64,000 nucleotides of DNA, taken from assembly GCA_965112735.1 (NCBI GenBank), contig OZ218957.1:2480001-2544000 (forward strand). Reading direction: 5' to 3'. Under the pieces are notes generated by a model. That model did no database searches and was not told the DNA's origin. It was given only the letters and a program-made list of their open reading frames with translations. Both the position numbers and the translations under genes were made by a program. The DNA is from Phaeosaccion multiseriatum. Lineage: Eukaryota; Protista; Ochrophyta, other classes. Each line of letters begins with the position of its first letter. Within the stretch, counting starts at the first letter, position 1. Of the stretch, positions 1 through 64,000 are shown one piece after another.

Positions 1-84
1 ATTGTCCTCCAAGACGTCCATCTCGGATGCCAAGGTGGACCTCGATAAGAAAATAGACATCGACACAGAAAATGGGGCACTTGC

Positions 85-3000
85 CTGCGAAGGCGAGGGC
101 AGTTGCGGAGAATGGCCAATACACCCGTGTCCGACATTTCCGTCCAGCGCTCAATGTCGAGCGCCTCGAGGTTCCTGTAACGCGAGGCGGAGGAGGAGTC
201 GAAAGACAAAACACCACAGGCACAAATGTGGGCAAACAAACAACAGTTATTGTAAGATTCATGTTGTTTTGTTGGCATTCAAACAGGAACAGCGGTGGGC
301 AGCAGGGGTGTGTGTATGTGTGTGTGTGCGTGTGTGTGTGTGTGTAGGTATGTGTGTGTGTGAGTGAGTGAGTGAGTGTATGAGTGCGTATGTGTATGTG
401 TGTGGGCAGCAGCAGTAGGTAGGGGAGGGGACAAACACTCTGAAGGGCGACACAGAGCGATAAATGGGGCGGAGTAAAGAACTGTCCGATGCCTTCAATG
501 ACTTACTACACCCTTAATGACTTACTTGCCCAGCACCTCCGCCATGAGGCAGAGAGAGGCGTCGCTCACGCTTGTGGGAGACAACTGAGAAAAAGACGAC
601 GACGAAGCGTCCGGTCCCCTGCTGTTGATGCCTCCGCTCGCCTCTACCCCTGACTCTGTCTCTGCGTCCCCTTCGCTGCTGCCGTTGCTGTTGCTGCTGT
701 TGCTGCTGCTGTTGTTGTTGTTGTTCGCGGCTGCTGCTCCTTCATCGGCGTCCGTCGCCTCGAGAGAGGGTTCAAAGCACCTCGGCCCAAGGTACACTCG
801 TTGGAGGTTCCCGGCCCCTGCCAGGTCAGGAAGGGAGAGTATGGCACATAGTCGGTACGCTTGTGAGTGAGTTGGTGAGTTTGCGAGAGTGGTGTTTGTT
901 GGCCACAGCAGCACAGCAACACAGCAACACACGTAGGAACTCAATGTCACATGTCCACCATTGATTGGCAGTCTCGCTCTCTCTCTCGCGAGCACACACA
1001 CACACACACATGCACATGCGAGCACACACCCACACACTCACCGCAGCCGACACACACCCACACGCACGCACGCACCCACACATCCACACACGCACACACA
1101 CACACTCACTCACCGCAGCCACCCTCCTCTTCTCCTGCGAGGAGGCACTGCATGACAACATCAGTGAGGCGCCCACAGCGAACCATATTGAGCATTACAA
1201 GAGAGCCCAGGGGGCTGGGAGAACGGCGGTCCGGGTGTTGAGCCAGGGAGGGGATGAAGTCTGCGGTGACTTGTTTGCAGTCGGACACAACGAGGGTAGT
1301 CACATCGAGACGGAGGCAGAGTTGGAGTACCCCCTCCTGTAGTAGTGTTTGGTAGGGAGAACAGATGGGGAGGGTGGGAGAGGGGCGGGGGAGAGGGAGG
1401 GAGGGAGGGATGGCAGTTGAGGGAGGGAGCCGAGAGGAAAGAAAAACATGCCTCTCACGCTTGGTCCTCACGCTCATCTTCGTAATGTGCTTGCATAGGT
1501 CCCATGCACACATCTGAGTACCCGCTTCCCTGCAGGGTAACTACCCGCTTTCTCCAGGGGGGTGGGGGTTCCACACACACACGCACACACGCACTACTCT
1601 GCACTCACCGTGGTGATGTTGTCGCACAGGTGCAGACGCACGTGTTTCACAGATGGCGGAAGGAGTGCCAACTCGTCATCCCCGACCTTGGCCAGGCGGC
1701 TGAGGTTGATGTCCTCGAGATGCTTGAGACCCTCAGAGATGGCCAAGATGCCTTCACGATCAACCTTCTTGCAGCTGTTGAGGTTCAGCACCTGAGGGGC
1801 GGACGGAGGGAGGGAGGGATGGAGGGAGAGAGGGAGGGAGGGAAGGAAGGAGGGAGGGAGGGAGGGAGGGAGGGAGGGAGGGAGGGAGGGAGGGATGGAG
1901 GGAGGGATGGATGGAGGGAGGGAGGGAGGGAGGGAAGGAGGGGGAGAGTCAAATCAAGGTAACAACGAATTAGAAGGATCTACGCAGGCGGAAAGAGCAT
2001 GTATACAGACGCGAAGCAGATGGCAACATGAGATAGCGACAAATCCCACGCACACACACACACACGCAACCCCACATACGCACACACACGCACACACACG
2101 CACCTGCAGTTTGGGGCAGCCTTGTGCAAGGGCCTGCACCCCCTCATTACCCACTTGCCAACAGCCGCGGATGTTCACCGAGGTCAGGTGCGGGCAGAGT
2201 GCGAGGCACTGCACACCGGCGTCAGTCACGCGCGCACACATGGACACATCCACTTCACGCAGCGAGGCTCTTCCCAGGGTGAGGGCCCACATGCCCCTGT
2301 CTGAGAGCTTGAAGTGATTGGGGAGGGAGAGGACTTCAAGGTGAGGACAAGCCGCCACGATGAACGCGACGCTGCTGTCGGAGAGCTGAGGAGGAGGAGG
2401 AGGTGTGGGGGTGGGAGAAGAGGAGGAGGAGGAGGAGGAGGAGGAGGAGGAGGAGGAGGAGGAGGAGGAGGAGGTGGTGGTGGTGGTGGTGGTAGCCGAC
2501 GAGGTGGAGGAGGCGCGCGAGAGGGGCTTGGCCGTGGTGCCGAGGAGGAGGGTGCGCAACTGCGTCTGGTGCTCGCTAAAGGGATGGTGGGTGTGTGTAG
2601 GGTGCCCTGCCGCGGCTGCTCCCCCTGCTGCTACTCCCACTGCTGCTCCTGCTGCTCCTGCTGCTCCTTCTCCATCACCCTCTCCCTCTGCCCCTCCTGC
2701 CGCCCCTTCTTGCGCCGCTGCCACTGCTGGTGGTACAGCTGCTGCTGGTACCGCTGGTGCTGGTGCTGGTGCTGGCGCCTCGGCCTCACCGTCAGGATGT
2801 AAAACAGCGTCACCCTGGCCAGCGGCTTGCTGCCCCCCTTCCTCCTCCTCCTCCTCCTGCTGCTGCTGCTGCTTGGACTCCGCAGACCCAACCCTGCCCG
2901 TGGCTAGCGCGTACATGAGCTGCCCAATTCCTTCGTCGTGCAGCAGCTACGGCGCAGAGGGGGAAGCCGACAGTTAGAGAAAGAGAGAGAGAGAGAGAGA

Positions 3001-3945
3001 CGTCAGACATCGGAAATAGGCGATTGGTGGAAATACTCGAGTACAAAGAGAGGCGAGAGACAGACACACATGTGGAGAGAGAGAGGGAGAGGGAGAGAGA
3101 GAGAGAAGGGAGAGAGAGACCCGTACTGGAGCTTTTAACCTTAACCATGTGTGGCAAGTCTGTCTCAATCCCCCACCCTGCCCCCGCCCCTTCCCCCTTT
3201 CTCTTCTTCTCTTCCCTTCACTCACCGAGTCTGCTCCCCCCAGGTTCAAGTACCTCACGCCCTGATGCTTGGCCAGGAAGGTCGAAAGATGGCCCACCTC
3301 CAGCCTGGTGCAGCGAGACAGGTCTAGTCGCCGCAGGGCCGAGGGGGAGGAGGAGGACGAAGAAGAGGGAGAGGGGAAGGGGGGAGGAGAAGGGGCCCTG
3401 GTGGTGGTGGTTGTCGTGGCAGTGGTGGGAGGAGTGGCCAATTTCATCAAACTCCTTCCCGTGATGTGAGGGCAGTTGGTGAGAGTGAGGGAGGTGACCA
3501 AATCCACTCTCCGCTTGCCTCCGCCTCGTGGCCCCTCCTGATTGAGCACATGGAACACTTCCTCGTCCGTCGGAGGTTCCCATCCGCCTACCCCACTGCC
3601 ACCGCTGCTGCCGCTGCCGCTGCCGCTGCTGCTGGTGCTGTTGTTGCTGCCCCCGCCCCCCGAGCCATTACTTAAACCCCCCGTGCACACGCTGGTGCTG
3701 AAGTCCACCTCCTCCCACAGAGGAGCATGCGTGGCGGCCTGGTGGAAGCACTTGGCTGTGTTCCCAACGGCATGCAGCGAGAGGGGGTCCAAGTAATGCA
3801 GGGTGACTTGTTGTAGGATGTCGTCAGCGAGCTGCGAAGCAAAGTCAACCTTGGGGCCCTTCATGTCGAAGGCGTAGCTCTCTTCGTCTTGGCCCCTCTT
3901 CTTTCGTCCAGGGGGCGACCAATCGTAGGACGTTGGGGGAAACAT
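85..3945 (-). CDS. F-box/leucine-rich-repeat (FBXL-type) protein; multi-exon, 3' end probably beyond the window start
   Basis: Phase-consistent exons 3945-3226, 2946-2104, 1791-1609, 1336-1114, 817-526, 174-~85 with GT..AG introns. F-box-like segment (LADDILQQVTLHYLDPLSLHAVGNTAKCFHQAATHAPLWEEVDFS) is followed by Cys-containing LRRs (LRRLDLSRCTRL, LREVDVSMCARVTDAGV, LTSVNIRGCWQVGNEGV, VLNLNSCKKVDREGI, LEALDIERWTEMSDTGV). Confidence 0.85.
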
Positions 3946-4270
3946 CTCCGGCGCAGTTGGCCTTGCCGATCGCCTGCGAAAGGGGTCAGGGCCGCGATCC
4001 TACTTGAGGAGGGGTAGGATTTCGCTACGCCTCTCCCTCCTGAAGCTCTGCTTCCTCCAACCTCTGCTTGCTGGTGATGTCTTCACATTAAGCCATGGAC
4101 AGGTCCTTTGCTTTAGAGATCTCCTCCTTGTTGCGATCGTAATGAGGTACGCGTTCGTCCGTAAGAGGAAGGTCAAAGCCCTTCAGAATTTTCCTCGTAC
4201 CCACGGGGTCGACGCGAAATTTCTGTAACGTTGAGTCTGCGGATTGTTACAAGTCGGAGGGAGGGAGGGA

Positions 4271-4555
4271 TCGGCCGGAAGAGGTTATCAGATTACTGAT
4301 TACGGCCGGCGCAGCCGGCCTGATTACTGATTACTGCCGGCGCCAGCCGGCCTGATTACTGATTATGGCGCCAGCCGGGCCTGATTACTGATTATGGCCG
4401 GCGCCAGCCGGGTCTGATTACTGATTATGACCGGCGCCAGCCGGCCTGATTACTGATTATGACGGGCGCTAGCCGGCCTGATTACTGATTATTGGCGCCA
4501 GCCGGCCTGATTACTGATTATGGTCGGCGAATACTGTAACCTCTTCCAGGGCCGA
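4271..4555. mobile_element. Non-autonomous TIR element (MITE-like) with internal ~31-bp tandem repeats
   Basis: Left end tcggccggaagaggttatcag; right end ctgtaacctcttccagggccga (reverse complement tcggccctggaagaggttacag). The same 6-mer gaggga flanks both sides (4265-4270, 4556-4561), although this lies in a GGGA microsatellite. Interior is 7-8 units of gattactgattatggccggcgccagccggcct. Confidence 0.75.
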
Positions 4556-5082
4556 GAGGGAGGGAGGGAGGGAGAGAGGGAGGGAGGGAGGGAGAGAGGG
4601 AGGGAGAGCGGGAGGGAGGGAGAGAGGGAGGGAGAGCGGGAGGGAGGGAGGGAGGGAGGGAGGGAGGGAGGGAGGGAGGGAGGGAGGGAGGGAGGGAGGG
4701 AGGGAGGGAGGGAGGGAGGGAGGGAGGGAGGGAGGGAGGGAGGGAGGGAGGGAGGGAGGGAGGGAGGGAGGGAGGGAGGGAGGGAGGGAGGGAGGGAGGG
4801 AGGGAGGGAGGGAGGGAGGGAGGGAGGGAGGGAGGGAGGGAGGGAGGGAGGGAGGGAGGGAGGGAGGGAGGGAGGGAGGGAGGGAGGGAGGGAGGGAGGG
4901 AGGGAGGGAGGGAGGGAGGGAGGGAGGGAGGGAGGGAGGGAGAGAGGGAGGGAGGGAGGGAGGGAGGGAGGGAGGGAGGGAGGGAGGGAGGGAGGGAGGG
5001 AGGGAGGGAGGGAGGGAGGGAGGGAGGGAGGGAGGGAGAGAGGGAGAGAGGAAGGGAGGAAGGGAGGGAGGGAGGGAGGGAG
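4556..5082. repeat. (GGGA)n microsatellite
   Basis: About 525 bp of near-perfect GGGA repeats. Confidence 0.95.
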
Positions 5083-5113
5083 TCGACCCTGGACAAGATT
5101 ATCTGATTACAGG

Positions 5114-5256
5114 TCGCCCCCTGACATGCTTCTGAGAGAGGCCAGTCCAGAAGCAGGAAGCAGGCCGGCTGGCGCCGGCCAGAAGCAGGAAGCAGGCCCT
5201 CTGGCGCCGGCCAGAAGCAGGAAGCAGGGTCGCCTCAGAAGCATGTCAGGGGCCGA
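5114..5256. mobile_element. Small TIR element of the same family; an orphan left end of a related element sits at 5083-5111
   Basis: tcgccccctgacatgcttctgag ... ctcagaagcatgtcaggggccga (23-bp inverted repeat, 1 mismatch). Interior has 3x ccagaagcaggaagcagg with a ggccggctggcgccggcc core. No TSD visible. Confidence 0.7.
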
Positions 5257-6079
5257 CACAATCACACCCTTCCAATTTCACTTTATAAGGTGATTCCTAT
5301 TATATTATAGGGACAAGGAAATGAAGGGCGGAGGCACTTGCGGCAGCCAAAAAGGCTGAAGCAACCAAGCGCACCAAGTATGTGGTGCCACGGGAAGGCA
5401 TGGAAGGCCAGGGTGGAGACATCCACTATGACCCCACGAGGTACCTCCTCGTCCCTTTTGGTGAGGAACAGGCAGGCAGCAAGGAGCATTTGGTCCGTCT
5501 GCCCAGGTGTTTATGAAAACACTCGCCACCCAGCCACATAGCTAATATATGCTAGAGCTGTTTGCGTCATTCGGTGATTGGCCGTGGCACTTTTCGATGG
5601 GGAGGACTGACGAGTCGGTTCGGGGGCTAAGTTCCCCGGGGCGGTGAGACGTTACTTTTAGACAATCACAGGTGGCACTTAAGGGACACAAATTTCCCCT
5701 CTTCCACGGACGTCTCGGCGCATAATCCTACACGCACTCGTCGAGCACATCATCTCCCGCACGAGTCGCACCGGCTCCTCCACCACCAAGGGCCACGTCC
5801 TGACCAGGCTTCGCCGCCTCGTCAGCTGCAGCCACCAGACGTTGCTTGTCTATCGGAGGGAGAGCGCACCTTCCTGGGCCGGCTCAAGCGCGGCGCCGGA
5901 CCAGCACTCCTTCTCCCCGACCAAGAGGGGGAGTAACCGGCCTCTCGCGGACCCCATCCCTCTTCGCCTTCGTGACACACACACTTTCAGTTTCTTGGGT
6001 GGTGAATTCCTATTAAGTCAATAAACATAAATCGCCTCTTCCTCTTTCCTTCCAGCCACATACCTGATACACCTGCAGC

Positions 6080-8332
6080 ATGTACAACATGTGGGTGCTC
6101 GTGCTTTGGCTGCTGACGGTATTCACCAACGCCTATCAGGGGCTGGCCTTCCTTTCCGGCGGACCTGTGGTGAGGTACAGCGGGCCACACTCCACCCAGA
6201 AGAAGGGGCATGGTAAGAGCGTGTTGTAGTGTGATGCTGGTGAAGGGCATGGTAAGGGCAGACTGTTGTAGTGTGATGCTATGCTGGTAGGGGCTGGGGC
6301 TTATTATGTTCCTGTCTGTCCTGAATTCCCACTTTATACCCCACGCCGTCTTCTGCTTGTTGTTTTGTGGTCTTGTTGGTTAGGGGTGGTGTCTCGGTGA
6401 TGGGGGCGTGATGTTGCTCTTCTCCACCTTCCTGCTCCAGTCTCTCGGTCTCTGTCTCTCTGTCCTTCTGTCTGTGTTCATCTCTGTCTCCCTCTTGGGC
6501 TCCCGGTCTCTCTATCACTTTCTCTGGCTGGCTGGCTGGCTGGACTGGCTGGCTGTGTTTAGCAAACAGTCTCTATCTCGCTCTCTTCCTGCCTGCCTTG
6601 GGTTACGGCGTTGTGCCCTGCCTGCCCGCGCACCCTGTGACACGTAGCTACCCCGGTGTTATATGCCTTGCTTCTCCCAAGATCGTGCTCCGGAGCTTTG
6701 TTCTCTGTCGCAGGACCCGGGAGCTGAAACAGCCTCACTGAGGGCCGTGACGAGCATCCCCCCCTCTCCAAGTCCAAATCGTCTCGCGTCTTCTGTGCTT
6801 TACATGAAGCAAGATATTGGAGAGCCTCCCTCAAGGCGGTGGACAGGTAAGAGCGATGGCGCGGGCTGGCTGGTATCGCTCAGCCAAAGCAAGGCGGCCG
6901 TGCTCGCTTGTTCACTCACTTCGTTGCTTCCGCATCTATATCAGGCACGCAGGAGCTCCCTCGTCTCCTTCACAGTGCCTACCTGGAGAATCTGAAGATG
7001 TCCGTGTTCCTGGAACCTACGGATGAGGTTCTTCTGGTGTTTGGCCGCAAGTCGGTGGGCAAGACCCGCACCATGCTGAAGGCCATCGAGGACTGGAGAG
7101 CAGAGGGGAGGCTGGTGGTGGAGGTAGACCTCAAGGGGGTCAGGATCAAAGCGGACGACTTCCCTGAGCTCTTGTGGAGGGAATACTTTCAGAAGCTCCA
7201 GCGCCAGGACGGTGTTAAAAAGCTGGGAAAAGGAAAAGGCTCCGTGAAGGGGGCCGCTTTGCGCATTGTTGATGAGATGTATGACAAAGCCACGATGTAT
7301 AGCTTAGCCTCGCGTAGGGTCTATGGGTTGAGGTGGAAGGGTAAATCGACTGCCGGCTTGAAGACCGACGTGAAGAGGGCGATTAACCAAGGAGTCCCTG
7401 CCGTAATTGCTGCGGAGCTGGCAGCCATGGCCAGAGCCGTCGATGACATCATCGGGTGGTGCTCCAAGGGGGAAACAACATGCAGAGCACTTCTTGACCA
7501 TCTTAAGAGTGTTGGCTGCGAGGAGGGCGGGATGCCACCTGTGCTCGTCATCAGGGAGGTGGAGAAGCTCGTTAGACCGGAGGATGGCCAGGAAGCAGCC
7601 GCAGGGAAGGCTGTTTTTAAAACGCTCTTCAGAATTCTTGAAAAGTGGCAGGATGGCACCTCCGTGGTTCCCGTGATTGTGGAAAGCACTGCGCTCCTCT
7701 CGGACGACCTCTACGACCACATACACTCTTCGCCGAACGCGTTTACGCCCGAAGAGGTGCCTCTGTGGCCCAAGGAGGAGGCGCGCAGGGAGCTGGTGCG
7801 AGATGCAGAGCTTCTCGATGACGGCAAGCGCATCGAGTTCTTCACGGAAGATGAGTTTGAGAAGCTGTGGGATGTGGTGGGGGGGCACGCGGGGCAGCTC
7901 TTTAACGTGCACTCCAGCCTTATCTTGGGCAACACTCTGGAGGAGGCCCTGGATGCGAAAATGAGGGACACGGCGAAGTGGCTTCGGTGTGTCTTGAGAA
8001 GTCCGAGAGGAAGGGACTATGCTGCTTTCCTGAACATGCCGGGTGCCGATCGGCACGATGCAGAGTTTGCTGCTGAGGATTGCCGCGAGCGCGTACTGGA
8101 TAAGCTGCGTGGGTCTCCTCTGCAATTTTTGCGCTGGGATGTGAGGGACAGCCAGGAAGCACTCAGCCTCGATTATCTGCTCGAGAGCTACGTGCTGTGG
8201 TACGACGAGGATAGCGGAACCATTGTTCCGATGCACAGGGCGTATGAGCAAGTCATCAAGGGGTGGAGAGAAATCGACAGAAGAAGAAGGAAGAGAGAGA
8301 GAAAAGCTACGACGGGAGGCAAAGAGACTTAG
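6080..8332 (+). CDS. P-loop ATPase (AAA16/archaeal-ATPase-like) with predicted bipartite plastid-targeting presequence
   Basis: Exons 6080-6212, 6682-6846, 6945-8332 are phase-consistent. N-terminus MYNMWVLVLWLLTVFTNAYQGLA-FL reads as signal peptide plus +1 Phe. Walker A VFGRKSVGKT; degenerate Walker B VLVIREVE; later GGH motif (WDVVGGHAGQL). Confidence 0.75.
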
Positions 8333-8480
8333 CTAGCTAGCTAGGCCATTAGGCCATTAGGCCATTAGGCCCTAGGCCCTAGGCCCTAGGCCCCAGCTCT
8401 CTGCAGCTCCCGTCAGTGCTCTGCGCGAGGGCAGCGAGGTTGTGCGCACCTTCCCACTGAAAGAAAGAAGGAAAGAAGGA

Positions 8481-8551
<71 letters not shown>
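8328..8551. repeat. (TAGC)n/(TAGGCCAT)n/(TAGGCCC)n run starting at the ATPase stop codon, then (AAAG)n at 8459-8551
   Basis: Directly visible short tandem repeats. Confidence 0.85.
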
Positions 8552-8552
<1 letters not shown>

Positions 8553-9805
8553 CAGCCTCACGCCTTGTTGCAGCGCTTCTGTGCACAGCCCACAACTAAT
8601 GTCGCAGCTTTCAGCTTTCAAGAAGACAGGTAGCTAGGCAGGGATAAGGTTCTCCTCCCGTGCTGGACGCTCTCAGCTCAGTCTCGGCCCTCAGGGAAGG
8701 GGGAGGAAATAAAGGAAACAGGGATAGCATCGTACCTCCACACCTCCACCACGTCGATAACCGCCTCCGCCATGAGTTGCAGGTGCTTACTGGATCAACC
8801 AGCTTCTATTACTCAGTGGCGACCCGGATTAGAGAGCAGAGCAGAGCAGAAAAAGGGAGAGAGAGAGAGAGAGAACCTTTAAGCTACATCACAACCAAAC
8901 GGGGCGCGAGATCACCGAAACCCTGTGCCAAAACTAAAACCAAGTTGGCTCTTTTCTTTTGAGCTCCTCGCTTTGTTGGATGGAGCGATGGAGCGAGTAT
9001 GTGACTACCCTTCACTATTACCCTCCACCTTTGCATGGGGGGTTGCTTCGAAACTGTCGAGCGAAGCAAAGATACGCTGAGCGCTGCGAGCCGCCCATCC
9101 ACGGACGCACGCACCCACAACCCACCCACCCCTCCACACTCCTCCGATCCGTCCTTCTGTTGCTGCTGCTGCTGCTCCTCCTCCTCTCCTGCTGCTGCTC
9201 CTCCTCCTCTCCTGCTGCTGCTTCTGCTGTTGCTCTTTCTGCCCCTCCCTTCGACTCAGCCCTGGTCTGATCGACTCGGTCGTTTCCCTTCCTCACTCGT
9301 TCGATCGTGTGAGCTCCGAGCTGCAGCTGCCAGGCGGAGGCCGCAAGCGAAGGGTCGGTATTGGAGACAGAGATGGAGACTGAGACAGCCGCGGCAGCGC
9401 CACAGCGCGAAGAAACCTCCTTCCTCCTTCCTCCCTCCTCCGTTCTCTTCGCTTTCCCGCCTCGTCCCTCTACAGCCTGGTTAGTTGGATCTTCGGACAG
9501 AGCACGGTCTCTGTGATCCACCTCACTCCTCACTCTGTTCTCTTGGGACGTCACGGGCGGGCGGGGTGGGGGTATCAGAGAGGAAATAACCTCGCCATCT
9601 GTGAGGCATGGAATCCCCGCTCCCAAGGGGGTGGGCGCCTGAAGCGGGAAAAGCTCGCTCTTCGGTTGTGTCTGGCGTATGCTGCAGGGTTTCCCCTCGA
9701 CTCTGTGCCTGCCTGGCTGCCTTGGCTGCGCGCGTGCGTGCGTGCGCGTGTGGGTGGGTGCGTGGGTGCGTGGGTGCGGGTGCGTGGGTGCGTGTGCATG
9801 GCCCA

Positions 9806-12512
9806 TCATGACCGGACGAGGAAGACGGAAGCCGCTGCCACCACCACTGACCACGCTGGCCACCCCACTACGACGTTGCGCAGCCCGGCTGCAGCAGTTG
9901 GTGATACAGCCGCAGGCATAGCAAGAGAGAAAAGACGGCGCGAAGGTAGAGGCGAAGAGAGGAGGTAGACAGACGGAACAAAAGCAGCAGATGATAAAAC
10001 AGATGGACCACAACAATGCCATTGCCTGACACCTGATACTCATACTCATACAGAGTCACAGAGGCGGGGGGCTGGAGGACCAACCGGGTCATAGGCGACA
10101 CACGCAAACACACGTACCGCTGCACGCACAGACACACATACACACATATGTACACACACAAACACACGCACACACACACGCACACGCACATGCACACACA
10201 CACACATGCACATACGCACGTACCGCTGCACTGGGACTCGCCACAGCAGTACGAAATCGTCACGTCCACTTCCGTCCCGTGCGCTGTCGTGACCGTTGTC
10301 TCCCCTGCGTAAGTTGGTGATACAACGCGTCATGCACACGGCACCATGTATGTGCGTGCGTGTGTGCACACAAACATACACATACATACATACGTACATA
10401 CATACGTACATAGATACATACACACACATACACACATACATACACACATACATACATACATACATACATACATACATACATACATACATACATACATACA
10501 TACATACATACATACACATCAGTGCGTACAGGCGGGGGGGGGGGATCGAGACAGCAGAGCATCAGATGCATCAGTTGGTGGTACAGCAGGAACCTTATCT
10601 TGGCACATGTCAAACATCCCCATGTACCCGTCGAATGTCCTATGCACCCCCCCCCCCCCCTGTCCTGACACCCACTACTCTCCCCCTCGACTCACCCACC
10701 TACCAACCCACTCTTTCAGTCCCTTTCTGAAGGCAACGGAACCAAGACCAAGCCGACAATGTAAGCCTCACTCGCTCATTTGCATTGTTCAGCTCGCTCG
10801 TCAGACACAAAATCTTATGGAAAGAAGACTAGAAAAAGGAGTGGCGAAGCTAACACTGTCCGTAGTCTTATGTAACTACGTACGTACCTAACTCGCATGA
10901 CGCGTCCTCATCCGTCCCCCACGTTCCCCAGCAGTCCCTGACATAATACTCTGAGTAGTACGTGTCCCACTCCCACTCGGGCACTGAGCACGAGGGAGGG
11001 AGGGAGGGACGGAGGGACGGAGGAAGTAAGTAAGGGAGCGACGGAGGGAGGGAGGGAGAGAGGGAGAGAGGGAGCGAGGGAGGGAGGAAGGGAGGGAGGG
11101 AGGGAGGGAGGAAGGGAGGGAGGGAGGGAGGGAGGGAGGGAGGGAGGGAGGGAGGGAGGGAGGGAGGGAGGGAGGGAGGGAGGGAGGGAGGGAGGGAGGG
11201 AGGGAGGGAGGGAGGGAGGGAGGGAGGGAGGGAGGGAGGGAGGGAGGGAGGGAGGGAGGGAGGGAGGGAGGGAGGGAGGGAGGGAGGGAGGGAGGGAGGG
11301 AGGGAGGGAGGGAGGGAGGGAGGAAGGAAGGAAGGGAGGGAGGGAGGGAGGAAGGGAGGGAGGGAGGGAGGGAGGAAGGGAGGGAGGGAGGGAGGGAGGG
11401 AGGTAGGAGGAGGGAGGGGAGGGAGGGAGGGAGAGAGGATGGGGTAAAGCGGAACGGGAACAAGAAAGGCGGGAAGGGGGGGGGGAATGCCACGAACGGG
11501 AGACAAGGCACAGTCTTTGCACCACTGTTGCCCCTTTCCTCTTTGTCCCCTCTATGACACGTTTCATACCCTACCGCCCTCTCTCTCTCTCTCTGTCTCG
11601 CTTCCTCTCTCTTCTCCCCCTCTCGCTCCCTCTCCTATCTCTCCTTCTCTCGCTTTCTCCCAGTCTCTGTCTCTCTCTCCCTCCCTCCCTCGCTCTCTCT
11701 CCCCCTCCCTCCCTTTTCTCTTCTGTGCCTCCTCTCTCACTCTCTCCCTCTCTTTTTCTCCTGCTCTCTCTTATCCTCTCTACTCTTTCTCTCTTTCTCT
11801 CTACTCTTATCCCTCCACCCCCCCCCCTCTCCTCTCTCCCCGGCCCCTTTTGTCCCCATGCTGCCCTTCTCATACCCCACCTCACCTAGGAGCCGCATGT
11901 CCCCGACGCTTGCTGTGCGGAACTCGAAGCACGCGCCCGAGGGGCAGGCCCGAACCTGCTCATAGGGTGGCAGAGATGAGACAAGGGAGAGAGGGAGAGA
12001 GGGAGGGAGGGAGGGAGGGAGGCAGGGGGTGGGGGTGTGAGAAGGGGTGGAAGCGTGACATGAGCGAGTTACAGTATGTCTAGTGTGGTACATTTGGATC
12101 AAATGGAAATGGAGAGACATGTCCTTAAGACAAGCCAAGCCAAGCCGGATGAGGAGGAGGGGAGGGGGCGGGGAGGCAACACCAAGATAACGGGGGCGTT
12201 TAGAATCGACTGACTCTCCGACACTCACCCATACTTTGCCGACGTCCTGTCCCTCTCCCCACTGACGGACGCACGGAGAGAGAGGAAGAGCGTGAGTGAC
12301 AGGGGCAACTGAGGCACTGAATTGAGTTGGACTGAGGCGGCAGGGGGTGTGTGTGTGCGTGTAGGCTGTGGTAGGGGAAAACTCACCTCTCCCCAGCCCG
12401 CCCAGCAGTACAGGTTCAAGGCAAAACCTGTTGGTATGAGCAGCAGCAAGGCAGCGAAGCCTGATAACCACCATGCTGCCGTCGGGAGCTTCGGCACGCG
12501 GAGCAGCCACAT
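9806..12512 (-). CDS. Small secreted, probably GPI-anchored, 8-cysteine Ly6/uPAR (three-finger)-like protein
   Basis: Six short phase-consistent exons: 12512-12387, 12261-12229, 11955-11886, 10983-10888, 10304-10224, 9888-9806. They give signal peptide (..WWLSGFAALLLLIPTGFA), then LNLYCWAGWGEWGEGQDVGKVWVRACPSGACFEFRTASVGDMRLLVPEWEWDTYYSEYYVRDCWGTWGTDEDASCELGETTVTTAHGTEVDVTISYCCGESQCSA, then hydrophobic tail GLRNVVVGWPAWSVVVAAASVFLVRS*. Confidence 0.75.
10375..10516. repeat. (TACA)n intronic microsatellite
   Basis: Directly visible. Confidence 0.9.
10993..11430. repeat. (GGGA)n intronic microsatellite; forms the polypyrimidine tract on the minus strand
   Basis: Directly visible; ends just before the acceptor at 10984-10986. 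Confidence 0.9.
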
Positions 12513-12983
12513 CTTTCCTCCAAAGGAAAGAAGCTCCACCTGCGACGATATCCAAGCAAAGCAAGAGCAAGAGCATCACAGTTTAGGTCTTGCGTCAGCC
12601 CATTGAGCCTGAATCTTTTACCCCCACCTTCTCTTCCTCACCTGCCCACTGCTCTCCTTTAACGTCCCTCTCTCCCCTGCTCCTCCCCGATAATTCCTCC
12701 CCCCCTCCCAGGCTTTGGCCGCCGCCGGATTTTTTAACGGTTCCATCCCATTCCTGTCCGAACGCAGGACGAAGAGATCATGGAGGGGAGGGAGAGATAG
12801 ATCGTAGAAGGACTGAAGAGCGTTACCCGTGGAGCAGTCTTCCCTCTAGGGAGTGCGGTGTTCACAGAGTGGACATAAGAATTTAGCAGAAGGCCAGAGA
12901 AGTCATTTCCATCAGTGCTTGTCCTCCGCTTCTGAACTTCTGCGCAAGCTGCTCTCCTTCTCCTATATACAATAACGGCGACA

Positions 12984-15900
12984 ATGGCGTCGGCGAGCAT
13001 AAAGGATGGCCAGGCCATCCTGGCGGGCGATGTCTTCCCCGATCTGCACCACAAAATGTCCAAAAAGATTGCCCAGCTGACCAAGGTCATCTATCACCTC
13101 AACACTAAGAACGAGGACAGACAGGTTGGTCGGTCGGTCGATCGGTTTGTTTGTCGTCCGTCTACCCCTTTGGTTGACGAGAGGACAGGGAAGCTGCAGC
13201 AGTAGCAGTGATGAAAGATGTCACGGTGGTTCTCCTCGTGTTCATGCTGCTTCTCCTGATCCTGCCCTCTCTCACCCTCCTTCCCCCCTCCCCCCCTCTT
13301 CGGGATCCTTGCCTTACTCCCTTCAACTTTCTCACCCTCCTCCCCCTCACTCTTCTCCCCTCCTTCCCTCCTCAGTTCGAGCTGCAGGAGGTGAAGACGC
13401 ACCACCAGAAGGAGATGCAGGACATCTTACAAGACGCAGCCAGCAAGATCTCGCGCTTTAAGGAGCAGCTCGAGGGCCGCAGGGGAGAGCTCAACCTGGA
13501 GGCACAGCTGGGTGAGTGCATGAGGCAGGGGGAGGAGGGAAGGAGGGGAGGAGGGGAGGGAGGGAGGCAAAGGAGGTCACTCACGCTCGACGGTACAGCA
13601 ACGCAGAGAGGGACACAATGGAACTTGCCGTGTAGGGGGTGGATAGGATGCATTACCTGTTTCCTGTAAACTCGCCTGCGGAGTGAGTGAAGTTCGCATT
13701 CATGTCTATCGCACGTGCATCGTATGTGTGTCGTGGGGTGTATGGGATTCTTGATTGCGGGGAATGTCCAACCCGCCCGCCCGCCTACCCACCCACGCCC
13801 TCGTGTACCTACGAACCACAGGCAAGGCCAAGGAGAAACATCTCAAGGAGAAGAAGATCGCAATGGACGAGTTCAGAGCCTTCAAGGCGGGGGCCTCGGA
13901 AAGAGAGGAGCAGCTCACTCAAGACGCAAAGGTCAAAGTGGAGGCCTTGGCCGAGGAGATTGCAGAGCAACGAGGCAAGTTCGAGCAAGCCGTCAAGTTG
14001 TTCAAGCAACGGATGGAGGAGCTGAGAGAGGGGCAGGGTAGGGCGCAAATGGATTTGGACAGAGAGAAGGACAAGCACACCACAGAGCTTGCCGACCATG
14101 TTCGTCAGAGCAACGAGAAATACAGCCGGGCCATGATTGATCGACGCATTCGCGAGGAGGAGCTGCAGCAGCAGTTGCGGGCGAGTGTGGCGGCTGCCGA
14201 GGCCACGGCGCTACAGCGGGCGGCAGCGGAGAACCAACAGGCTATGGGCAAGCTCCGGGCTCAGTTGGCGGCCGAGAAGGAAGCGGCACTGACGGCACAC
14301 AGGAGGGACGCTTCGGAGGGCTTGAGAAGGGAGAGAGGAGAGCTGCTGGAGAAGGTAGAGAGGGCAATGACGGAGGCGCAGCAGCTCGTGGGGAAGAACG
14401 CGCTGTTGCAGGAGAGGGGGGATGGATTGGAGAGGGAGAGAGATGCTCTTGCGGGACAGGTGGAGGCGTATCGGCAGGAGAAGGAAGCGGCAGGGCAAGC
14501 GGCGGGGGCAGCCGGAGCAGCGGCACAGAAGGAGAAGGAGGAGATGAAACGGCTGTTGGCGGAGCGTGGAGAGGAGATTGATCGCGTGACAAGACAGTTG
14601 CAGGAGCAGGAGGGTCGCATGAAGGGGGAGGGCAGGGCCAAGAGGGAGTTGGAGGACTCTGTCAAGCGGCTGCAAGACGAGGCAGTCGAGTTTAAGGCGG
14701 CCATGGCGAAGGAGCTGACGATAAGGGAGGAGGCGTTGGCGGTGCAGGAGGGACAGATGGAGGCATTGAAGCGCTTGGCGGGTTCGGAATCTAGCGTCGC
14801 CAAACGTGATTTGGCCGAGAGGGAGAAGGAGCTGGAGGGGCTTCGGGCGAGGCTCAAAGAGGCCGAGGCGAGGGCAGAGAGGGAGAAGAAGGAGGAGGCG
14901 GAGAAGGCAGAGCGGCTCCTCCAGAGGGAGAGAAATGAGGCGAGAGAGCAGGTGGGGAGGGGCAAGAAGGCCTTGGAGGAAGCACGGGCGAATGCTAGCA
15001 AGGTTCTTGCTGAGGTCAAGGCCCGGGCGGAGGAGGAGAGGATGAAGATGAAAGCAGAGCATGAGAGCAAGGTACTGGGGCTGGAGGCAGCGAGAGAGAG
15101 TTTGACGGAGAGTAAAGGGCAGGAGGTGGAGAGTTTGCTGCGAGAGTGGAAAGCCAAGGAGGAAGACTGGCAGCAGATGACCAAGGCAGCACAGGAGGCA
15201 GCGGCTCAGGCGGCGGATGTGGCGAGGGGGAAGGAGGCGATGGCGCTGGAGCAGCACACAAAGCAAATGAGGGGTTTACAGGCGGAGTTGGATGGGGTGA
15301 GGGCGGCGGCCCGTATCGCCGAGCAGGAGGCCCAACAAATGGCCCAACAAGAGGCACGTAAGGCCAAGCGCAGTGCGGAGGAAGCAGCCGCGGCAGCTGC
15401 CGATGCCGCCGTGAAAAGGGAGGGAGCGGAGGAGCTGAGGGCAAAGGGGAGACTTGTGGAGCAGAAGCTCGAGGCCGAGAGCAAGAGGAGGGAGGGCTTG
15501 GAGAAGGAGTTGTGTAGAGTCAGAGAGGAGAGGGAGGCAGTGGGGAAGCGGCTGGCGGAGGCAGAGAGGCGAAGAGAGGAGGGCGTCCGGCAGGCCAAAG
15601 CGGCAGCGGAAGAGGCTGAGAAGGAGTGGGAGGCGAAGGTGGTGAGTCTCACAGGCAGTGTGGGGCAGGCGGCCGTGGCGGCGGAGAAACGGCTCGGCGA
15701 TGAGCTGAGTGCGTTGCGCGCCGAGCTGCAGGAGGAGAGAGAGAGAGAGGGAAAAGAGTGGGCGTCCAAGCTCACCCAAGTCCAGGAGGCGGCGGAGAGA
15801 CAGCGCGAGAAGGAGGGGGAGGAGGCGAAGCGCAAGAGGAAAGAGGATAGAGAGGCCTGGGCCAAGAGGAGCGCGGACGAGCTCGAAGCGGCGGTGGCGT

Positions 15901-17033
15901 TGGTGGAGGAAGGGAGGAAGAGCGAGGCTGCCCTTGCTAGGGAGGGGCACAACAAGAGGCTGGCGGAGATGGAGGACCAACACGCAGGGGTGCTTGAGCA
16001 GCTCAAGCAGGAGCTGAAGGCCAAGGTAGAGCAAGCGGCGGAGGAGGTCGGGAAGGCGTTACAGAAGGGTCGGGTGGAGACGCAGAAAGAGGTGAGCCAG
16101 GCGAGGAAGGAGGGCAGGGAGGCGGCAGCGGTGGTGAGGGCAAAGCACGAGGCGGAAACCACGAGGCAGAGGGAGGAGGCGGAGGGCAAGTTGAAGGGTG
16201 TGCGAGCGGAGTGGGAGGCGACGTTGAAGGAGCTGGGGGCGGAGAAGGAGGAGAAGGAGAGGCTCGGCATCGTGTTGAAGGAGGCGAAAGAGTCGTTTGC
16301 GGTACTGCGACAGGAGATGGCTCAGCAGGAGGCAAGGGCTAGGGAGAGAGAGGGCGAGCTGAAGGACGCATTTGCTTCGGCCACGGCAAGCAAGTTGGTG
16401 ATACACGAGGAGGCCGTGAGGGTCCTGGAGGCGCAGCAAACCGAGGAAAAAGCGCTCTTTTCTCGCCAGTTGGAGGAATTGGGAGCGGCGCTGAGGGAGG
16501 CGGAGGATCGATTCGCAATGCGTCCGTCCAGGGAGGAGGACGTGGAGTTGATTCGGCGGTTACAGAGAGAGTCACTGGGGAAGGACGCGTTGGTCAAAAA
16601 GACCATCGAAGAAATGGCCTACTTCAAGAGAGAGCTGCTCAACAGGGAGGAGGTGTACAATCGAAAGTTCAACGCCAATCCTAACGTTGGGGTGATGGAG
16701 GTGGTGAAAGGTCGATCAGGAGGAGGAGGGCTGAGTATCGGAGGCATCGGAGGAGGAGGAGGAGGAGGAGGAGGAGGAGGAGGAGGAGGAGGAAATGGTG
16801 GGAGTGGCGTGGCACCAGGAGGGAGAAAGGGCGGTCGACCTCCTCGTAAGTCCCACCATCGAAGCGTGAGCCTCGGCACCAACGGAGTGCCGGAGGGGGG
16901 GGGGGGAGGGAGCAGTGTCAGCAGTGGTGGAAGTGGGGGCGTAGGGGAGAGAGAGAGAGGTCCCCGTATTCCTGTGGACCGACGCCACTCTATGCCCTCC
17001 AACCAAAGCCCTCAGTATGGGCCCTCAAGATGA
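12984..17033 (+). CDS. FAM184: FAM184A/B-like long coiled-coil protein
   Basis: Exons 12984-13124, 13376-13511, 13822-17033. N-terminal signature LHHKMSKKIAQLTKVIYHLNTKNED, ~1000 aa of heptad-rich E/K/R/A sequence, and C-terminal RPSREEDVELI..FKRELLNREEVYNRKFNANPNVGV typical of the family. Confidence 0.85.
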
Positions 17034-17320
17034 GGAGGTGAAGAGGCGGGGGGAGGGTGAGCGTGGCGACAGATGGCGACAGATGGAGACAGATGGCGAC
17101 ATGAGGCACAGTAAGATAAGATAATGTGATGGTATTGTCATATGGTATGTCGTACAGCGCTTGCTTGTTTGCGCGTGATGAGTCGGTCAAATCCCCTCTT
17201 AAAGCAGCCCTGCTGGCCCTGGAGCCAGCCTAACCTACCTACCTACTACTTCCTAAACAAGTAGCCTAACCAACCTACCAACCCACCTAGCTAGGTCTAG
17301 GTCTAGGGCCGCTACAGCCA

Positions 17321-18417
17321 CTAGAGAGCCTTCTTAGACCCTACCGGCTGCCCCACCTCCACCGCCACGCTATTGTGGGGCAGACTCGTTGTGCTTCTTG
17401 GGTTGGGACTCAGACAAACGGACCTGTTGGTGACGCCGTCGCCAGCCTCGGACCTGCGGTACTGCTGCTCCTGCTGCTGCTGCTGCTGCTTAGTAGTAGT
17501 ACTAGTAGTAGCAGCAGGAGCAGCAGTTACAGAAGCCCCCCCCATCCCCCAAGTCCAAAGACAGCTCATCCAACACCAGCAGCACGTCACGCCACACACT
17601 ACCCTCGCCCCCAGCGAGCGAGCCACCCTCCGCCCCACCACCCCGACCAACACACCCACCAGTATCACCAACAGGCCCACCACCCCAGTCGCCAACCCGA
17701 GCCGCTCCACCGCACAGCCCGAGGGAATGACCGGAGTTGAACACATGTCCAGGGCCTCAAGGTGGGTTTCCATCCGGTCGCATGTGCTTCGTGTGAAGCC
17801 CAGCACGGGCGTTCCGGGGGGGAGATGACTTCCTCCTCCTCTTCCTCCTCCTCCTCCTCCTGCTGCTGCTCGACCCCCACTCCCCACCGCTCGAACGGAG
17901 TAGACGAGCTCTCCTCTACACACGGGAGGCCCGTCCCCCCCTGGGCAGAGCTCGCAGCCCACCTCTTCTCCTCCTTGCGCAGCAGCAGCCGTAGCACCAC
18001 CACCACCACCACCACTCTCAGCACTCGGTGATGCAGCCCAGTCAATCTCCAGGAAGCCAAAGTTTCGCCCCAAGAAGAAGCCGCTCCGTGGGTCTGGGTC
18101 GCTACCACCATCACCACCGCCCTCACCATCACCATCACCATCACCATCACCCTCCCCTGCCCCTGCCCCTGCCCCAAGCAATGCCTGCAGCAAGGCGCCT
18201 ATCCCGTGCATTGCCCGTTCCCCTCCATCTCCTCCTCCTCCTCCTCCTCCTCCTTCTGCTCTCTGTGAGGTGGAGGCGGAGGCGGCGGCGCTCCACACGT
18301 CTTCAGCGACTTCATCCCATCCCACCCATCCCAAGCCTCTCCCTTGCTGCTGCTTCTGCTTCTGTGCCACCAACTGTTGCCCCTGTTTCTGCCCCTGTTG
18401 CTCCTGCTGTACCACCA

Positions 18418-18450
<33 letters not shown>

Positions 18451-18801
18451 TCATCTCCCCCTGTCGTTTGGCTATCCACCTCCCGAGAGAGTATCCCCCC
18501 TGGCCCCAAGAGGGCGCTCTATGTACGCTCCAATACCTCAACACCTTGCTCACCGTCCTCTCCCCGTACTCTCGCGCGCTGTGCGTGAGCCCACTGGTGG
18601 TGATCTCCAGCACCCCCAAAGCTTCAGCTTGTTGGTGGCCCTCCTCGCTGCCCCCCTCTCCCCCCCCTACTCCCAGGCTCGGACAGTCGGCGATGGCCAC
18701 ACCGTGATTTAGCTCAGCGAAATGGACGTCGCCGGAGATGACCGCAAGGCCTCGGGGCTTGGTCTGAGTTCGTACGGAAGTATGTGTGTGTGTGCGCGCG
18801 C

Positions 18802-18837
<36 letters not shown>

Positions 18838-18887
18838 GTGTGTGTGTGTGTGCGTGTGTGTGTGTGTGTGTGTGTGCGTGTGTGTGT

Positions 18888-18918
<31 letters not shown>

Positions 18919-20445
18919 GTGTGTGTGTGTGTGTGAACGCATCGGTACGTGGGTGGGTGGGTGCATGCGGAGTTCAGGGGAGAGAAGGGTGGCCGCTAAG
19001 CGTGTGAGAGTCGCAAGTAGAGGTGGTTGTGTCCTGATGACTCATGACTCCTCAGATGACGTCATCGTGCCATCAAATGCCATCGCGACACTCGTGTTGA
19101 ACGTACTCCTCTTCTCTGGTTACCTGATTGAGCAGGTGGAGCAGCCTTTGCTTGCTGCGAGGAAAGTATCCCCAACTCTCCTGCACAGTCACAGTTGTCA
19201 GCACCTGCGGCGGAGGAGGGAGGGAGTGAGGGAGGGGAGAGAGGGGAGAGAGGGGAGAGAAGGGAGAGAGGAAGGCCGAGTGAGATGGACCCAGCTGTAT
19301 CACCAACTGCTGTGCCGCTGCATCACCAATAACTGCTGCTTTACAGTCTTTGCCACACCGCAATAACATCACATCACGCAAGCACGTACACAAAAACCAA
19401 AAGCGTCGACGGGGGGAAGTGGGGGGGGCGGTCAACGCACTGAAACTGAAACTGACACTCCGTCCCTCCCTCCTCCCCTCCCCTCCTTCTTTCCCTCCCT
19501 CCCTCCCTCCCTCCCTCCCCTCCCCTCCTTCTTTCCTCCCTCCCTCCCTTCCTCCCTCCCTCCCTCCCTCCCTCCCCTCACCTGAACGGTACTAACGAGG
19601 ATGTGCGCTGCTGCGGGGCTGTCCGAGAGCTCCTCCTCAAGGAAAGCCCACTGCTCCTCCCCCAGCATATCTCCGTCGTAGTCCGACCCTAGGCAGAAAG
19701 CAGTGGACACCGCCCGAGCCAACGCCCCCACTCTCGCGCTGAAGGGTAGGCGTGCGAACCAGGGCGAAGAGAGGAAGCTGAGGTAGAAGAGGTCTCGCTC
19801 TGTGCGGACATCAAGGAAGATGATCTGAGAGAGAGAGAGAGAGAGAGAGGTGAGGGAGGTGGTGGGAGGGAGGGAGAGAGAGGGGGGGGGCATCCCCTCA
19901 CAACACACACACTACCACACACACATATGCACATATACCCTCACACGCATTCACACACACAGGGCCCACACCTTAATCTGCTTGGGGCCCGTGCCGAGTG
20001 TCCGGGTGTGGTACAGCGCACTCTTGTTGCTCCCGTCTGGCCTCCTCAGTCTCTCTCGGCGAGGGTCTGTCTCCGGCGCTCCCAGGAAGTCGAGGAAGAG
20101 GCTCTGTCGCTCCACCTTGTCCCCCAGCTCCTTTCCGGCGTCATTCACGCCCATGTCGTGGTCGTCATAGACTCCATCCACTATAACGCCCGTCTCGAGG
20201 AAGCGCTGGTAGGCTTCCACCTCGGACTGCTTCTCGTAGGCCTCTCGGAGCGCCTCCACGCTGCCTTCTTCGCTATTGTAGACGGCGTCACCGGCCCAGA
20301 GCCACACCTGCGGAGCGAAATCCCTTGTAAGCACATCCCAGACAGGCTGCTCCTCGTACTGCTTGTTGCACGAGCCGAAGGCAATCCTCGTAACGTCCTT
20401 CTCGCTGTCATCGCTCCTCTCCTCCGCGAAGGCCTGGTTGCTCAT
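17321..20445 (-). CDS. phoD: PhoD-family alkaline phosphatase D with C-terminal transmembrane anchor (true start may lie further upstream)
   Basis: Exons 20445-19972, 19824-19582, 19204-19124, 18763-17321. Motifs [71 protein letters not shown]. Hydrophobic [20 protein letters not shown] near the C-terminus. Confidence 0.9.
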
Positions 20446-21019
20446 CCTTTCCTCTTTATCTCCACACAGCTCTATCAGGTCAGACGTTAGACGTCCCCTC
20501 CTCGTCGGCGTCGTTCCCCTTTGTTGTGGCTCTATTACTTTCGTGAGCGTCGTTCTCCTTTGTTGTGGCTCTATTACTTTCGGCGTGTTTACGTGAACAC
20601 CTCCGCTGAAGGCATCCTTCTTCTTGCTCGCCGTCCAGCTCTAATAGGTCAGCTGCAAGACAAGAGAGTTAAGGCGCGCATGTATACAGCTTCGCTTCGT
20701 GTGAGCCGCCGCAGCAGGACGCAACGCATGCATGAACGAGTCGGCCCGAATGTTCCAGAGGTTACTTTTAGCCCTCGACTTTGAGTGTCGAGTGTTGAAT
20801 GTTGAGGTTGATTGTGCTTTTTTTTCCCCCTCGTTTACCGGGGCTCAGTGGGTTCCTCTCAGGCCCTCCCTCACCCCCCGCTTTCCCTCTTCAGTGCTCT
20901 CTTGTCCAATCATACACTGTACCACCAACTCTTCTCACTTCCCTCCTTTCCTCCTCGCCTTCGTGTTTGTGCTGTCATGCTGTCATGATGTCATCCTTTG
21001 TGCGGCAGAAGAGACATCT

Positions 21020-21032
21020 CTCTGTCTGTCTA

Positions 21033-21067
<35 letters not shown>

Positions 21068-21124
21068 GTCTGTCTGTCTGTCTATCTGTCTGTCTGTCCG
21101 TCTGTCTGTCTCCCTGTCTGTCTA

Positions 21125-21199
<75 letters not shown>

Positions 21200-21282
21200 G
21201 TCTGTCTGTCTGTCTATCTGTCTGTCTGTCCGTCTGTCTGTCTCCCTGTCTGTCTATCTGTCTGGTCTGTCTGTCTGTCTGT
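21020..21282. repeat. (TCTG)n microsatellite
   Basis: Directly visible. Confidence 0.9.
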
Positions 21283-21500
21283 CCTCCTCTACTGAGCTGC
21301 TATACAATACATCGCAAGCCCCGTACACTAGAGTAGGCTCATGCTAGTGTGTCATCGGTCTACCACAAAGCATCACATCACATCACATCACACTTGCACA
21401 TCGCCTTGTCCAAGCCCGTCCTCTGCCTCATCAATTGGTGCTCTTCGATCCCTTCAGTGCTATGGCCCATCTGTGGTTCGATCCGCTGCTCCTCCTCCTC

Positions 21501-21534
<34 letters not shown>

Positions 21535-22093
21535 CGTCCACCGCTGGACTGACTGACTGACTGACTGACTGCCTGCCTGACCGACTGACTGACTGCCTGA
21601 CTGCCTGACTGACTGACTGACTGACTGCCTGCCTGCCTGACTGGCTGACTCACAGACTGACTTGCCTGTGACATCCATCGTTCGGGACCATGGACATTGC
21701 TCGAAGACGCTGAAGGCCGTGTGTTGTGTGTGCGTGTGTGTGTGTGTGTGCATACATACCCCAATGGCTGTGGTGCTCTCCAGTCTCCACTCGCTGCTCA
21801 CTCCATCCGTCGTGCTTCCCACCCCGTCCCTCTCCCACTAGGCGGCGGAGCGGAACAAAGTGTGGAACAAGTGGCCTGACACAAGCCTTACAGCAGCAGC
21901 ACCACGCTACTCACCCGACTCGACCGACCGAGTGGAAGGGAGGGAAGGGGGGGGGTGCGGCGGTGCGTGCGTGCGTGCGAGCGTGGGTGATGGAGCTTAC
22001 GTACACGCATATCCATCCCTTCTGGCTGGCCTCCTTCGCTGTGCGTGGGTGCGTGCGTGTGTGCTCTGCGCACGCGTGTGTGTGTGTGTGTGT

Positions 22094-22135
<42 letters not shown>

Positions 22136-22138
22136 TCC

Positions 22139-22202
22139 CTACTTGACTTGCTTGAGCAGCTGCACCACGTAGTCCAGGCTGGGGTCTCCAAGGAGCACCA
22201 CT

Positions 22203-22258
<56 letters not shown>

Positions 22259-23055
22259 AGTTGAACCTTGAGAAGAGAACACAACAGCACGGTACAGGAA
22301 GAGACGGGCGGAGGGCGGACGGAGTGACTCCTACTCAGCCTCCCCCTCATCCTCATCCTCACCCTCACCCTCACCTTCCCCCTCATCCTCACCCTCACCC
22401 TCACCCTCACGCTCACACTTTCCCTCTGCCCTCACCATCATACGCTTCCAAGTACTTGTCCATCCTCTCCTAAGGGGCAGGCAGGCAGGCGGGCGGGCAG
22501 GCAGGCAGGCAGGCAGGCAGGCGGGCAGGTAGACAGGTAGACAGTTGGATCAGTTTGATCAGTCAGACGAGTGGGAGATGGGGGATGGCAACATTTGGCG
22601 GGGCAGGATGGAGGGGAGGGAAAGAGGGGATGGGGGGAGGTCTAATAACTTCAACTACAACTGCAACTGCACCCACTTACCTCGACTTTATCGTTGAGGA
22701 AACCGACGGAGAGCACCTGCGTCAGGGAGGGAGGGAGGGAAGTAGGTGTCAGGACCCTACGAAGATTCAGTTTCAGTTGAATAGACAACCAACCAACCTG
22801 CTTGGCCTCCAGCCCCTCCACCATGTTTGGGTCACCGAGGCTGTCTCCCAACAGAAGGATGTTGGCTCTCCGCTTCACCTGTAGTGGGAGGGAGGAAGGA
22901 TCGTAGAGGGGGGGGAGGATCGCCCCAGTGAGAGAGAGAGAAAGAGATGGATGGAGGGACAGGGGAAGAGAGGTAAGACAGGGAGGGGAGACAGAGAGAC
23001 AGAGAGAGAGAGAGAGGGAAGAGAGAGAGAGGGGGGGGGGGGGGAGAGGGAGAGG

Positions 23056-23096
<41 letters not shown>

Positions 23097-23476
23097 GGAG
23101 AGAGAGAAAGAAAGAGGGGAGACAGACAGAGATGGAGGGAGAAAGGCCCGCAACGCAAGGAGAGAAACAAGGACAGTGAGAGAGCGAAGAGAAGGGAGAG
23201 GAGAATGTGAGAGCGAAGAGAAGGGAGAGGAGAATGTGAGAGCGAAGAGAAGGGAGAGGAGAATGTGAGAGCGAAGAGAAGGGAGAGGAGAATGTGAGAG
23301 CGAAGGGAGAGGAGAATGTGAGAGCGAAGAGAATGGAGAGGAGAATGTGAGAGCGAAGAGAAGGGAGAGGAGAATGTGAGAGCCAAGAGAGAGGAGAATG
23401 TGAGAGCGAAGGGAGATTGACAGGGAACGGGGGAGTAGAGAGAGAAGGGGAGCGCACACATACACCCACACACAAA

Positions 23477-23518
<42 letters not shown>

Positions 23519-23634
23519 AGAATGTGAGAGCGAAGGGAGATTGACAGGGAAAGGGGGAGTAGAGAGAGAGAAGGGGAGCGCACACATACACACACAAAGA
23601 CACGCAAACACAAACACACAAACACACAAACACA

Positions 23635-23670
<36 letters not shown>

Positions 23671-25230
23671 CCTACCTCGTCGCTCTGAAAGTAGGGCTCT
23701 TCCTGCACCCCCAGGGCGTGCTTGTTAAACACGTGAAAGAGTGTGCCTACAAAGGCCTCGACGTCGCCATTTGCAAAGAAGCGCATCTTGTTGCTGATGA
23801 CGTGTGTGGTGGAGGGAGGGGGGGTGTCGGAGTGCTGTGCAAGCACCTCGGAGAGTACGTCTGTACACAAGAGAGGGGGAGTACCGGCCAGAACAGCACA
23901 GCAAAGCAAAGCAAAGCAACGTAACGTAAGCAAAACAGACAAAATACGCAAGCCAGTACTGTAAGCAAACAACAAAGCGACCGAGGGGTTCCCCGCCCCC
24001 CTCCATCCTCACCTCCCCCCTCCCCTCCCTCCTCACCTCTACCCTCCCCTCCCTTCCCTTCCCCTCCCCTCCCCTCCCCTCCCCTCCCCTCCTACCTGCC
24101 AGGCCGGCGCTGAAGATGAGCAGGGGTATGGCTTGTGCCTCCAGGTGTGCGAAGAGTTCGGCATGCCCCTCCCGCAGCCTGATGTTGGCGTGTTGCACCG
24201 CCTGAGGGGGAGAGCACAGCCGTTGGTGATACATCAGAGCAGCAGTTGGTGATGTAGCAGCAATTGACGATACAGGAGCAGTTGGTGATACACAAGCAGG
24301 AGGCAGTGTGTGGGCAGTAGCAGAGCAGCAGCAGCAGTAGCAGCAGCAGGAGGAGGAGGAGGGGGGGGGGGGTTGACCTCTGCGTCGCTGCTGACCTGAC
24401 CTGCTGGATTTTGCGCTTGGTGAGGCCATGCTCAAGGATGAGATCGTGGGCCTTACCAACCCACTCCTCCATGAACCTTGGGGGGAGGAGGGGAAGAAGG
24501 GGAAGCGGAGGGGGGGGGGGGGGTTAGGGGGTTGAAGTGCGAGGCTCTCGTCGGAGCAATTATGACGAGGAGAGATGGAAGAAGGAAGGCAAAAACCAAA
24601 AAAAATTGCAGGCGATCATACTCACCAACCAGAGAGACACACACAAAGAGAGAGAGAGTGTGGGTGTGTGTGCGTGTCAGAGAAGGAGGGAGAGAGGCGA
24701 AGGAGCGAGGCATAGGATTACATAGTTGGCCGAGAGGGCGCAGGAACCAGCCACGTTCAATTCCTGAGAGCCGGCCTCTCACCTGACCCGCTCGTCGTGC
24801 GAGAGGGAGTGGTCCACTTCGAGGGGATAGTAGTGGTTCTTGAGAGCAACAGCCTTGGTGTGGTACTCCTCTGAGAGCAGGCCGCACTCTTCTATTACGC
24901 CGTGGCAGCTGCAGCCCCTCCTGGTGGACGAACACACGGTAGACAAGTGAGGACGGGGTAGGGGGGGGGGAGATCGAGAGAAATAAGAGAGACCGATGGA
25001 GACACACACACCAAGAGAGAGACCGCTGGAGAGAGAGAGAGAAAGGGATGCGGGGAGACGGATAGAAACAGGGACACACAGAGAGAGAGAGTGAGTAAGA
25101 GATGGACTGAGAGGGAGAGAGACATGCAGAGACGGAGAGAGAGACGGGATATGAAGAGGCAGACAGGAAGTACAAAGGGACAGAGAGAGACACACACACA
25201 GAGAGAGAGAAAGAGATAGGAACACACACA

Positions 25231-25287
<57 letters not shown>

Positions 25288-25513
25288 AGACTAACCTTCC
25301 CCCCACGTAGAACGCGGTGAGCGTAAAGTCGAAGTCAGCTATGACCTGAACGTGGTCATTGCCGGCTGCAGTGAGCGCCGCAATCTTATCTGCCAAGAGG
25401 GCGGGATTCTTGCTCAGCACCTGAGGTGACACCTCGAACCGCCTCCTCTTCTCCTGCTGCTCCTCCTCTTTGAGCTGCTCCTCCGCTGCTTTCCTCTCTT
25501 CCTGGGGAGGCAT
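22139..25513 (-). CDS. NT5C3: Cytosolic 5'-nucleotidase III / pyrimidine 5'-nucleotidase (HAD family)
   Basis: Nine phase-consistent exons: 25513-25296, 24920-24783, 24476-24401, 24201-24096, 23860-23676, 22878-22798, 22716-22681, 22469-22436, 22200-22139. Motifs VIADFDFTLT, HYYPLEVD, MEEW, LLIFSAGLAD, VISN, HVFNK, LLLGDSLGD, VGFLN, YDVVL. Confidence 0.92.
23176..23600. repeat. Intronic ~29-bp minisatellite (gagaagggagaggagaatgtgagagcgaa, ~9 copies) plus a ~120-bp-period duplication
   Basis: Directly visible tandem units 23176-23415; block gagaatgtgagagcgaagggagattgacaggga..gcgcacacatacac recurs at ~23394 and ~23518. Confidence 0.85.
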
Positions 25514-25819
25514 GACCCCTGTCCTCCACTGTCTCCTCTTCACCACCGCCCCGTCGGTGGTTGTTTTTGTTCGTCGCGTTCGCGTTAAAGGATCCAGTTT
25601 CCAGTTTCAGCTCCAAGCCCCCTCCCCCTTCACCCCCCCCACAGCACGAGCAATACAATCACAGCGAGGGTAGATGAGGGAGGGAGATTAAGGCTGAGGT
25701 ATCGAACGTCGGTTACTTTGGAGTGGCTTTCCAAGGCCGAAAGCGCGCGAGAAGGGGCAACGGGGGGGGGGAAGCCTCACTATAATGACTTGTTGAACAA
25801 AGGAGAGAGCAGCTTGGAG

Positions 25820-26659
25820 ATGGACTACCCGGAGGTAGTAGTAGTAAACGATCTCTACCCGATCCCAGCAGGGCCAGGACAACGAGACCGACGTGCTCTG
25901 GAGGGGAGAGTCGCAGGGCTTGCGGGGGCTCTCGTGAGAAGGGCGAGAGCTGCGTCCAAGCCATGGCTGGGCTATCCCAGGACAGTGGTGGTTTCCATCG
26001 GCCTCATTGCGGCCATGCTCTCCACCTTCCTCTCCATGCTCTTCATCCATGCAGTACTCTTGCTCCTGGCGGGCGGCACGGCCTGTCTTGGCCTGAGCCT
26101 CGTGGCTCTGAATGAGCTGAGGACGAAGGTGCGGGGCGGGAACTGGGGAGTCGTCGCCGGGGTAGTAGCAGTGGGGCAGGGGTATCACCGTGTGGTGACG
26201 GGTGGACTTGCCGTGACAAGGTACCTGCAGAGGGGGTTGAGGACGCTGGGGGGATATCTTTGTCACCTCCTGATGCAAGAAGGAGAAGAGCAGGGGCGGC
26301 GGCGGGAGAGGAGGAGGAGGGGGCGGGATAGGCGGTTGCGAGGCGGAGGCGAGCGTTGGTCGGACAACGACGACAACGATGATAGTGAGGATGAAGGTGA
26401 GGCTGGGTATCTCCAGAACGACGCTGGGGGGGGCTTTGGCTTTGACGCAGATGATAGCGACAATGATTCCATGATCAGCATGGTGTCTGAAGAGAGCCTC
26501 TCATCAGGGGCCGAGGGGGGGGAGCAGCAGCGGCAGGAGGAGAATGACACCACGGAAGAGGAGGGGACGGAGTGGGAGAATAGGGCTGGGAGAGGGAGAG
26601 GGAGGGGGCGGGGGCGGGGGCGGGGGCTGCGACAGCTGTTGTCACCTTACTTAATGCTC

Positions 26660-26732
<73 letters not shown>

Positions 26733-27121
26733 GCGGCAGCAGCGGCGACGAGTCCTTCGCCGCGGCAGGAGATGTTGGCCATTATCACAGCAGCGGCAGT
26801 GACGACAGTAACAGCGACGCCTCCTCCTCGGATAGCGATAGCGACAGTGATAGCGACAGCGCCTCCATGTTGAGCGGCTTTAGCTCGTCGGACCTGGACG
26901 GGGGCGAGGACGGCGGCGGCGATGGTCACAACGACCATTGGCTCAACTGGTTCGGGGACGGAGGGGCTCTGGGCTGGGGTGGTGGGGGTGGTGGTGCTGG
27001 TGGTGACGGGGATGGGCTGCAGGATGTTATCTTCAGCACCGAGGGCAGTGATCCAGACCACTCGGACTCGAGCAGTTCCAGTGTGTCAAGCACCGCGACT
27101 GACAAGACGGAAGTCATGTGA
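25820..27121 (+). CDS. Single-exon orphan protein: long hydrophobic hairpin followed by acidic/Ser/Asn low-complexity tail
   Basis: Uninterrupted 433-codon frame from the first ATG (25820), head-to-head with NT5C3. ~45-aa hydrophobic stretch TVVVSIGLIAAMLSTFLSMLFIHAVLLLLAGGTACLGLSLVAL. No recognised domain. Confidence 0.6.
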
Positions 27122-27374
27122 AGAGGGAGGAGGAGACGCGAGGGACGGATCGATGGATGGCAATGGATGGTGGATGGGCCATGTGCTCCGCCAGTGCCTT
27201 GCTTGGGCTTGGGCCTTGACCGCAGGCCCCGCTTACAGTTGACGCAAGATAGGAGTAGGCAGGCCAGGTATGGATGGTATCGTATAGAAAACACAAGGGT
27301 GTACAGAATGAAGAGGTTATATGGCAAGACTTCTTCCAAGTCCGTCCTTTCCGGTCGGTCGGTCAGTCAGTAAG

Positions 27375-28334
27375 TCAGTCGCGGCTCCTACTCACACTTC
27401 GACTCCTCGAACGTCTTGGCAGAGTGCCTCCTCTTCGCCCTCCTACCCCTCCCCCTCCTCCTCCTCGTCCTCGTCCCCCCCCTCCTGCTCCTCCTGCCCC
27501 CCCCATACCGTCGAGGAAGTCCAGGTATCGAATCCTCCCCCTCCTTTTGCGGCTGCCAAAGGCCCTGATGAGTACAGAGGCTTGATCCTTGCTGAAGCAC
27601 ACCCCAAGCTGCTCCAACGAATCGAAAAAGTCTCCCTCTCCAATCTCTCCTCCTCCTCCTCCTCTCCCTCGGCTAGCATCGAGTCTGCTCAGAGTAGTCT
27701 CCATGTCCGCCACGTGGACGCCCATCCGTCGTACAGCTCGGCTCAGCTCTCGTACACCTGCTGCTTCCTCCTCCGTTTCCTCCTCCTCCTCCTCCTCCTC
27801 CTCCTCCTCCTCCTCCCCCCCGTAGTTGTCCTCTCCTCCTCCTCCTCCTCCTCCTCCTCCTCCTCCTTCCTTCACAAAGCGGTGGAACTCGTCGTACTCG
27901 ACCACGTTGTCGCCATTTGTGTCCAGCACATCCATGAGCAAAAACACCTCCCCCTCCCCCAACACCAGCCCGAGTTGATTCAGCGCCGATCGAAACTCGC
28001 GACGACTCACCACCTTGTCGCCATTCACGTCAATTTCCGTCCACAGACGCCTCACATCCAGCCCCTTCTTGTTCTTGCCGCCCGCGTGTTGGTTCTTCGT
28101 CGTCGTTGCTGCCACCCGCCTCAGCTCCCTTTGCAGGGCGATGCTCGCCTCTGAGCGAGCGACCCCATGCGCAAGGTCCACAAACTCGTCGTAGGAGACG
28201 AAACCGTCGCCGTCGGAGTCGATGTGCGCGATGAGGTCCTCGGTGTCCTGCTTGGAGATCTCCATGCCCAAGAGGGTCAGGGCCTTGCTGAACTCTGTGT
28301 GTGCGTGTGTGTGTATGTATGTGTGTGTTTGTGC

Positions 28335-28365
<31 letters not shown>

Positions 28366-31300
28366 TGTGTGTGTTTGTGTGTGTGCGTGTGAATGTGTGT
28401 GTGAGACAGAGAGAGAGAGAGAGTGTGTGTGTGAGGGTGGGGGGCCGGGTTGTATCACGCACTCACTCCCTAACTGACTGAATCACCCACCTTCCTCCCT
28501 CCCTCCCTCACCTCTGGGGTTGACCTTGCCGTCTCCATTTCGATCAAAGTCCTCGAACACCCTCGCAAAGTTGGCCGGACCTCTTGACTCTGTCGCGAGC
28601 CGAACAATCTCACGTCTGAGAATGCCCTCCACACGGCTCAATCCGCCGCCCTTCCCTCCACCTCCTCCTCCACGGGGGGGACTTACTCCTCCTCTTCCCC
28701 TCCTCCTACTCCTGCTCGCATCCTCCTCTTCCTCGTCTTCCCCGTCTTGCTCCCGGAAACTAACTCTCGACCCGCTCCTCCTTCTCGGACTTCTCCTCCG
28801 TGCCGCTGTATCACCAACTGCTGCAGCTGCTCCTGGAGAGTCTAAGGGCCCTGATCCTCGTCGCGAAGGGCTGGCGCTTCCTTTTCTCCCACTGCCGCTT
28901 CTGCTGCTCCTTCGCCCCCTCACTCCCCCCCGTCTCCTTCTCGCCCCGCCCTGATACCGATACCCCTCTACATCCTCAGAATCCGTGTATTCCTCCTCCT
29001 CCTCCTCCTCCTCCTCTTCGTCATTCCTGACGTCACCCCTCCTCCCTCCCCTCCGACCGCCGCGCCTGTTGGTGCTGCGCGACGGAGAAGCCGAGTTCGA
29101 GGATGTCAATCCGCCCTTTCTTCCCCCTGCCCTCCCTCCCCCCCGGCGGTTACCCCCACGACGCCCCTCCTCCTCCTCATCGTCGCCCTCCTCTTCCTCC
29201 TCCTCGTCGTCGTCGTCGTCACTGTACCAGCCCCCCTCCTCGCCTGCCCTTCCTCCTTCCCTCCCCAACTCCATCACCACCACCTCCTCAGCAAACTCCA
29301 TGAAAGCATCAAGGCTCCACACGCCCTCCTCGAAGCTGTCGAAGCGATACGTCAGCCTTCGCACCTCGTCCGTCGTGAGTTCAATTCCCAACTTGGCAAG
29401 GGCGCGCGCCATGTCCTTCTCGGAAACCAAACCAGAGCCGTCCTTATCAGCCTTGAGCAGCACTCTCTTGGTGGATTCAGACAGGGTATCACCAACTGCT
29501 GAAGGTCTTCGCCTGTCCTCCGCCCTCTGCAGTCCCCTCTGGACCTTCCCAATCACGTCGGCGTGATTCGCGTCTCTCACAAACACCACAAAGTCCGTGT
29601 ACGTCACCACCACCCCTCCTCCTCCTCCTCCTCCCCTACTACCCCCACCACCCCCACCACCACCACGGAGGGCAAGGCGAGCCAGGAGAGCCCGCTCCTG
29701 CGCCGCTTTAAGGCGGAAGCCCAACTTGCGCAGTCCGGTGCTCAGTTGGCTCTCCCCAATGGAGCCCCGCCGCTGTGTGTCGAAGTGGTTAAAGGCCTTG
29801 CGAAGCTTGCCCGGTTTGGTGTACTCAAACATCCTGCGGATCATCTGTCGGAGTCGTTCCTCGACCTGCCACATGCCACCACCTCCTCCTCTTCCTCCTC
29901 CTCCACCACCTCCTCTTCCCTCCCTCCTCCTGGTCCCGGAGACGCGCGCTGCATGAAGAAGATTGAGGTAATTCACATCTCCAGCCGCCCCCCCTTCTTC
30001 TTCTCCCCCTTCCCCTCCTCCGAAGCTCGCCTCCAGCGTCTCAATGTCCTTCTCAGTGAGCAGCGAGGCATGCATCGACCTCAGCGCCGCTCGAAAGTCC
30101 GACGACGGAATGAAACCGTCAAAATTCTTGTCGTACTTTTCCATCGCATGGCGATAGTCGAATCCCCTCTTGACACACTCCCCCACCTCTCTGGCCAGCC
30201 TGTCCACTGCCTCTTGACGAAGTCCCACCGACGCGGTGATTGCATGACCTGCATCCCCCATCACACCACCACCAGTTGGTGATACAGCACCGCGACTGTT
30301 CCTCCTCCCACCACCTCCACCCTCCACTGCCCGCACAAACTCCTTGTAGCTGATGAAGCCGTCGCCATCTGCGTCGAACACAGCCATGAGCTGCGCCAGC
30401 TCCGCCCGAGACAAGGCCTCAAAGCCCATCTCCTGCAAGCCGCGGCCAAAGTCTGATAAACTCACTCTCCCCGAGCCGCTGCGGTCAAAGGCGGTGAACA
30501 CTCGTCGCATAGGAGCTGTAGCAGTTGGTGATACAGCACCGCCGCTCTTACTGCTCCTCCTTCCTCCTCCTCCGGCGTGCCTGGCCAAGCGGCAAATCTC
30601 CCCACGCACCCTCTCCAGCAACCGCCGCACCCCCTCGGACACCCCTCCTCCTCCTCCTCCTCCTCCTCCTCCTCCTCCTCCTCCTCCTCTGAGTACATCA
30701 GCCAGGAACTTTCCATAGTCGAAGGGCGCATTCCTCTTTCCAGGCTCGCAGTAGAGCGACAGTAACGCCCGCACGTCTCTCTGTGCGGCAGGCAGGCCCA
30801 GCCTATGGAGCACCCTCTCCACGTCTCTCCTATCCACGAGGCCTTCGTGGCGTCCTCCTAGGTCCTTCTCTTCGAAGGCTTGATGCAGCCGTCTCGCCAC
30901 TGCTGCAGCGGTACTTGCACCACGACCACGCTCACGGCCACGTCCCCCAGCAGTTGGTGATACAGAGGAGGGCATACGCGCTACCACGGCTCTGATCTTG
31001 CTCATGGTGTCGTCTCCTCCGCCAAGGCCGGTGTACATGCCACGCTGCTGTTGCGGCTGCTGTATCACCAACTGCTGCCCTCCCATGGTGGTCAGCTTGA
31101 GAATGGCCGTGGGGTCTTTGGGAGTCGCCCACTTCAGGAATTTGGCATAGTCCACGCCCACTGAATCACCAACACGCCCACCACCACTAGCACCACCACC
31201 GCCGCCGCTGGCAGAGCTAGACAACGACGAGAGGAATCGATCTGCGAGCAGAGGCACCTCCGTGCGGCGACTAAAGGGGAAACCGCACGTCGCAACGGCC

Positions 31301-34300
31301 CTGGCAAAGCACGCGGGAGACAGGCGGCCCTTCCTCCTCCAATCGTAGTGAGTGAAGCACTCCTCAAGGCCGGACAGGTCACCCCCCAACCGTTGGGCCG
31401 CCTCTGCCACAGTTACATGTGCCCTCCTCCTCAGTAACTGCTCCACCAGTGAGTCGGGCGCGTGAAGTGTGGACATGACGCCCCCAGGGGCCTTCGCCGT
31501 TGTCCTGGCGACACCACCATGGTGTCCCGTGTCTACAAAGTTCACAAAGTCGCCGTAGGAGATGCCTTGCTGGATCACCAACTGCTGCCCCGCCCCTGCC
31601 GCTGCACCTGCAAACCGCTTAAAAAGCGCGTCCCAACCTCCTGCCGCCCCTTCGCGGAAACCCAACTCAGATAGGCACGCCTTGAAGTCGAGCAGACCCA
31701 CTCGGCCCGTTCCACGGCGATCAAAGGCGGCGAAGGCAGCCCTCAAGTCATCCGCGCCACCCCTTCCTCCTCCTCCTCCTCCTCCTCCTCCTGGTCCTGC
31801 CGCCGCTGCTGCTGCTGTCTCTTGTTGTTGATGCTTGTGCCGCAGAGCCAAGAGGTGCTGACGAAGCTTCGTCTCTGCCGCGAGGGCCGCTCTCGAAGTA
31901 GGCTGCTCCTCCACAAACGCCACAAAAGCTCGATAGTCCACCGCATTCTCCTCCACCTCAAAGAGCATCGCCAGTAGCTGCAGCTCCTGTGGGGGCAGCG
32001 CTTGGGCCCCAGAGTACCCCAACTCCCCCAAGCCGCTGAAGAAGCCCACTCTTGAAACCGTCCCTTTCCCCAACTTGTCCTGCTTGGCAAACACGTCCAC
32101 CCCTCCCCCCGCCCCGTAGAGCACCAACTTGTGCAACCTTTGCATAGCGGCATTGGGTGGCACGGGACAAGTGTACTCCGCAAACTCGACAAAGGCCCTG
32201 TAATCAATCGCTGAGCCATCTCGGGCCGGAGCGGTGTCGAAAAAATCCATCACTGCCCGCAGCACCAGCGGAGACAGCCCCAAATCCGCCCCTCCTCCTC
32301 CTCCTCCTCCTCCTCCTCCTCCTCCTCCTCCTCCTCCTCCTCCTCCTCCTCCTCCTCCTCCTCCGTGCTGAATAACCTTGGCGAACTGCATCCGATTCAG
32401 TAGACCGTCTCCCCTTGCATCCAGCGATCGGAAAGAGGCCAGCAGATGGGCAGTGGGCGGCTTCCTCAGACCCTCCGACATCTGTGAACTGGCCCGGATG
32501 CAGTCTTCTGCCATGAGAATGCCGTGGGAGGCCACGTCATGGGCCTCTCCATCCCACTCTCCCCCTCCTGCTGCTGCAAAGGGTGGTTCTCCAAGGGTCT
32601 CCTGGCGACGCTGTCGAGCGGACTCACGCGCTCGGTTTCCCCTGTACCGACTCTGAAGCCTCACCGCCGCAGAGGCGGGCTCCAGATACTCTCTTCCTCC
32701 TCCTCCTCCTCCTCCTCCTCCTCCTCCTCCTCCTCCTTCGGCAGGGCGGGCCCCGCTATCGCGAATGAAGGCCCGGCTCGAATGCTGCTCCCTCTGGAAG
32801 GACTCCTCCCCCGTTGACACGACCCTCGGCTCCATCGCACTACTCCCTCCTCCTCCACCTCCTTGTCCGGACGGAGTCACTCGGTTGCCCCCCACGCTCT
32901 CCGTGTTGGCCATCCGCGCCGTCGCCAACCCCTCAATCTCCGCCACGTGTTGCTCGAACTTCTTCCTCCTCTCTGCCTCCGCCTGCCCCGCCACACCGCG
33001 TTGGTGCTGCGTCCCCTCCACCTCCTCTTCTTCTTGCTCTTCCTCGTAGTCCTCCTCCTCTTCTTCGCCTCCGTAGCGAGGGGCCCGACTACTGCTCTTC
33101 CTCCTGCGTCGACCACTACCGCCGCCACGTCCTCCGCGTCCATCTTCTCCTTCGTCTGCATCATAGCTCCGACCATAGCCATCCTTCCCCCTCTTCCTGC
33201 CCCCCTCCTCCACATCATCCACATCATCATCATCATCATCTGGGTCCGCTTCATCCACCAACACAAAGCCCATCTCCCTCAGCGCCGTCTTGAACTGCAG
33301 CCTTGTGACCCTCCCCGTCCGCTCTCTGTCCATCTGCTCAAAGGGCGCAGAGGGGAAGTAACCCCTCATGTTCATCTCCTTGCAGCGGTTGGACAGACGG
33401 TTCTGTAACGCCCTCTCCGGCCGCGAAGGCTGTCGGGCAAAGTCCACAAAGGCCTGAAGACTGAGACGACCATCCCGACCCTTTGATGACGACCCTGAGT
33501 AGGACTCCGAGTCGGTGTGTGCTTGTGTGTGTGCGTGTGCAAAGACCGCAGCCAGCTCCTCGGGGGGTATGTGGAGGTTGTCAATGCCCGACATACCCGC
33601 TACAAAGTCGTCGAGGCTCAAGGGCCGTGTTACATCACCGTCTACAGACAGCACCTCGAATACCTTGTTTGTCATTTGTCATTTGTCATTGGTGTCAGGA
33701 CAGGGGGTGGGTGGGTGGGTGGTGTCAGGACAGAGAGTGGTAGGACAGAAGGACGTGGGGGGGGGTGTGAGGACAGGTGGTGGGGGGGGGGTATAGAAAA
33801 CAGAGCGGATCACAAGGACGGAGTAGTCAAACACACACACACACATACACACACAAACAAACACACACACCCTCCTCCACTGCCATCCACCCACCCCACC
33901 CACACCCACACCCGCAACCAACCCCCATCCACTGCCATCTACAACCACCCACCTGCTCTGCCTGTATACCGCTGTCCTCCAAGGCCGCATCAAGGAAGGC
34001 GTGTATGCGCTTCAACGCCGCCCCCACCGCAGGAGGGGGGTCCGCGTACTGCAGAAACTCAACATAGTGGACTTGGGCATCCTGCTGGGGAGAGAAACGC
34101 CCAATCAGGGCCTCCACCTCCACCCCTGTGAGTGCATTGGGCCCCAAGTCTCTCTCCGATCGCAACGGCGTCTTCCATCGCAACACAATACGGAGGGTGC
34201 CTGCGTTACGCCCTGTCTCGTCCAGGATGGGCACGCCTTGCACCACGTCATCACCCTCGGCCAATGCCGCCAGACTCACCCTACATTCTCCCACCATACT

Positions 34301-37300
34301 CTCCTCCCCCCCCCCTCCTCCTCCTCCTCCTCCTCCTCCTCCTCCATCTCCATCGCCATCACTCTGTCCTCCTCCCTTGCCACCCTCCGTGTCATCCATG
34401 ACGGTGAAGGTGAGTTGGTAGCGCTGCAAGAAGCGGAGGAGCTTCCTGTCCGTGGTCACAGGGAAGCTCATGGCGTGCGAGAAGGAGGGGTCTCGGCTTG
34501 CGGGGATGACGGGAGTAAACACGTCCTGGAAACCCAACAGCTGCGGTGTGTGTGGTGTGTGTACATGCGTGTGTGGTGTGTGTACATGTGTGTGTGGGGG
34601 GGGGGGGGGTATTTGTGTGTGTGTATGTGTGCGTGTGTGTGCGAATGCAGCGAGGCAGCGAGAAGAAATAAGACATCAAAGAAAACACATTGATCACAAC
34701 AAGGGGTGAGAGGGGAGACACGCTGCTTTTCCTTCCTGTTCCTCCTTGTGCAATTCCATCCATCTGTCAATTCCTCTGTAGGAGAGACATCATCGCTACT
34801 CCTCTGCCTGTCTCTTCCCTCCACGGCTCGAGTCTAGCCCCCCCCCCCATCCCTCTCTCCCTCCCTCTCCTTCCCTCCCTCCCCCCCCCCCTCCCCCTCT
34901 CCCTCCTTCCTTCCTTCCCTCCGTCCCTCCGTCCCTCCCTCCCTCCCTCCCCCTCTCTTACCTGGTAGTGCACATAAGGATTAGGAGGGTCATAGCTCCC
35001 TCCCCCTCCCCCTCCCACCCTTGCCACGAGTCCCTCCGCGCCCTTCACCACCACCTCGAGCTCGTTCTGTAGTCTCGCCTCTTCCGCCGCAGTCATCCCT
35101 GCCATCCCCCCACTCCCTCCTCCTCCTCCTCGTCCTCCCGCCTGCCCAATCGCCTGCCCGTATGCTTGTCCCAAGCTTCGATCCACCGCCTCCAGCCGAG
35201 CCCTTTCTTCGGGGTGCCTCTCCAGGAAGAGCGCGTAAAGCTCCGTCACAGGCACCGCCATACGAAGCTCCACATGGACGTGACCCACCACCGCACCCAC
35301 CACCTGCCCACCCACCCCTTCTCCTCCTCCTCCTCCTCCTCCTCCTCCTCCTCCTCCTCCTCCTCCTCCTCCTCCTCCTCCTGCCACACGGACAGATAGC
35401 AGCGGCTCTGCCTGCAGCACCACTCTCGGTTTGGCCTTGAGTAGGCCGGACAAGTTGATACGCGCCCTTGCCAGCAGCTCAAAGTCCGCTGCTCGTGTCT
35501 GGTTGAGCTCCAGTACGAGCCCCTCGCTGCCCAGGTAGCGAAGGAATAAGTCGTCCACCGCGACTTTAAAAGTCGTGGCAAAGTCGAAGGCCGGGGAGGA
35601 GCCGGGGAGGAGCTGCGTGGCTTGGGATTCGTAGTCGAAGAAGTCTAGCACCATGAAACTGTTGGGGTGGGGGAGGAGGAGGAGGCGGAGGAGGAGGGGG
35701 GGGGGGGGATGGGGTGTGAGAGAGAGAAGGAAGCATGCTTGCTTACCGACCTACCCACCGGCCTGTCTGCCTACCTGCCCACCCAACCCCTCGGCACCCC
35801 CTTCTCATACGCCTCTGCCCGACCAGAGTCAGAGCCCCTCCCCCTCCCTCCATCCACTGCCATCTCATCGCCCACCTGGAGGCTCCGGCACTAACGACGC
35901 CCTCTTCAAGCTCGGCCCCCACCACCCACACCTCCACAACGTTCTCGTCAGCAGAGAAGTCTCCCTCGGCCATCTCGTCCAGGAGGGAGTTGTTGTCGTC
36001 GTCATCGTCGTCCATAGAGCCTGGGAGGGGAGTAGGGGAGGGGAGTAGGGGAGGGGAGTAGGGGAGGGGAGTAGGGGAGGGGAGTAGGGGAGGGGAGAGG
36101 AGGGTAGAGGAGGGAGGGGAGGGGAGGGGAGGGGAGAGGAGGGGAGGGGAAGGGGAGAGAGAAGGAAGGGGAGGAGACGAAGGGGAGGGGGGGTGAGGAG
36201 GGACGAAGGGGAGGGGAGGGAAGGGGGGTGGGGGGGCGAAGGGGGGAGGGAAGGGATGGAGGGAGGGAGGGAGGGACGGCGGGAGAAGGGCAGGCAGTGA
36301 AGTGAGTGCGGAGATGCAGCAGCGGTACTTCAGCAAAGAGCGCGCCCTCCCCTCCAGACTGTGTGTCTGTGTGTCTGTCTGTCTGTCTGCTACCGTATCA
36401 CCAACTGCTGTACCACTCACCGCGCCGCTTCCTTCTACCCCCGTAGTTGGCTTGCTTGACCTGAGCCTCTAAGCGACGCACTCTCCCAAGTCGCTCGAGA
36501 GCAAGGGCTTCGAAGTCGCTCAGCTTCTGCGTCAGCTGTGGAGAGAGGAGGAGGAGGAGGAGGAGGAGGAGGGGGGGGTGAGGGAGTGGTGATGGTGGTG
36601 GAAGAGGAGGAGGAGAAGAAGGAGGAAGATGTGAGAAGAAGAAGAAGAAGAAGAAGAAGAAGAAGAAGAAGAAGAAGAAGAAGAAGAAGAAGAAGAAGAA
36701 GAAGAAGAAGAAGAAGAAGAAGAAGAAGAAGAAGAGAAGAAGAAGAAGAAGAAGAAGAAGAAGAAGAAGAAGAAGGCATCTCTCGTACCTCTCTTCTGTC
36801 GCTGCCCGCCCTCTTGGTGAGGCTCTCCATCTCCAAATGAAGATCCCTATTGATGCTCATCTGAGCCTTAAGCATCCTCTCGGCCCGCTCCACCTCCCTC
36901 GTCACACTCAAATTGGCCACTTGGAGCTGCTGCAGTTTACGTCTCAGTTTGGGCACAGTGTCCATGTCATCTCCCTCTCCATCGTCGCCATCTGCGTCTT
37001 CTAGGAAGGAGAGGTTGGTGGGGTCGAGGCGTCGCCGCCGGACAAGGGTGAGGGCTTGTTCGAGCTCGGCCATGTCGATGTCCTGTGAGGAGGAGGAAGG
37101 CAAAAGAAGGGAGTTAGTTGGGGAAGGAAGACAAGGAGGAGGAGGAGGAGGAGGAGGAGGAGGAGCAGGAGGAGGAGGAGGAGGAGGAGGAGGAGGAGGA
37201 GGAGAAAGACAGAGAAGGGAGTAGGCAGAGGAAGGAAGGAGGCGCTACCTAAGTCGGGCGCAAGGAGGACATCCATCTCTAGACCGTCTCCCTCGGGCCC

Positions 37301-39881
37301 TGCATCTCTTTTTCCTCTCTAGACCGTCTCCCTGCATCTCTTTTTCCTCCCCAGAACAAACCAAAGACGCAACGGGACTATCCACCCACCCACCGACCCA
37401 TCCACCCACCCACCCACTCCCTTCCTCCCTCCCTCACTCACATCGTCTCCCGAGTAAAGCTTCATGGTGTCCGCAAGTACCGCTGCCCCTGCCTCCGCCT
37501 CGTTGTGCCGGATGCGAAGCTCCTGCAGGGCCCTCTCTGCCCTGAGCTTGTCCTCTCGGAGCTTGTTTGCCTGTTTCTGTAACGCCACCAGGGCCGCGTG
37601 GTGCGTCTGGGCAGTCTCCTGTTGTGTGATTTGTGTGTGTATGTGTCGAGTGATTGATGGGATGGCGGGGGGGGGGGAGTTAAGTTCAGCAGTTGATGAT
37701 ACAGGGCACGGCACAGAACAGCACACGGCAAAACGGAGGATAGAGGCATATGGGCAGGTGTACATTGCGCACGAGCGTGGCGAGGAGTGTAGCCCTGCTC
37801 TTCTCCTGCTGTACCACCAACTGCTGCATCCTGCCTGCTGCCGCTGCCGAGCGCTGTCGGTCTGTACCCCCCCCCCCTTCCTCCCCTCCGCCCATGTACC
37901 TGCAGATGCTGAATCTTGAGCTGACTGGCGTGATCCTCCCTCTCAAGTTCGAGCAGCCTCTCGGCCCTCTCCTGATTCTGAAACGCCGCGCTGATGAAGG
38001 GGCTCTCGCAGAGACGAGTCACCTGTTGTTGTCGTCGTCGTACAGTAAAGCAAGCACAGAAAGACCAAAGTTAGAAGTAAGTAAGTAAGTAAAGGAAGGG
38101 AAGCAAGAGCAAGACAAGGCCAAGCAAGCAACGAAAGCAAAGACCAAAGCAAAGCGAATAAGACTAAAGAATCAAGGAGGCCAAGCAAGGGAAGTGCGTG
38201 AAGAGGGGAGGACGAAGCAAAGCAAGGCAAGCAAGGCAAGCAAGTTGGTGGTACAGCAGACAAGCAAAGCCCGCAGACAGTAAGGAGAGCAATCAAGCAC
38301 GTTTGAGAGAGACGCACACTCATATCCACCCACTCATTCACCCCCTATCCCATCCACCCACCCACCCACCCACCCATCCACCCACCCACCCACCATTCAC
38401 CCCCTATCCCATCCACCCACCCATCCACCCACCCACCTACCCACCACCCACCCACCGACCCACCCACCCACCCACCCACCTACACACACACACACTGCTA
38501 TCCATCCACTGCCACCCACCCATCCACCCACCCACCACCCACCTGCTCCTCCAGCGTTCGGTTGCCTGCCCGCAGCTCTGCCACTGTCTCCTCGAGGTCT
38601 GCCGCCCTCGCGCTTTTCGCCTCCGCCACGTCCTTCTCGTGCTGCGCCTCCTGTTGCAGACAGTTACAGTTACACAGTTATACGGTTTCAAGTTTCAGTT
38701 GAATTGGCTTTGTTCGTTAGCCAACACCTCAACGGGACCAAACCAACTCTTTCGAGTCGATATTGCGGATCGATATTTTGTATCGTGGGATCGATGATTT
38801 GTATCGTGGGATCGATGTTTTGGTTCAGGTCTGTCTATTGGACACAACAGAGAGAGCAGAACCCTCCCAACCCTCCCCACCCCTTCCTACCCCACCCCAA
38901 CCAACCCCACCTAACCCACCCAACCAACCCCACCAACCCCACCTAACCCACCCAACCAACCCCACCTAACCCAACCAACCCCACCTAACCCAACCAACCC
39001 CACCTAACCCACCCAACCAACCCCACCTAGCCCACCCAACCAACCCCACCCAACCCACCCAACCAACCCCACCTAACCCACCTAACCAAACCCACCTAAC
39101 CCACCCAACCCAACCCAACCTAACCCACCCAACCCAACCAACCCCACCTAACCCACCCAACCAACCCAACCTAACCCACCCAACCCAACCCAACCTAACC
39201 CGTCCAACCCAACCAACCCCACCTAACCCAACCCAACCCAACCCCACCTAACCCAACCCCACCCAACCCATCCCAACCCAACCCAACCCAACCCAACCCA
39301 ACCCACCCCACCTAACCCAATCCAACCCAACCCAACCCAACCTAACCCACCCAACCCAACCAACCCCACCTAACCCAACCCAACCCAACCCCCCCAACCC
39401 CCCCAACCCAACCCAACCCAACCCAACCCACCCCATCCAACCCAACCCCACCTAACCCACCCAACCCAACCCAACCTAACCCAACCAACCCCACCTAACC
39501 CACCCAACCCAACCCAACCAACCCCACCTAACCCAATCCAACCCAACCCACCCCACCCAATCCAACCCAACCCAACCCAACCCAACCCCACCTGCAACGC
39601 CCTCCTGAGGTCCCTGAGCTGTCGATTGCCCTCCTCCAAGCGCTCCACCGACCCTCCATGAAGGTCTGCCATGGCTCGACTTCGGGCCTCGAGGTGGTCG
39701 TAGCGTGTCTGCAGGAGCTGCATTTTGGCACGAGCGTCACGGAGCTCGCGTTCGACACTCTCCACCTCCTCGTCTTTTGTTTGGTGAGGGTGAGAGGGTG
39801 AGAGGGTGAGGGTGAGGGTGAAGGCGGGGGTGGGGGTGAGGGTGAGGGTAAGGGTGAGGGTGAGAGTGAGGGCGAGGGTGA

Positions 39882-39938
<57 letters not shown>

Positions 39939-40894
39939 GGAGGGGGAGCGCGAGGGTGGGGGGAGGGTGGGGGGAATGAGAGGCTAGTTCGATCGTGCAT
40001 ACTTTTGGTTCCACGGAATGAGAGGGTAGTTCGATCGTGCATACTTTGGTTCCACACAATTCTAGCAACAGGGGTGTGAGGGGGGAGGCTCCCAACAACA
40101 GCTCGCTCAACCTCAAACTCTCTTACTCCTTCTCCTCAAAAGCATCCCGACGCACCCACTCACGCACCGACTCACGCACGTACTCACCCACTTGTCCTGA
40201 TGTCTTGCTCCTCCTGGCGGCCGCTGCAGCTGCCATGGGAATGTCTCCCTCCTCCTGTGGTCCTATCGTATCACCACCTGCCATACGTGCTGAACGCAGA
40301 GAAGCGTTCTCATCCCTGGCCTTCTTAAGCTGTACCTCAGCGGCAAGTACCCTCTCTCTGAGCTGATCCACCAACTGCATGAGTTTCCGAGCTGGGAGGT
40401 CTCCCCCTCCCAAGTCGTCCATCGAGACACGCACCCCCTCCTCTTCATCATCCCCTCCTCCTCCTCCTCCTCCCCCCCTTGCTTTGAGAGACACGTGTTC
40501 GTTGCTGCAGTGTGTCCTTGCCCCCCTCTTTGAGGGAGAGGACGGTCCTCTGCTATTGCTCCTCGCCCCCCCGCGGGTGCTGGTGTTGGTTCCGTGGGTG
40601 AGGCCTGTGCTTCTCGCTGTTCCTCCTGGAGGTAGGGCGCGAGAACGCGCAAGCCGGGCGCTGGACACCTATGGGGGGGGGGGGGGAACGAGAGAGGGAG
40701 GGGGAGGGGGAGAGGGGGAGAGGGGGAGACAGATAAAGATAAAGAAGATAAGGCCACAAAGAGAAGGTGGAAGGGCGGGTGGCGGGTGCGGCGCGTGTGA
40801 GCATTAGAGAAGAGAGGGAAGGAAGGAAGGGAGGGAGGGAGGAGGAGGAAAGCACGGCCCTTGCAGGGCTTGACAACGACGCTTTGGGATAGAC

Positions 40895-40942
<48 letters not shown>

Positions 40943-42381
40943 CCTCTCTGCTTTTACCTTCTTCTTCTCCTTCTCGAGTGCCTGAGTCAAGCCCTGGTTC
41001 TTGGCCTTGAGCTCTCCATTCTCCTTGTGCAGCTCCTTGTTGCGGCTCTGAAGATCGTCAACCATCTCCTCTAGCTCCTTGTTGCGTGGCCCACCGGGGA
41101 CTGTAGCAGGAGCAGCAGTTGGTGATACAGCAACAGCAAGTGGTTGGTACATGCAGCAGCAGTAGTGAAGTGGAGTGTTCGTGCACGGAAGCACGCGCGA
41201 AGGAAGGGCAGGGGGGGGGCGGAGGGAGGGAGGGGGGGACGGAGTTAGGTAGGTAGGTAGGTAGGGAGGGAGGGAGGTAGGAAGGGAGGGAGGGAGGGAG
41301 GGAGGGAGGTAGGAAGGGAGGGAGGGAGTGAGTGAGTGAGTGAGGGAGGGATAGAGGGAGGGAGGGAGGGAGGGAGGGAGGGAGGGAGGGAAGGAAGGAG
41401 GGAGGGAGGGAGGGAGGGAGGGATAGAGGGAGGGAGGGAGGGAGGGAGGGAAGGAAGGAGGGAGGGAGGGAGGGAAGGAGGGAGGGAGGGAGGGAGGGGG
41501 ATATCGACCCCCCAGAGAGATTGTGTGTGACGGTGTGACGGCGCTGCAATACAGCTTTCTGGCTCAGCACTGCAAGACAGTGGTATACACTTCCACTTCG
41601 GTCGTCAATATGCATCATCAACGGCTGATCGATGCACCCACCGACCCACCCACCGACCCACCCGCCCGGTGTGCTGGCGTGACAGCGCTGTAAAGTGAGC
41701 GTCTCTCCCTCCCTCCCTCCCCCCCTCCCTCTCTCCCCCTCCCTCCCTCCCTCCCTCCCTCCCTCCCTCTTTCTTTCTATGCCTTTATCTCCCCCCCTCT
41801 CGCTCCCTCTGTACCCACCTACCCTGCCTGGTGTGTGGGTGCCGCCCATACTGTCCTCTCTCCCTCTCTCTCTCCCTCTCTCTTTCTCTCTCCCTCTCTC
41901 TCTCTCTCTCCCCCTCTCTCTCTCTCCCTCTCTCTCTCTCTCTTCTCTCTGCCCTCTCTCCCTCTCTCTCTCACACACACACTCTCTCCCTCCCTCATTT
42001 TTAGCATGGACGGCACCTGCCTGGTGTGTGGGTGCCGCCCATGCCTCTCTCTCTCTCGTTCTTTCTTCTCTCTCTGCCCTTTCTCTCTCTCTTCTCCCTG
42101 CCCTCTCCCTCTCTCTCACACACACACTCTCTCTCTCCTTGCCTTCCTCCCCCTTCCTCATCTTAAGCCCACCTGGTGTGTTGGTGCCGCCCCCGCCGTC
42201 GTCGTCGATGCGCTTCTTGAGCTTCATGAACTTCTCGATCTGGGCCAGCTTCGTATTCATACTGCAGCGGATAGGGCAGGAGAGGAGAGGAGGAGGAGGA
42301 GAAGAAGGAGAAGAAGAAGGAGGAGGAGAAGATGATGATGAAGAAGAGAAGAAGAAGGAGAAGAAGAAAAAGCAGAAGATC

Positions 42382-42415
<34 letters not shown>

Positions 42416-42629
42416 AGAAGAAGAAGAAGAAGAAGAAGAAAAGAGGATAGGGCAGTAAGCGTGGGCGCAGAGGAGAACGTTCCTCTTTCTCCGTTCTGTT
42501 AAATCTTTGCCCTTCCGTTTCTCACCATCGTATTGTTTGCTCCTGCTCGTTTGCCCGAGACGTGAGCCCCCTGTGCTGATCTCTCAGCCGCAGGTAACGC
42601 TCCTCCCATGACAGCTCTGGCTCCGTCAT
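27375..42629 (-). CDS. RPGRIP1L: RPGRIP1L/MKS5 (fantom)-like transition-zone protein: coiled coil + C2 domains, extended by IQ motif and many EF-hands (~3,105 aa)
   Basis: Fifteen phase-consistent exons: 42629-42526, 42261-42173, 41100-40958, 40668-40188, 39773-39592, 38650-38543, 38022-37900, 37618-37442, 37082-36789, 36535-36421, 36020-35876, 35658-34962, 34540-33953, 33663-28512, 28294-27375 (9,318 nt). N-terminus [25 protein letters not shown]; C2 signature [43 protein letters not shown]; second C2 [17 protein letters not shown]. Confidence 0.85.
36633..36775. repeat. (GAA)n intronic microsatellite
   Basis: Directly visible. Confidence 0.9.
38865..39590. repeat. Degenerate (CCAAC/CCTAAC)n intronic satellite
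   Basis: About 725 bp of ccaac, cccac and cctaac units, beginning at the donor at 39591. Confidence 0.9.
39783..39940. repeat. (GGTGAG)n intronic hexamer repeat
   Basis: Directly visible. Confidence 0.9.
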
Positions 42630-43285
42630 CGTTTGTGCTGGAGTGAGTGCAGCACCAGGATGAGGGCAAGGGGGTCGCCCCAACTGCCGCAGGATCTGAT
42701 GCCTTTCTTTCTAACAAAAGCCCATTGCAGCGGGTCAAACTGCCTCCTCCTGCACCTTCCCCCTCCACTTCAGCTTCTCGGAGGCACCCCGCCTCAACGC
42801 GTCTCTGTGCAGGCCGTAAGTAGTCTTTTTAAAGAGAGGGGCAAGGTTACTGGCCAATTCACAGACCGGATTCCAACTTGCGAGGATAAACGGTTAATAT
42901 TCTCTTTCTCTCACATTTATGATTTGAGTTCGCGTTTGATACTCTGTCTCTCTCTGTGTGTCACTCACTCACTCACTCACTCACGCACGCTTTCTCTCTC
43001 TCTTGGCTCTCCTGGTGCATGCATTCAACAATCAATCCCCCCCCCCCCCCCCCTCAACCAAAATCATCGTTACAACCACGAAGGTCCTGTCATATGATTC
43101 TTTTCTCTTTTCGCTTGTCACATGCCTGAGATCCATGCCACTTCATGCCCATCCCACCCTCTCCCCCCCCCCCCCCTTTCATCCCAGTCGATTCGAAGAG
43201 TGTGAGTTCTTACATAACGCATCCCCCCCCCCCCCTCCTACCCTCCCAATTTGACTTACTGAACTCTCTCTTCTCTACCCACCCA

Positions 43286-43321
<36 letters not shown>

Positions 43322-43484
43322 TTCTTCTTCTTTTCTTACTTCTCCTCCTCCTCCTCCTCCGTGCCCTCCTTCGGCTTCAACACAAACAACCAAGAAAGCA
43401 GATAGCATCTGCCATCTGCCCACCTGTCCTCACCAAGACAGACTGCCTGACTGCCCTGAACAGACTGACGTTTGACTGAGGTCA

Positions 43485-43680
43485 TCATGCTGCCTTCGAC
43501 CTCTTGTCCCCCTTGCCCTTAACCTTGCTGGCCCTGTTCCCACTGCCTCCTCCTTGCTTCCTCTGTAGCACCTTGAGTTGATCGTACAAGACTGCCTCCT
43601 CCTTGGTGGGTTTCAGCGGAATCTCCACCTGTTGGATTCACACGTCCACATCGATTATCGACGTATGTAAGTGAGTAATA

Positions 43681-43711
<31 letters not shown>

Positions 43712-46700
43712 GAAGGAAGGAAGGAAGAAAGGGAAGGCACCTCAAGTGAATTCGATATCAGTTAAGAGAGGAGTGGAAGGTTTAGAAACACTCCAAAATT
43801 CGCTCTGGAGACAAAAAGACCAAAAAACAAAAGGGTATCCCAGAGTACAGTACGTCGAAGAAAGAGTGGCAGAGTAAGCCCAGCACTTGCGTCGTATCCG
43901 CGGTCACCTCCATCATGTCAGGCTGTCCAGATCAATAGACCTTAACCAATCAATCGATCAATCAGTCCATCCATCAATCAATCAGTCAATCAATCAACCG
44001 TCTCCCAATGTCTGTCCCCCCCTCGAATCCCCTCCTTCGTGAAACTCCAAACTCACCTTGACGTTAACGTACTGGTCGCCTCTATTCTTGGGATTGTCCA
44101 AGGAAGGGACACCCTTGCCCCTGATTCTCAGCGTCGTGTTGGGCTGCGTGCCTGTTGGCGATCCACAACACAATCACAGGAGGCGCGTTTCTAAGTCAAT
44201 GAATGGCCCAGGCCCATGCAGACATAGACAATGCGATGAGAACAAACCAACCAACCAACCGACCCTTCACACACACACACACACACGCGCGCACACACAC
44301 ACAGAGAGAGAGACACACCTGCGGGGATCTTCATCTGCACGTCACCGTCGATGGTGGTGACGAGCACCTCGTCGTTGCCGAGGATGGCGTCAAGGTAACT
44401 CACAGGCACGTCGGTGAAGATGTCCGTCCCCTCCCTGCGGAACCGCTTGTCCCTGGCCACGGAGATGAACACGTACTGTGTGTGTGTGTGCGTGTGTGTG
44501 TGCGTCGAGAGGAGTATTTGTACGGGATGAGAGAAGTACGGGGTGGGGGTTGGATGGCAGTGGATGGAAATGGACGGCGGTGGATGAGGGCTTAAGACCT
44601 ACAGAAACGAGAGCACAAGAGCGAGCTAGAGGGGGGCCGGGGGGCTGTAGGGGGAGAGAGAGAGAAGAGAGAGAGTGACAGGCAGGGAACATTCCTTGGA
44701 TCGATTGAGGGTTGGTTCGATCGGCCTGAAACGCCTGAAACGTTCCCTCTGAGAGCGCCTCTGAGAGTCCTAAAACCTCCTTCCTTCCTTCCTTCCTTCC
44801 TGACTGACTCACCAGATCTCCGGATGGGCCTCCCTTGGGCCCTGCATCACCCTCTCCCTTGACGCGCAGCTTGTTTCCCTCGTCCACTCCCGCGGGAATG
44901 CGCACCTTCACCTGCTTGCTCCTCTCCACGACGCCCTTACTGAGAGCCGAACAGCCGCACAATCCAATCCAAGTCAAGCCATCCATTGCCATGACAGCAG
45001 CGAAGAGAGAGAGAGAGAGGAAGGGAGAGAGGAGAGAGAGGGGGGTGTGCATGCAAGCAGGATGGTGAATGCGTTAGCTTGTTGGAGGAGAGGTACTGAG
45101 GATGAGAAGGAAGGGACTGTGTCTCTCTCCTGCTTCTTCTTCCCCTCCCTCATCCTCATCCGCATCTGCTTCTTCTCCTCCTCCTCACCCCTTCCCTCAA
45201 CGACTGTGTCTCTCTCCTCCTTCTTCTTCCCCTCCTCCTCGCCCTCTTCCTCATCTGCTGCTCCTCCTCCTCACCCCCTCCCTCAATACACTCCTCCTCA
45301 GCTTCCCGACCTCCCCCCCGCCCTCCTGCTCCTCCTCCTTCTCCTCCTCCCCCCTCCCCCTTTCCTCCTCCTCCTCCTCCCCCTACTCCTCTACTCACCC
45401 ACTGCAAGACCCGCAATACTCCTCCACTTGCTCTCCGGTGCCTCTGCAGGCAGGGCAAGTAGTCTGCGATTGGAAGTTGCCCAGGGGGGTACGCTGCACG
45501 GCCATCACCACCCCTGGTTACGCGGGTGTGTGTGCGTGTGCGTGGTGTGTGTGCATGTATGTATGTATGTATGTATGTATGTATGTATGTATGTATGTAT
45601 GTATGTATGTATGTATGTACGTACGCATGTATGTACGTATGTATGTATGTATGTATGTATGTATGTGTATATGTGTGGTGTATTTGGCGGGGGCGGGGGG
45701 GTGCAGGGGGATAGGGCGGATAAGAGAGCGAGGAGAGAGACAGGAAGGGTGAGTGGTGTGCGTGTATCTCAAAAGAAAGCTTAAAAGCTTCCAACAACAG
45801 AAGGAAGGAAGGAAGGAAGGAAGGAAGGAAGGAAAGAAGGAAGGAGGGAAGGAAGGAATGAAGGAAGGAAAGAAGGAAGTAAGGAAGTAGCGCGTCCACC
45901 CCCACCCTCCGCCAAGTATCTTGCCCCTCCACCCCTCTGCCTCTCAGCCCCTCGACGCACGCACACACACACACACACAGGGAGAGCAAGACAGACAACC
46001 ACATTCCATTCCCTGCCAGCCCTCGGTCCCCCCCCTCCTCTCTCTTCCTCCCTCTCTGTCTCCCCCCCCCCCCTCCCCTCTCTCTCCCTCTTCTCCCTCC
46101 CTCCCTCCCCTCTCCTACACACAGCACAGCATCCCCCCAACCAACACCTCCAAACCCCAATCCCAAGCTCACCAGTCACACCCACCCACCCACCCACTGT
46201 CCTGACACCCACCCACCCACCCCCTGTCCTGACACCCACCCACCCACCCACCCACTGTCCTGACACCCACCCACCCACCCACCCACTGTCCTAACACCCA
46301 CCCACCCACCCACTGTCCTGACACCCACCCACCCACCCACCCACTGTCCTGACGCCCACCCACCCACTGTCCCGACACCCACCCACCCACTGTCCTGACA
46401 CCCACCCACCCACTGTCCTGACACCCACCCACCTTGTCCTCCACACTGTTGGCACGTGCTGACCTTGGCTCCAGGCTTGACCCCCGAGCCCGTGCAAGTG
46501 TTGCATGACTCAAAGTGCCTAATCCGCACTTTCTCCTCGCCTCCAAAGCACGCTGTATTGAAACTCAAATCCAAGTCCACTCGCAGATCGTCTCCCCTCT
46601 GTGGTCCCTGCGGCTGTCTTCCACCCCCGGGCCCCCTCCCTCCCCCTGCCCCTCCACCCCCGAAGAAGGTCTCGAAAAGGTCTCCCAAATCTATACCCAC

Positions 46701-47890
46701 GCCTCCGCCTCCTCCTCCTGGGTAGCCGCCTCCGATGCCTGCTTCTCCATACATATCGTATCGTTGCTTCTGCTCAGGGTCGGAGAGGACCTGTTGTGTG
46801 TAACGGAGGTGCGTAAGTAGGGCGTTGGCCGTTTCATTTCATATGTGTGTGTGTGTGAGTGAGTGAGTGAGTTCGTGGGGTGGAGTGAAGAGTTTGGAGA
46901 AGAGCGAGAGAGAGAGGAGAGAAAGGATAGGAGATGAGAGAGGAGGGGACGGGGGAGGAGAAGAGAGCGGAGAAGGGAGAGCAGAGCAGACAGCGGCAGT
47001 CAGACGGGCGGAGGGAAACAAGACAAGAGGAAACGAAGAAAGTCCCCTCCTCGTTTTGTACTGCCAAGGGTTTGCTCTCCGTCCTTAACCGAAACCAAAC
47101 CAAAACCAAACCCTTCCACCCACCCCCCTGTGTCATATGCATACACACAACCCCTTAATACACGTCTTACAACAAAGTTAACGTACATTATACGCAGCGG
47201 TCATTTCCTTGAACTTGTCCACTACGCCGGGGTCGGGATTAACGTCCGGATGGTACTGCCGAGCCAGCTTTCGGTACGCCCTCTTCACGTCCTTCACCTC
47301 CGACCCCTGCGGCACGCCCAACACATCGTAGAGGTTCGACGCCATCAGGGCGAAGGCTCCGCGTCTCCGGTTGCCACCGCTGCTGCCAAACCTGCTCCGT
47401 GCGGTGCCGGGTTGGTGTAGGTGCTGCTGCTGCTGACTGTGGAAGCATGTTGGTGCCACTCCTCCAGAGGAGGTTGGGTGGGAGATGGAGGAGCGGCTTT
47501 GTTGTTGTGGAGGGAAGGAAGCGGCTGTGGGAAAAGGGAGGCTTGGGACGAAGGCGGCGCATTCACCGAGCAGACCAGCTGAGGGGGGAGGGGTGGAGAA
47601 GGTGAGAAGGGCGAGCGAGGGCAGGGACGGGGGGCAGGGAAGACGTTGGCAGGGGCAGACGGAGGGTGCACCGTTAATAGGAACTGGTAGCAGCCATTCT
47701 CAGAGCAAGCATGAAAACAAGAACACTCCAAAACCCTTGCCCTTCCTGCGTAAGTCCAAACGGAGATGTAAAGACAGCGCAGCGTAGGAAGAGAAGGCAG
47801 GACACCGGCGGCAGCCCAGACGCCGAGACCACTGGACCCGAGCGTCAGCAGCTCTCTGCACAGCGCTGTCTCGCTTGTCTCTTGTCTCAT
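43485..47890 (-). CDS. dnaJ: Type I DnaJ/Hsp40 chaperone, plastid-targeted (first exon and start codon uncertain)
   Basis: Exons 47578-47187, 46790-46433, 45513-45399, 44939-44813, 44475-44319, 44151-44057, 43628-43485; tentative first exon from ATG 47890. ECAA-FVP presequence motif, J domain with YHPDVN, G/F region, four CxxCxGxG zinc-binding repeats, C-terminal IPAGVD..GPSGDL..IPAGTQP. Confidence 0.93.
46195..46430. repeat. Intronic minisatellite, ~21-29-bp unit ccactgtcctgacacccacccacc (~10 copies)
   Basis: Directly visible. Confidence 0.9.
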
Positions 47891-48359
47891 CACACGTCCA
47901 AGGGCAACACGTGCGGGCTGTGGGCCTCGGGAAAGCCGGGCAAGACCGCACAACACATAAGGCGCCGCCACTGCAGCCCGTACACTACGATTACCCCTCA
48001 TAGCAACGCACCTGCCCCGAGCAATAACGCGAAGTGCCTTGCCATGGTCCCCGCTAAAAACCCTGCCCTCTGCTGTTGGTGGTCAGCGACGACGTGATGT
48101 GTGAGGTAGTCAGTTTCAGTTTCAGCTCTCTCATCAATATCGAACACCAAAATCGAATCTTCTCCTTCCTCCACTTCCCCTCCTCTTATTATTTTACTTC
48201 TGAGCCCTCTAGAAGCCCGGGGCGGTCTGATCCCCCCAGACGGCCGGGCAGACTTAGCTTTGATGCGAAAATCAATTAGGGGGGGGGGGGGGGGGGGATG
48301 AGATAGTGGTCGATCAAACCGAACTGAAACTGAAACTGAACCTTCTCCAAAACCTTCTC

Positions 48360-48529
48360 CGTGCTATCTGCTATCGCCGGCGCCAGCCGGCATGCTATCT
48401 GCTATTGCCGGCGCCAGCCAGCGTGCTATGTGCTGTCGCCAGCGTCAGCCGGCGTGCTATCCGCTATCGGGCCGTCAGGGCCCGATAGTATGCTATCGAA
48501 AATGTGGTTGATAGCACGTCAGGGGTCGA
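48360..48529. mobile_element. Truncated member of the TCG..CGA TIR family (right end intact, left end missing)
   Basis: Four units of gctatctgctat + gccggcgccagccggc, internal hairpin ctatcgggcc..ggcccgatag, right terminus gatagcacgtcaggggtcga. Confidence 0.65.
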
Positions 48530-48924
48530 ACCTTCTTCCCTACCCACACTCTATATTGTTGCTCTCCTCACCCTTTTTTTTCTTTTCCCTCGTCTGAATT
48601 CTACTGTAGCACTCAGACGGCCCTCGCCAGAGCATCCTCCGCCCTCTTGTTCCTCTCGCTCCGCCTGCTTCTTCTTAGCTTGGCCCTGATAACCCACTGT
48701 GTGGCACACCACTTCAACATTGCACGTGCAACATTGCCCTCTTCCCTCTTGGCGCCCTCCGTACCCATTGCTGCCTACACCGACCCCGGTCTGGATTGCT
48801 GGATTGCTGGATTGCTGGCCGGTCGGTCATATAGACAGTGGTCTCTTTCGCTGCTGTCCCCTCGCTCCCACCCGTCCTGTTCTATGCCAAAGTCCTCCAT
48901 GTCTCTGGCCACAGATCTCTCCCT

Positions 48925-49496
48925 TCGGCCCCTGACGGCATTCTGAGGGGGGGTGCACAGAATCCGGAATCCGCCCTGCAGAGGCCACCAGAATCCCAAA
49001 TCACGTTTCCCTGACTTAATTTTACGCACTATCGCTGAGAACACGGCGCGAGCTCACCCGGACCCTGAGCAGGTGGTACTGGTGTTTCCAGACGCCAGTG
49101 ACTGCTACTGGGGGGGTAATGATTGCCCAATGTAGTCCTGACAAGGTCGAGCGAGTCTCTTCGGCTGGCTTTCTGTTCAGGTACCTTGCCTTCTTGGTCG
49201 ATCTTCTTGGAGCATGAGCTCAAGCGAACTTTTCTTTTTCAGATGTCATCTACCGAGGTATGATTCAGAATGAGTATGCTTTGGTGGGGGCGAGGAAGGT
49301 GTACATTTTCTGCGACCATCGCAATTTGGCTTTCCTCTGGTCTACCGACCCGCAGTACCCGGGCATGACCAAATGCTGTATTTCAAAGGCGCACCGCCCA
49401 GAATCCGGAATCCGCCCCGCGGAAATCCGGAATCCGCCCTGCAGAGGCCATCAGAATCCGGAATCCCCTTTCCCTCAGAATCCCGTCAGGGGCCGA
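48925..49496. mobile_element. 572-bp non-autonomous TIR element with 6-bp TSD, carrying a retrotransposon RNase H relic
   Basis: tcggcccctgacggcattctgaggg ... ccctcagaatcccgtcaggggccga (25-bp TIR, 1 mismatch). ctccct on both flanks (48919-48924 and 49497-49502). Subterminal cagaatccggaatccgccctgcagaggcca repeats at both ends. Confidence 0.85.
49030..49350 (+). pseudogene. Frameshifted Ty3/Gypsy pol fragment (RT connection/RNase H)
   Basis: In order across frames: AHPDPEQVVLVFPDASDCYWGG, RLAFCSGT..WSI, YALVGARKVYIFCDHRNLAFL. These match the DAS, LAF-SG and TDHRNL motifs of Gypsy RNase H. Confidence 0.75.
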
Positions 49497-49542
49497 CTCC
49501 CTCTGTCCTGCTGGTGCGTCCACTGCCATCTCTCCACGCCGT

Positions 49543-50958
49543 ATGATGGTTGGTAGTCGTCGCATTCGGCCCCCCGCGAGGGTTCTCTGGCCCCCGATAA
49601 GCAGAAGCCAGAGGCGGCCTGCAGCCGAAAGCCGAGAAGCCAGGGGCAGGGCTGCGACCAGAGAAGCAGTCCTGACACCAAGTACCAAGGACAGCATCAC
49701 AAAGAGCGACTGCGGAGAACCAACTTGTGGATTTTCCATCCCCTTTCGTCCCTCTCCCCTTTTGCAGGCCTTATGCTTGTTTTTAAATATGGTGGGCTCT
49801 GCTCAAGCCTTCTTTAACCTCAAGCAGCCGAACGACCACCGGAGGTGGGCAGTAGAGCAGTGCCGGAGGGGAGCGGAGACTTCGGCGGAGAAGAGTTTTA
49901 TCGGGTCCGTCGGGGGTGCGGCATTTGTCCTCTGTCTCTCTCTCTCGCAAGCCCTGCAGGGAGGCCTTTTACACATTTCTTCCTCCACGCCACTCGGTAT
50001 TCCATCTGCCTTGGGTCTGGCGACTGTTTCGGGAGCTTCCCTGGTGGCGTTGCGCACATCTGAGGCGGCGACTGCTGCTGTACGAGCCACCAAAATTAAG
50101 AGGAGACGCGTACGCTGGAACGTGGAGGGAAGCGGTGGCAATGGCGGGAGGGGGGTGTTTAGTGTGGTGGGCGATGTTGGAACGGCTCTTTCCTCCTTCG
50201 CTACGGAGGCACTAACTCACGGCGGCAGGAGCGTGGACAGGGGCGAGGCCCAAGTCATGGCGGTTGGGGCCGGCATCTTTCGCTTCCTCCTGCGAGGCAC
50301 TTTTTCCGGCATCGCCCCGAGCAATCTCGCCGACTTGGGAGCCTTTAACAAGAAGGCCTTTAGCCTTCCCGCTACCCTCGACTACGCAACTCAGAAACAG
50401 CGAACCGCCATCAACCAGCTCGGTGAGGTCTTTGGTTGCCACAGCTGTGGTAAGCACAAGGGACCCTTCATCTCCGACCACATGCCCCCGGTCAAGGTAG
50501 TGAAGGCGGCCAATGCTCGACTGTGGCGCAAGGTGACGAATAGGACAGTCACACAGAGGTTCTATCCGCAGTGCAAGAGCTGCTCGTCCTTGCAATCTGT
50601 TGCGGTGCGCCTCGAGCGATACACTCTCAAGTATCACCATGGCAGCTTCAGAGCACACCACGCCACGGGCCTGGTGTTGGTGTTAGGGGTGGCGAGTCTA
50701 CGGCGGTACCACCAAGAGCTAGAGGACAGGGGACAAGGAGGAGGCATGGGCAGCGGGAGTGTGGGTGCCGGAGTGAGGACCAGGGTGCGAGAGCTGGAGA
50801 ACAGGGGACAGAGAGGAGGCATGAGGCGAGGGAGTGGGGGTGTGGCTGCAGGGATGAAGAAGGAGAACGAGTGGGGGCCGCCAGAAGTGCAGGAGGTGAA
50901 GGTAAAAAAGGTTCCTGCAGCAACACCAAAAGGGTACTCACACCCGAAGACACAATAG
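49543..50958 (+). CDS. Membrane-associated protein with a CxxC..DH..CxxC HNH-like domain (start uncertain; internal ATG at 49789)
   Basis: 471-codon open frame with hydrophobic segments, then INQLGEVFGCHSCG..FISDHMPP..QRFYPQCKSCSSLQ; AQA-FF motif near the N-terminus. Confidence 0.75.
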   Translation: MMVGSRRIRPPARVLWPPISRSQRRPAAESREARGRAATREAVLTPSTKDSITKSDCGEPTCGFSIPFRPSPLLQALCLFLNMVGSAQAFFNLKQPNDHRRWAVEQCRRGAETSAEKSFIGSVGGAAFVLCLSLSQALQGGLLHISSSTPLGIPSALGLATVSGASLVALRTSEAATAAVRATKIKRRRVRWNVEGSGGNGGRGVFSVVGDVGTALSSFATEALTHGGRSVDRGEAQVMAVGAGIFRFLLRGTFSGIAPSNLADLGAFNKKAFSLPATLDYATQKQRTAINQLGEVFGCHSCGKHKGPFISDHMPPVKVVKAANARLWRKVTNRTVTQRFYPQCKSCSSLQSVAVRLERYTLKYHHGSFRAHHATGLVLVLGVASLRRYHQELEDRGQGGGMGSGSVGAGVRTRVRELENRGQRGGMRRGSGGVAAGMKKENEWGPPEVQEVKVKKVPAATPKGYSHPKTQ

Positions 50959-51829
50959 CGCAGAAATCTTGTGGTCGCCGTGTGGTTTCGGCTCCCCTGC
51001 CCGCTCTCAGTGGGTTGTGGGTTTTGATGGTGGCGAGTGTCTGTGGCGTCATTCGGTCTATCCACCCACCCCTACCCCTTGGCCAAGGATCAGTCAGTCA
51101 GTCAGTCCACCCCCTGGATCAGTGACCCTTTGATCTATCACCCCACCCGGGTACGGAAACTCACAAAGGCGGGGGGTGAGTTTGGGTGCGATGGCCTTGT
51201 CGTGCACGCTCGTAGTGAGTTGTTTTTTGGGCAGTTTATTTGCAGTGGTGTTTAGATAGAGGAGAGAGAAAGAGGGGAGAGAGATAGAGAGAATCTAAGC
51301 ATCCTTTAGTAGTGAAGGGAAAAAGCAGGACCAAGCCGGGGCAAGGAAAGGGAGGGGAGGAAGGGGGAAGCCTTATCACTCGCCTATTTACAAAGGGGAA
51401 GAAAACTCACATGGAAAACAACTCATTATTTATATTTATTTATATTATTTATATTTATTTATTTATATGCACATACATGTATGCACTTGTGTCCCACTCC
51501 GTACGTGTGGACATCAGAACCCTTCTTTTTATACCTACTTGCAAAGCAGGGGAAGAGGCGTAGATACAGAACAAGGAGAGCTGTGTGTGTGGTACTTGGA
51601 GGACGTATGTTTGTAGCTTGAGCAAGCAGAGCATACGTACGTGTCCATAAGTTTCGCACACGGAGCGGGCGGGTGATGTGTGTGTGTGTGCGTGTGTGTA
51701 TGTATGTATGTGTGTGTGTGTGGTTCCACACACCTCCTCACCCACAAATTTTCATACAACTAAACTAGAGTGCGTCAGGAAAAAAAAAGGGATATTCCTC
51801 TGTGCGGCTCCACCCAACTTTGTCCCGTG

Positions 51830-53278
51830 TCAGTACGTCAGGTGTCGCTCCCTAATGTCGAACCCTTGCTGGTCTGCTGTCCCAACAGCCGCAGTCGCAG
51901 TTGCAGCAGTTGGTGATACATCGAACCCCATGTCAGCAGCCTCGGGCAGCCCCTGGGGGGACACCTTTGTTCGGGACGGAGCAACCGTCTGCCGCTTCCC
52001 CTTCTCTGGCACTGTTTCACTCATTTCCATCGGTGTGGGCCCTCCCGTTCTCCCACCCCTCCACCTTCTCCCCCCACCACCACTATCATCATCGTCATCC
52101 CCTGCTGCTGCTACTGCTGCTGTACCACCAACTGCTGCATGTGCGAGATGGCCGGGCACTACAGCATCGGTAGCGTGCCCACCCCCGACCCCATCCGCAG
52201 CCACCACCTCAGCAGGGTGGGCGTCACTGCCACCGCCGCCCCAATAGCCCACCCCACTGATCGGTGACACATTGTTGCTTCCCCTCTTCGGTGACAAGCG
52301 ATAGGCGGTCCACCCTCCACTCTTCCTGCCCACGTGGAAGGAGGAAGAGCGCGACCGCCTCCCTCGCTTACCCCCCACAGACCCAGCACTCCCTGACCCG
52401 CTGCCGCTGCTCCCTCCTCGTGCTTCAGGGGTGACAGCTGCCGAAGTGCGGCGATGAAGCAGATTGCTCACAAAGCTTGTGAATCGATCCCCGGGGCTTC
52501 CTCCTCCTCTTGCTCGTTCTGCTGCTCCTTCTCCACTCAAGTCTCTACGGCGTAGGGCGCGGGCGTGGGGTGACGTAGACATGGCGGACGACCTTCCTCG
52601 TTGGACAATGGGTTCACTGCCGTGCGTTCGTCGGTGGCCTGTGTCAACCTCCCCCGCCTGTTCCACCAGCTGTTGTGCCTCTCTTGCCTGGGCCTCCTCC
52701 AGCTCTGCCTGCAGTTGAGCGTCGCTAAACTGCCTATCACTTTCCTCCTTCGATTGCTCCTCCTGAATCATTTCCCCAAGTTCCTGATGAGTGAGGAGGA
52801 GAAGGAGGAGGAGGAGGAGGAGGAGGAGGAGGAGGAGGAGGAGGAGGAGGGAGGCGGAGGGAGGAGGAGGAGGGAGGCGGAGGGAGGAGGAGGAGGATAG
52901 TCAGTAAGAAACAGGGCTTACCCACGCCTCCACGCATCCGCCCACGCACGAACGCACGCACGCATGTACACACTACCCTCGCCTCGCTCTTTGACCACTG
53001 AAGAAACTAAGCCACGCAGTAATACGTACGTACGTACGTACGTACCTCCAAGATGGCATCAAAGTCTGGACGGCGGTCGGGATTGACTGCCCAGCAGCGC
53101 CGCAGCAAACGTCGGAGACCTTTGGGGAGATTGGCGAGGTTCGGCCGCTCCTGCTTGTCGATGACTGATGGAAGGTGAGAGAGAGAGAGAGAGGGAGAGA
53201 GAGGCAGAGCAGAGGCATGGGCAGAGCATGCCCACAAGTAGAGAGAGGGGTTAGGGGGGCTCTTGCTTGTGGATGACT

Positions 53279-53314
<36 letters not shown>

Positions 53315-56300
53315 TGTGTCAGAGAGAGCAGAGGCCGACCCGTATGCCTCCAGATGTATCACCCCAACCCATATGCCTTCAGATGTATGGCTCACCGTTA
53401 TGCGTGTATGAGTCGAGGTCGTACGAGTCGTAGGGGCGGTGCAGCGTGATCATCTCGTGCACTGCCGGGGGGTGGAGATGGCAGAGGATGGCAGGGGACG
53501 GCAGTGGATGGTATTGGATGACAGGGGATGGCAGGGGATGGATCGAGGAGGGGGGTAGCTCGCACGGGAAAAAGCGCCCTTTTCGTTGCTTCGACACTGT
53601 TCTTCTAATCATTTCCTTCCTCCTTCCTCCTCCTCCCGAATCCACAGGATCCCTCCTTAGCCATCTTTCTTCTTTTTCCCTCCTCCTCCTCCTCCTCCTC
53701 TTCTTCTTCTTCTTCTTCTTCTTCTTCTTCTTCTTCTTCTTCTTCTTCTTCTTCTTCTTCTTCTTCTTCTTCTTCTTCTTCTTCTTCTTCTTCTTCTTCC
53801 TCCTCCTCCTCCTCCTCTTCTTCTTCTTCTTCTTCTTCCTCCTCTTATACTCTTACCAATGTGCGCGAATCCGTACACGTCAACTTTCGTATTGTACTCC
53901 TTGCCATTGAACACCTCCGGGGCCATGTAGCGAATGGTGCCCGTCCTGCCCGTGAGGCTGTAGCGCCCCCTGGGGTTGGTGTCGCCTTTCCACACTGCCT
54001 TCGCCAGACCAAAGTCTAAAGAAGTGGGGACGGGAGGGAGGGAAGGAGGGAGGGAGTGAGGGAGGGGAGGGAGGGGAGGGAGTGAGGGAGGGGAGGGGGT
54101 GAGGGAGGGAAGGGAGGGGAGGGAGGGGAGGGAGGAGAGTCAGGCGCGTGAGGAGGAATGGCGCCTTGATATGCTCGACAGCAGCTTTGACTTCCCGGAA
54201 TATGCATATCCGTATTCCGGGAAGTCAAGGAAGTGAGTACATACACTGCTGCAAGCCTGCTACCCTCCGAAGCACGAAGTCGAAGTTGAGTCACACTGCT
54301 GCCCTGCTACGCTGGCTACCCCTTGTGCTGCCGTAACCGAACAGCACAGCTCACGCCACTGCACTACTGCCCCTCGCCGCCTTACCGAACAACTTAATGT
54401 TGAGATGGTCATCAAGGCCGATGTTTTGCGTCTGAAGAAAGGCGAAAGAGAGAGAGAGAGAGAGGGAGGGAGGGAGGGAGGGAGGGAGGGAGGGAGGGAG
54501 GGAGGGAGGGAGGGAGGAAGGGATGAGGGAGTCACGCCAATTTGACGTCACGGCAGGGTGTGGGTGGGTAGGAAGTAAAGGCGGCGAGGGGAAGGGAGGA
54601 CAGACCACAGCAAAGCAGAGAAGAGAAGAGAGGGGAAGAGAAGCGAAGGAAAGAAAAACAGTCCTCTTTGCTCTCCTCCCTCTCCCTCTCCCTCTCTCTC
54701 TCTCTGCCTCTCGCTCTCTCCCTCCCTCTCTCTCTCTCTCTCTCGCTCTCTCTCTCTCTCCCTCTCTCTCTCGCTCTCCCGCTCTCTATTCACCTTCAAA
54801 TCCCTATAAATGTATGCAATGTCTTGATCTGCCCCACTCTATTCACCTTCAAATCCCTGTAAATGTATGCAATGTCTTGATCTGCCCCACAGTGCAGAAA
54901 GCGCAAGATGTCCGCGAGCTCCGCCGCCTTCTGCAACACATCGGAGAGCGGCAGATGCGGTGCCTTACTGCGACTAAAGTTGCCACTGCCCCACGGAAGC
55001 AGGAGCTGCGGCAACGAGAAGCGCTTGGTCACACCACCGGCGGCCCGCTGCTGCTGCTGCTGCTCCTCTTGCTGCTTCTGCTGCTCCTTGAGGCACTTGA
55101 GGGCCTTTGCCAGATACTCCTCCAGGGTGCCGTTGACGAGATACTCAACCACGATGAAACTGTCCCCGTCGTGGGTACCTCTGGCGTGGGAGTGGTGGGG
55201 TTGGTGGATGGTGGTGGAGGGGAGGATGGTGGTGGGTGGTGGTGGTGGTGGTGGTGGCGGCAGGACGAACCAATCCCTCTCTCTCCCTACACGTTCTGCC
55301 TCTCTTTCTCCCTCCGCTCCTCTCCCGCCGCTCCTCTCTCTCCCTCTCCCTCTCTCTGTCGTCTTTCGTGTACCTCCCCTCACCTGCCGTACAAGCGCAC
55401 AATGCCGGGGTGTCCCTGTAGACGGAACAACAGACTTGCCTCCACTTCCAGCTCCCTCTCTATCTCCTGCATTGTCTCTTTCGAGTCATGCCGAGGCACC
55501 TTCACCACCACCTGCAGCAAAGAGCCAGCCACCACAAAGAGAGAAGAGAGAGAACGAGAGAGAGAGAGAGGAATCGAGAGAGGAAGGAAGGGACAGAGAA
55601 GAGAGAGGAGAGAGAAGGAGAAAAAAGAGAGAAAGGGAGAAAGAGGAGAAGGAGAAAGACGTCAGTACCGCACAGAGAGAAGAGAGAAAGAGAGGGAGAA
55701 AGACGTTAGTGCCGCACACAACCCATCCTCTTTGCATCGCGCGATACTTCTCCTCTCTCCCCTGCGCATACTCCCAACGCGCTCAACACACCTCCTGAGA
55801 CCCGAGCTTGGCAGTGTAGCAACAGCACATGGAGCCCTTGCCGAGGTAGGTCTTGTCCCTGAGGTCGTCCCACGGGATGACCGGCACATCGCCAATATGG
55901 TCCAGTACGCTGCGTTGAGCGCCGGAACGCGGTTCGCGCTGGTGCTGGTGCTGGTGTGGGTCATGGTGGTGCTGATACGGACGCTCTTGCTGGTGCTGGT
56001 GCTGGTGCTGGTGCTGCCTCTCGCCTCGGTGGTGTCCATGGTGGTGTCCATGGTGGCAGTGGTGGTGGTGATGATCTTGTTGTGCTGGATATTGGTGGGG
56101 CTGATTTGAATCCCCGCCCTGCGGCTGCGATGGCTCATCATGTTGTTCTTCGTGCTCTCCCCCTCCGCATCCGCCTCCTCCTTGCTGTTGATATTGTTGC
56201 GATTGTTCGCGGTGGTGGTGGAGCTCTGGCGATGATAATACGTGTTCCACTCGATGTTCGTCGTCGCCTTGCGGTTCCTCGTCCTCCTCGTCCTCCCCCA

Positions 56301-56466
56301 CCCACTGCTGCTGCTGTGGACATTGGTCCTCGTCGCAAAAACTGTTCTTCCTGCTGCTGGCCGACGACGGACCCGGGGGCGTGAGCTCCGAATCGCACAG
56401 GTAGCCAGAGGCGTCCATTGCTGTGCTCTCCCTGTCGCTACTGAGGGAAGAGTGCTCAACCTTCAT
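51830..56466 (-). CDS. TKL-group Ser/Thr protein kinase
   Basis: Eight phase-consistent exons: 56466-55792, 55511-55384, 55180-54847, 54431-54386, 54015-53857, 53461-53396, 53164-53046, 52783-51830. Motifs LGKGSM, VVVK, HPGIVRLYG, YRDLKTQN, KLFDFGLAK, GTIRYMAPE, KVDVYGF, CWAVNPDRRPDF. Confidence 0.92.
53700..53838. repeat. (CTT)n intronic microsatellite
   Basis: Directly visible. Confidence 0.9.
54187..54228. other. Perfect 16-bp hairpin in a kinase intron
   Basis: ttgacttcccggaata - tgcatatccg - tattccgggaagtcaa. Confidence 0.85.
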
Positions 56467-56770
56467 TCGTACTTGGTCGTTTTTGTATTCGAGCTGGGTC
56501 GACGGATTGGACCCGCTCCAAACGGCACCCCCACCAGGTTGTATAGTAGGCTCGACTCGCTCGGTAGTAGCGTGAATTGCTCAATGCAGGCTACCGCGCG
56601 CGTCTAGGTCACGACTTTGGGTGGATTGGATGACTAAACTTGAGTAAGCTCGTTTGTCTTTGGGACCCCTGTGCCAACTTCAAGCCCCGATGCATCACAC
56701 TTCTCACTTCTCTGAAGATGGCACTTAAAGGATTTCGGAAGCCGCTTTTTGTTTTTTGAGAGAGTGAAAA

Positions 56771-57262
56771 ATGCGTAGAAGAGGGACACCACCCGCCCCT
56801 GCGGCTCCACAAGCTACGTGAGTCTTTGGGGGGGATGCTGCCTGGGTGTGTTCGCTCCTCACGCTATTCATCTCCGTTTTTCGTCCTTGCAATTCAACGC
56901 ATGCCTCACTGCCCTGCTTGTGCCCCTCCTCTGTACCGTGCCCCCTCTCTCCTACACCTCACTCTCTCGCGTACTCGAGCAGCTCGTACGTGAGTCTGTC
57001 CGTGGGAGATGAGGACTCCGATGGAGGGAACAACGAGCGCCGGCGCCGCCAGAGACAGCTGCAGGTAACCTTCTTCAAGTGACTACCAGTGAGGGATGGA
57101 TGAACAGGACGGGGACGAGATCAGGCCAGGCACAGCGTGGGGAGGGATGGGAGGGCTTAAGGCCCTCCGAAATACTTCAACCTGCCTTCTTCCTTGCTGC
57201 CAAACCAGCTTTTCCCCGTTTCTCACTCGCGTCGTTCTCCTCCTCCTCCTCCTCTCCTCCTC

Positions 57263-57296
<34 letters not shown>

Positions 57297-58707
57297 TGAT
57301 TCCCCGTCCTGCCCCTCCTGCTTCGTCCCTCCGCTGCTCTCTTTCCTTTCATTCTCACGCTCGTCGTGCCGTTCTCCCACACAAGTCTGCCTACTACGGC
57401 AGACCCTTACCCACGCTCTCTTCTCCCGTCTCCCCTTCGGATTCGTCCGCGCCCCAGAGCAACACGCCTCCCACGTGCTACCTCTCTCAGCCCTCCTCCA
57501 TCACTCCTGAGAGTGTCTACGTGCTTCCCTCGGAAGGCGACCAAGGACGAGGCGGAAGAGGCGGAAGAGGCGGAAGAGGCGGCTTCCCCTGTTCTGCTGC
57601 TGGCGGTGCCATGAACAACGGCGGAGGCGAGAACGGCGAGAAAAAGGGCTGGCACTTCCTGGGTGAGTAGAGAGGGAACTCTACATTCGCTCCCACACCG
57701 CTACCTTGCATTTTCGTTCTCCATAAACTTGTTGATGATATGTCTGCATTGGATAGAGAGAGTCTTGATAGAAAAAGAAGGGGGGAGATGTAGATGGAGA
57801 GGGAGAGTGAGCACGCGTCTTCACTTGTGCATTAGGATTCCCTCCTACTACCTCTTCCTTTGTCTCCGTCTCTCTCTTTTTCTCTCTTTCTCTCTCTCTC
57901 GCTCGCTCACTCTCTCCCTCTCTGTCTGGTTCTCTCTCTCTCTCTCTCTCTCTCCCTCTCTCTTTCTCTCCCTCCCTCTTTCTCTCCCTCCCTCTTTCTC
58001 TCTCTCTCTACTCTCACTGCTCTCTGCCTGCCGCGCTAGATCGCCCCAGCTGGGGGGACTTAAACCCGAGACGGATGAGAGTCCCCTTCGGAGAAGGAGG
58101 AGGAGGAGGAGGAGGAGGAGGAGAAGGAGGAGAGGAGGAGCGGAGAGGTTCGGGAAAGAGCGTCTACTCCGACAGCAGCGTTGAGGAAAGGCATAGTGAT
58201 GACTTGTCCGGCGTTCTACTGTGAGTGAGAGAGGAGGGATAGAAGGAGGGAGGGAAGGAGGGAGGGAGGGAGGGAGGGAGGGAGGCAGTGGGGAAATGAG
58301 TGGCTTCGGGCCTCCTTCCCTTCCTCACTCACTCTGAGACACTGCACACACATGGCTTGTCTCGCTTCTGTCTGTTCGCCAGGGAAGAAAGAGACGAAAG
58401 AGGGAGGGGCCCTCAAAGTGTCACTTACCCTCCTAACAGTGTCGTTTAACAGTCCTTTCTTACCCTCCTAACAGTGTCGTTTAACAGTCCTTTCTCATCC
58501 ACGAGTCTCCGGTCCGTCCATGCCCTTCCCCTGTCCTCCTCTCCCTTATAGGCTCAAGCACGGACTGAGCACCGGGATTCACTCGTCAGACTGCACCGCC
58601 CCATCCTCAGAGATGAGCTGGGAGGGAGACTCTAGGCAACGATTCAGCAGCAGCAGCAGCAGCAGCAGCAGCCGCAGCAACCACAGGAACTCCATGCACC
58701 AGACCCT

Positions 58708-58744
<37 letters not shown>

Positions 58745-61700
58745 CAGCACCGGCAGTTGGTGATACTGCCATCGAAGAGGTATCCCTCCAGGAAGAGGAG
58801 AAGAAGGGGTCACAGGTGGGGAACCTCTTCAAGAACGGACCGCAGCAGCGCGAGCAGCCGCTTGGGGAAAGCAGGAGGAGGAGGAGGAGGAGGAGGAGGA
58901 GGAGGAGGAGGAGGAGGAGGAGGAGGAGGAGGAGGAGGAGGAGGAGAACAAGGAGGAGAAGGAGGAGGAGGAGGACGACGACGAGGAGGAGGAGGAGGAG
59001 GAGGAGGAGGAGGAGGAGGAGGAGGAGGCCGAGGAGAAGGAGGAGGACGACGAGGAGGACGAGGAGGACGAGGAGGACGAGGAGGAGAAGGAGAAGAGCT
59101 GCGCACCCCTGCCCTGCTGTACGCGCGCCGTCGTAATAGCACCTTTGTCAACCATCATCCGCTGCGAAACTACGGCTGGCTTGGCGACCACCAGGCCTCT
59201 GCTTGCATGGCTTGTACCACCACCTTCACCATCACGGAGCGGAGGCATCACTGCAGGTCAGCCAGGCCTCGAACTACTCTCCCATCCGGGGAAGTGAGAC
59301 AAGAAAGAGGGGGGGGGACGTTGTCTTACGTGTGTGCCCTTGATGCCTGGGCTTGTAGTGGCTGCTGTTGCTACTACTCCGACAGCAAACTCCTCCTTCC
59401 TTCCTGCCGCTCCCCGACTTCTTGCCTTTCCTTGTTGGTCCTCCTCCTCCTCCTTCTCCTCCTCCTCCTCCTCCTCCTCCTCCTCCTCCTCCTCCTCCTC
59501 CTCCTCCTCCTCCTCCTCCTCCTGCTCCTCCTCCTCCTCCTCCTCCTCCTCCTCCTCCTCCTCCTCCGCCTCCCCTTCCCTTCCCTTCCCTCCCTCCCCT
59601 CCCCTCCCCTCTCTCCTTGTCCTCCTCAGGGCATGTGGCGGTTTGTTCTGCCAGGCATGCAGCTTCCGTCGCTGCCTGGTACAAGACCCTGTCGTTCGGC
59701 CCAATGCGTGGGGACGCACCGATAGGAAGGTTCCTCTCAGGGTCTGCAGAAGCTGCTTCGAAGTAAGTGTGTCAAGAACGCTCGTTAGTAACGTCACCGA
59801 AGGGGTTACCGTGACTGACAGCGTCTCGCGTGTTGCGTCAGCTCTGTGATTGCGCTTTGACTCACTGCTGTCCGTTTGTGCAATGTCCCCTCCTCCTCCT
59901 CCTCCTCCTCCTCCTCCTCCTCCTCTTCCTCCTCCTCCTCCTCGACTCGGCAACCTCTTCAGGCATTGGAGCCTTTGCAGTATGAGCTCCTGTCCGTGGT
60001 TCCTCGGGCATGCCGAATGAATCCTTTCCAGCCTCGCTCCTTGTGGCGCCTCTTGAACAGGTACAGTAGATGCACAAGGCTACGGCAGAAGCGGTGGTCG
60101 GTGAGGATATGGGTGGCTTGCACAGGTTTAAGTCATAAGGGCGAGAGATGTGGCAACAAAGACAGGCCCTGTGCAACCCCTCGCGACCCTACTCCCCTCT
60201 CCATATGCCTCTAATCCCCCCCTCGCCCTCCCTCCCTCTCTCCCTCCCTCCCTCCCTCCCTCCCTGCCTGCCTCCCTGCCTCCCTCCCTCCCTCCCTCCC
60301 TCCCTCCCTCCCTCCCTCCCCCTCTCCCTCCCCTCCCCCTCCCCTCCCCAGCCCAATCGGTCTGTCTCTTGCCCAGGAGGTGCGCAAGGCCGCTCACTCG
60401 CTCAACAACCTGCTGGCAGGGCCTGGTGAGTGCACTCCGGAGCTTGTGGGCCAAGATCAGAGCATCCCAGTGCATCTGCTGACCTCCGCCAAGGCGTTAC
60501 TCTTCCTCACGGTGATCAAGGGGGGGCTCTTTTGGGCAGGTAGGAGTGAAAAGGAGGAGGGGAGAGGAGGGGAGGGGAGAGGAGAGGAGAGGAGAGGAAG
60601 GGAGAGGGGAGGGGAGGGGAGGGGAGGGGAGGGGAGGGGAGGGGAGGGGAGGGGAGGAGAGGAGAGGAGAGGAGAGGAGAGGAGAGGAGAGGAGAGGAAA
60701 GAAGAGGAGAGGAGAGGAAAGAAGTGGAGAAAGGAGAAGGAGAGGAGAGGAGAGGAGAGGAGAGGAGAGGGGAGGAGAGGAGAGGAGAGGAGAGGAGAGG
60801 AGGGGAGAGAAGAGGAGACAAGAGGAGACGAGAGAAGAGGAGAGGAGAGAAGGGGAGAGGGGAGGAGAGGAGAGGAGAGGAGGGCAAAGTTGGTGCGGTG
60901 GGTGGCGGTGCGGTGTAGTAGGGGCCTGACTTTTCGTAGGCCACAACTGTTGTCAAACTCCCCCACCAACGAAAGAAGAGCCAAGCAAACACCCCTTCTT
61001 GATATGCCCTTTCTTTCACCCACATCCCCCTTCAACACCCGTCCAACAAAGGATCCTTCGGCACAGGGCTCTGTATCTGCCGCCTCCCCGACAGCACTTG
61101 GTCCCCCCCCTCAGCTGTGGCCATGGCAGGTGTAAGCTGGGGGCTGCAGGTAGGCCTGGAGCTGGTGGACATGGTCGTCGGTCTAAAGACGGACGAGGCT
61201 GTGGACCTGCTGAAACGTACGGGAAGGGTGTCTCTGGAGGCGGAGGTGGGCGCGTGCGTGGGCACTGTGGGGCGGTGTGCGACGTCGGCGCTGCACCTGC
61301 CTTTCGGTGGGGAGTGGAGGGGTGGGGAGGGGGATGGCAGTGGATGGGACGAAGGAGGAGCAGGTGGGGGAGGAGGTGGAGAGGGCAGGGGTGCGGGGAG
61401 GAGAGGCGGAGGGGAGAGCCGGCGGCTCCTGTCGGGTCTTTCGCGGAAGAACAAGACGCTGCCCAAGGTAAGACGCAGAGGGGGGATGGCAGTCGATGGG
61501 AGGGGGGGGAGGAGAGGGAGGGGCGAGGATGTGAGGCGGCAGGCAGAGGATAAGGGGGGGAATTCATTGACTTAATGAATCAACCTAGGATTTACGCATG
61601 TGTGTGTGTGCGTGGAACAGGGGGATGGTAAGCTGAGCTGAAACTCAATCTGAACGTGAAGAGTGAGAGACGAAAGTGAAAATAAAAAGTAAAGCGTAGA

Positions 61701-62694
61701 GTGAAAAGAGAAGGGAACGAATCGGATGGCAACGGATGGCCCCTGAGGGTCGGTCCTTCTCACTCTCTCACCCTCTCATCAGAGACGTGCTCATGTGTGT
61801 TCCTGCTGCCGCCCCTCCCCTCCCCTCCCTCCACACTTGGCGCCGCCCCCCAGATTACCAACACGCCCACGCTGACCTACTCGCTGAGCAAGGGGCTCTA
61901 TTTTGGGGTGAGCGTGCAGGGTTGCGTAGCCCTTACGCGGGCGCTGCTCAACGAGCAGTTCTACGGCCTTCAGGTGAGGGGGGGGGGGGCTGCCTGCCCA
62001 TATGCCTGCCCATATGCCTGTCCATATGCCTGTCTTGCCTTGCAGGGGGATGGCAGTGGACAGGTAAAGGGTCTGTGGACGTGTGAAGAAGGGGACGGGC
62101 GGGTGGGGGTGGGGGGGGGGGAGGGGAGTATTCATGGCGTCGAATCACAGGGTGCTCACTCCTTGTATTTCCCCTGATCCTTCTTCCAATTGTTTGTTTG
62201 CCAATGATCACCAACTTGTCAAGGTGGACCCCCACTTCATCCTCTCCGGCGGGCTGCAGAAACCCCTCGCCGCTGAGCCGCTCTACGTGGCGTGCGATCG
62301 CATGGACAGACTCTTCCTGCAGGCCAGGCAGCGGAAGGAGAGGCAGGAGATGCAGCAGCAGCCGCAGCGACAGGGCCGTCAGGAACAGGGCGGGGAGGAG
62401 CACGGCGGCGAGTTCAGCAGCCGGGGCAGCGACATGACTGGGAATGCTGTGGTGCTCGAGGATGGTGTCACGCTCTCGTGGGGGGCGCAGGCAGTGCCGG
62501 AAGCAGCAGCACAAGCGTCACTAACGGCGACGGCGGCGGCGGAGAAGGAGGAGGAGCGAGGGGAGGAGAGAGGGGGGGAGGAAGAGGGTGGCGAAGAGGA
62601 GGAAGGTGTGAAAACGGAGGAGGGGGAGGGCGAGGGGGAGAAGGGGGACGAGGAGGAGGAGGAGGAGGAGGAGGAGGAGGAGGAGATCCACTAA
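56771..62694 (+). CDS. FYVE zinc finger + SYLF/Ysc84 (DUF500) domain protein
   Basis: Phase-consistent exons 56771-56817, 56983-57064, 57491-57662, 58040-58220, 58552-59256, 59630-59762, 59963-60060, 60352-60539, 61052-61467, 61854-61973, 62224-62694 (first four less certain). FYVE: WLGD..CMAC..RRHHCRACGGLFCQAC..RVCRSC. SYLF: IPVHLL..VIKGG..GTG..WSPPSA..GLQVG..YSLSKGLYFGVSVQG..NEQFYG. Confidence 0.88.
60560..60882. repeat. (GGAGA/GGGGA)n intronic pentamer repeat
   Basis: Directly visible. Confidence 0.9.
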
Positions 62695-63333
62695 AAGGCT
62701 GGTGGTGGTGGTGGTGGTGGTGGTGGTGGTGGTGGTGGTGGGAAGGCGAGCATCAGCAGCGACACAGGCATACAGGCATGTGAAGCAACGAGGAGAGTGA
62801 CGAGAGAATTTTTTGTGAAGTAATTTTTGTTGTTACGTAGTTGGCAGGCTTCTGTGTAGGGACAAAAACCCTCCAACGGGCCCGTCCGTCCCAATGGCCA
62901 GCAGATAGAAGGGATAGAGTCAAAAGCATTTTGAGAGAGAGAGACGTACACTGTAGGAAGACGTAGGTAGAGAGAAAAGAGAGAGGGCCTCCACCGCAGA
63001 CAGCGGAAGGACAGACGATATATGCACGAAGTACACCCGTCTTCTCTAGCGCCGCATGTGCTGTGCCGTCTCGTGCCATCCGCACCAGCAGCAGCTCAGC
63101 GACACGCCAATGAAGGCGTGGTGGCCCCTCGTGGTGGCCCCTCCCCCCAAGGGCCCGAGGCAAAAATAAAAGTAACGCCAGGACACCCACCAAAGGGATG
63201 GCAGCAGACGTGCGCGCGTCCACGAAGACTTGAGACGCTTTATTTTCTCCCCTTCCCGCGGACTTAAGACTTGTTCCCATCTCTCGGACCGGCGGAATCA
63301 AGCCTTGAGGAGCTCCAAAGGGAGTAGTAGCGT

Positions 63334-63658
63334 TTATGTTTGGCAGGGGAGGGGTGGTGTGTGGTACCAACGGCAGCGGCGCGTATGCTCCAGGAATCTG
63401 GGTCGCCTCTGCGCAGCAAATGGAGGAGGAAGAGGAGGAGGAAGAGCTGCGCCAACACAACGGCTTCCCAGTAGCAGCAGATTTTGCGGGAGGCAGGGGC
63501 ACAAGTCATGAGGAGCGCGTCTTACATCAGCAGCAGGAGTATCACCGCCAGCAGCAGCAGCTTCAATTCCAACAGCAGCAGCAGCAGCAGCAGTACGATG
63601 AGTTCCTGTTGCAGCAGCAACAACAACAACTCCAACGTCAACAGCATCATCAGTTGAT

Positions 63659-63690
<32 letters not shown>

Positions 63691-64000
63691 GACAGCAAGA
63701 GGGCCTCCACCAGCCGCAGCCGCCACCACCCCCGCCGCCGCAGCAACAGCAGCACCAGTACAAAGCTGGTCAGTACCAAGGGTACCAGAGTAGTCAGCAG
63801 AGAGAGAGTGGCGCCAATCACGGCAATGCTGCTCCCAAGAGCACCCTCCCCTCCGTCTCAGCCAAGGGGGGTAAGAGAGGGCGACCATGGGGGCCGGAGG
63901 GCGAAGGGGAGCTGCTGCAGCAGCACCCCCAACAACAGCATCAGCATCAGCATCAGCATCAGCAGGCTGCGAGGGAGGCTGATATGCTGCACAGCACAGA
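63334..64000 (-). CDS. Possible terminal exon of a minus-strand gene entering from beyond the window (low-complexity Ala-rich)
   Basis: Open frame 63888-63334 that extends upstream (PADADADADAVVGG..), with poly-Ala style like other exons here; no domain recognised. Confidence 0.3.

Follow-up and report, generated by a model that had tools for sequence, protein, structure and literature searches.

How does a word of some 20 bases come to stand about once every 2 kb in the DNA of a stramenopile, in coding sequences, where it is read in five frames, as well as outside genes? The question is raised by the 64-kb stretch analysed here (hereafter the window), a single window from which every test below is drawn. 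As the motif fits no known repeat class, some unrecognised process must copy or favour it. The explanation that we tentatively favour, without calling it probable, is that short-patch templated copying at the DNA level multiplies a unit of 18-21 nt.

The exact 12-mer AGTTGGTGATAC occurs 15 times in the window against 0.01 occurrences expected by chance, and its A>G variant (hereafter G-type, the exact form being A-type) six times. None of 100 dinucleotide shuffles reached 15 and none yielded even two copies. Our recount agrees with an earlier note on this DNA on both totals and on all positions, except that the copy it gave at 41118 lies at 41117, and its degenerate copies were recovered at ~18364, 19317, 24221/24244/24262, 31572, 37691 and 62205. 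With up to three mismatches allowed, the 14-mer CAGTTGGTGATACA has 41 matches in the window against a total of 3.75 expected, distributed as 10, 12, 7 and 12 for zero, one, two and three mismatches, a graded spectrum as for a family of mixed ages. In an unbiased census of the window, the motif ranks top among dispersed k-mers that are not of low complexity. Coding copies lie equally on both strands (14:14), and copies are clustered along the window (variance/mean 2.55, p=0.0008). Moreover, motif sites with CAG flanks are covered 100- to 300-fold by contigs that stem from other parts of the genome, which indirectly supports many further copies beyond the window and a genome-wide spread. The copies discussed below are the following.

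9895..9908, plus: exact 14-mer; flanks GCTGCAG..C
10311..10324, plus: one mismatch, AAG 5' variant, no long ORF
10572..10585, plus: G-type (TGGTAC)
16392..16405, plus: within the FAM184 coiled-coil CDS, read-out KLVIH, length-neutral relative to orthologues
17661..17674, minus: two mismatches, CTG on both sides; hydrophobic LLVIL segment of a 550-codon ORF
18363..18376, minus: degenerate G-type copy in a Q-rich tract of the 550-codon ORF; 45 nt to the next copy
18408..18421, minus: G-type after (CAG)10; read-out QQLVVQQ
19296..19309, minus: exact copy
~19315-19336: second copy with a 3-nt insertion, ~20 nt upstream (motif strand) of the 19296 copy
20918..20931, minus: G-type, no long ORF
24220..24233, plus: unit 1 of a four-unit array (period ~18 nt) that precedes a UMPH-1 exon and is probably intronic
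24243..24256, plus: array unit 2, two mismatches
24261..24274, plus: array unit 3, three mismatches
24279..24292, plus: array unit 4, exact
28807..28820, minus: exact copy, EF-hand ORF, sense, read-out AAVGDTAA
29485..29498, minus: EF-hand ORF, sense, read-out SAVGDTLS
30273..30286, plus: exact copy, EF-hand ORF, antisense, GAVSPTGG; 3' flank AGCACCGC in common with 30522
30522..30535, plus: exact copy, EF-hand ORF, antisense, GAVSPTAT
30951..30964, plus: exact copy, EF-hand ORF, antisense, SSVSPTAG; convergent with 31061 (110 bp)
31061..31074, minus: exact copy, EF-hand ORF, sense, QQLVIQQ
31162..31175, minus: degenerate copy, three mismatches; RVGDSV in a degenerate EF loop
31571..31584, minus: one mismatch, QQLVIQQ; the EF-hand module is 8-9 aa longer here than its paralogous module
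36394..36407, minus: copy with a degenerate half-copy (GTGAGTGGTACAG) directly upstream
37690..37703, plus: one mismatch; convergent with 37810 (120 bp)
37810..37823, minus: G-type; 25 nt identical with 18408
38242..38255, plus: G-type, AAG 5' variant, (GCAA)n-like context
40267..40280, minus: degenerate copy, two mismatches
41116..41129, plus: exact copy; degenerate partial copy ~25 nt downstream
51907..51920, plus: exact copy, 356-codon ORF, DVSPTAA; convergent with 52121 (214 bp)
52121..52134, minus: G-type, read-out AAVGGTAA
58754..58767, plus: after a poly-Q tract in a FYVE-containing ORF, RQLVIL

Aligned, the copies give the non-palindromic consensus (C)TGCAGCAG-TTGGTGRTA-CAGCAG, a unit of ~18-21 nt with an invariant centre and ragged ends. 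GTTGGTG is nearly invariant, flank identity is 71-86% at -4..-1 and +12..+14, and it falls stepwise to ~50-60% farther out; such ragged, stepwise-decaying ends fit variable microhomology junctions. The first two upstream CAG units and one downstream unit behave as parts of the motif, whose consensus is in phase with CAG on either side, the CAGCAG side being better kept than the ACAGC side. At position -6, however, T stands in 10 of 21 copies (p=0.005), where a CAG tract would give A. Regarding the wider context, motif density and CAG-tract density are uncorrelated (rho 0.08), the most CAG-rich bins hold no copy or a single one, and copies in the window are unassociated with tracts of at least four CAG units, most of them adjoining only one or two units. 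Copies in long tracts exist (18408, 58754, 52121), as do copies outside CAG contexts (in FAM184, in the LLVIL segment and, at 30273, in a (CAC)n context). The usual (CAG)n-like context described earlier thus holds in so far as the nearest CAG units belong to the motif; the T at -6 and the densities do not bear it out farther away, and targeting of CAG tracts as such loses its support.

Coding copies locate the identity of the motif. A single EF-hand ORF of 1731 codons (28483-33675, minus strand) holds seven copies with three read-outs, namely AVGDT (28808, 29486), VSPT (30274, 30523, 30952) and QLVIQ (31062, 31572), and the codons used for them are rare, with shares of only 6-12% in their synonymous sets. 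That one ORF reads the word in three ways, and with rare codons, implies that identity resides in the DNA and not in the peptide, as the earlier note had maintained. Its account of the frames is likewise confirmed, with KLVIH in FAM184 and QLVVQ in an ORF that it called PhoD; for this ORF Pfam gave no PhoD match, and only a GDVHFAE-type metallophosphatase signature is visible. Avoidance of the TGA frame was seen in all of the ~16 copies in long ORFs, which reaches only p~0.054. Two sites speak to how copies arise. EF-hand module 644-715 exceeds its paralogue 1056-1119 by 8-9 aa; the excess lies exactly at QQLVIQQG and looks like an insertion. The copy in FAM184 leaves the length unchanged (55 aa separate the invariant anchors, the same as in 8 of 11 orthologues), and no flank homology backs classical gene conversion there. 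Not predicted by a pure insertion model, it needs, under templated copying, a replacement event or a compensating loss.

The copies are also related to one another. AGCAG follows on the 3' side in five of six G-type and in one of 15 A-type copies (Fisher p=0.0017, a test chosen after viewing the data), and pairs such as 18408/37810, 9895/28807 and 30273/30522 are identical over 20-25 nt, so that copies look inherited and not convergent. One array of four units (24220-24292, period ~18 nt) and doublets at 18363/18408, 19296, 36394 and 41116, one of them including a copy with a 3-nt internal insertion, are present; single units at ~20 loci make up most of the family, on which ground a micro- or minisatellite was rejected, the window holding just this array and four doublets in head-to-tail tandem. 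Three convergent pairs, 110-214 bp apart, have unrelated interiors, and two of the three combine different A/G types, so that in these two neither member arose recently by local copying of the other. Two further families of islands within microsatellites occur in the window and suggest a generic copying process.

Short-patch templated copying would account for these properties as follows. A 3' end that has broken or stalled would prime on an existing copy through CAG-like microhomology of a few bases, synthesis would run through the invariant TTGGTGRTA centre, and microhomology would allow rejoining on the far side, in a gene-conversion-like or polymerase-theta-like templated repair. The extent of resection in the recipient would determine whether sequence is added in frame or replaced without change of length, and further rounds of copying would build up the doublets and the short 18-nt arrays. 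Selection would purge coding copies where the TGA frame is read or the protein segment is constrained, leaving those in disordered linkers, introns and intergenic DNA. What the data show is that the motif is real, how it is built, that its identity is in the DNA, that subfamilies are inherited, that features of transposable elements are lacking, and that sites of both kinds, insertion-like and replacement-like, exist. We infer the chemistry of the copying, what serves as its template (other copies, or a master DNA or RNA not yet seen) and the reason why one word is favoured; no template or master copy was found in the window. The patches known from polymerase theta/SD-MMEJ and from template-switch mutations, which the copies may resemble, are short (5-30 nt), with ragged microhomology junctions, direct or inverted, sometimes made in repeated rounds, and able to add or replace sequence. 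The ragged CAG-like ends of the copies would fit such junctions. The known events differ in copying whatever adjoins the break. As known templated-insertion repair copies any nearby sequence, the dominance of one word in the genome is left unexplained by templated copying, and we know of no case of a single word amplified genome-wide by templated insertion.

Possible but doubtful is the alternative that the motif evolves in place, under drive or selection, as the putative target of a DNA-binding protein that recognises a specific sequence. Point substitutions, either over-transmitted by biased gene conversion or weakly selected, would bring near-matches closer to the consensus, as a eukaryotic analogue of the build-up of DNA uptake sequences in Neisseria and Haemophilus. 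The consensus, periodic by 3 bp, would suit a zinc-finger array, and CAGTTG is a Myb/E-box-type core. Such evolution in place agrees with the length-neutral FAM184 copy within a conserved coiled coil, with the 17661 copy, whose peptide suits the hydrophobic LLVIL segment of its protein, with position-specific conservation (invariant centre, tolerated R, fuzzy edges, T at -6), with the graded tail of partial matches, with occupancy of both strands and all tolerated frames, with a density (~1 per 2 kb) near that of bacterial uptake sequences and with its independence of CAG tracts. It is at odds with the linkage (p=0.0017) between the centre variant and bases of the flank at a distance of 6-8 nt, the exact 20-25-nt identities, the 18-nt tandem arrays, the copy with an internal 3-nt insertion and the insertion-like EF-hand site. 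By length, as in-place substitution would be judged, the FAM184 copy is neutral and the EF-hand loop site insertion-like, next to arrays and linked subfamilies. To our knowledge, eukaryotes have no process that drives in favour of a bound site, and the hotspot motifs that are known erode instead.

The same features separate the motif from DUS (Neisseria), USS (Haemophilus) and HIP1 (cyanobacteria), despite a close likeness: words of 10-14 nt at ~1 per 1-3 kb, far commoner than chance predicts, on either strand, within genes and outside them, tolerated in CDS by frame and in low-constraint segments, with identity in the DNA and not the peptide, and at least one length-neutral copy of the motif. 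Those systems are bacterial, and the motif belongs to a eukaryotic nuclear genome without known uptake machinery; no uptake receptor and no cognate methyltransferase or restriction gene was seen in the window. HIP1 is palindromic and the motif is not. Uptake sequences arise by substitution, without the subfamily linkage, tandem arrays and insertion-like site found here. Short cores at many dispersed loci, at times as short arrays and perhaps serving protein recognition or as a recombination signal, recall the Jeffreys minisatellite core and the zinc-finger-bound pairing-centre 12-mers of C. elegans; these are non-coding and lie mostly in arrays or chromosome-specific regions, in contrast to a motif of mostly singletons, many of them exonic.

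Remnants of mobile elements are an unlikely source. The copies could be extreme 5' truncations of a non-LTR retrotransposon whose 3' end, ...GTATCACCAACTG(CTG)n, primes on CAG/CTG-like nicks, or solo terminal repeats left by a DNA transposon that has the motif as its ends. The better conserved CAGCAG side is as expected of a priming end, and the three convergent pairs resemble inverted terminal repeats, although their interiors are unrelated. Pairwise comparison of flanks, however, revealed no likeness past CAG-like bases, the longest common stretches being 20-25 nt. The copies show no terminal inverted repeat, no poly-A and no target-site duplication, the only flanking direct repeat being CAG, itself consensus, and no reverse transcriptase, endonuclease or transposase domain occurs in the 44 ORFs of the window. 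Random 5' truncation predicts variable lengths, yet the unit is fixed, and the length-neutral FAM184 copy is equally hard to accommodate. The earlier view that this is no conventional transposable element therefore stands, and a MITE, SINE or truncated LINE was rejected for want of extended similarity and of terminal features. The motif shares with MITEs, SINEs, introners and the microsatellite-targeting non-LTR elements Waldo, Mino and Dong its interspersed, high-copy, two-strand distribution and simple-repeat context; it differs in lacking terminal inverted repeats, target duplications, poly-A and internal sequence, and even the smallest known elements are 5-10 times its length. Rickettsia palindromic elements likewise stand in frame in unrelated genes, where non-critical segments tolerate them, but this bacterial selfish DNA is palindromic and ~100-150 bp long, the motif being non-palindromic, of 18-21 nt and without structure-forming potential. 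A structured RNA gene or tRNA-derived repeat was also rejected, the window giving no Rfam match at the gathering threshold and no tRNA.

Two further origins proposed earlier are unsupported or weakened. The constant, non-palindromic sequence does not support a transposon excision footprint. Healing by telomerase, an established eukaryotic writing of a fixed short sequence at dispersed breaks, leaves the telomere repeat in tandem; its case is weakened by the mostly single-copy motif being unrelated to the window's telomere-like minisatellite (GGGTTA-type), which may not be the chromosome-end repeat.

That CAG-tract biology alone suffices is very unlikely. Ectopic recombination or slippage, with the CAG/CTG tracts serving as homology arms, would carry a 9-nt interruption, TTGGTGRTA, from tract to tract, and the interruption would accumulate because interrupted tracts are more stable. 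It is the sole recurrent complex interruption after CAGCAG, and its phase with CAG on both sides, the long-tract copies and the pile-up of CAG-flanked contigs are in keeping with such a spread. The uncorrelated densities, the one or two adjoining units, the T at -6 and the copies in FAM184, the LLVIL segment and the (CAC)n context are not. Finally, an artefact (adapter or assembly error) or a compositional accident is refuted by the shuffles, by long ORFs that stay open through copies and by seven of seven copies of a tested stretch being present and identical in contigs from two independent DNA samples of two studies.

In the second strain (only 4 SNPs in 5.3 kb), these seven copies showed neither presence/absence polymorphism nor a de novo event. 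None of the viral contigs, metagenomic contigs or the nearest relative's contig carries several copies, and on this comparison the motif is lineage-restricted. We found no publication on it, the word occurring in papers only as a primer, in agreement with the earlier note, which knew of no description.

The motif-writing or motif-drive system that the earlier note proposed is plausible and stands unproven. To it the window adds evidence of copying (subfamily linkage, 20-25-nt identities, 18-nt arrays, an insertion-like site). That an active, sequence-specific system writes one word of 14-21 nt into the stramenopile's own chromosomes, genes included, is a possibility that we raise with caution, being more inclined to doubt it than to accept it. 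Such a system could be a conversion bias via a DNA-binding protein or oligonucleotide- or RNA-templated patch synthesis from a master template, and either route, if true, would be the first eukaryotic counterpart of motif drive of the uptake-sequence/HIP1 type. The unit is far smaller than any known mobile element, yet it lies in exons and alters proteins by 4-9 residues. For practical purposes, it offers a lineage marker and puts assembly, read mapping and primer design at risk. If it is a protein-binding site, ~1 copy per 2 kb implies that it acts throughout the genome, in architecture or in recombination, a role that would be new to stramenopiles. If the copies are truly written or driven, they would represent a new class of eukaryotic genome dynamics, in which conserved coding sequence can be overwritten, and would provide both a tractable system, with a defined word, for the study of templated repair or biased conversion and a new source of variation in protein linkers.

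Counting both strands, the 64-kb window contains 15 exact occurrences of the 12-mer AGTTGGTGATAC, where dinucleotide shuffles predict 0.01, and 6 of its A>G variant, for which 0.00 are expected; an exact-word search returns these copies within one base of the positions that an earlier note on this DNA had reported. In an all-k-mer census from which low-complexity words were removed and in which tandem hits were collapsed, the 12-mer and the words overlapping it are dispersed more widely across the window than any other complex k-mer. When up to 3 mismatches are allowed to the 14-mer CAGTTGGTGATACA, 41 matches are recovered versus 3.75 expected, with a graded divergence (10, 12, 7 and 12 matches at 0, 1, 2 and 3 mismatches, respectively). 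The motif is genuine, is a feature of the DNA itself and departs strongly from randomness, with roughly 35-40 recognisable copies in the window, that is about one per 2 kb. No described eukaryotic counterpart was found; in the literature, the word was found only in primers and a topic search returned no relevant work.

The logo of the 21 best copies reads CAGC-AGTTGGTGRTAC-AGC(AG), which can be parsed into triplets as CAG CAG TTG GTG RTA CAG (CAG) with both sides in phase. The GTTGGTG centre is almost invariant and identity decays outward in steps. The flanks differ from a plain CAG tract: position -6 is a T in 10 of these 21 copies (p=0.005), the upstream sequence then being (C)TGCAGCAG. When copies are anchored on one half-motif only, so that the core is not selected for, an intact other half is found in ~80% of cases. 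By pairwise flank extension and self-BLAST, any pair of copies has at most ~25 nt in common, and neither these searches nor inspection of the three convergent pairs (30951/31061, 37690/37810 and 51907/52121; 110, 120 and 214 bp apart) revealed a common sequence past the motif; the sequences enclosed by these pairs are unrelated and two of the three mix A-type and G-type copies, named after the base at the R position. The copies have neither inverted termini nor poly-A, and the only target duplication is the consensus CAG. On this anatomy, we reject two candidates of the earlier note, a transposon excision footprint and telomerase healing. At four further loci, the copy is accompanied by a degenerate one at most 50 nt away, which in one case contains a 3-nt internal insertion, and there is one longer array:

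24220-24292: four-unit array of the motif, period ~18 nt, recovered by mismatch search, directly upstream of a UMPH-1 exon and probably intronic.

Regarding possible ligands, CAGTTG is presumably a Myb-type and E-box-type core, and the 3-bp periodicity of the motif would suit a zinc-finger array.

Copies use the two strands equally (14:14), and their exon or intron status was assigned from ORFs and Pfam exon mapping only. Two genes are of particular concern here:

13056-17033, plus strand: FAM184 orthologue, with small N-terminal exons at ~13056-13118 and 13403-13516 upstream of a 1092-codon exon.
27375-33675, minus strand: very long EF-hand protein, made of a 1731-codon ORF (28483-33675) followed by another EF-hand ORF at 27375-28271.

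Seven copies lie inside the uninterrupted 1731-codon ORF, a chain of EF-hand pairs, and are translated as AVGDT, VSPT (antisense) or QLVIQ, while one copy is within the coiled coil of the FAM184 orthologue. A 550-codon ORF, for which the name PhoD given previously is not confirmed by Pfam, has copies in a Q-rich insert and in a hydrophobic segment, and further copies are present in two more ORFs, one FYVE-containing and one of 356 codons. In the two large ORFs, Ile is encoded by ATA in 6% of cases, Val by GTA in 10%, Ser by TCA in 9%, Pro by CCA in 11% and Thr by ACT in 12%; the three identical GTA-TCA-CCA-ACT read-outs in such rare codons therefore do not reflect peptide selection. None of the ~16 long-ORF copies uses the TGA-containing frame, which reaches only p~0.054. 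Copies occur in clusters (variance/mean of 2.55 over 4-kb bins, p=0.0008) and their density does not correlate with that of CAG tracts (rho 0.08). Indeed, only 0-1 copies fall in the bins richest in CAGCAG, and tracts are few in the bin with the most copies. Of note, the two antisense copies at 30273-30535, 249 bp apart, share an additional 3' flank (AGCACCGC, read GAVSPT) and enclose exactly one intact EF-hand-pair module, as direct repeats would at the edges of a duplicated or exchangeable module. The EF-hand protein as a whole contains about a dozen such modules with poly-Gly/Glu linkers between them, and low-complexity inserts destroy several of the second loops; a database search with the ORF gave no close homologue, the only database relative being 25% identical.

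Several features of the copies have the look of an inheritance signal. The A/G state is linked to bases 6-8 nt away: of the 6 G-type copies, 5 have AGCAG after the core, against 1 of the 15 of A type (p=0.0017). This test was chosen after the data had been seen, so we regard it as suggestive but not decisive. The continuation ...ACAGCAGGA is shared by three of the G-type copies, 25 nt are common to copies 18408 and 37810, and copies 30273 and 30522 have the same non-CAG 3' flank. This linkage and these long identities are suggestive of families descended from different source copies. Adjacent copies share their A/G state in 12 of 17 pairs versus 10.6 expected, a hand count that is not significant and lends no support to purely local templating.

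Insertion and substitution could be weighed against each other at two sites. In the FAM184 orthologue, whose matches in Phytophthora, Ectocarpus and Scytosiphon assign the organism to the stramenopiles, the copy at 16392 reads SKLVIH, and L104 and R158, invariant residues of the aligned piece, are 55 aa apart both here and in 8 of 11 orthologues ranging from oomycetes to cnidarians. This copy therefore adds no length and, judging from the alignment, would be of replacement or in-place origin in a heptad-constrained segment. In the EF-hand ORF, module 644-715 aligned to the canonical module 1056-1119 shows a single gap of 8-9 residues exactly at QQLVIQQG, within the expected calcium-binding loop, and this copy appears to behave like the insertion of a whole unit. 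With one site length-neutral and the other lengthened, both modes would occur. As for the neighbourhood of FAM184, a CRAL_TRIO-PH gene adjoins it in two relatives and is absent from the window.

The 5.3-kb EF-hand stretch is recovered in contigs from four runs (two samples, two studies), with all seven copies and without indels, which excludes an assembly or adapter artefact. The second strain, the only other one compared, differs from the window by four SNPs over 5.3 kb and has 7 of 7 copies, this absence of polymorphism coming from a strain too close to be informative. Among the contigs aligned to this stretch, coverage rises to 100-300 times the local depth in bins with a copy in CAG-rich flanks, and there are hundreds of foreign contigs that link different motif copies; many more copies must therefore exist elsewhere in the genome. 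In the one contig of a relative that was examined (57% GC), which carries a FAM184 orthologue, neither a motif copy nor any other dispersed 12-mer was found in 9.5 kb. Searches for a viral or environmental donor in IMG/VR and in JGI/ENA metagenome contigs gave, for the 19-mer and the 14-mer, only single chance-level matches per contig.

Taken as a mechanism, spread of the motif by templated short-patch copying is the reading that we tentatively favour over in-place drive or selection, because it explains the linked subfamilies, the long stretches of identity, the tandem arrays, the copy with an internal indel and the site that resembles an insertion; for FAM184, it would need replacement events or selection for length-neutral outcomes. 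Evolution in place toward a protein-recognised word, by biased transmission or selection, accounts for this length-neutral copy as well as for the copy in the hydrophobic segment of the 550-codon ORF and the position-specific tolerance of the motif, but it leaves linkage, arrays and insertion unexplained and seems rather unlikely. It is improbable that the motif is the terminus of an unseen element. Direct tests contradict a satellite and, with no flank homology, a conventional mobile element; a structured RNA is contradicted as well (no Rfam family, no tRNA in the window), as is spread purely between CAG tracts, given copies in non-CAG contexts and a density that does not correlate with tracts. 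Resemblances of the motif to the U6 ACAGAGA region, tRNA D-loops and the 5' end of tRNA-Gly were dropped, being partial, needing gaps and yielding no D-stem.

Finally, the window contains two other short islands within simple repeats, dispersed like the main motif. One, GATGGCAGTGGATGG, lies in G-rich, probably non-coding DNA and has 19 matches at up to 2 mismatches versus 0.16 expected, and the core GCAGT(T)GG is common to it and to the main motif. The other, GGTGTCAGGAC(AG), is a third family of the island-in-microsatellite kind and sits within (GGGT)n.

Other short dispersed motifs and repeats of the window
27156, 33925, 35850, 38502, 44553, 53477-53541, 61333, 61485, plus weaker copies: GATGGCAGTGGATGG
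53477-53541: GATGGCAGTGGATGG array, 10-bp period
about 46199-46425: GGTGTCAGGAC array, ~10 units, 23-31-nt period
10662, 22745, 33691-33774, 49669: GGTGTCAGGAC singletons
38900-39530: degenerate telomere-like minisatellite of GGGTTA / GGTTAGGTGGGGTTGG units, 19-24-nt period, far from any visible chromosome end

The microsatellite load is extreme, with (GGA)n, (GGGA)n, (CA)n, (GA)n, (GAA)n, (CAG)n, poly-G and (ACAT)n each contributing tens to hundreds of 12-mers, and a strand-biased GC skew changes sign near 28 kb of the window. Several motif-specific proteins would be an alternative explanation for the dispersal of these short islands. The islands hint at a general tendency of this genome to scatter composite mini-repeats as single units, as would fit a generic copying process.
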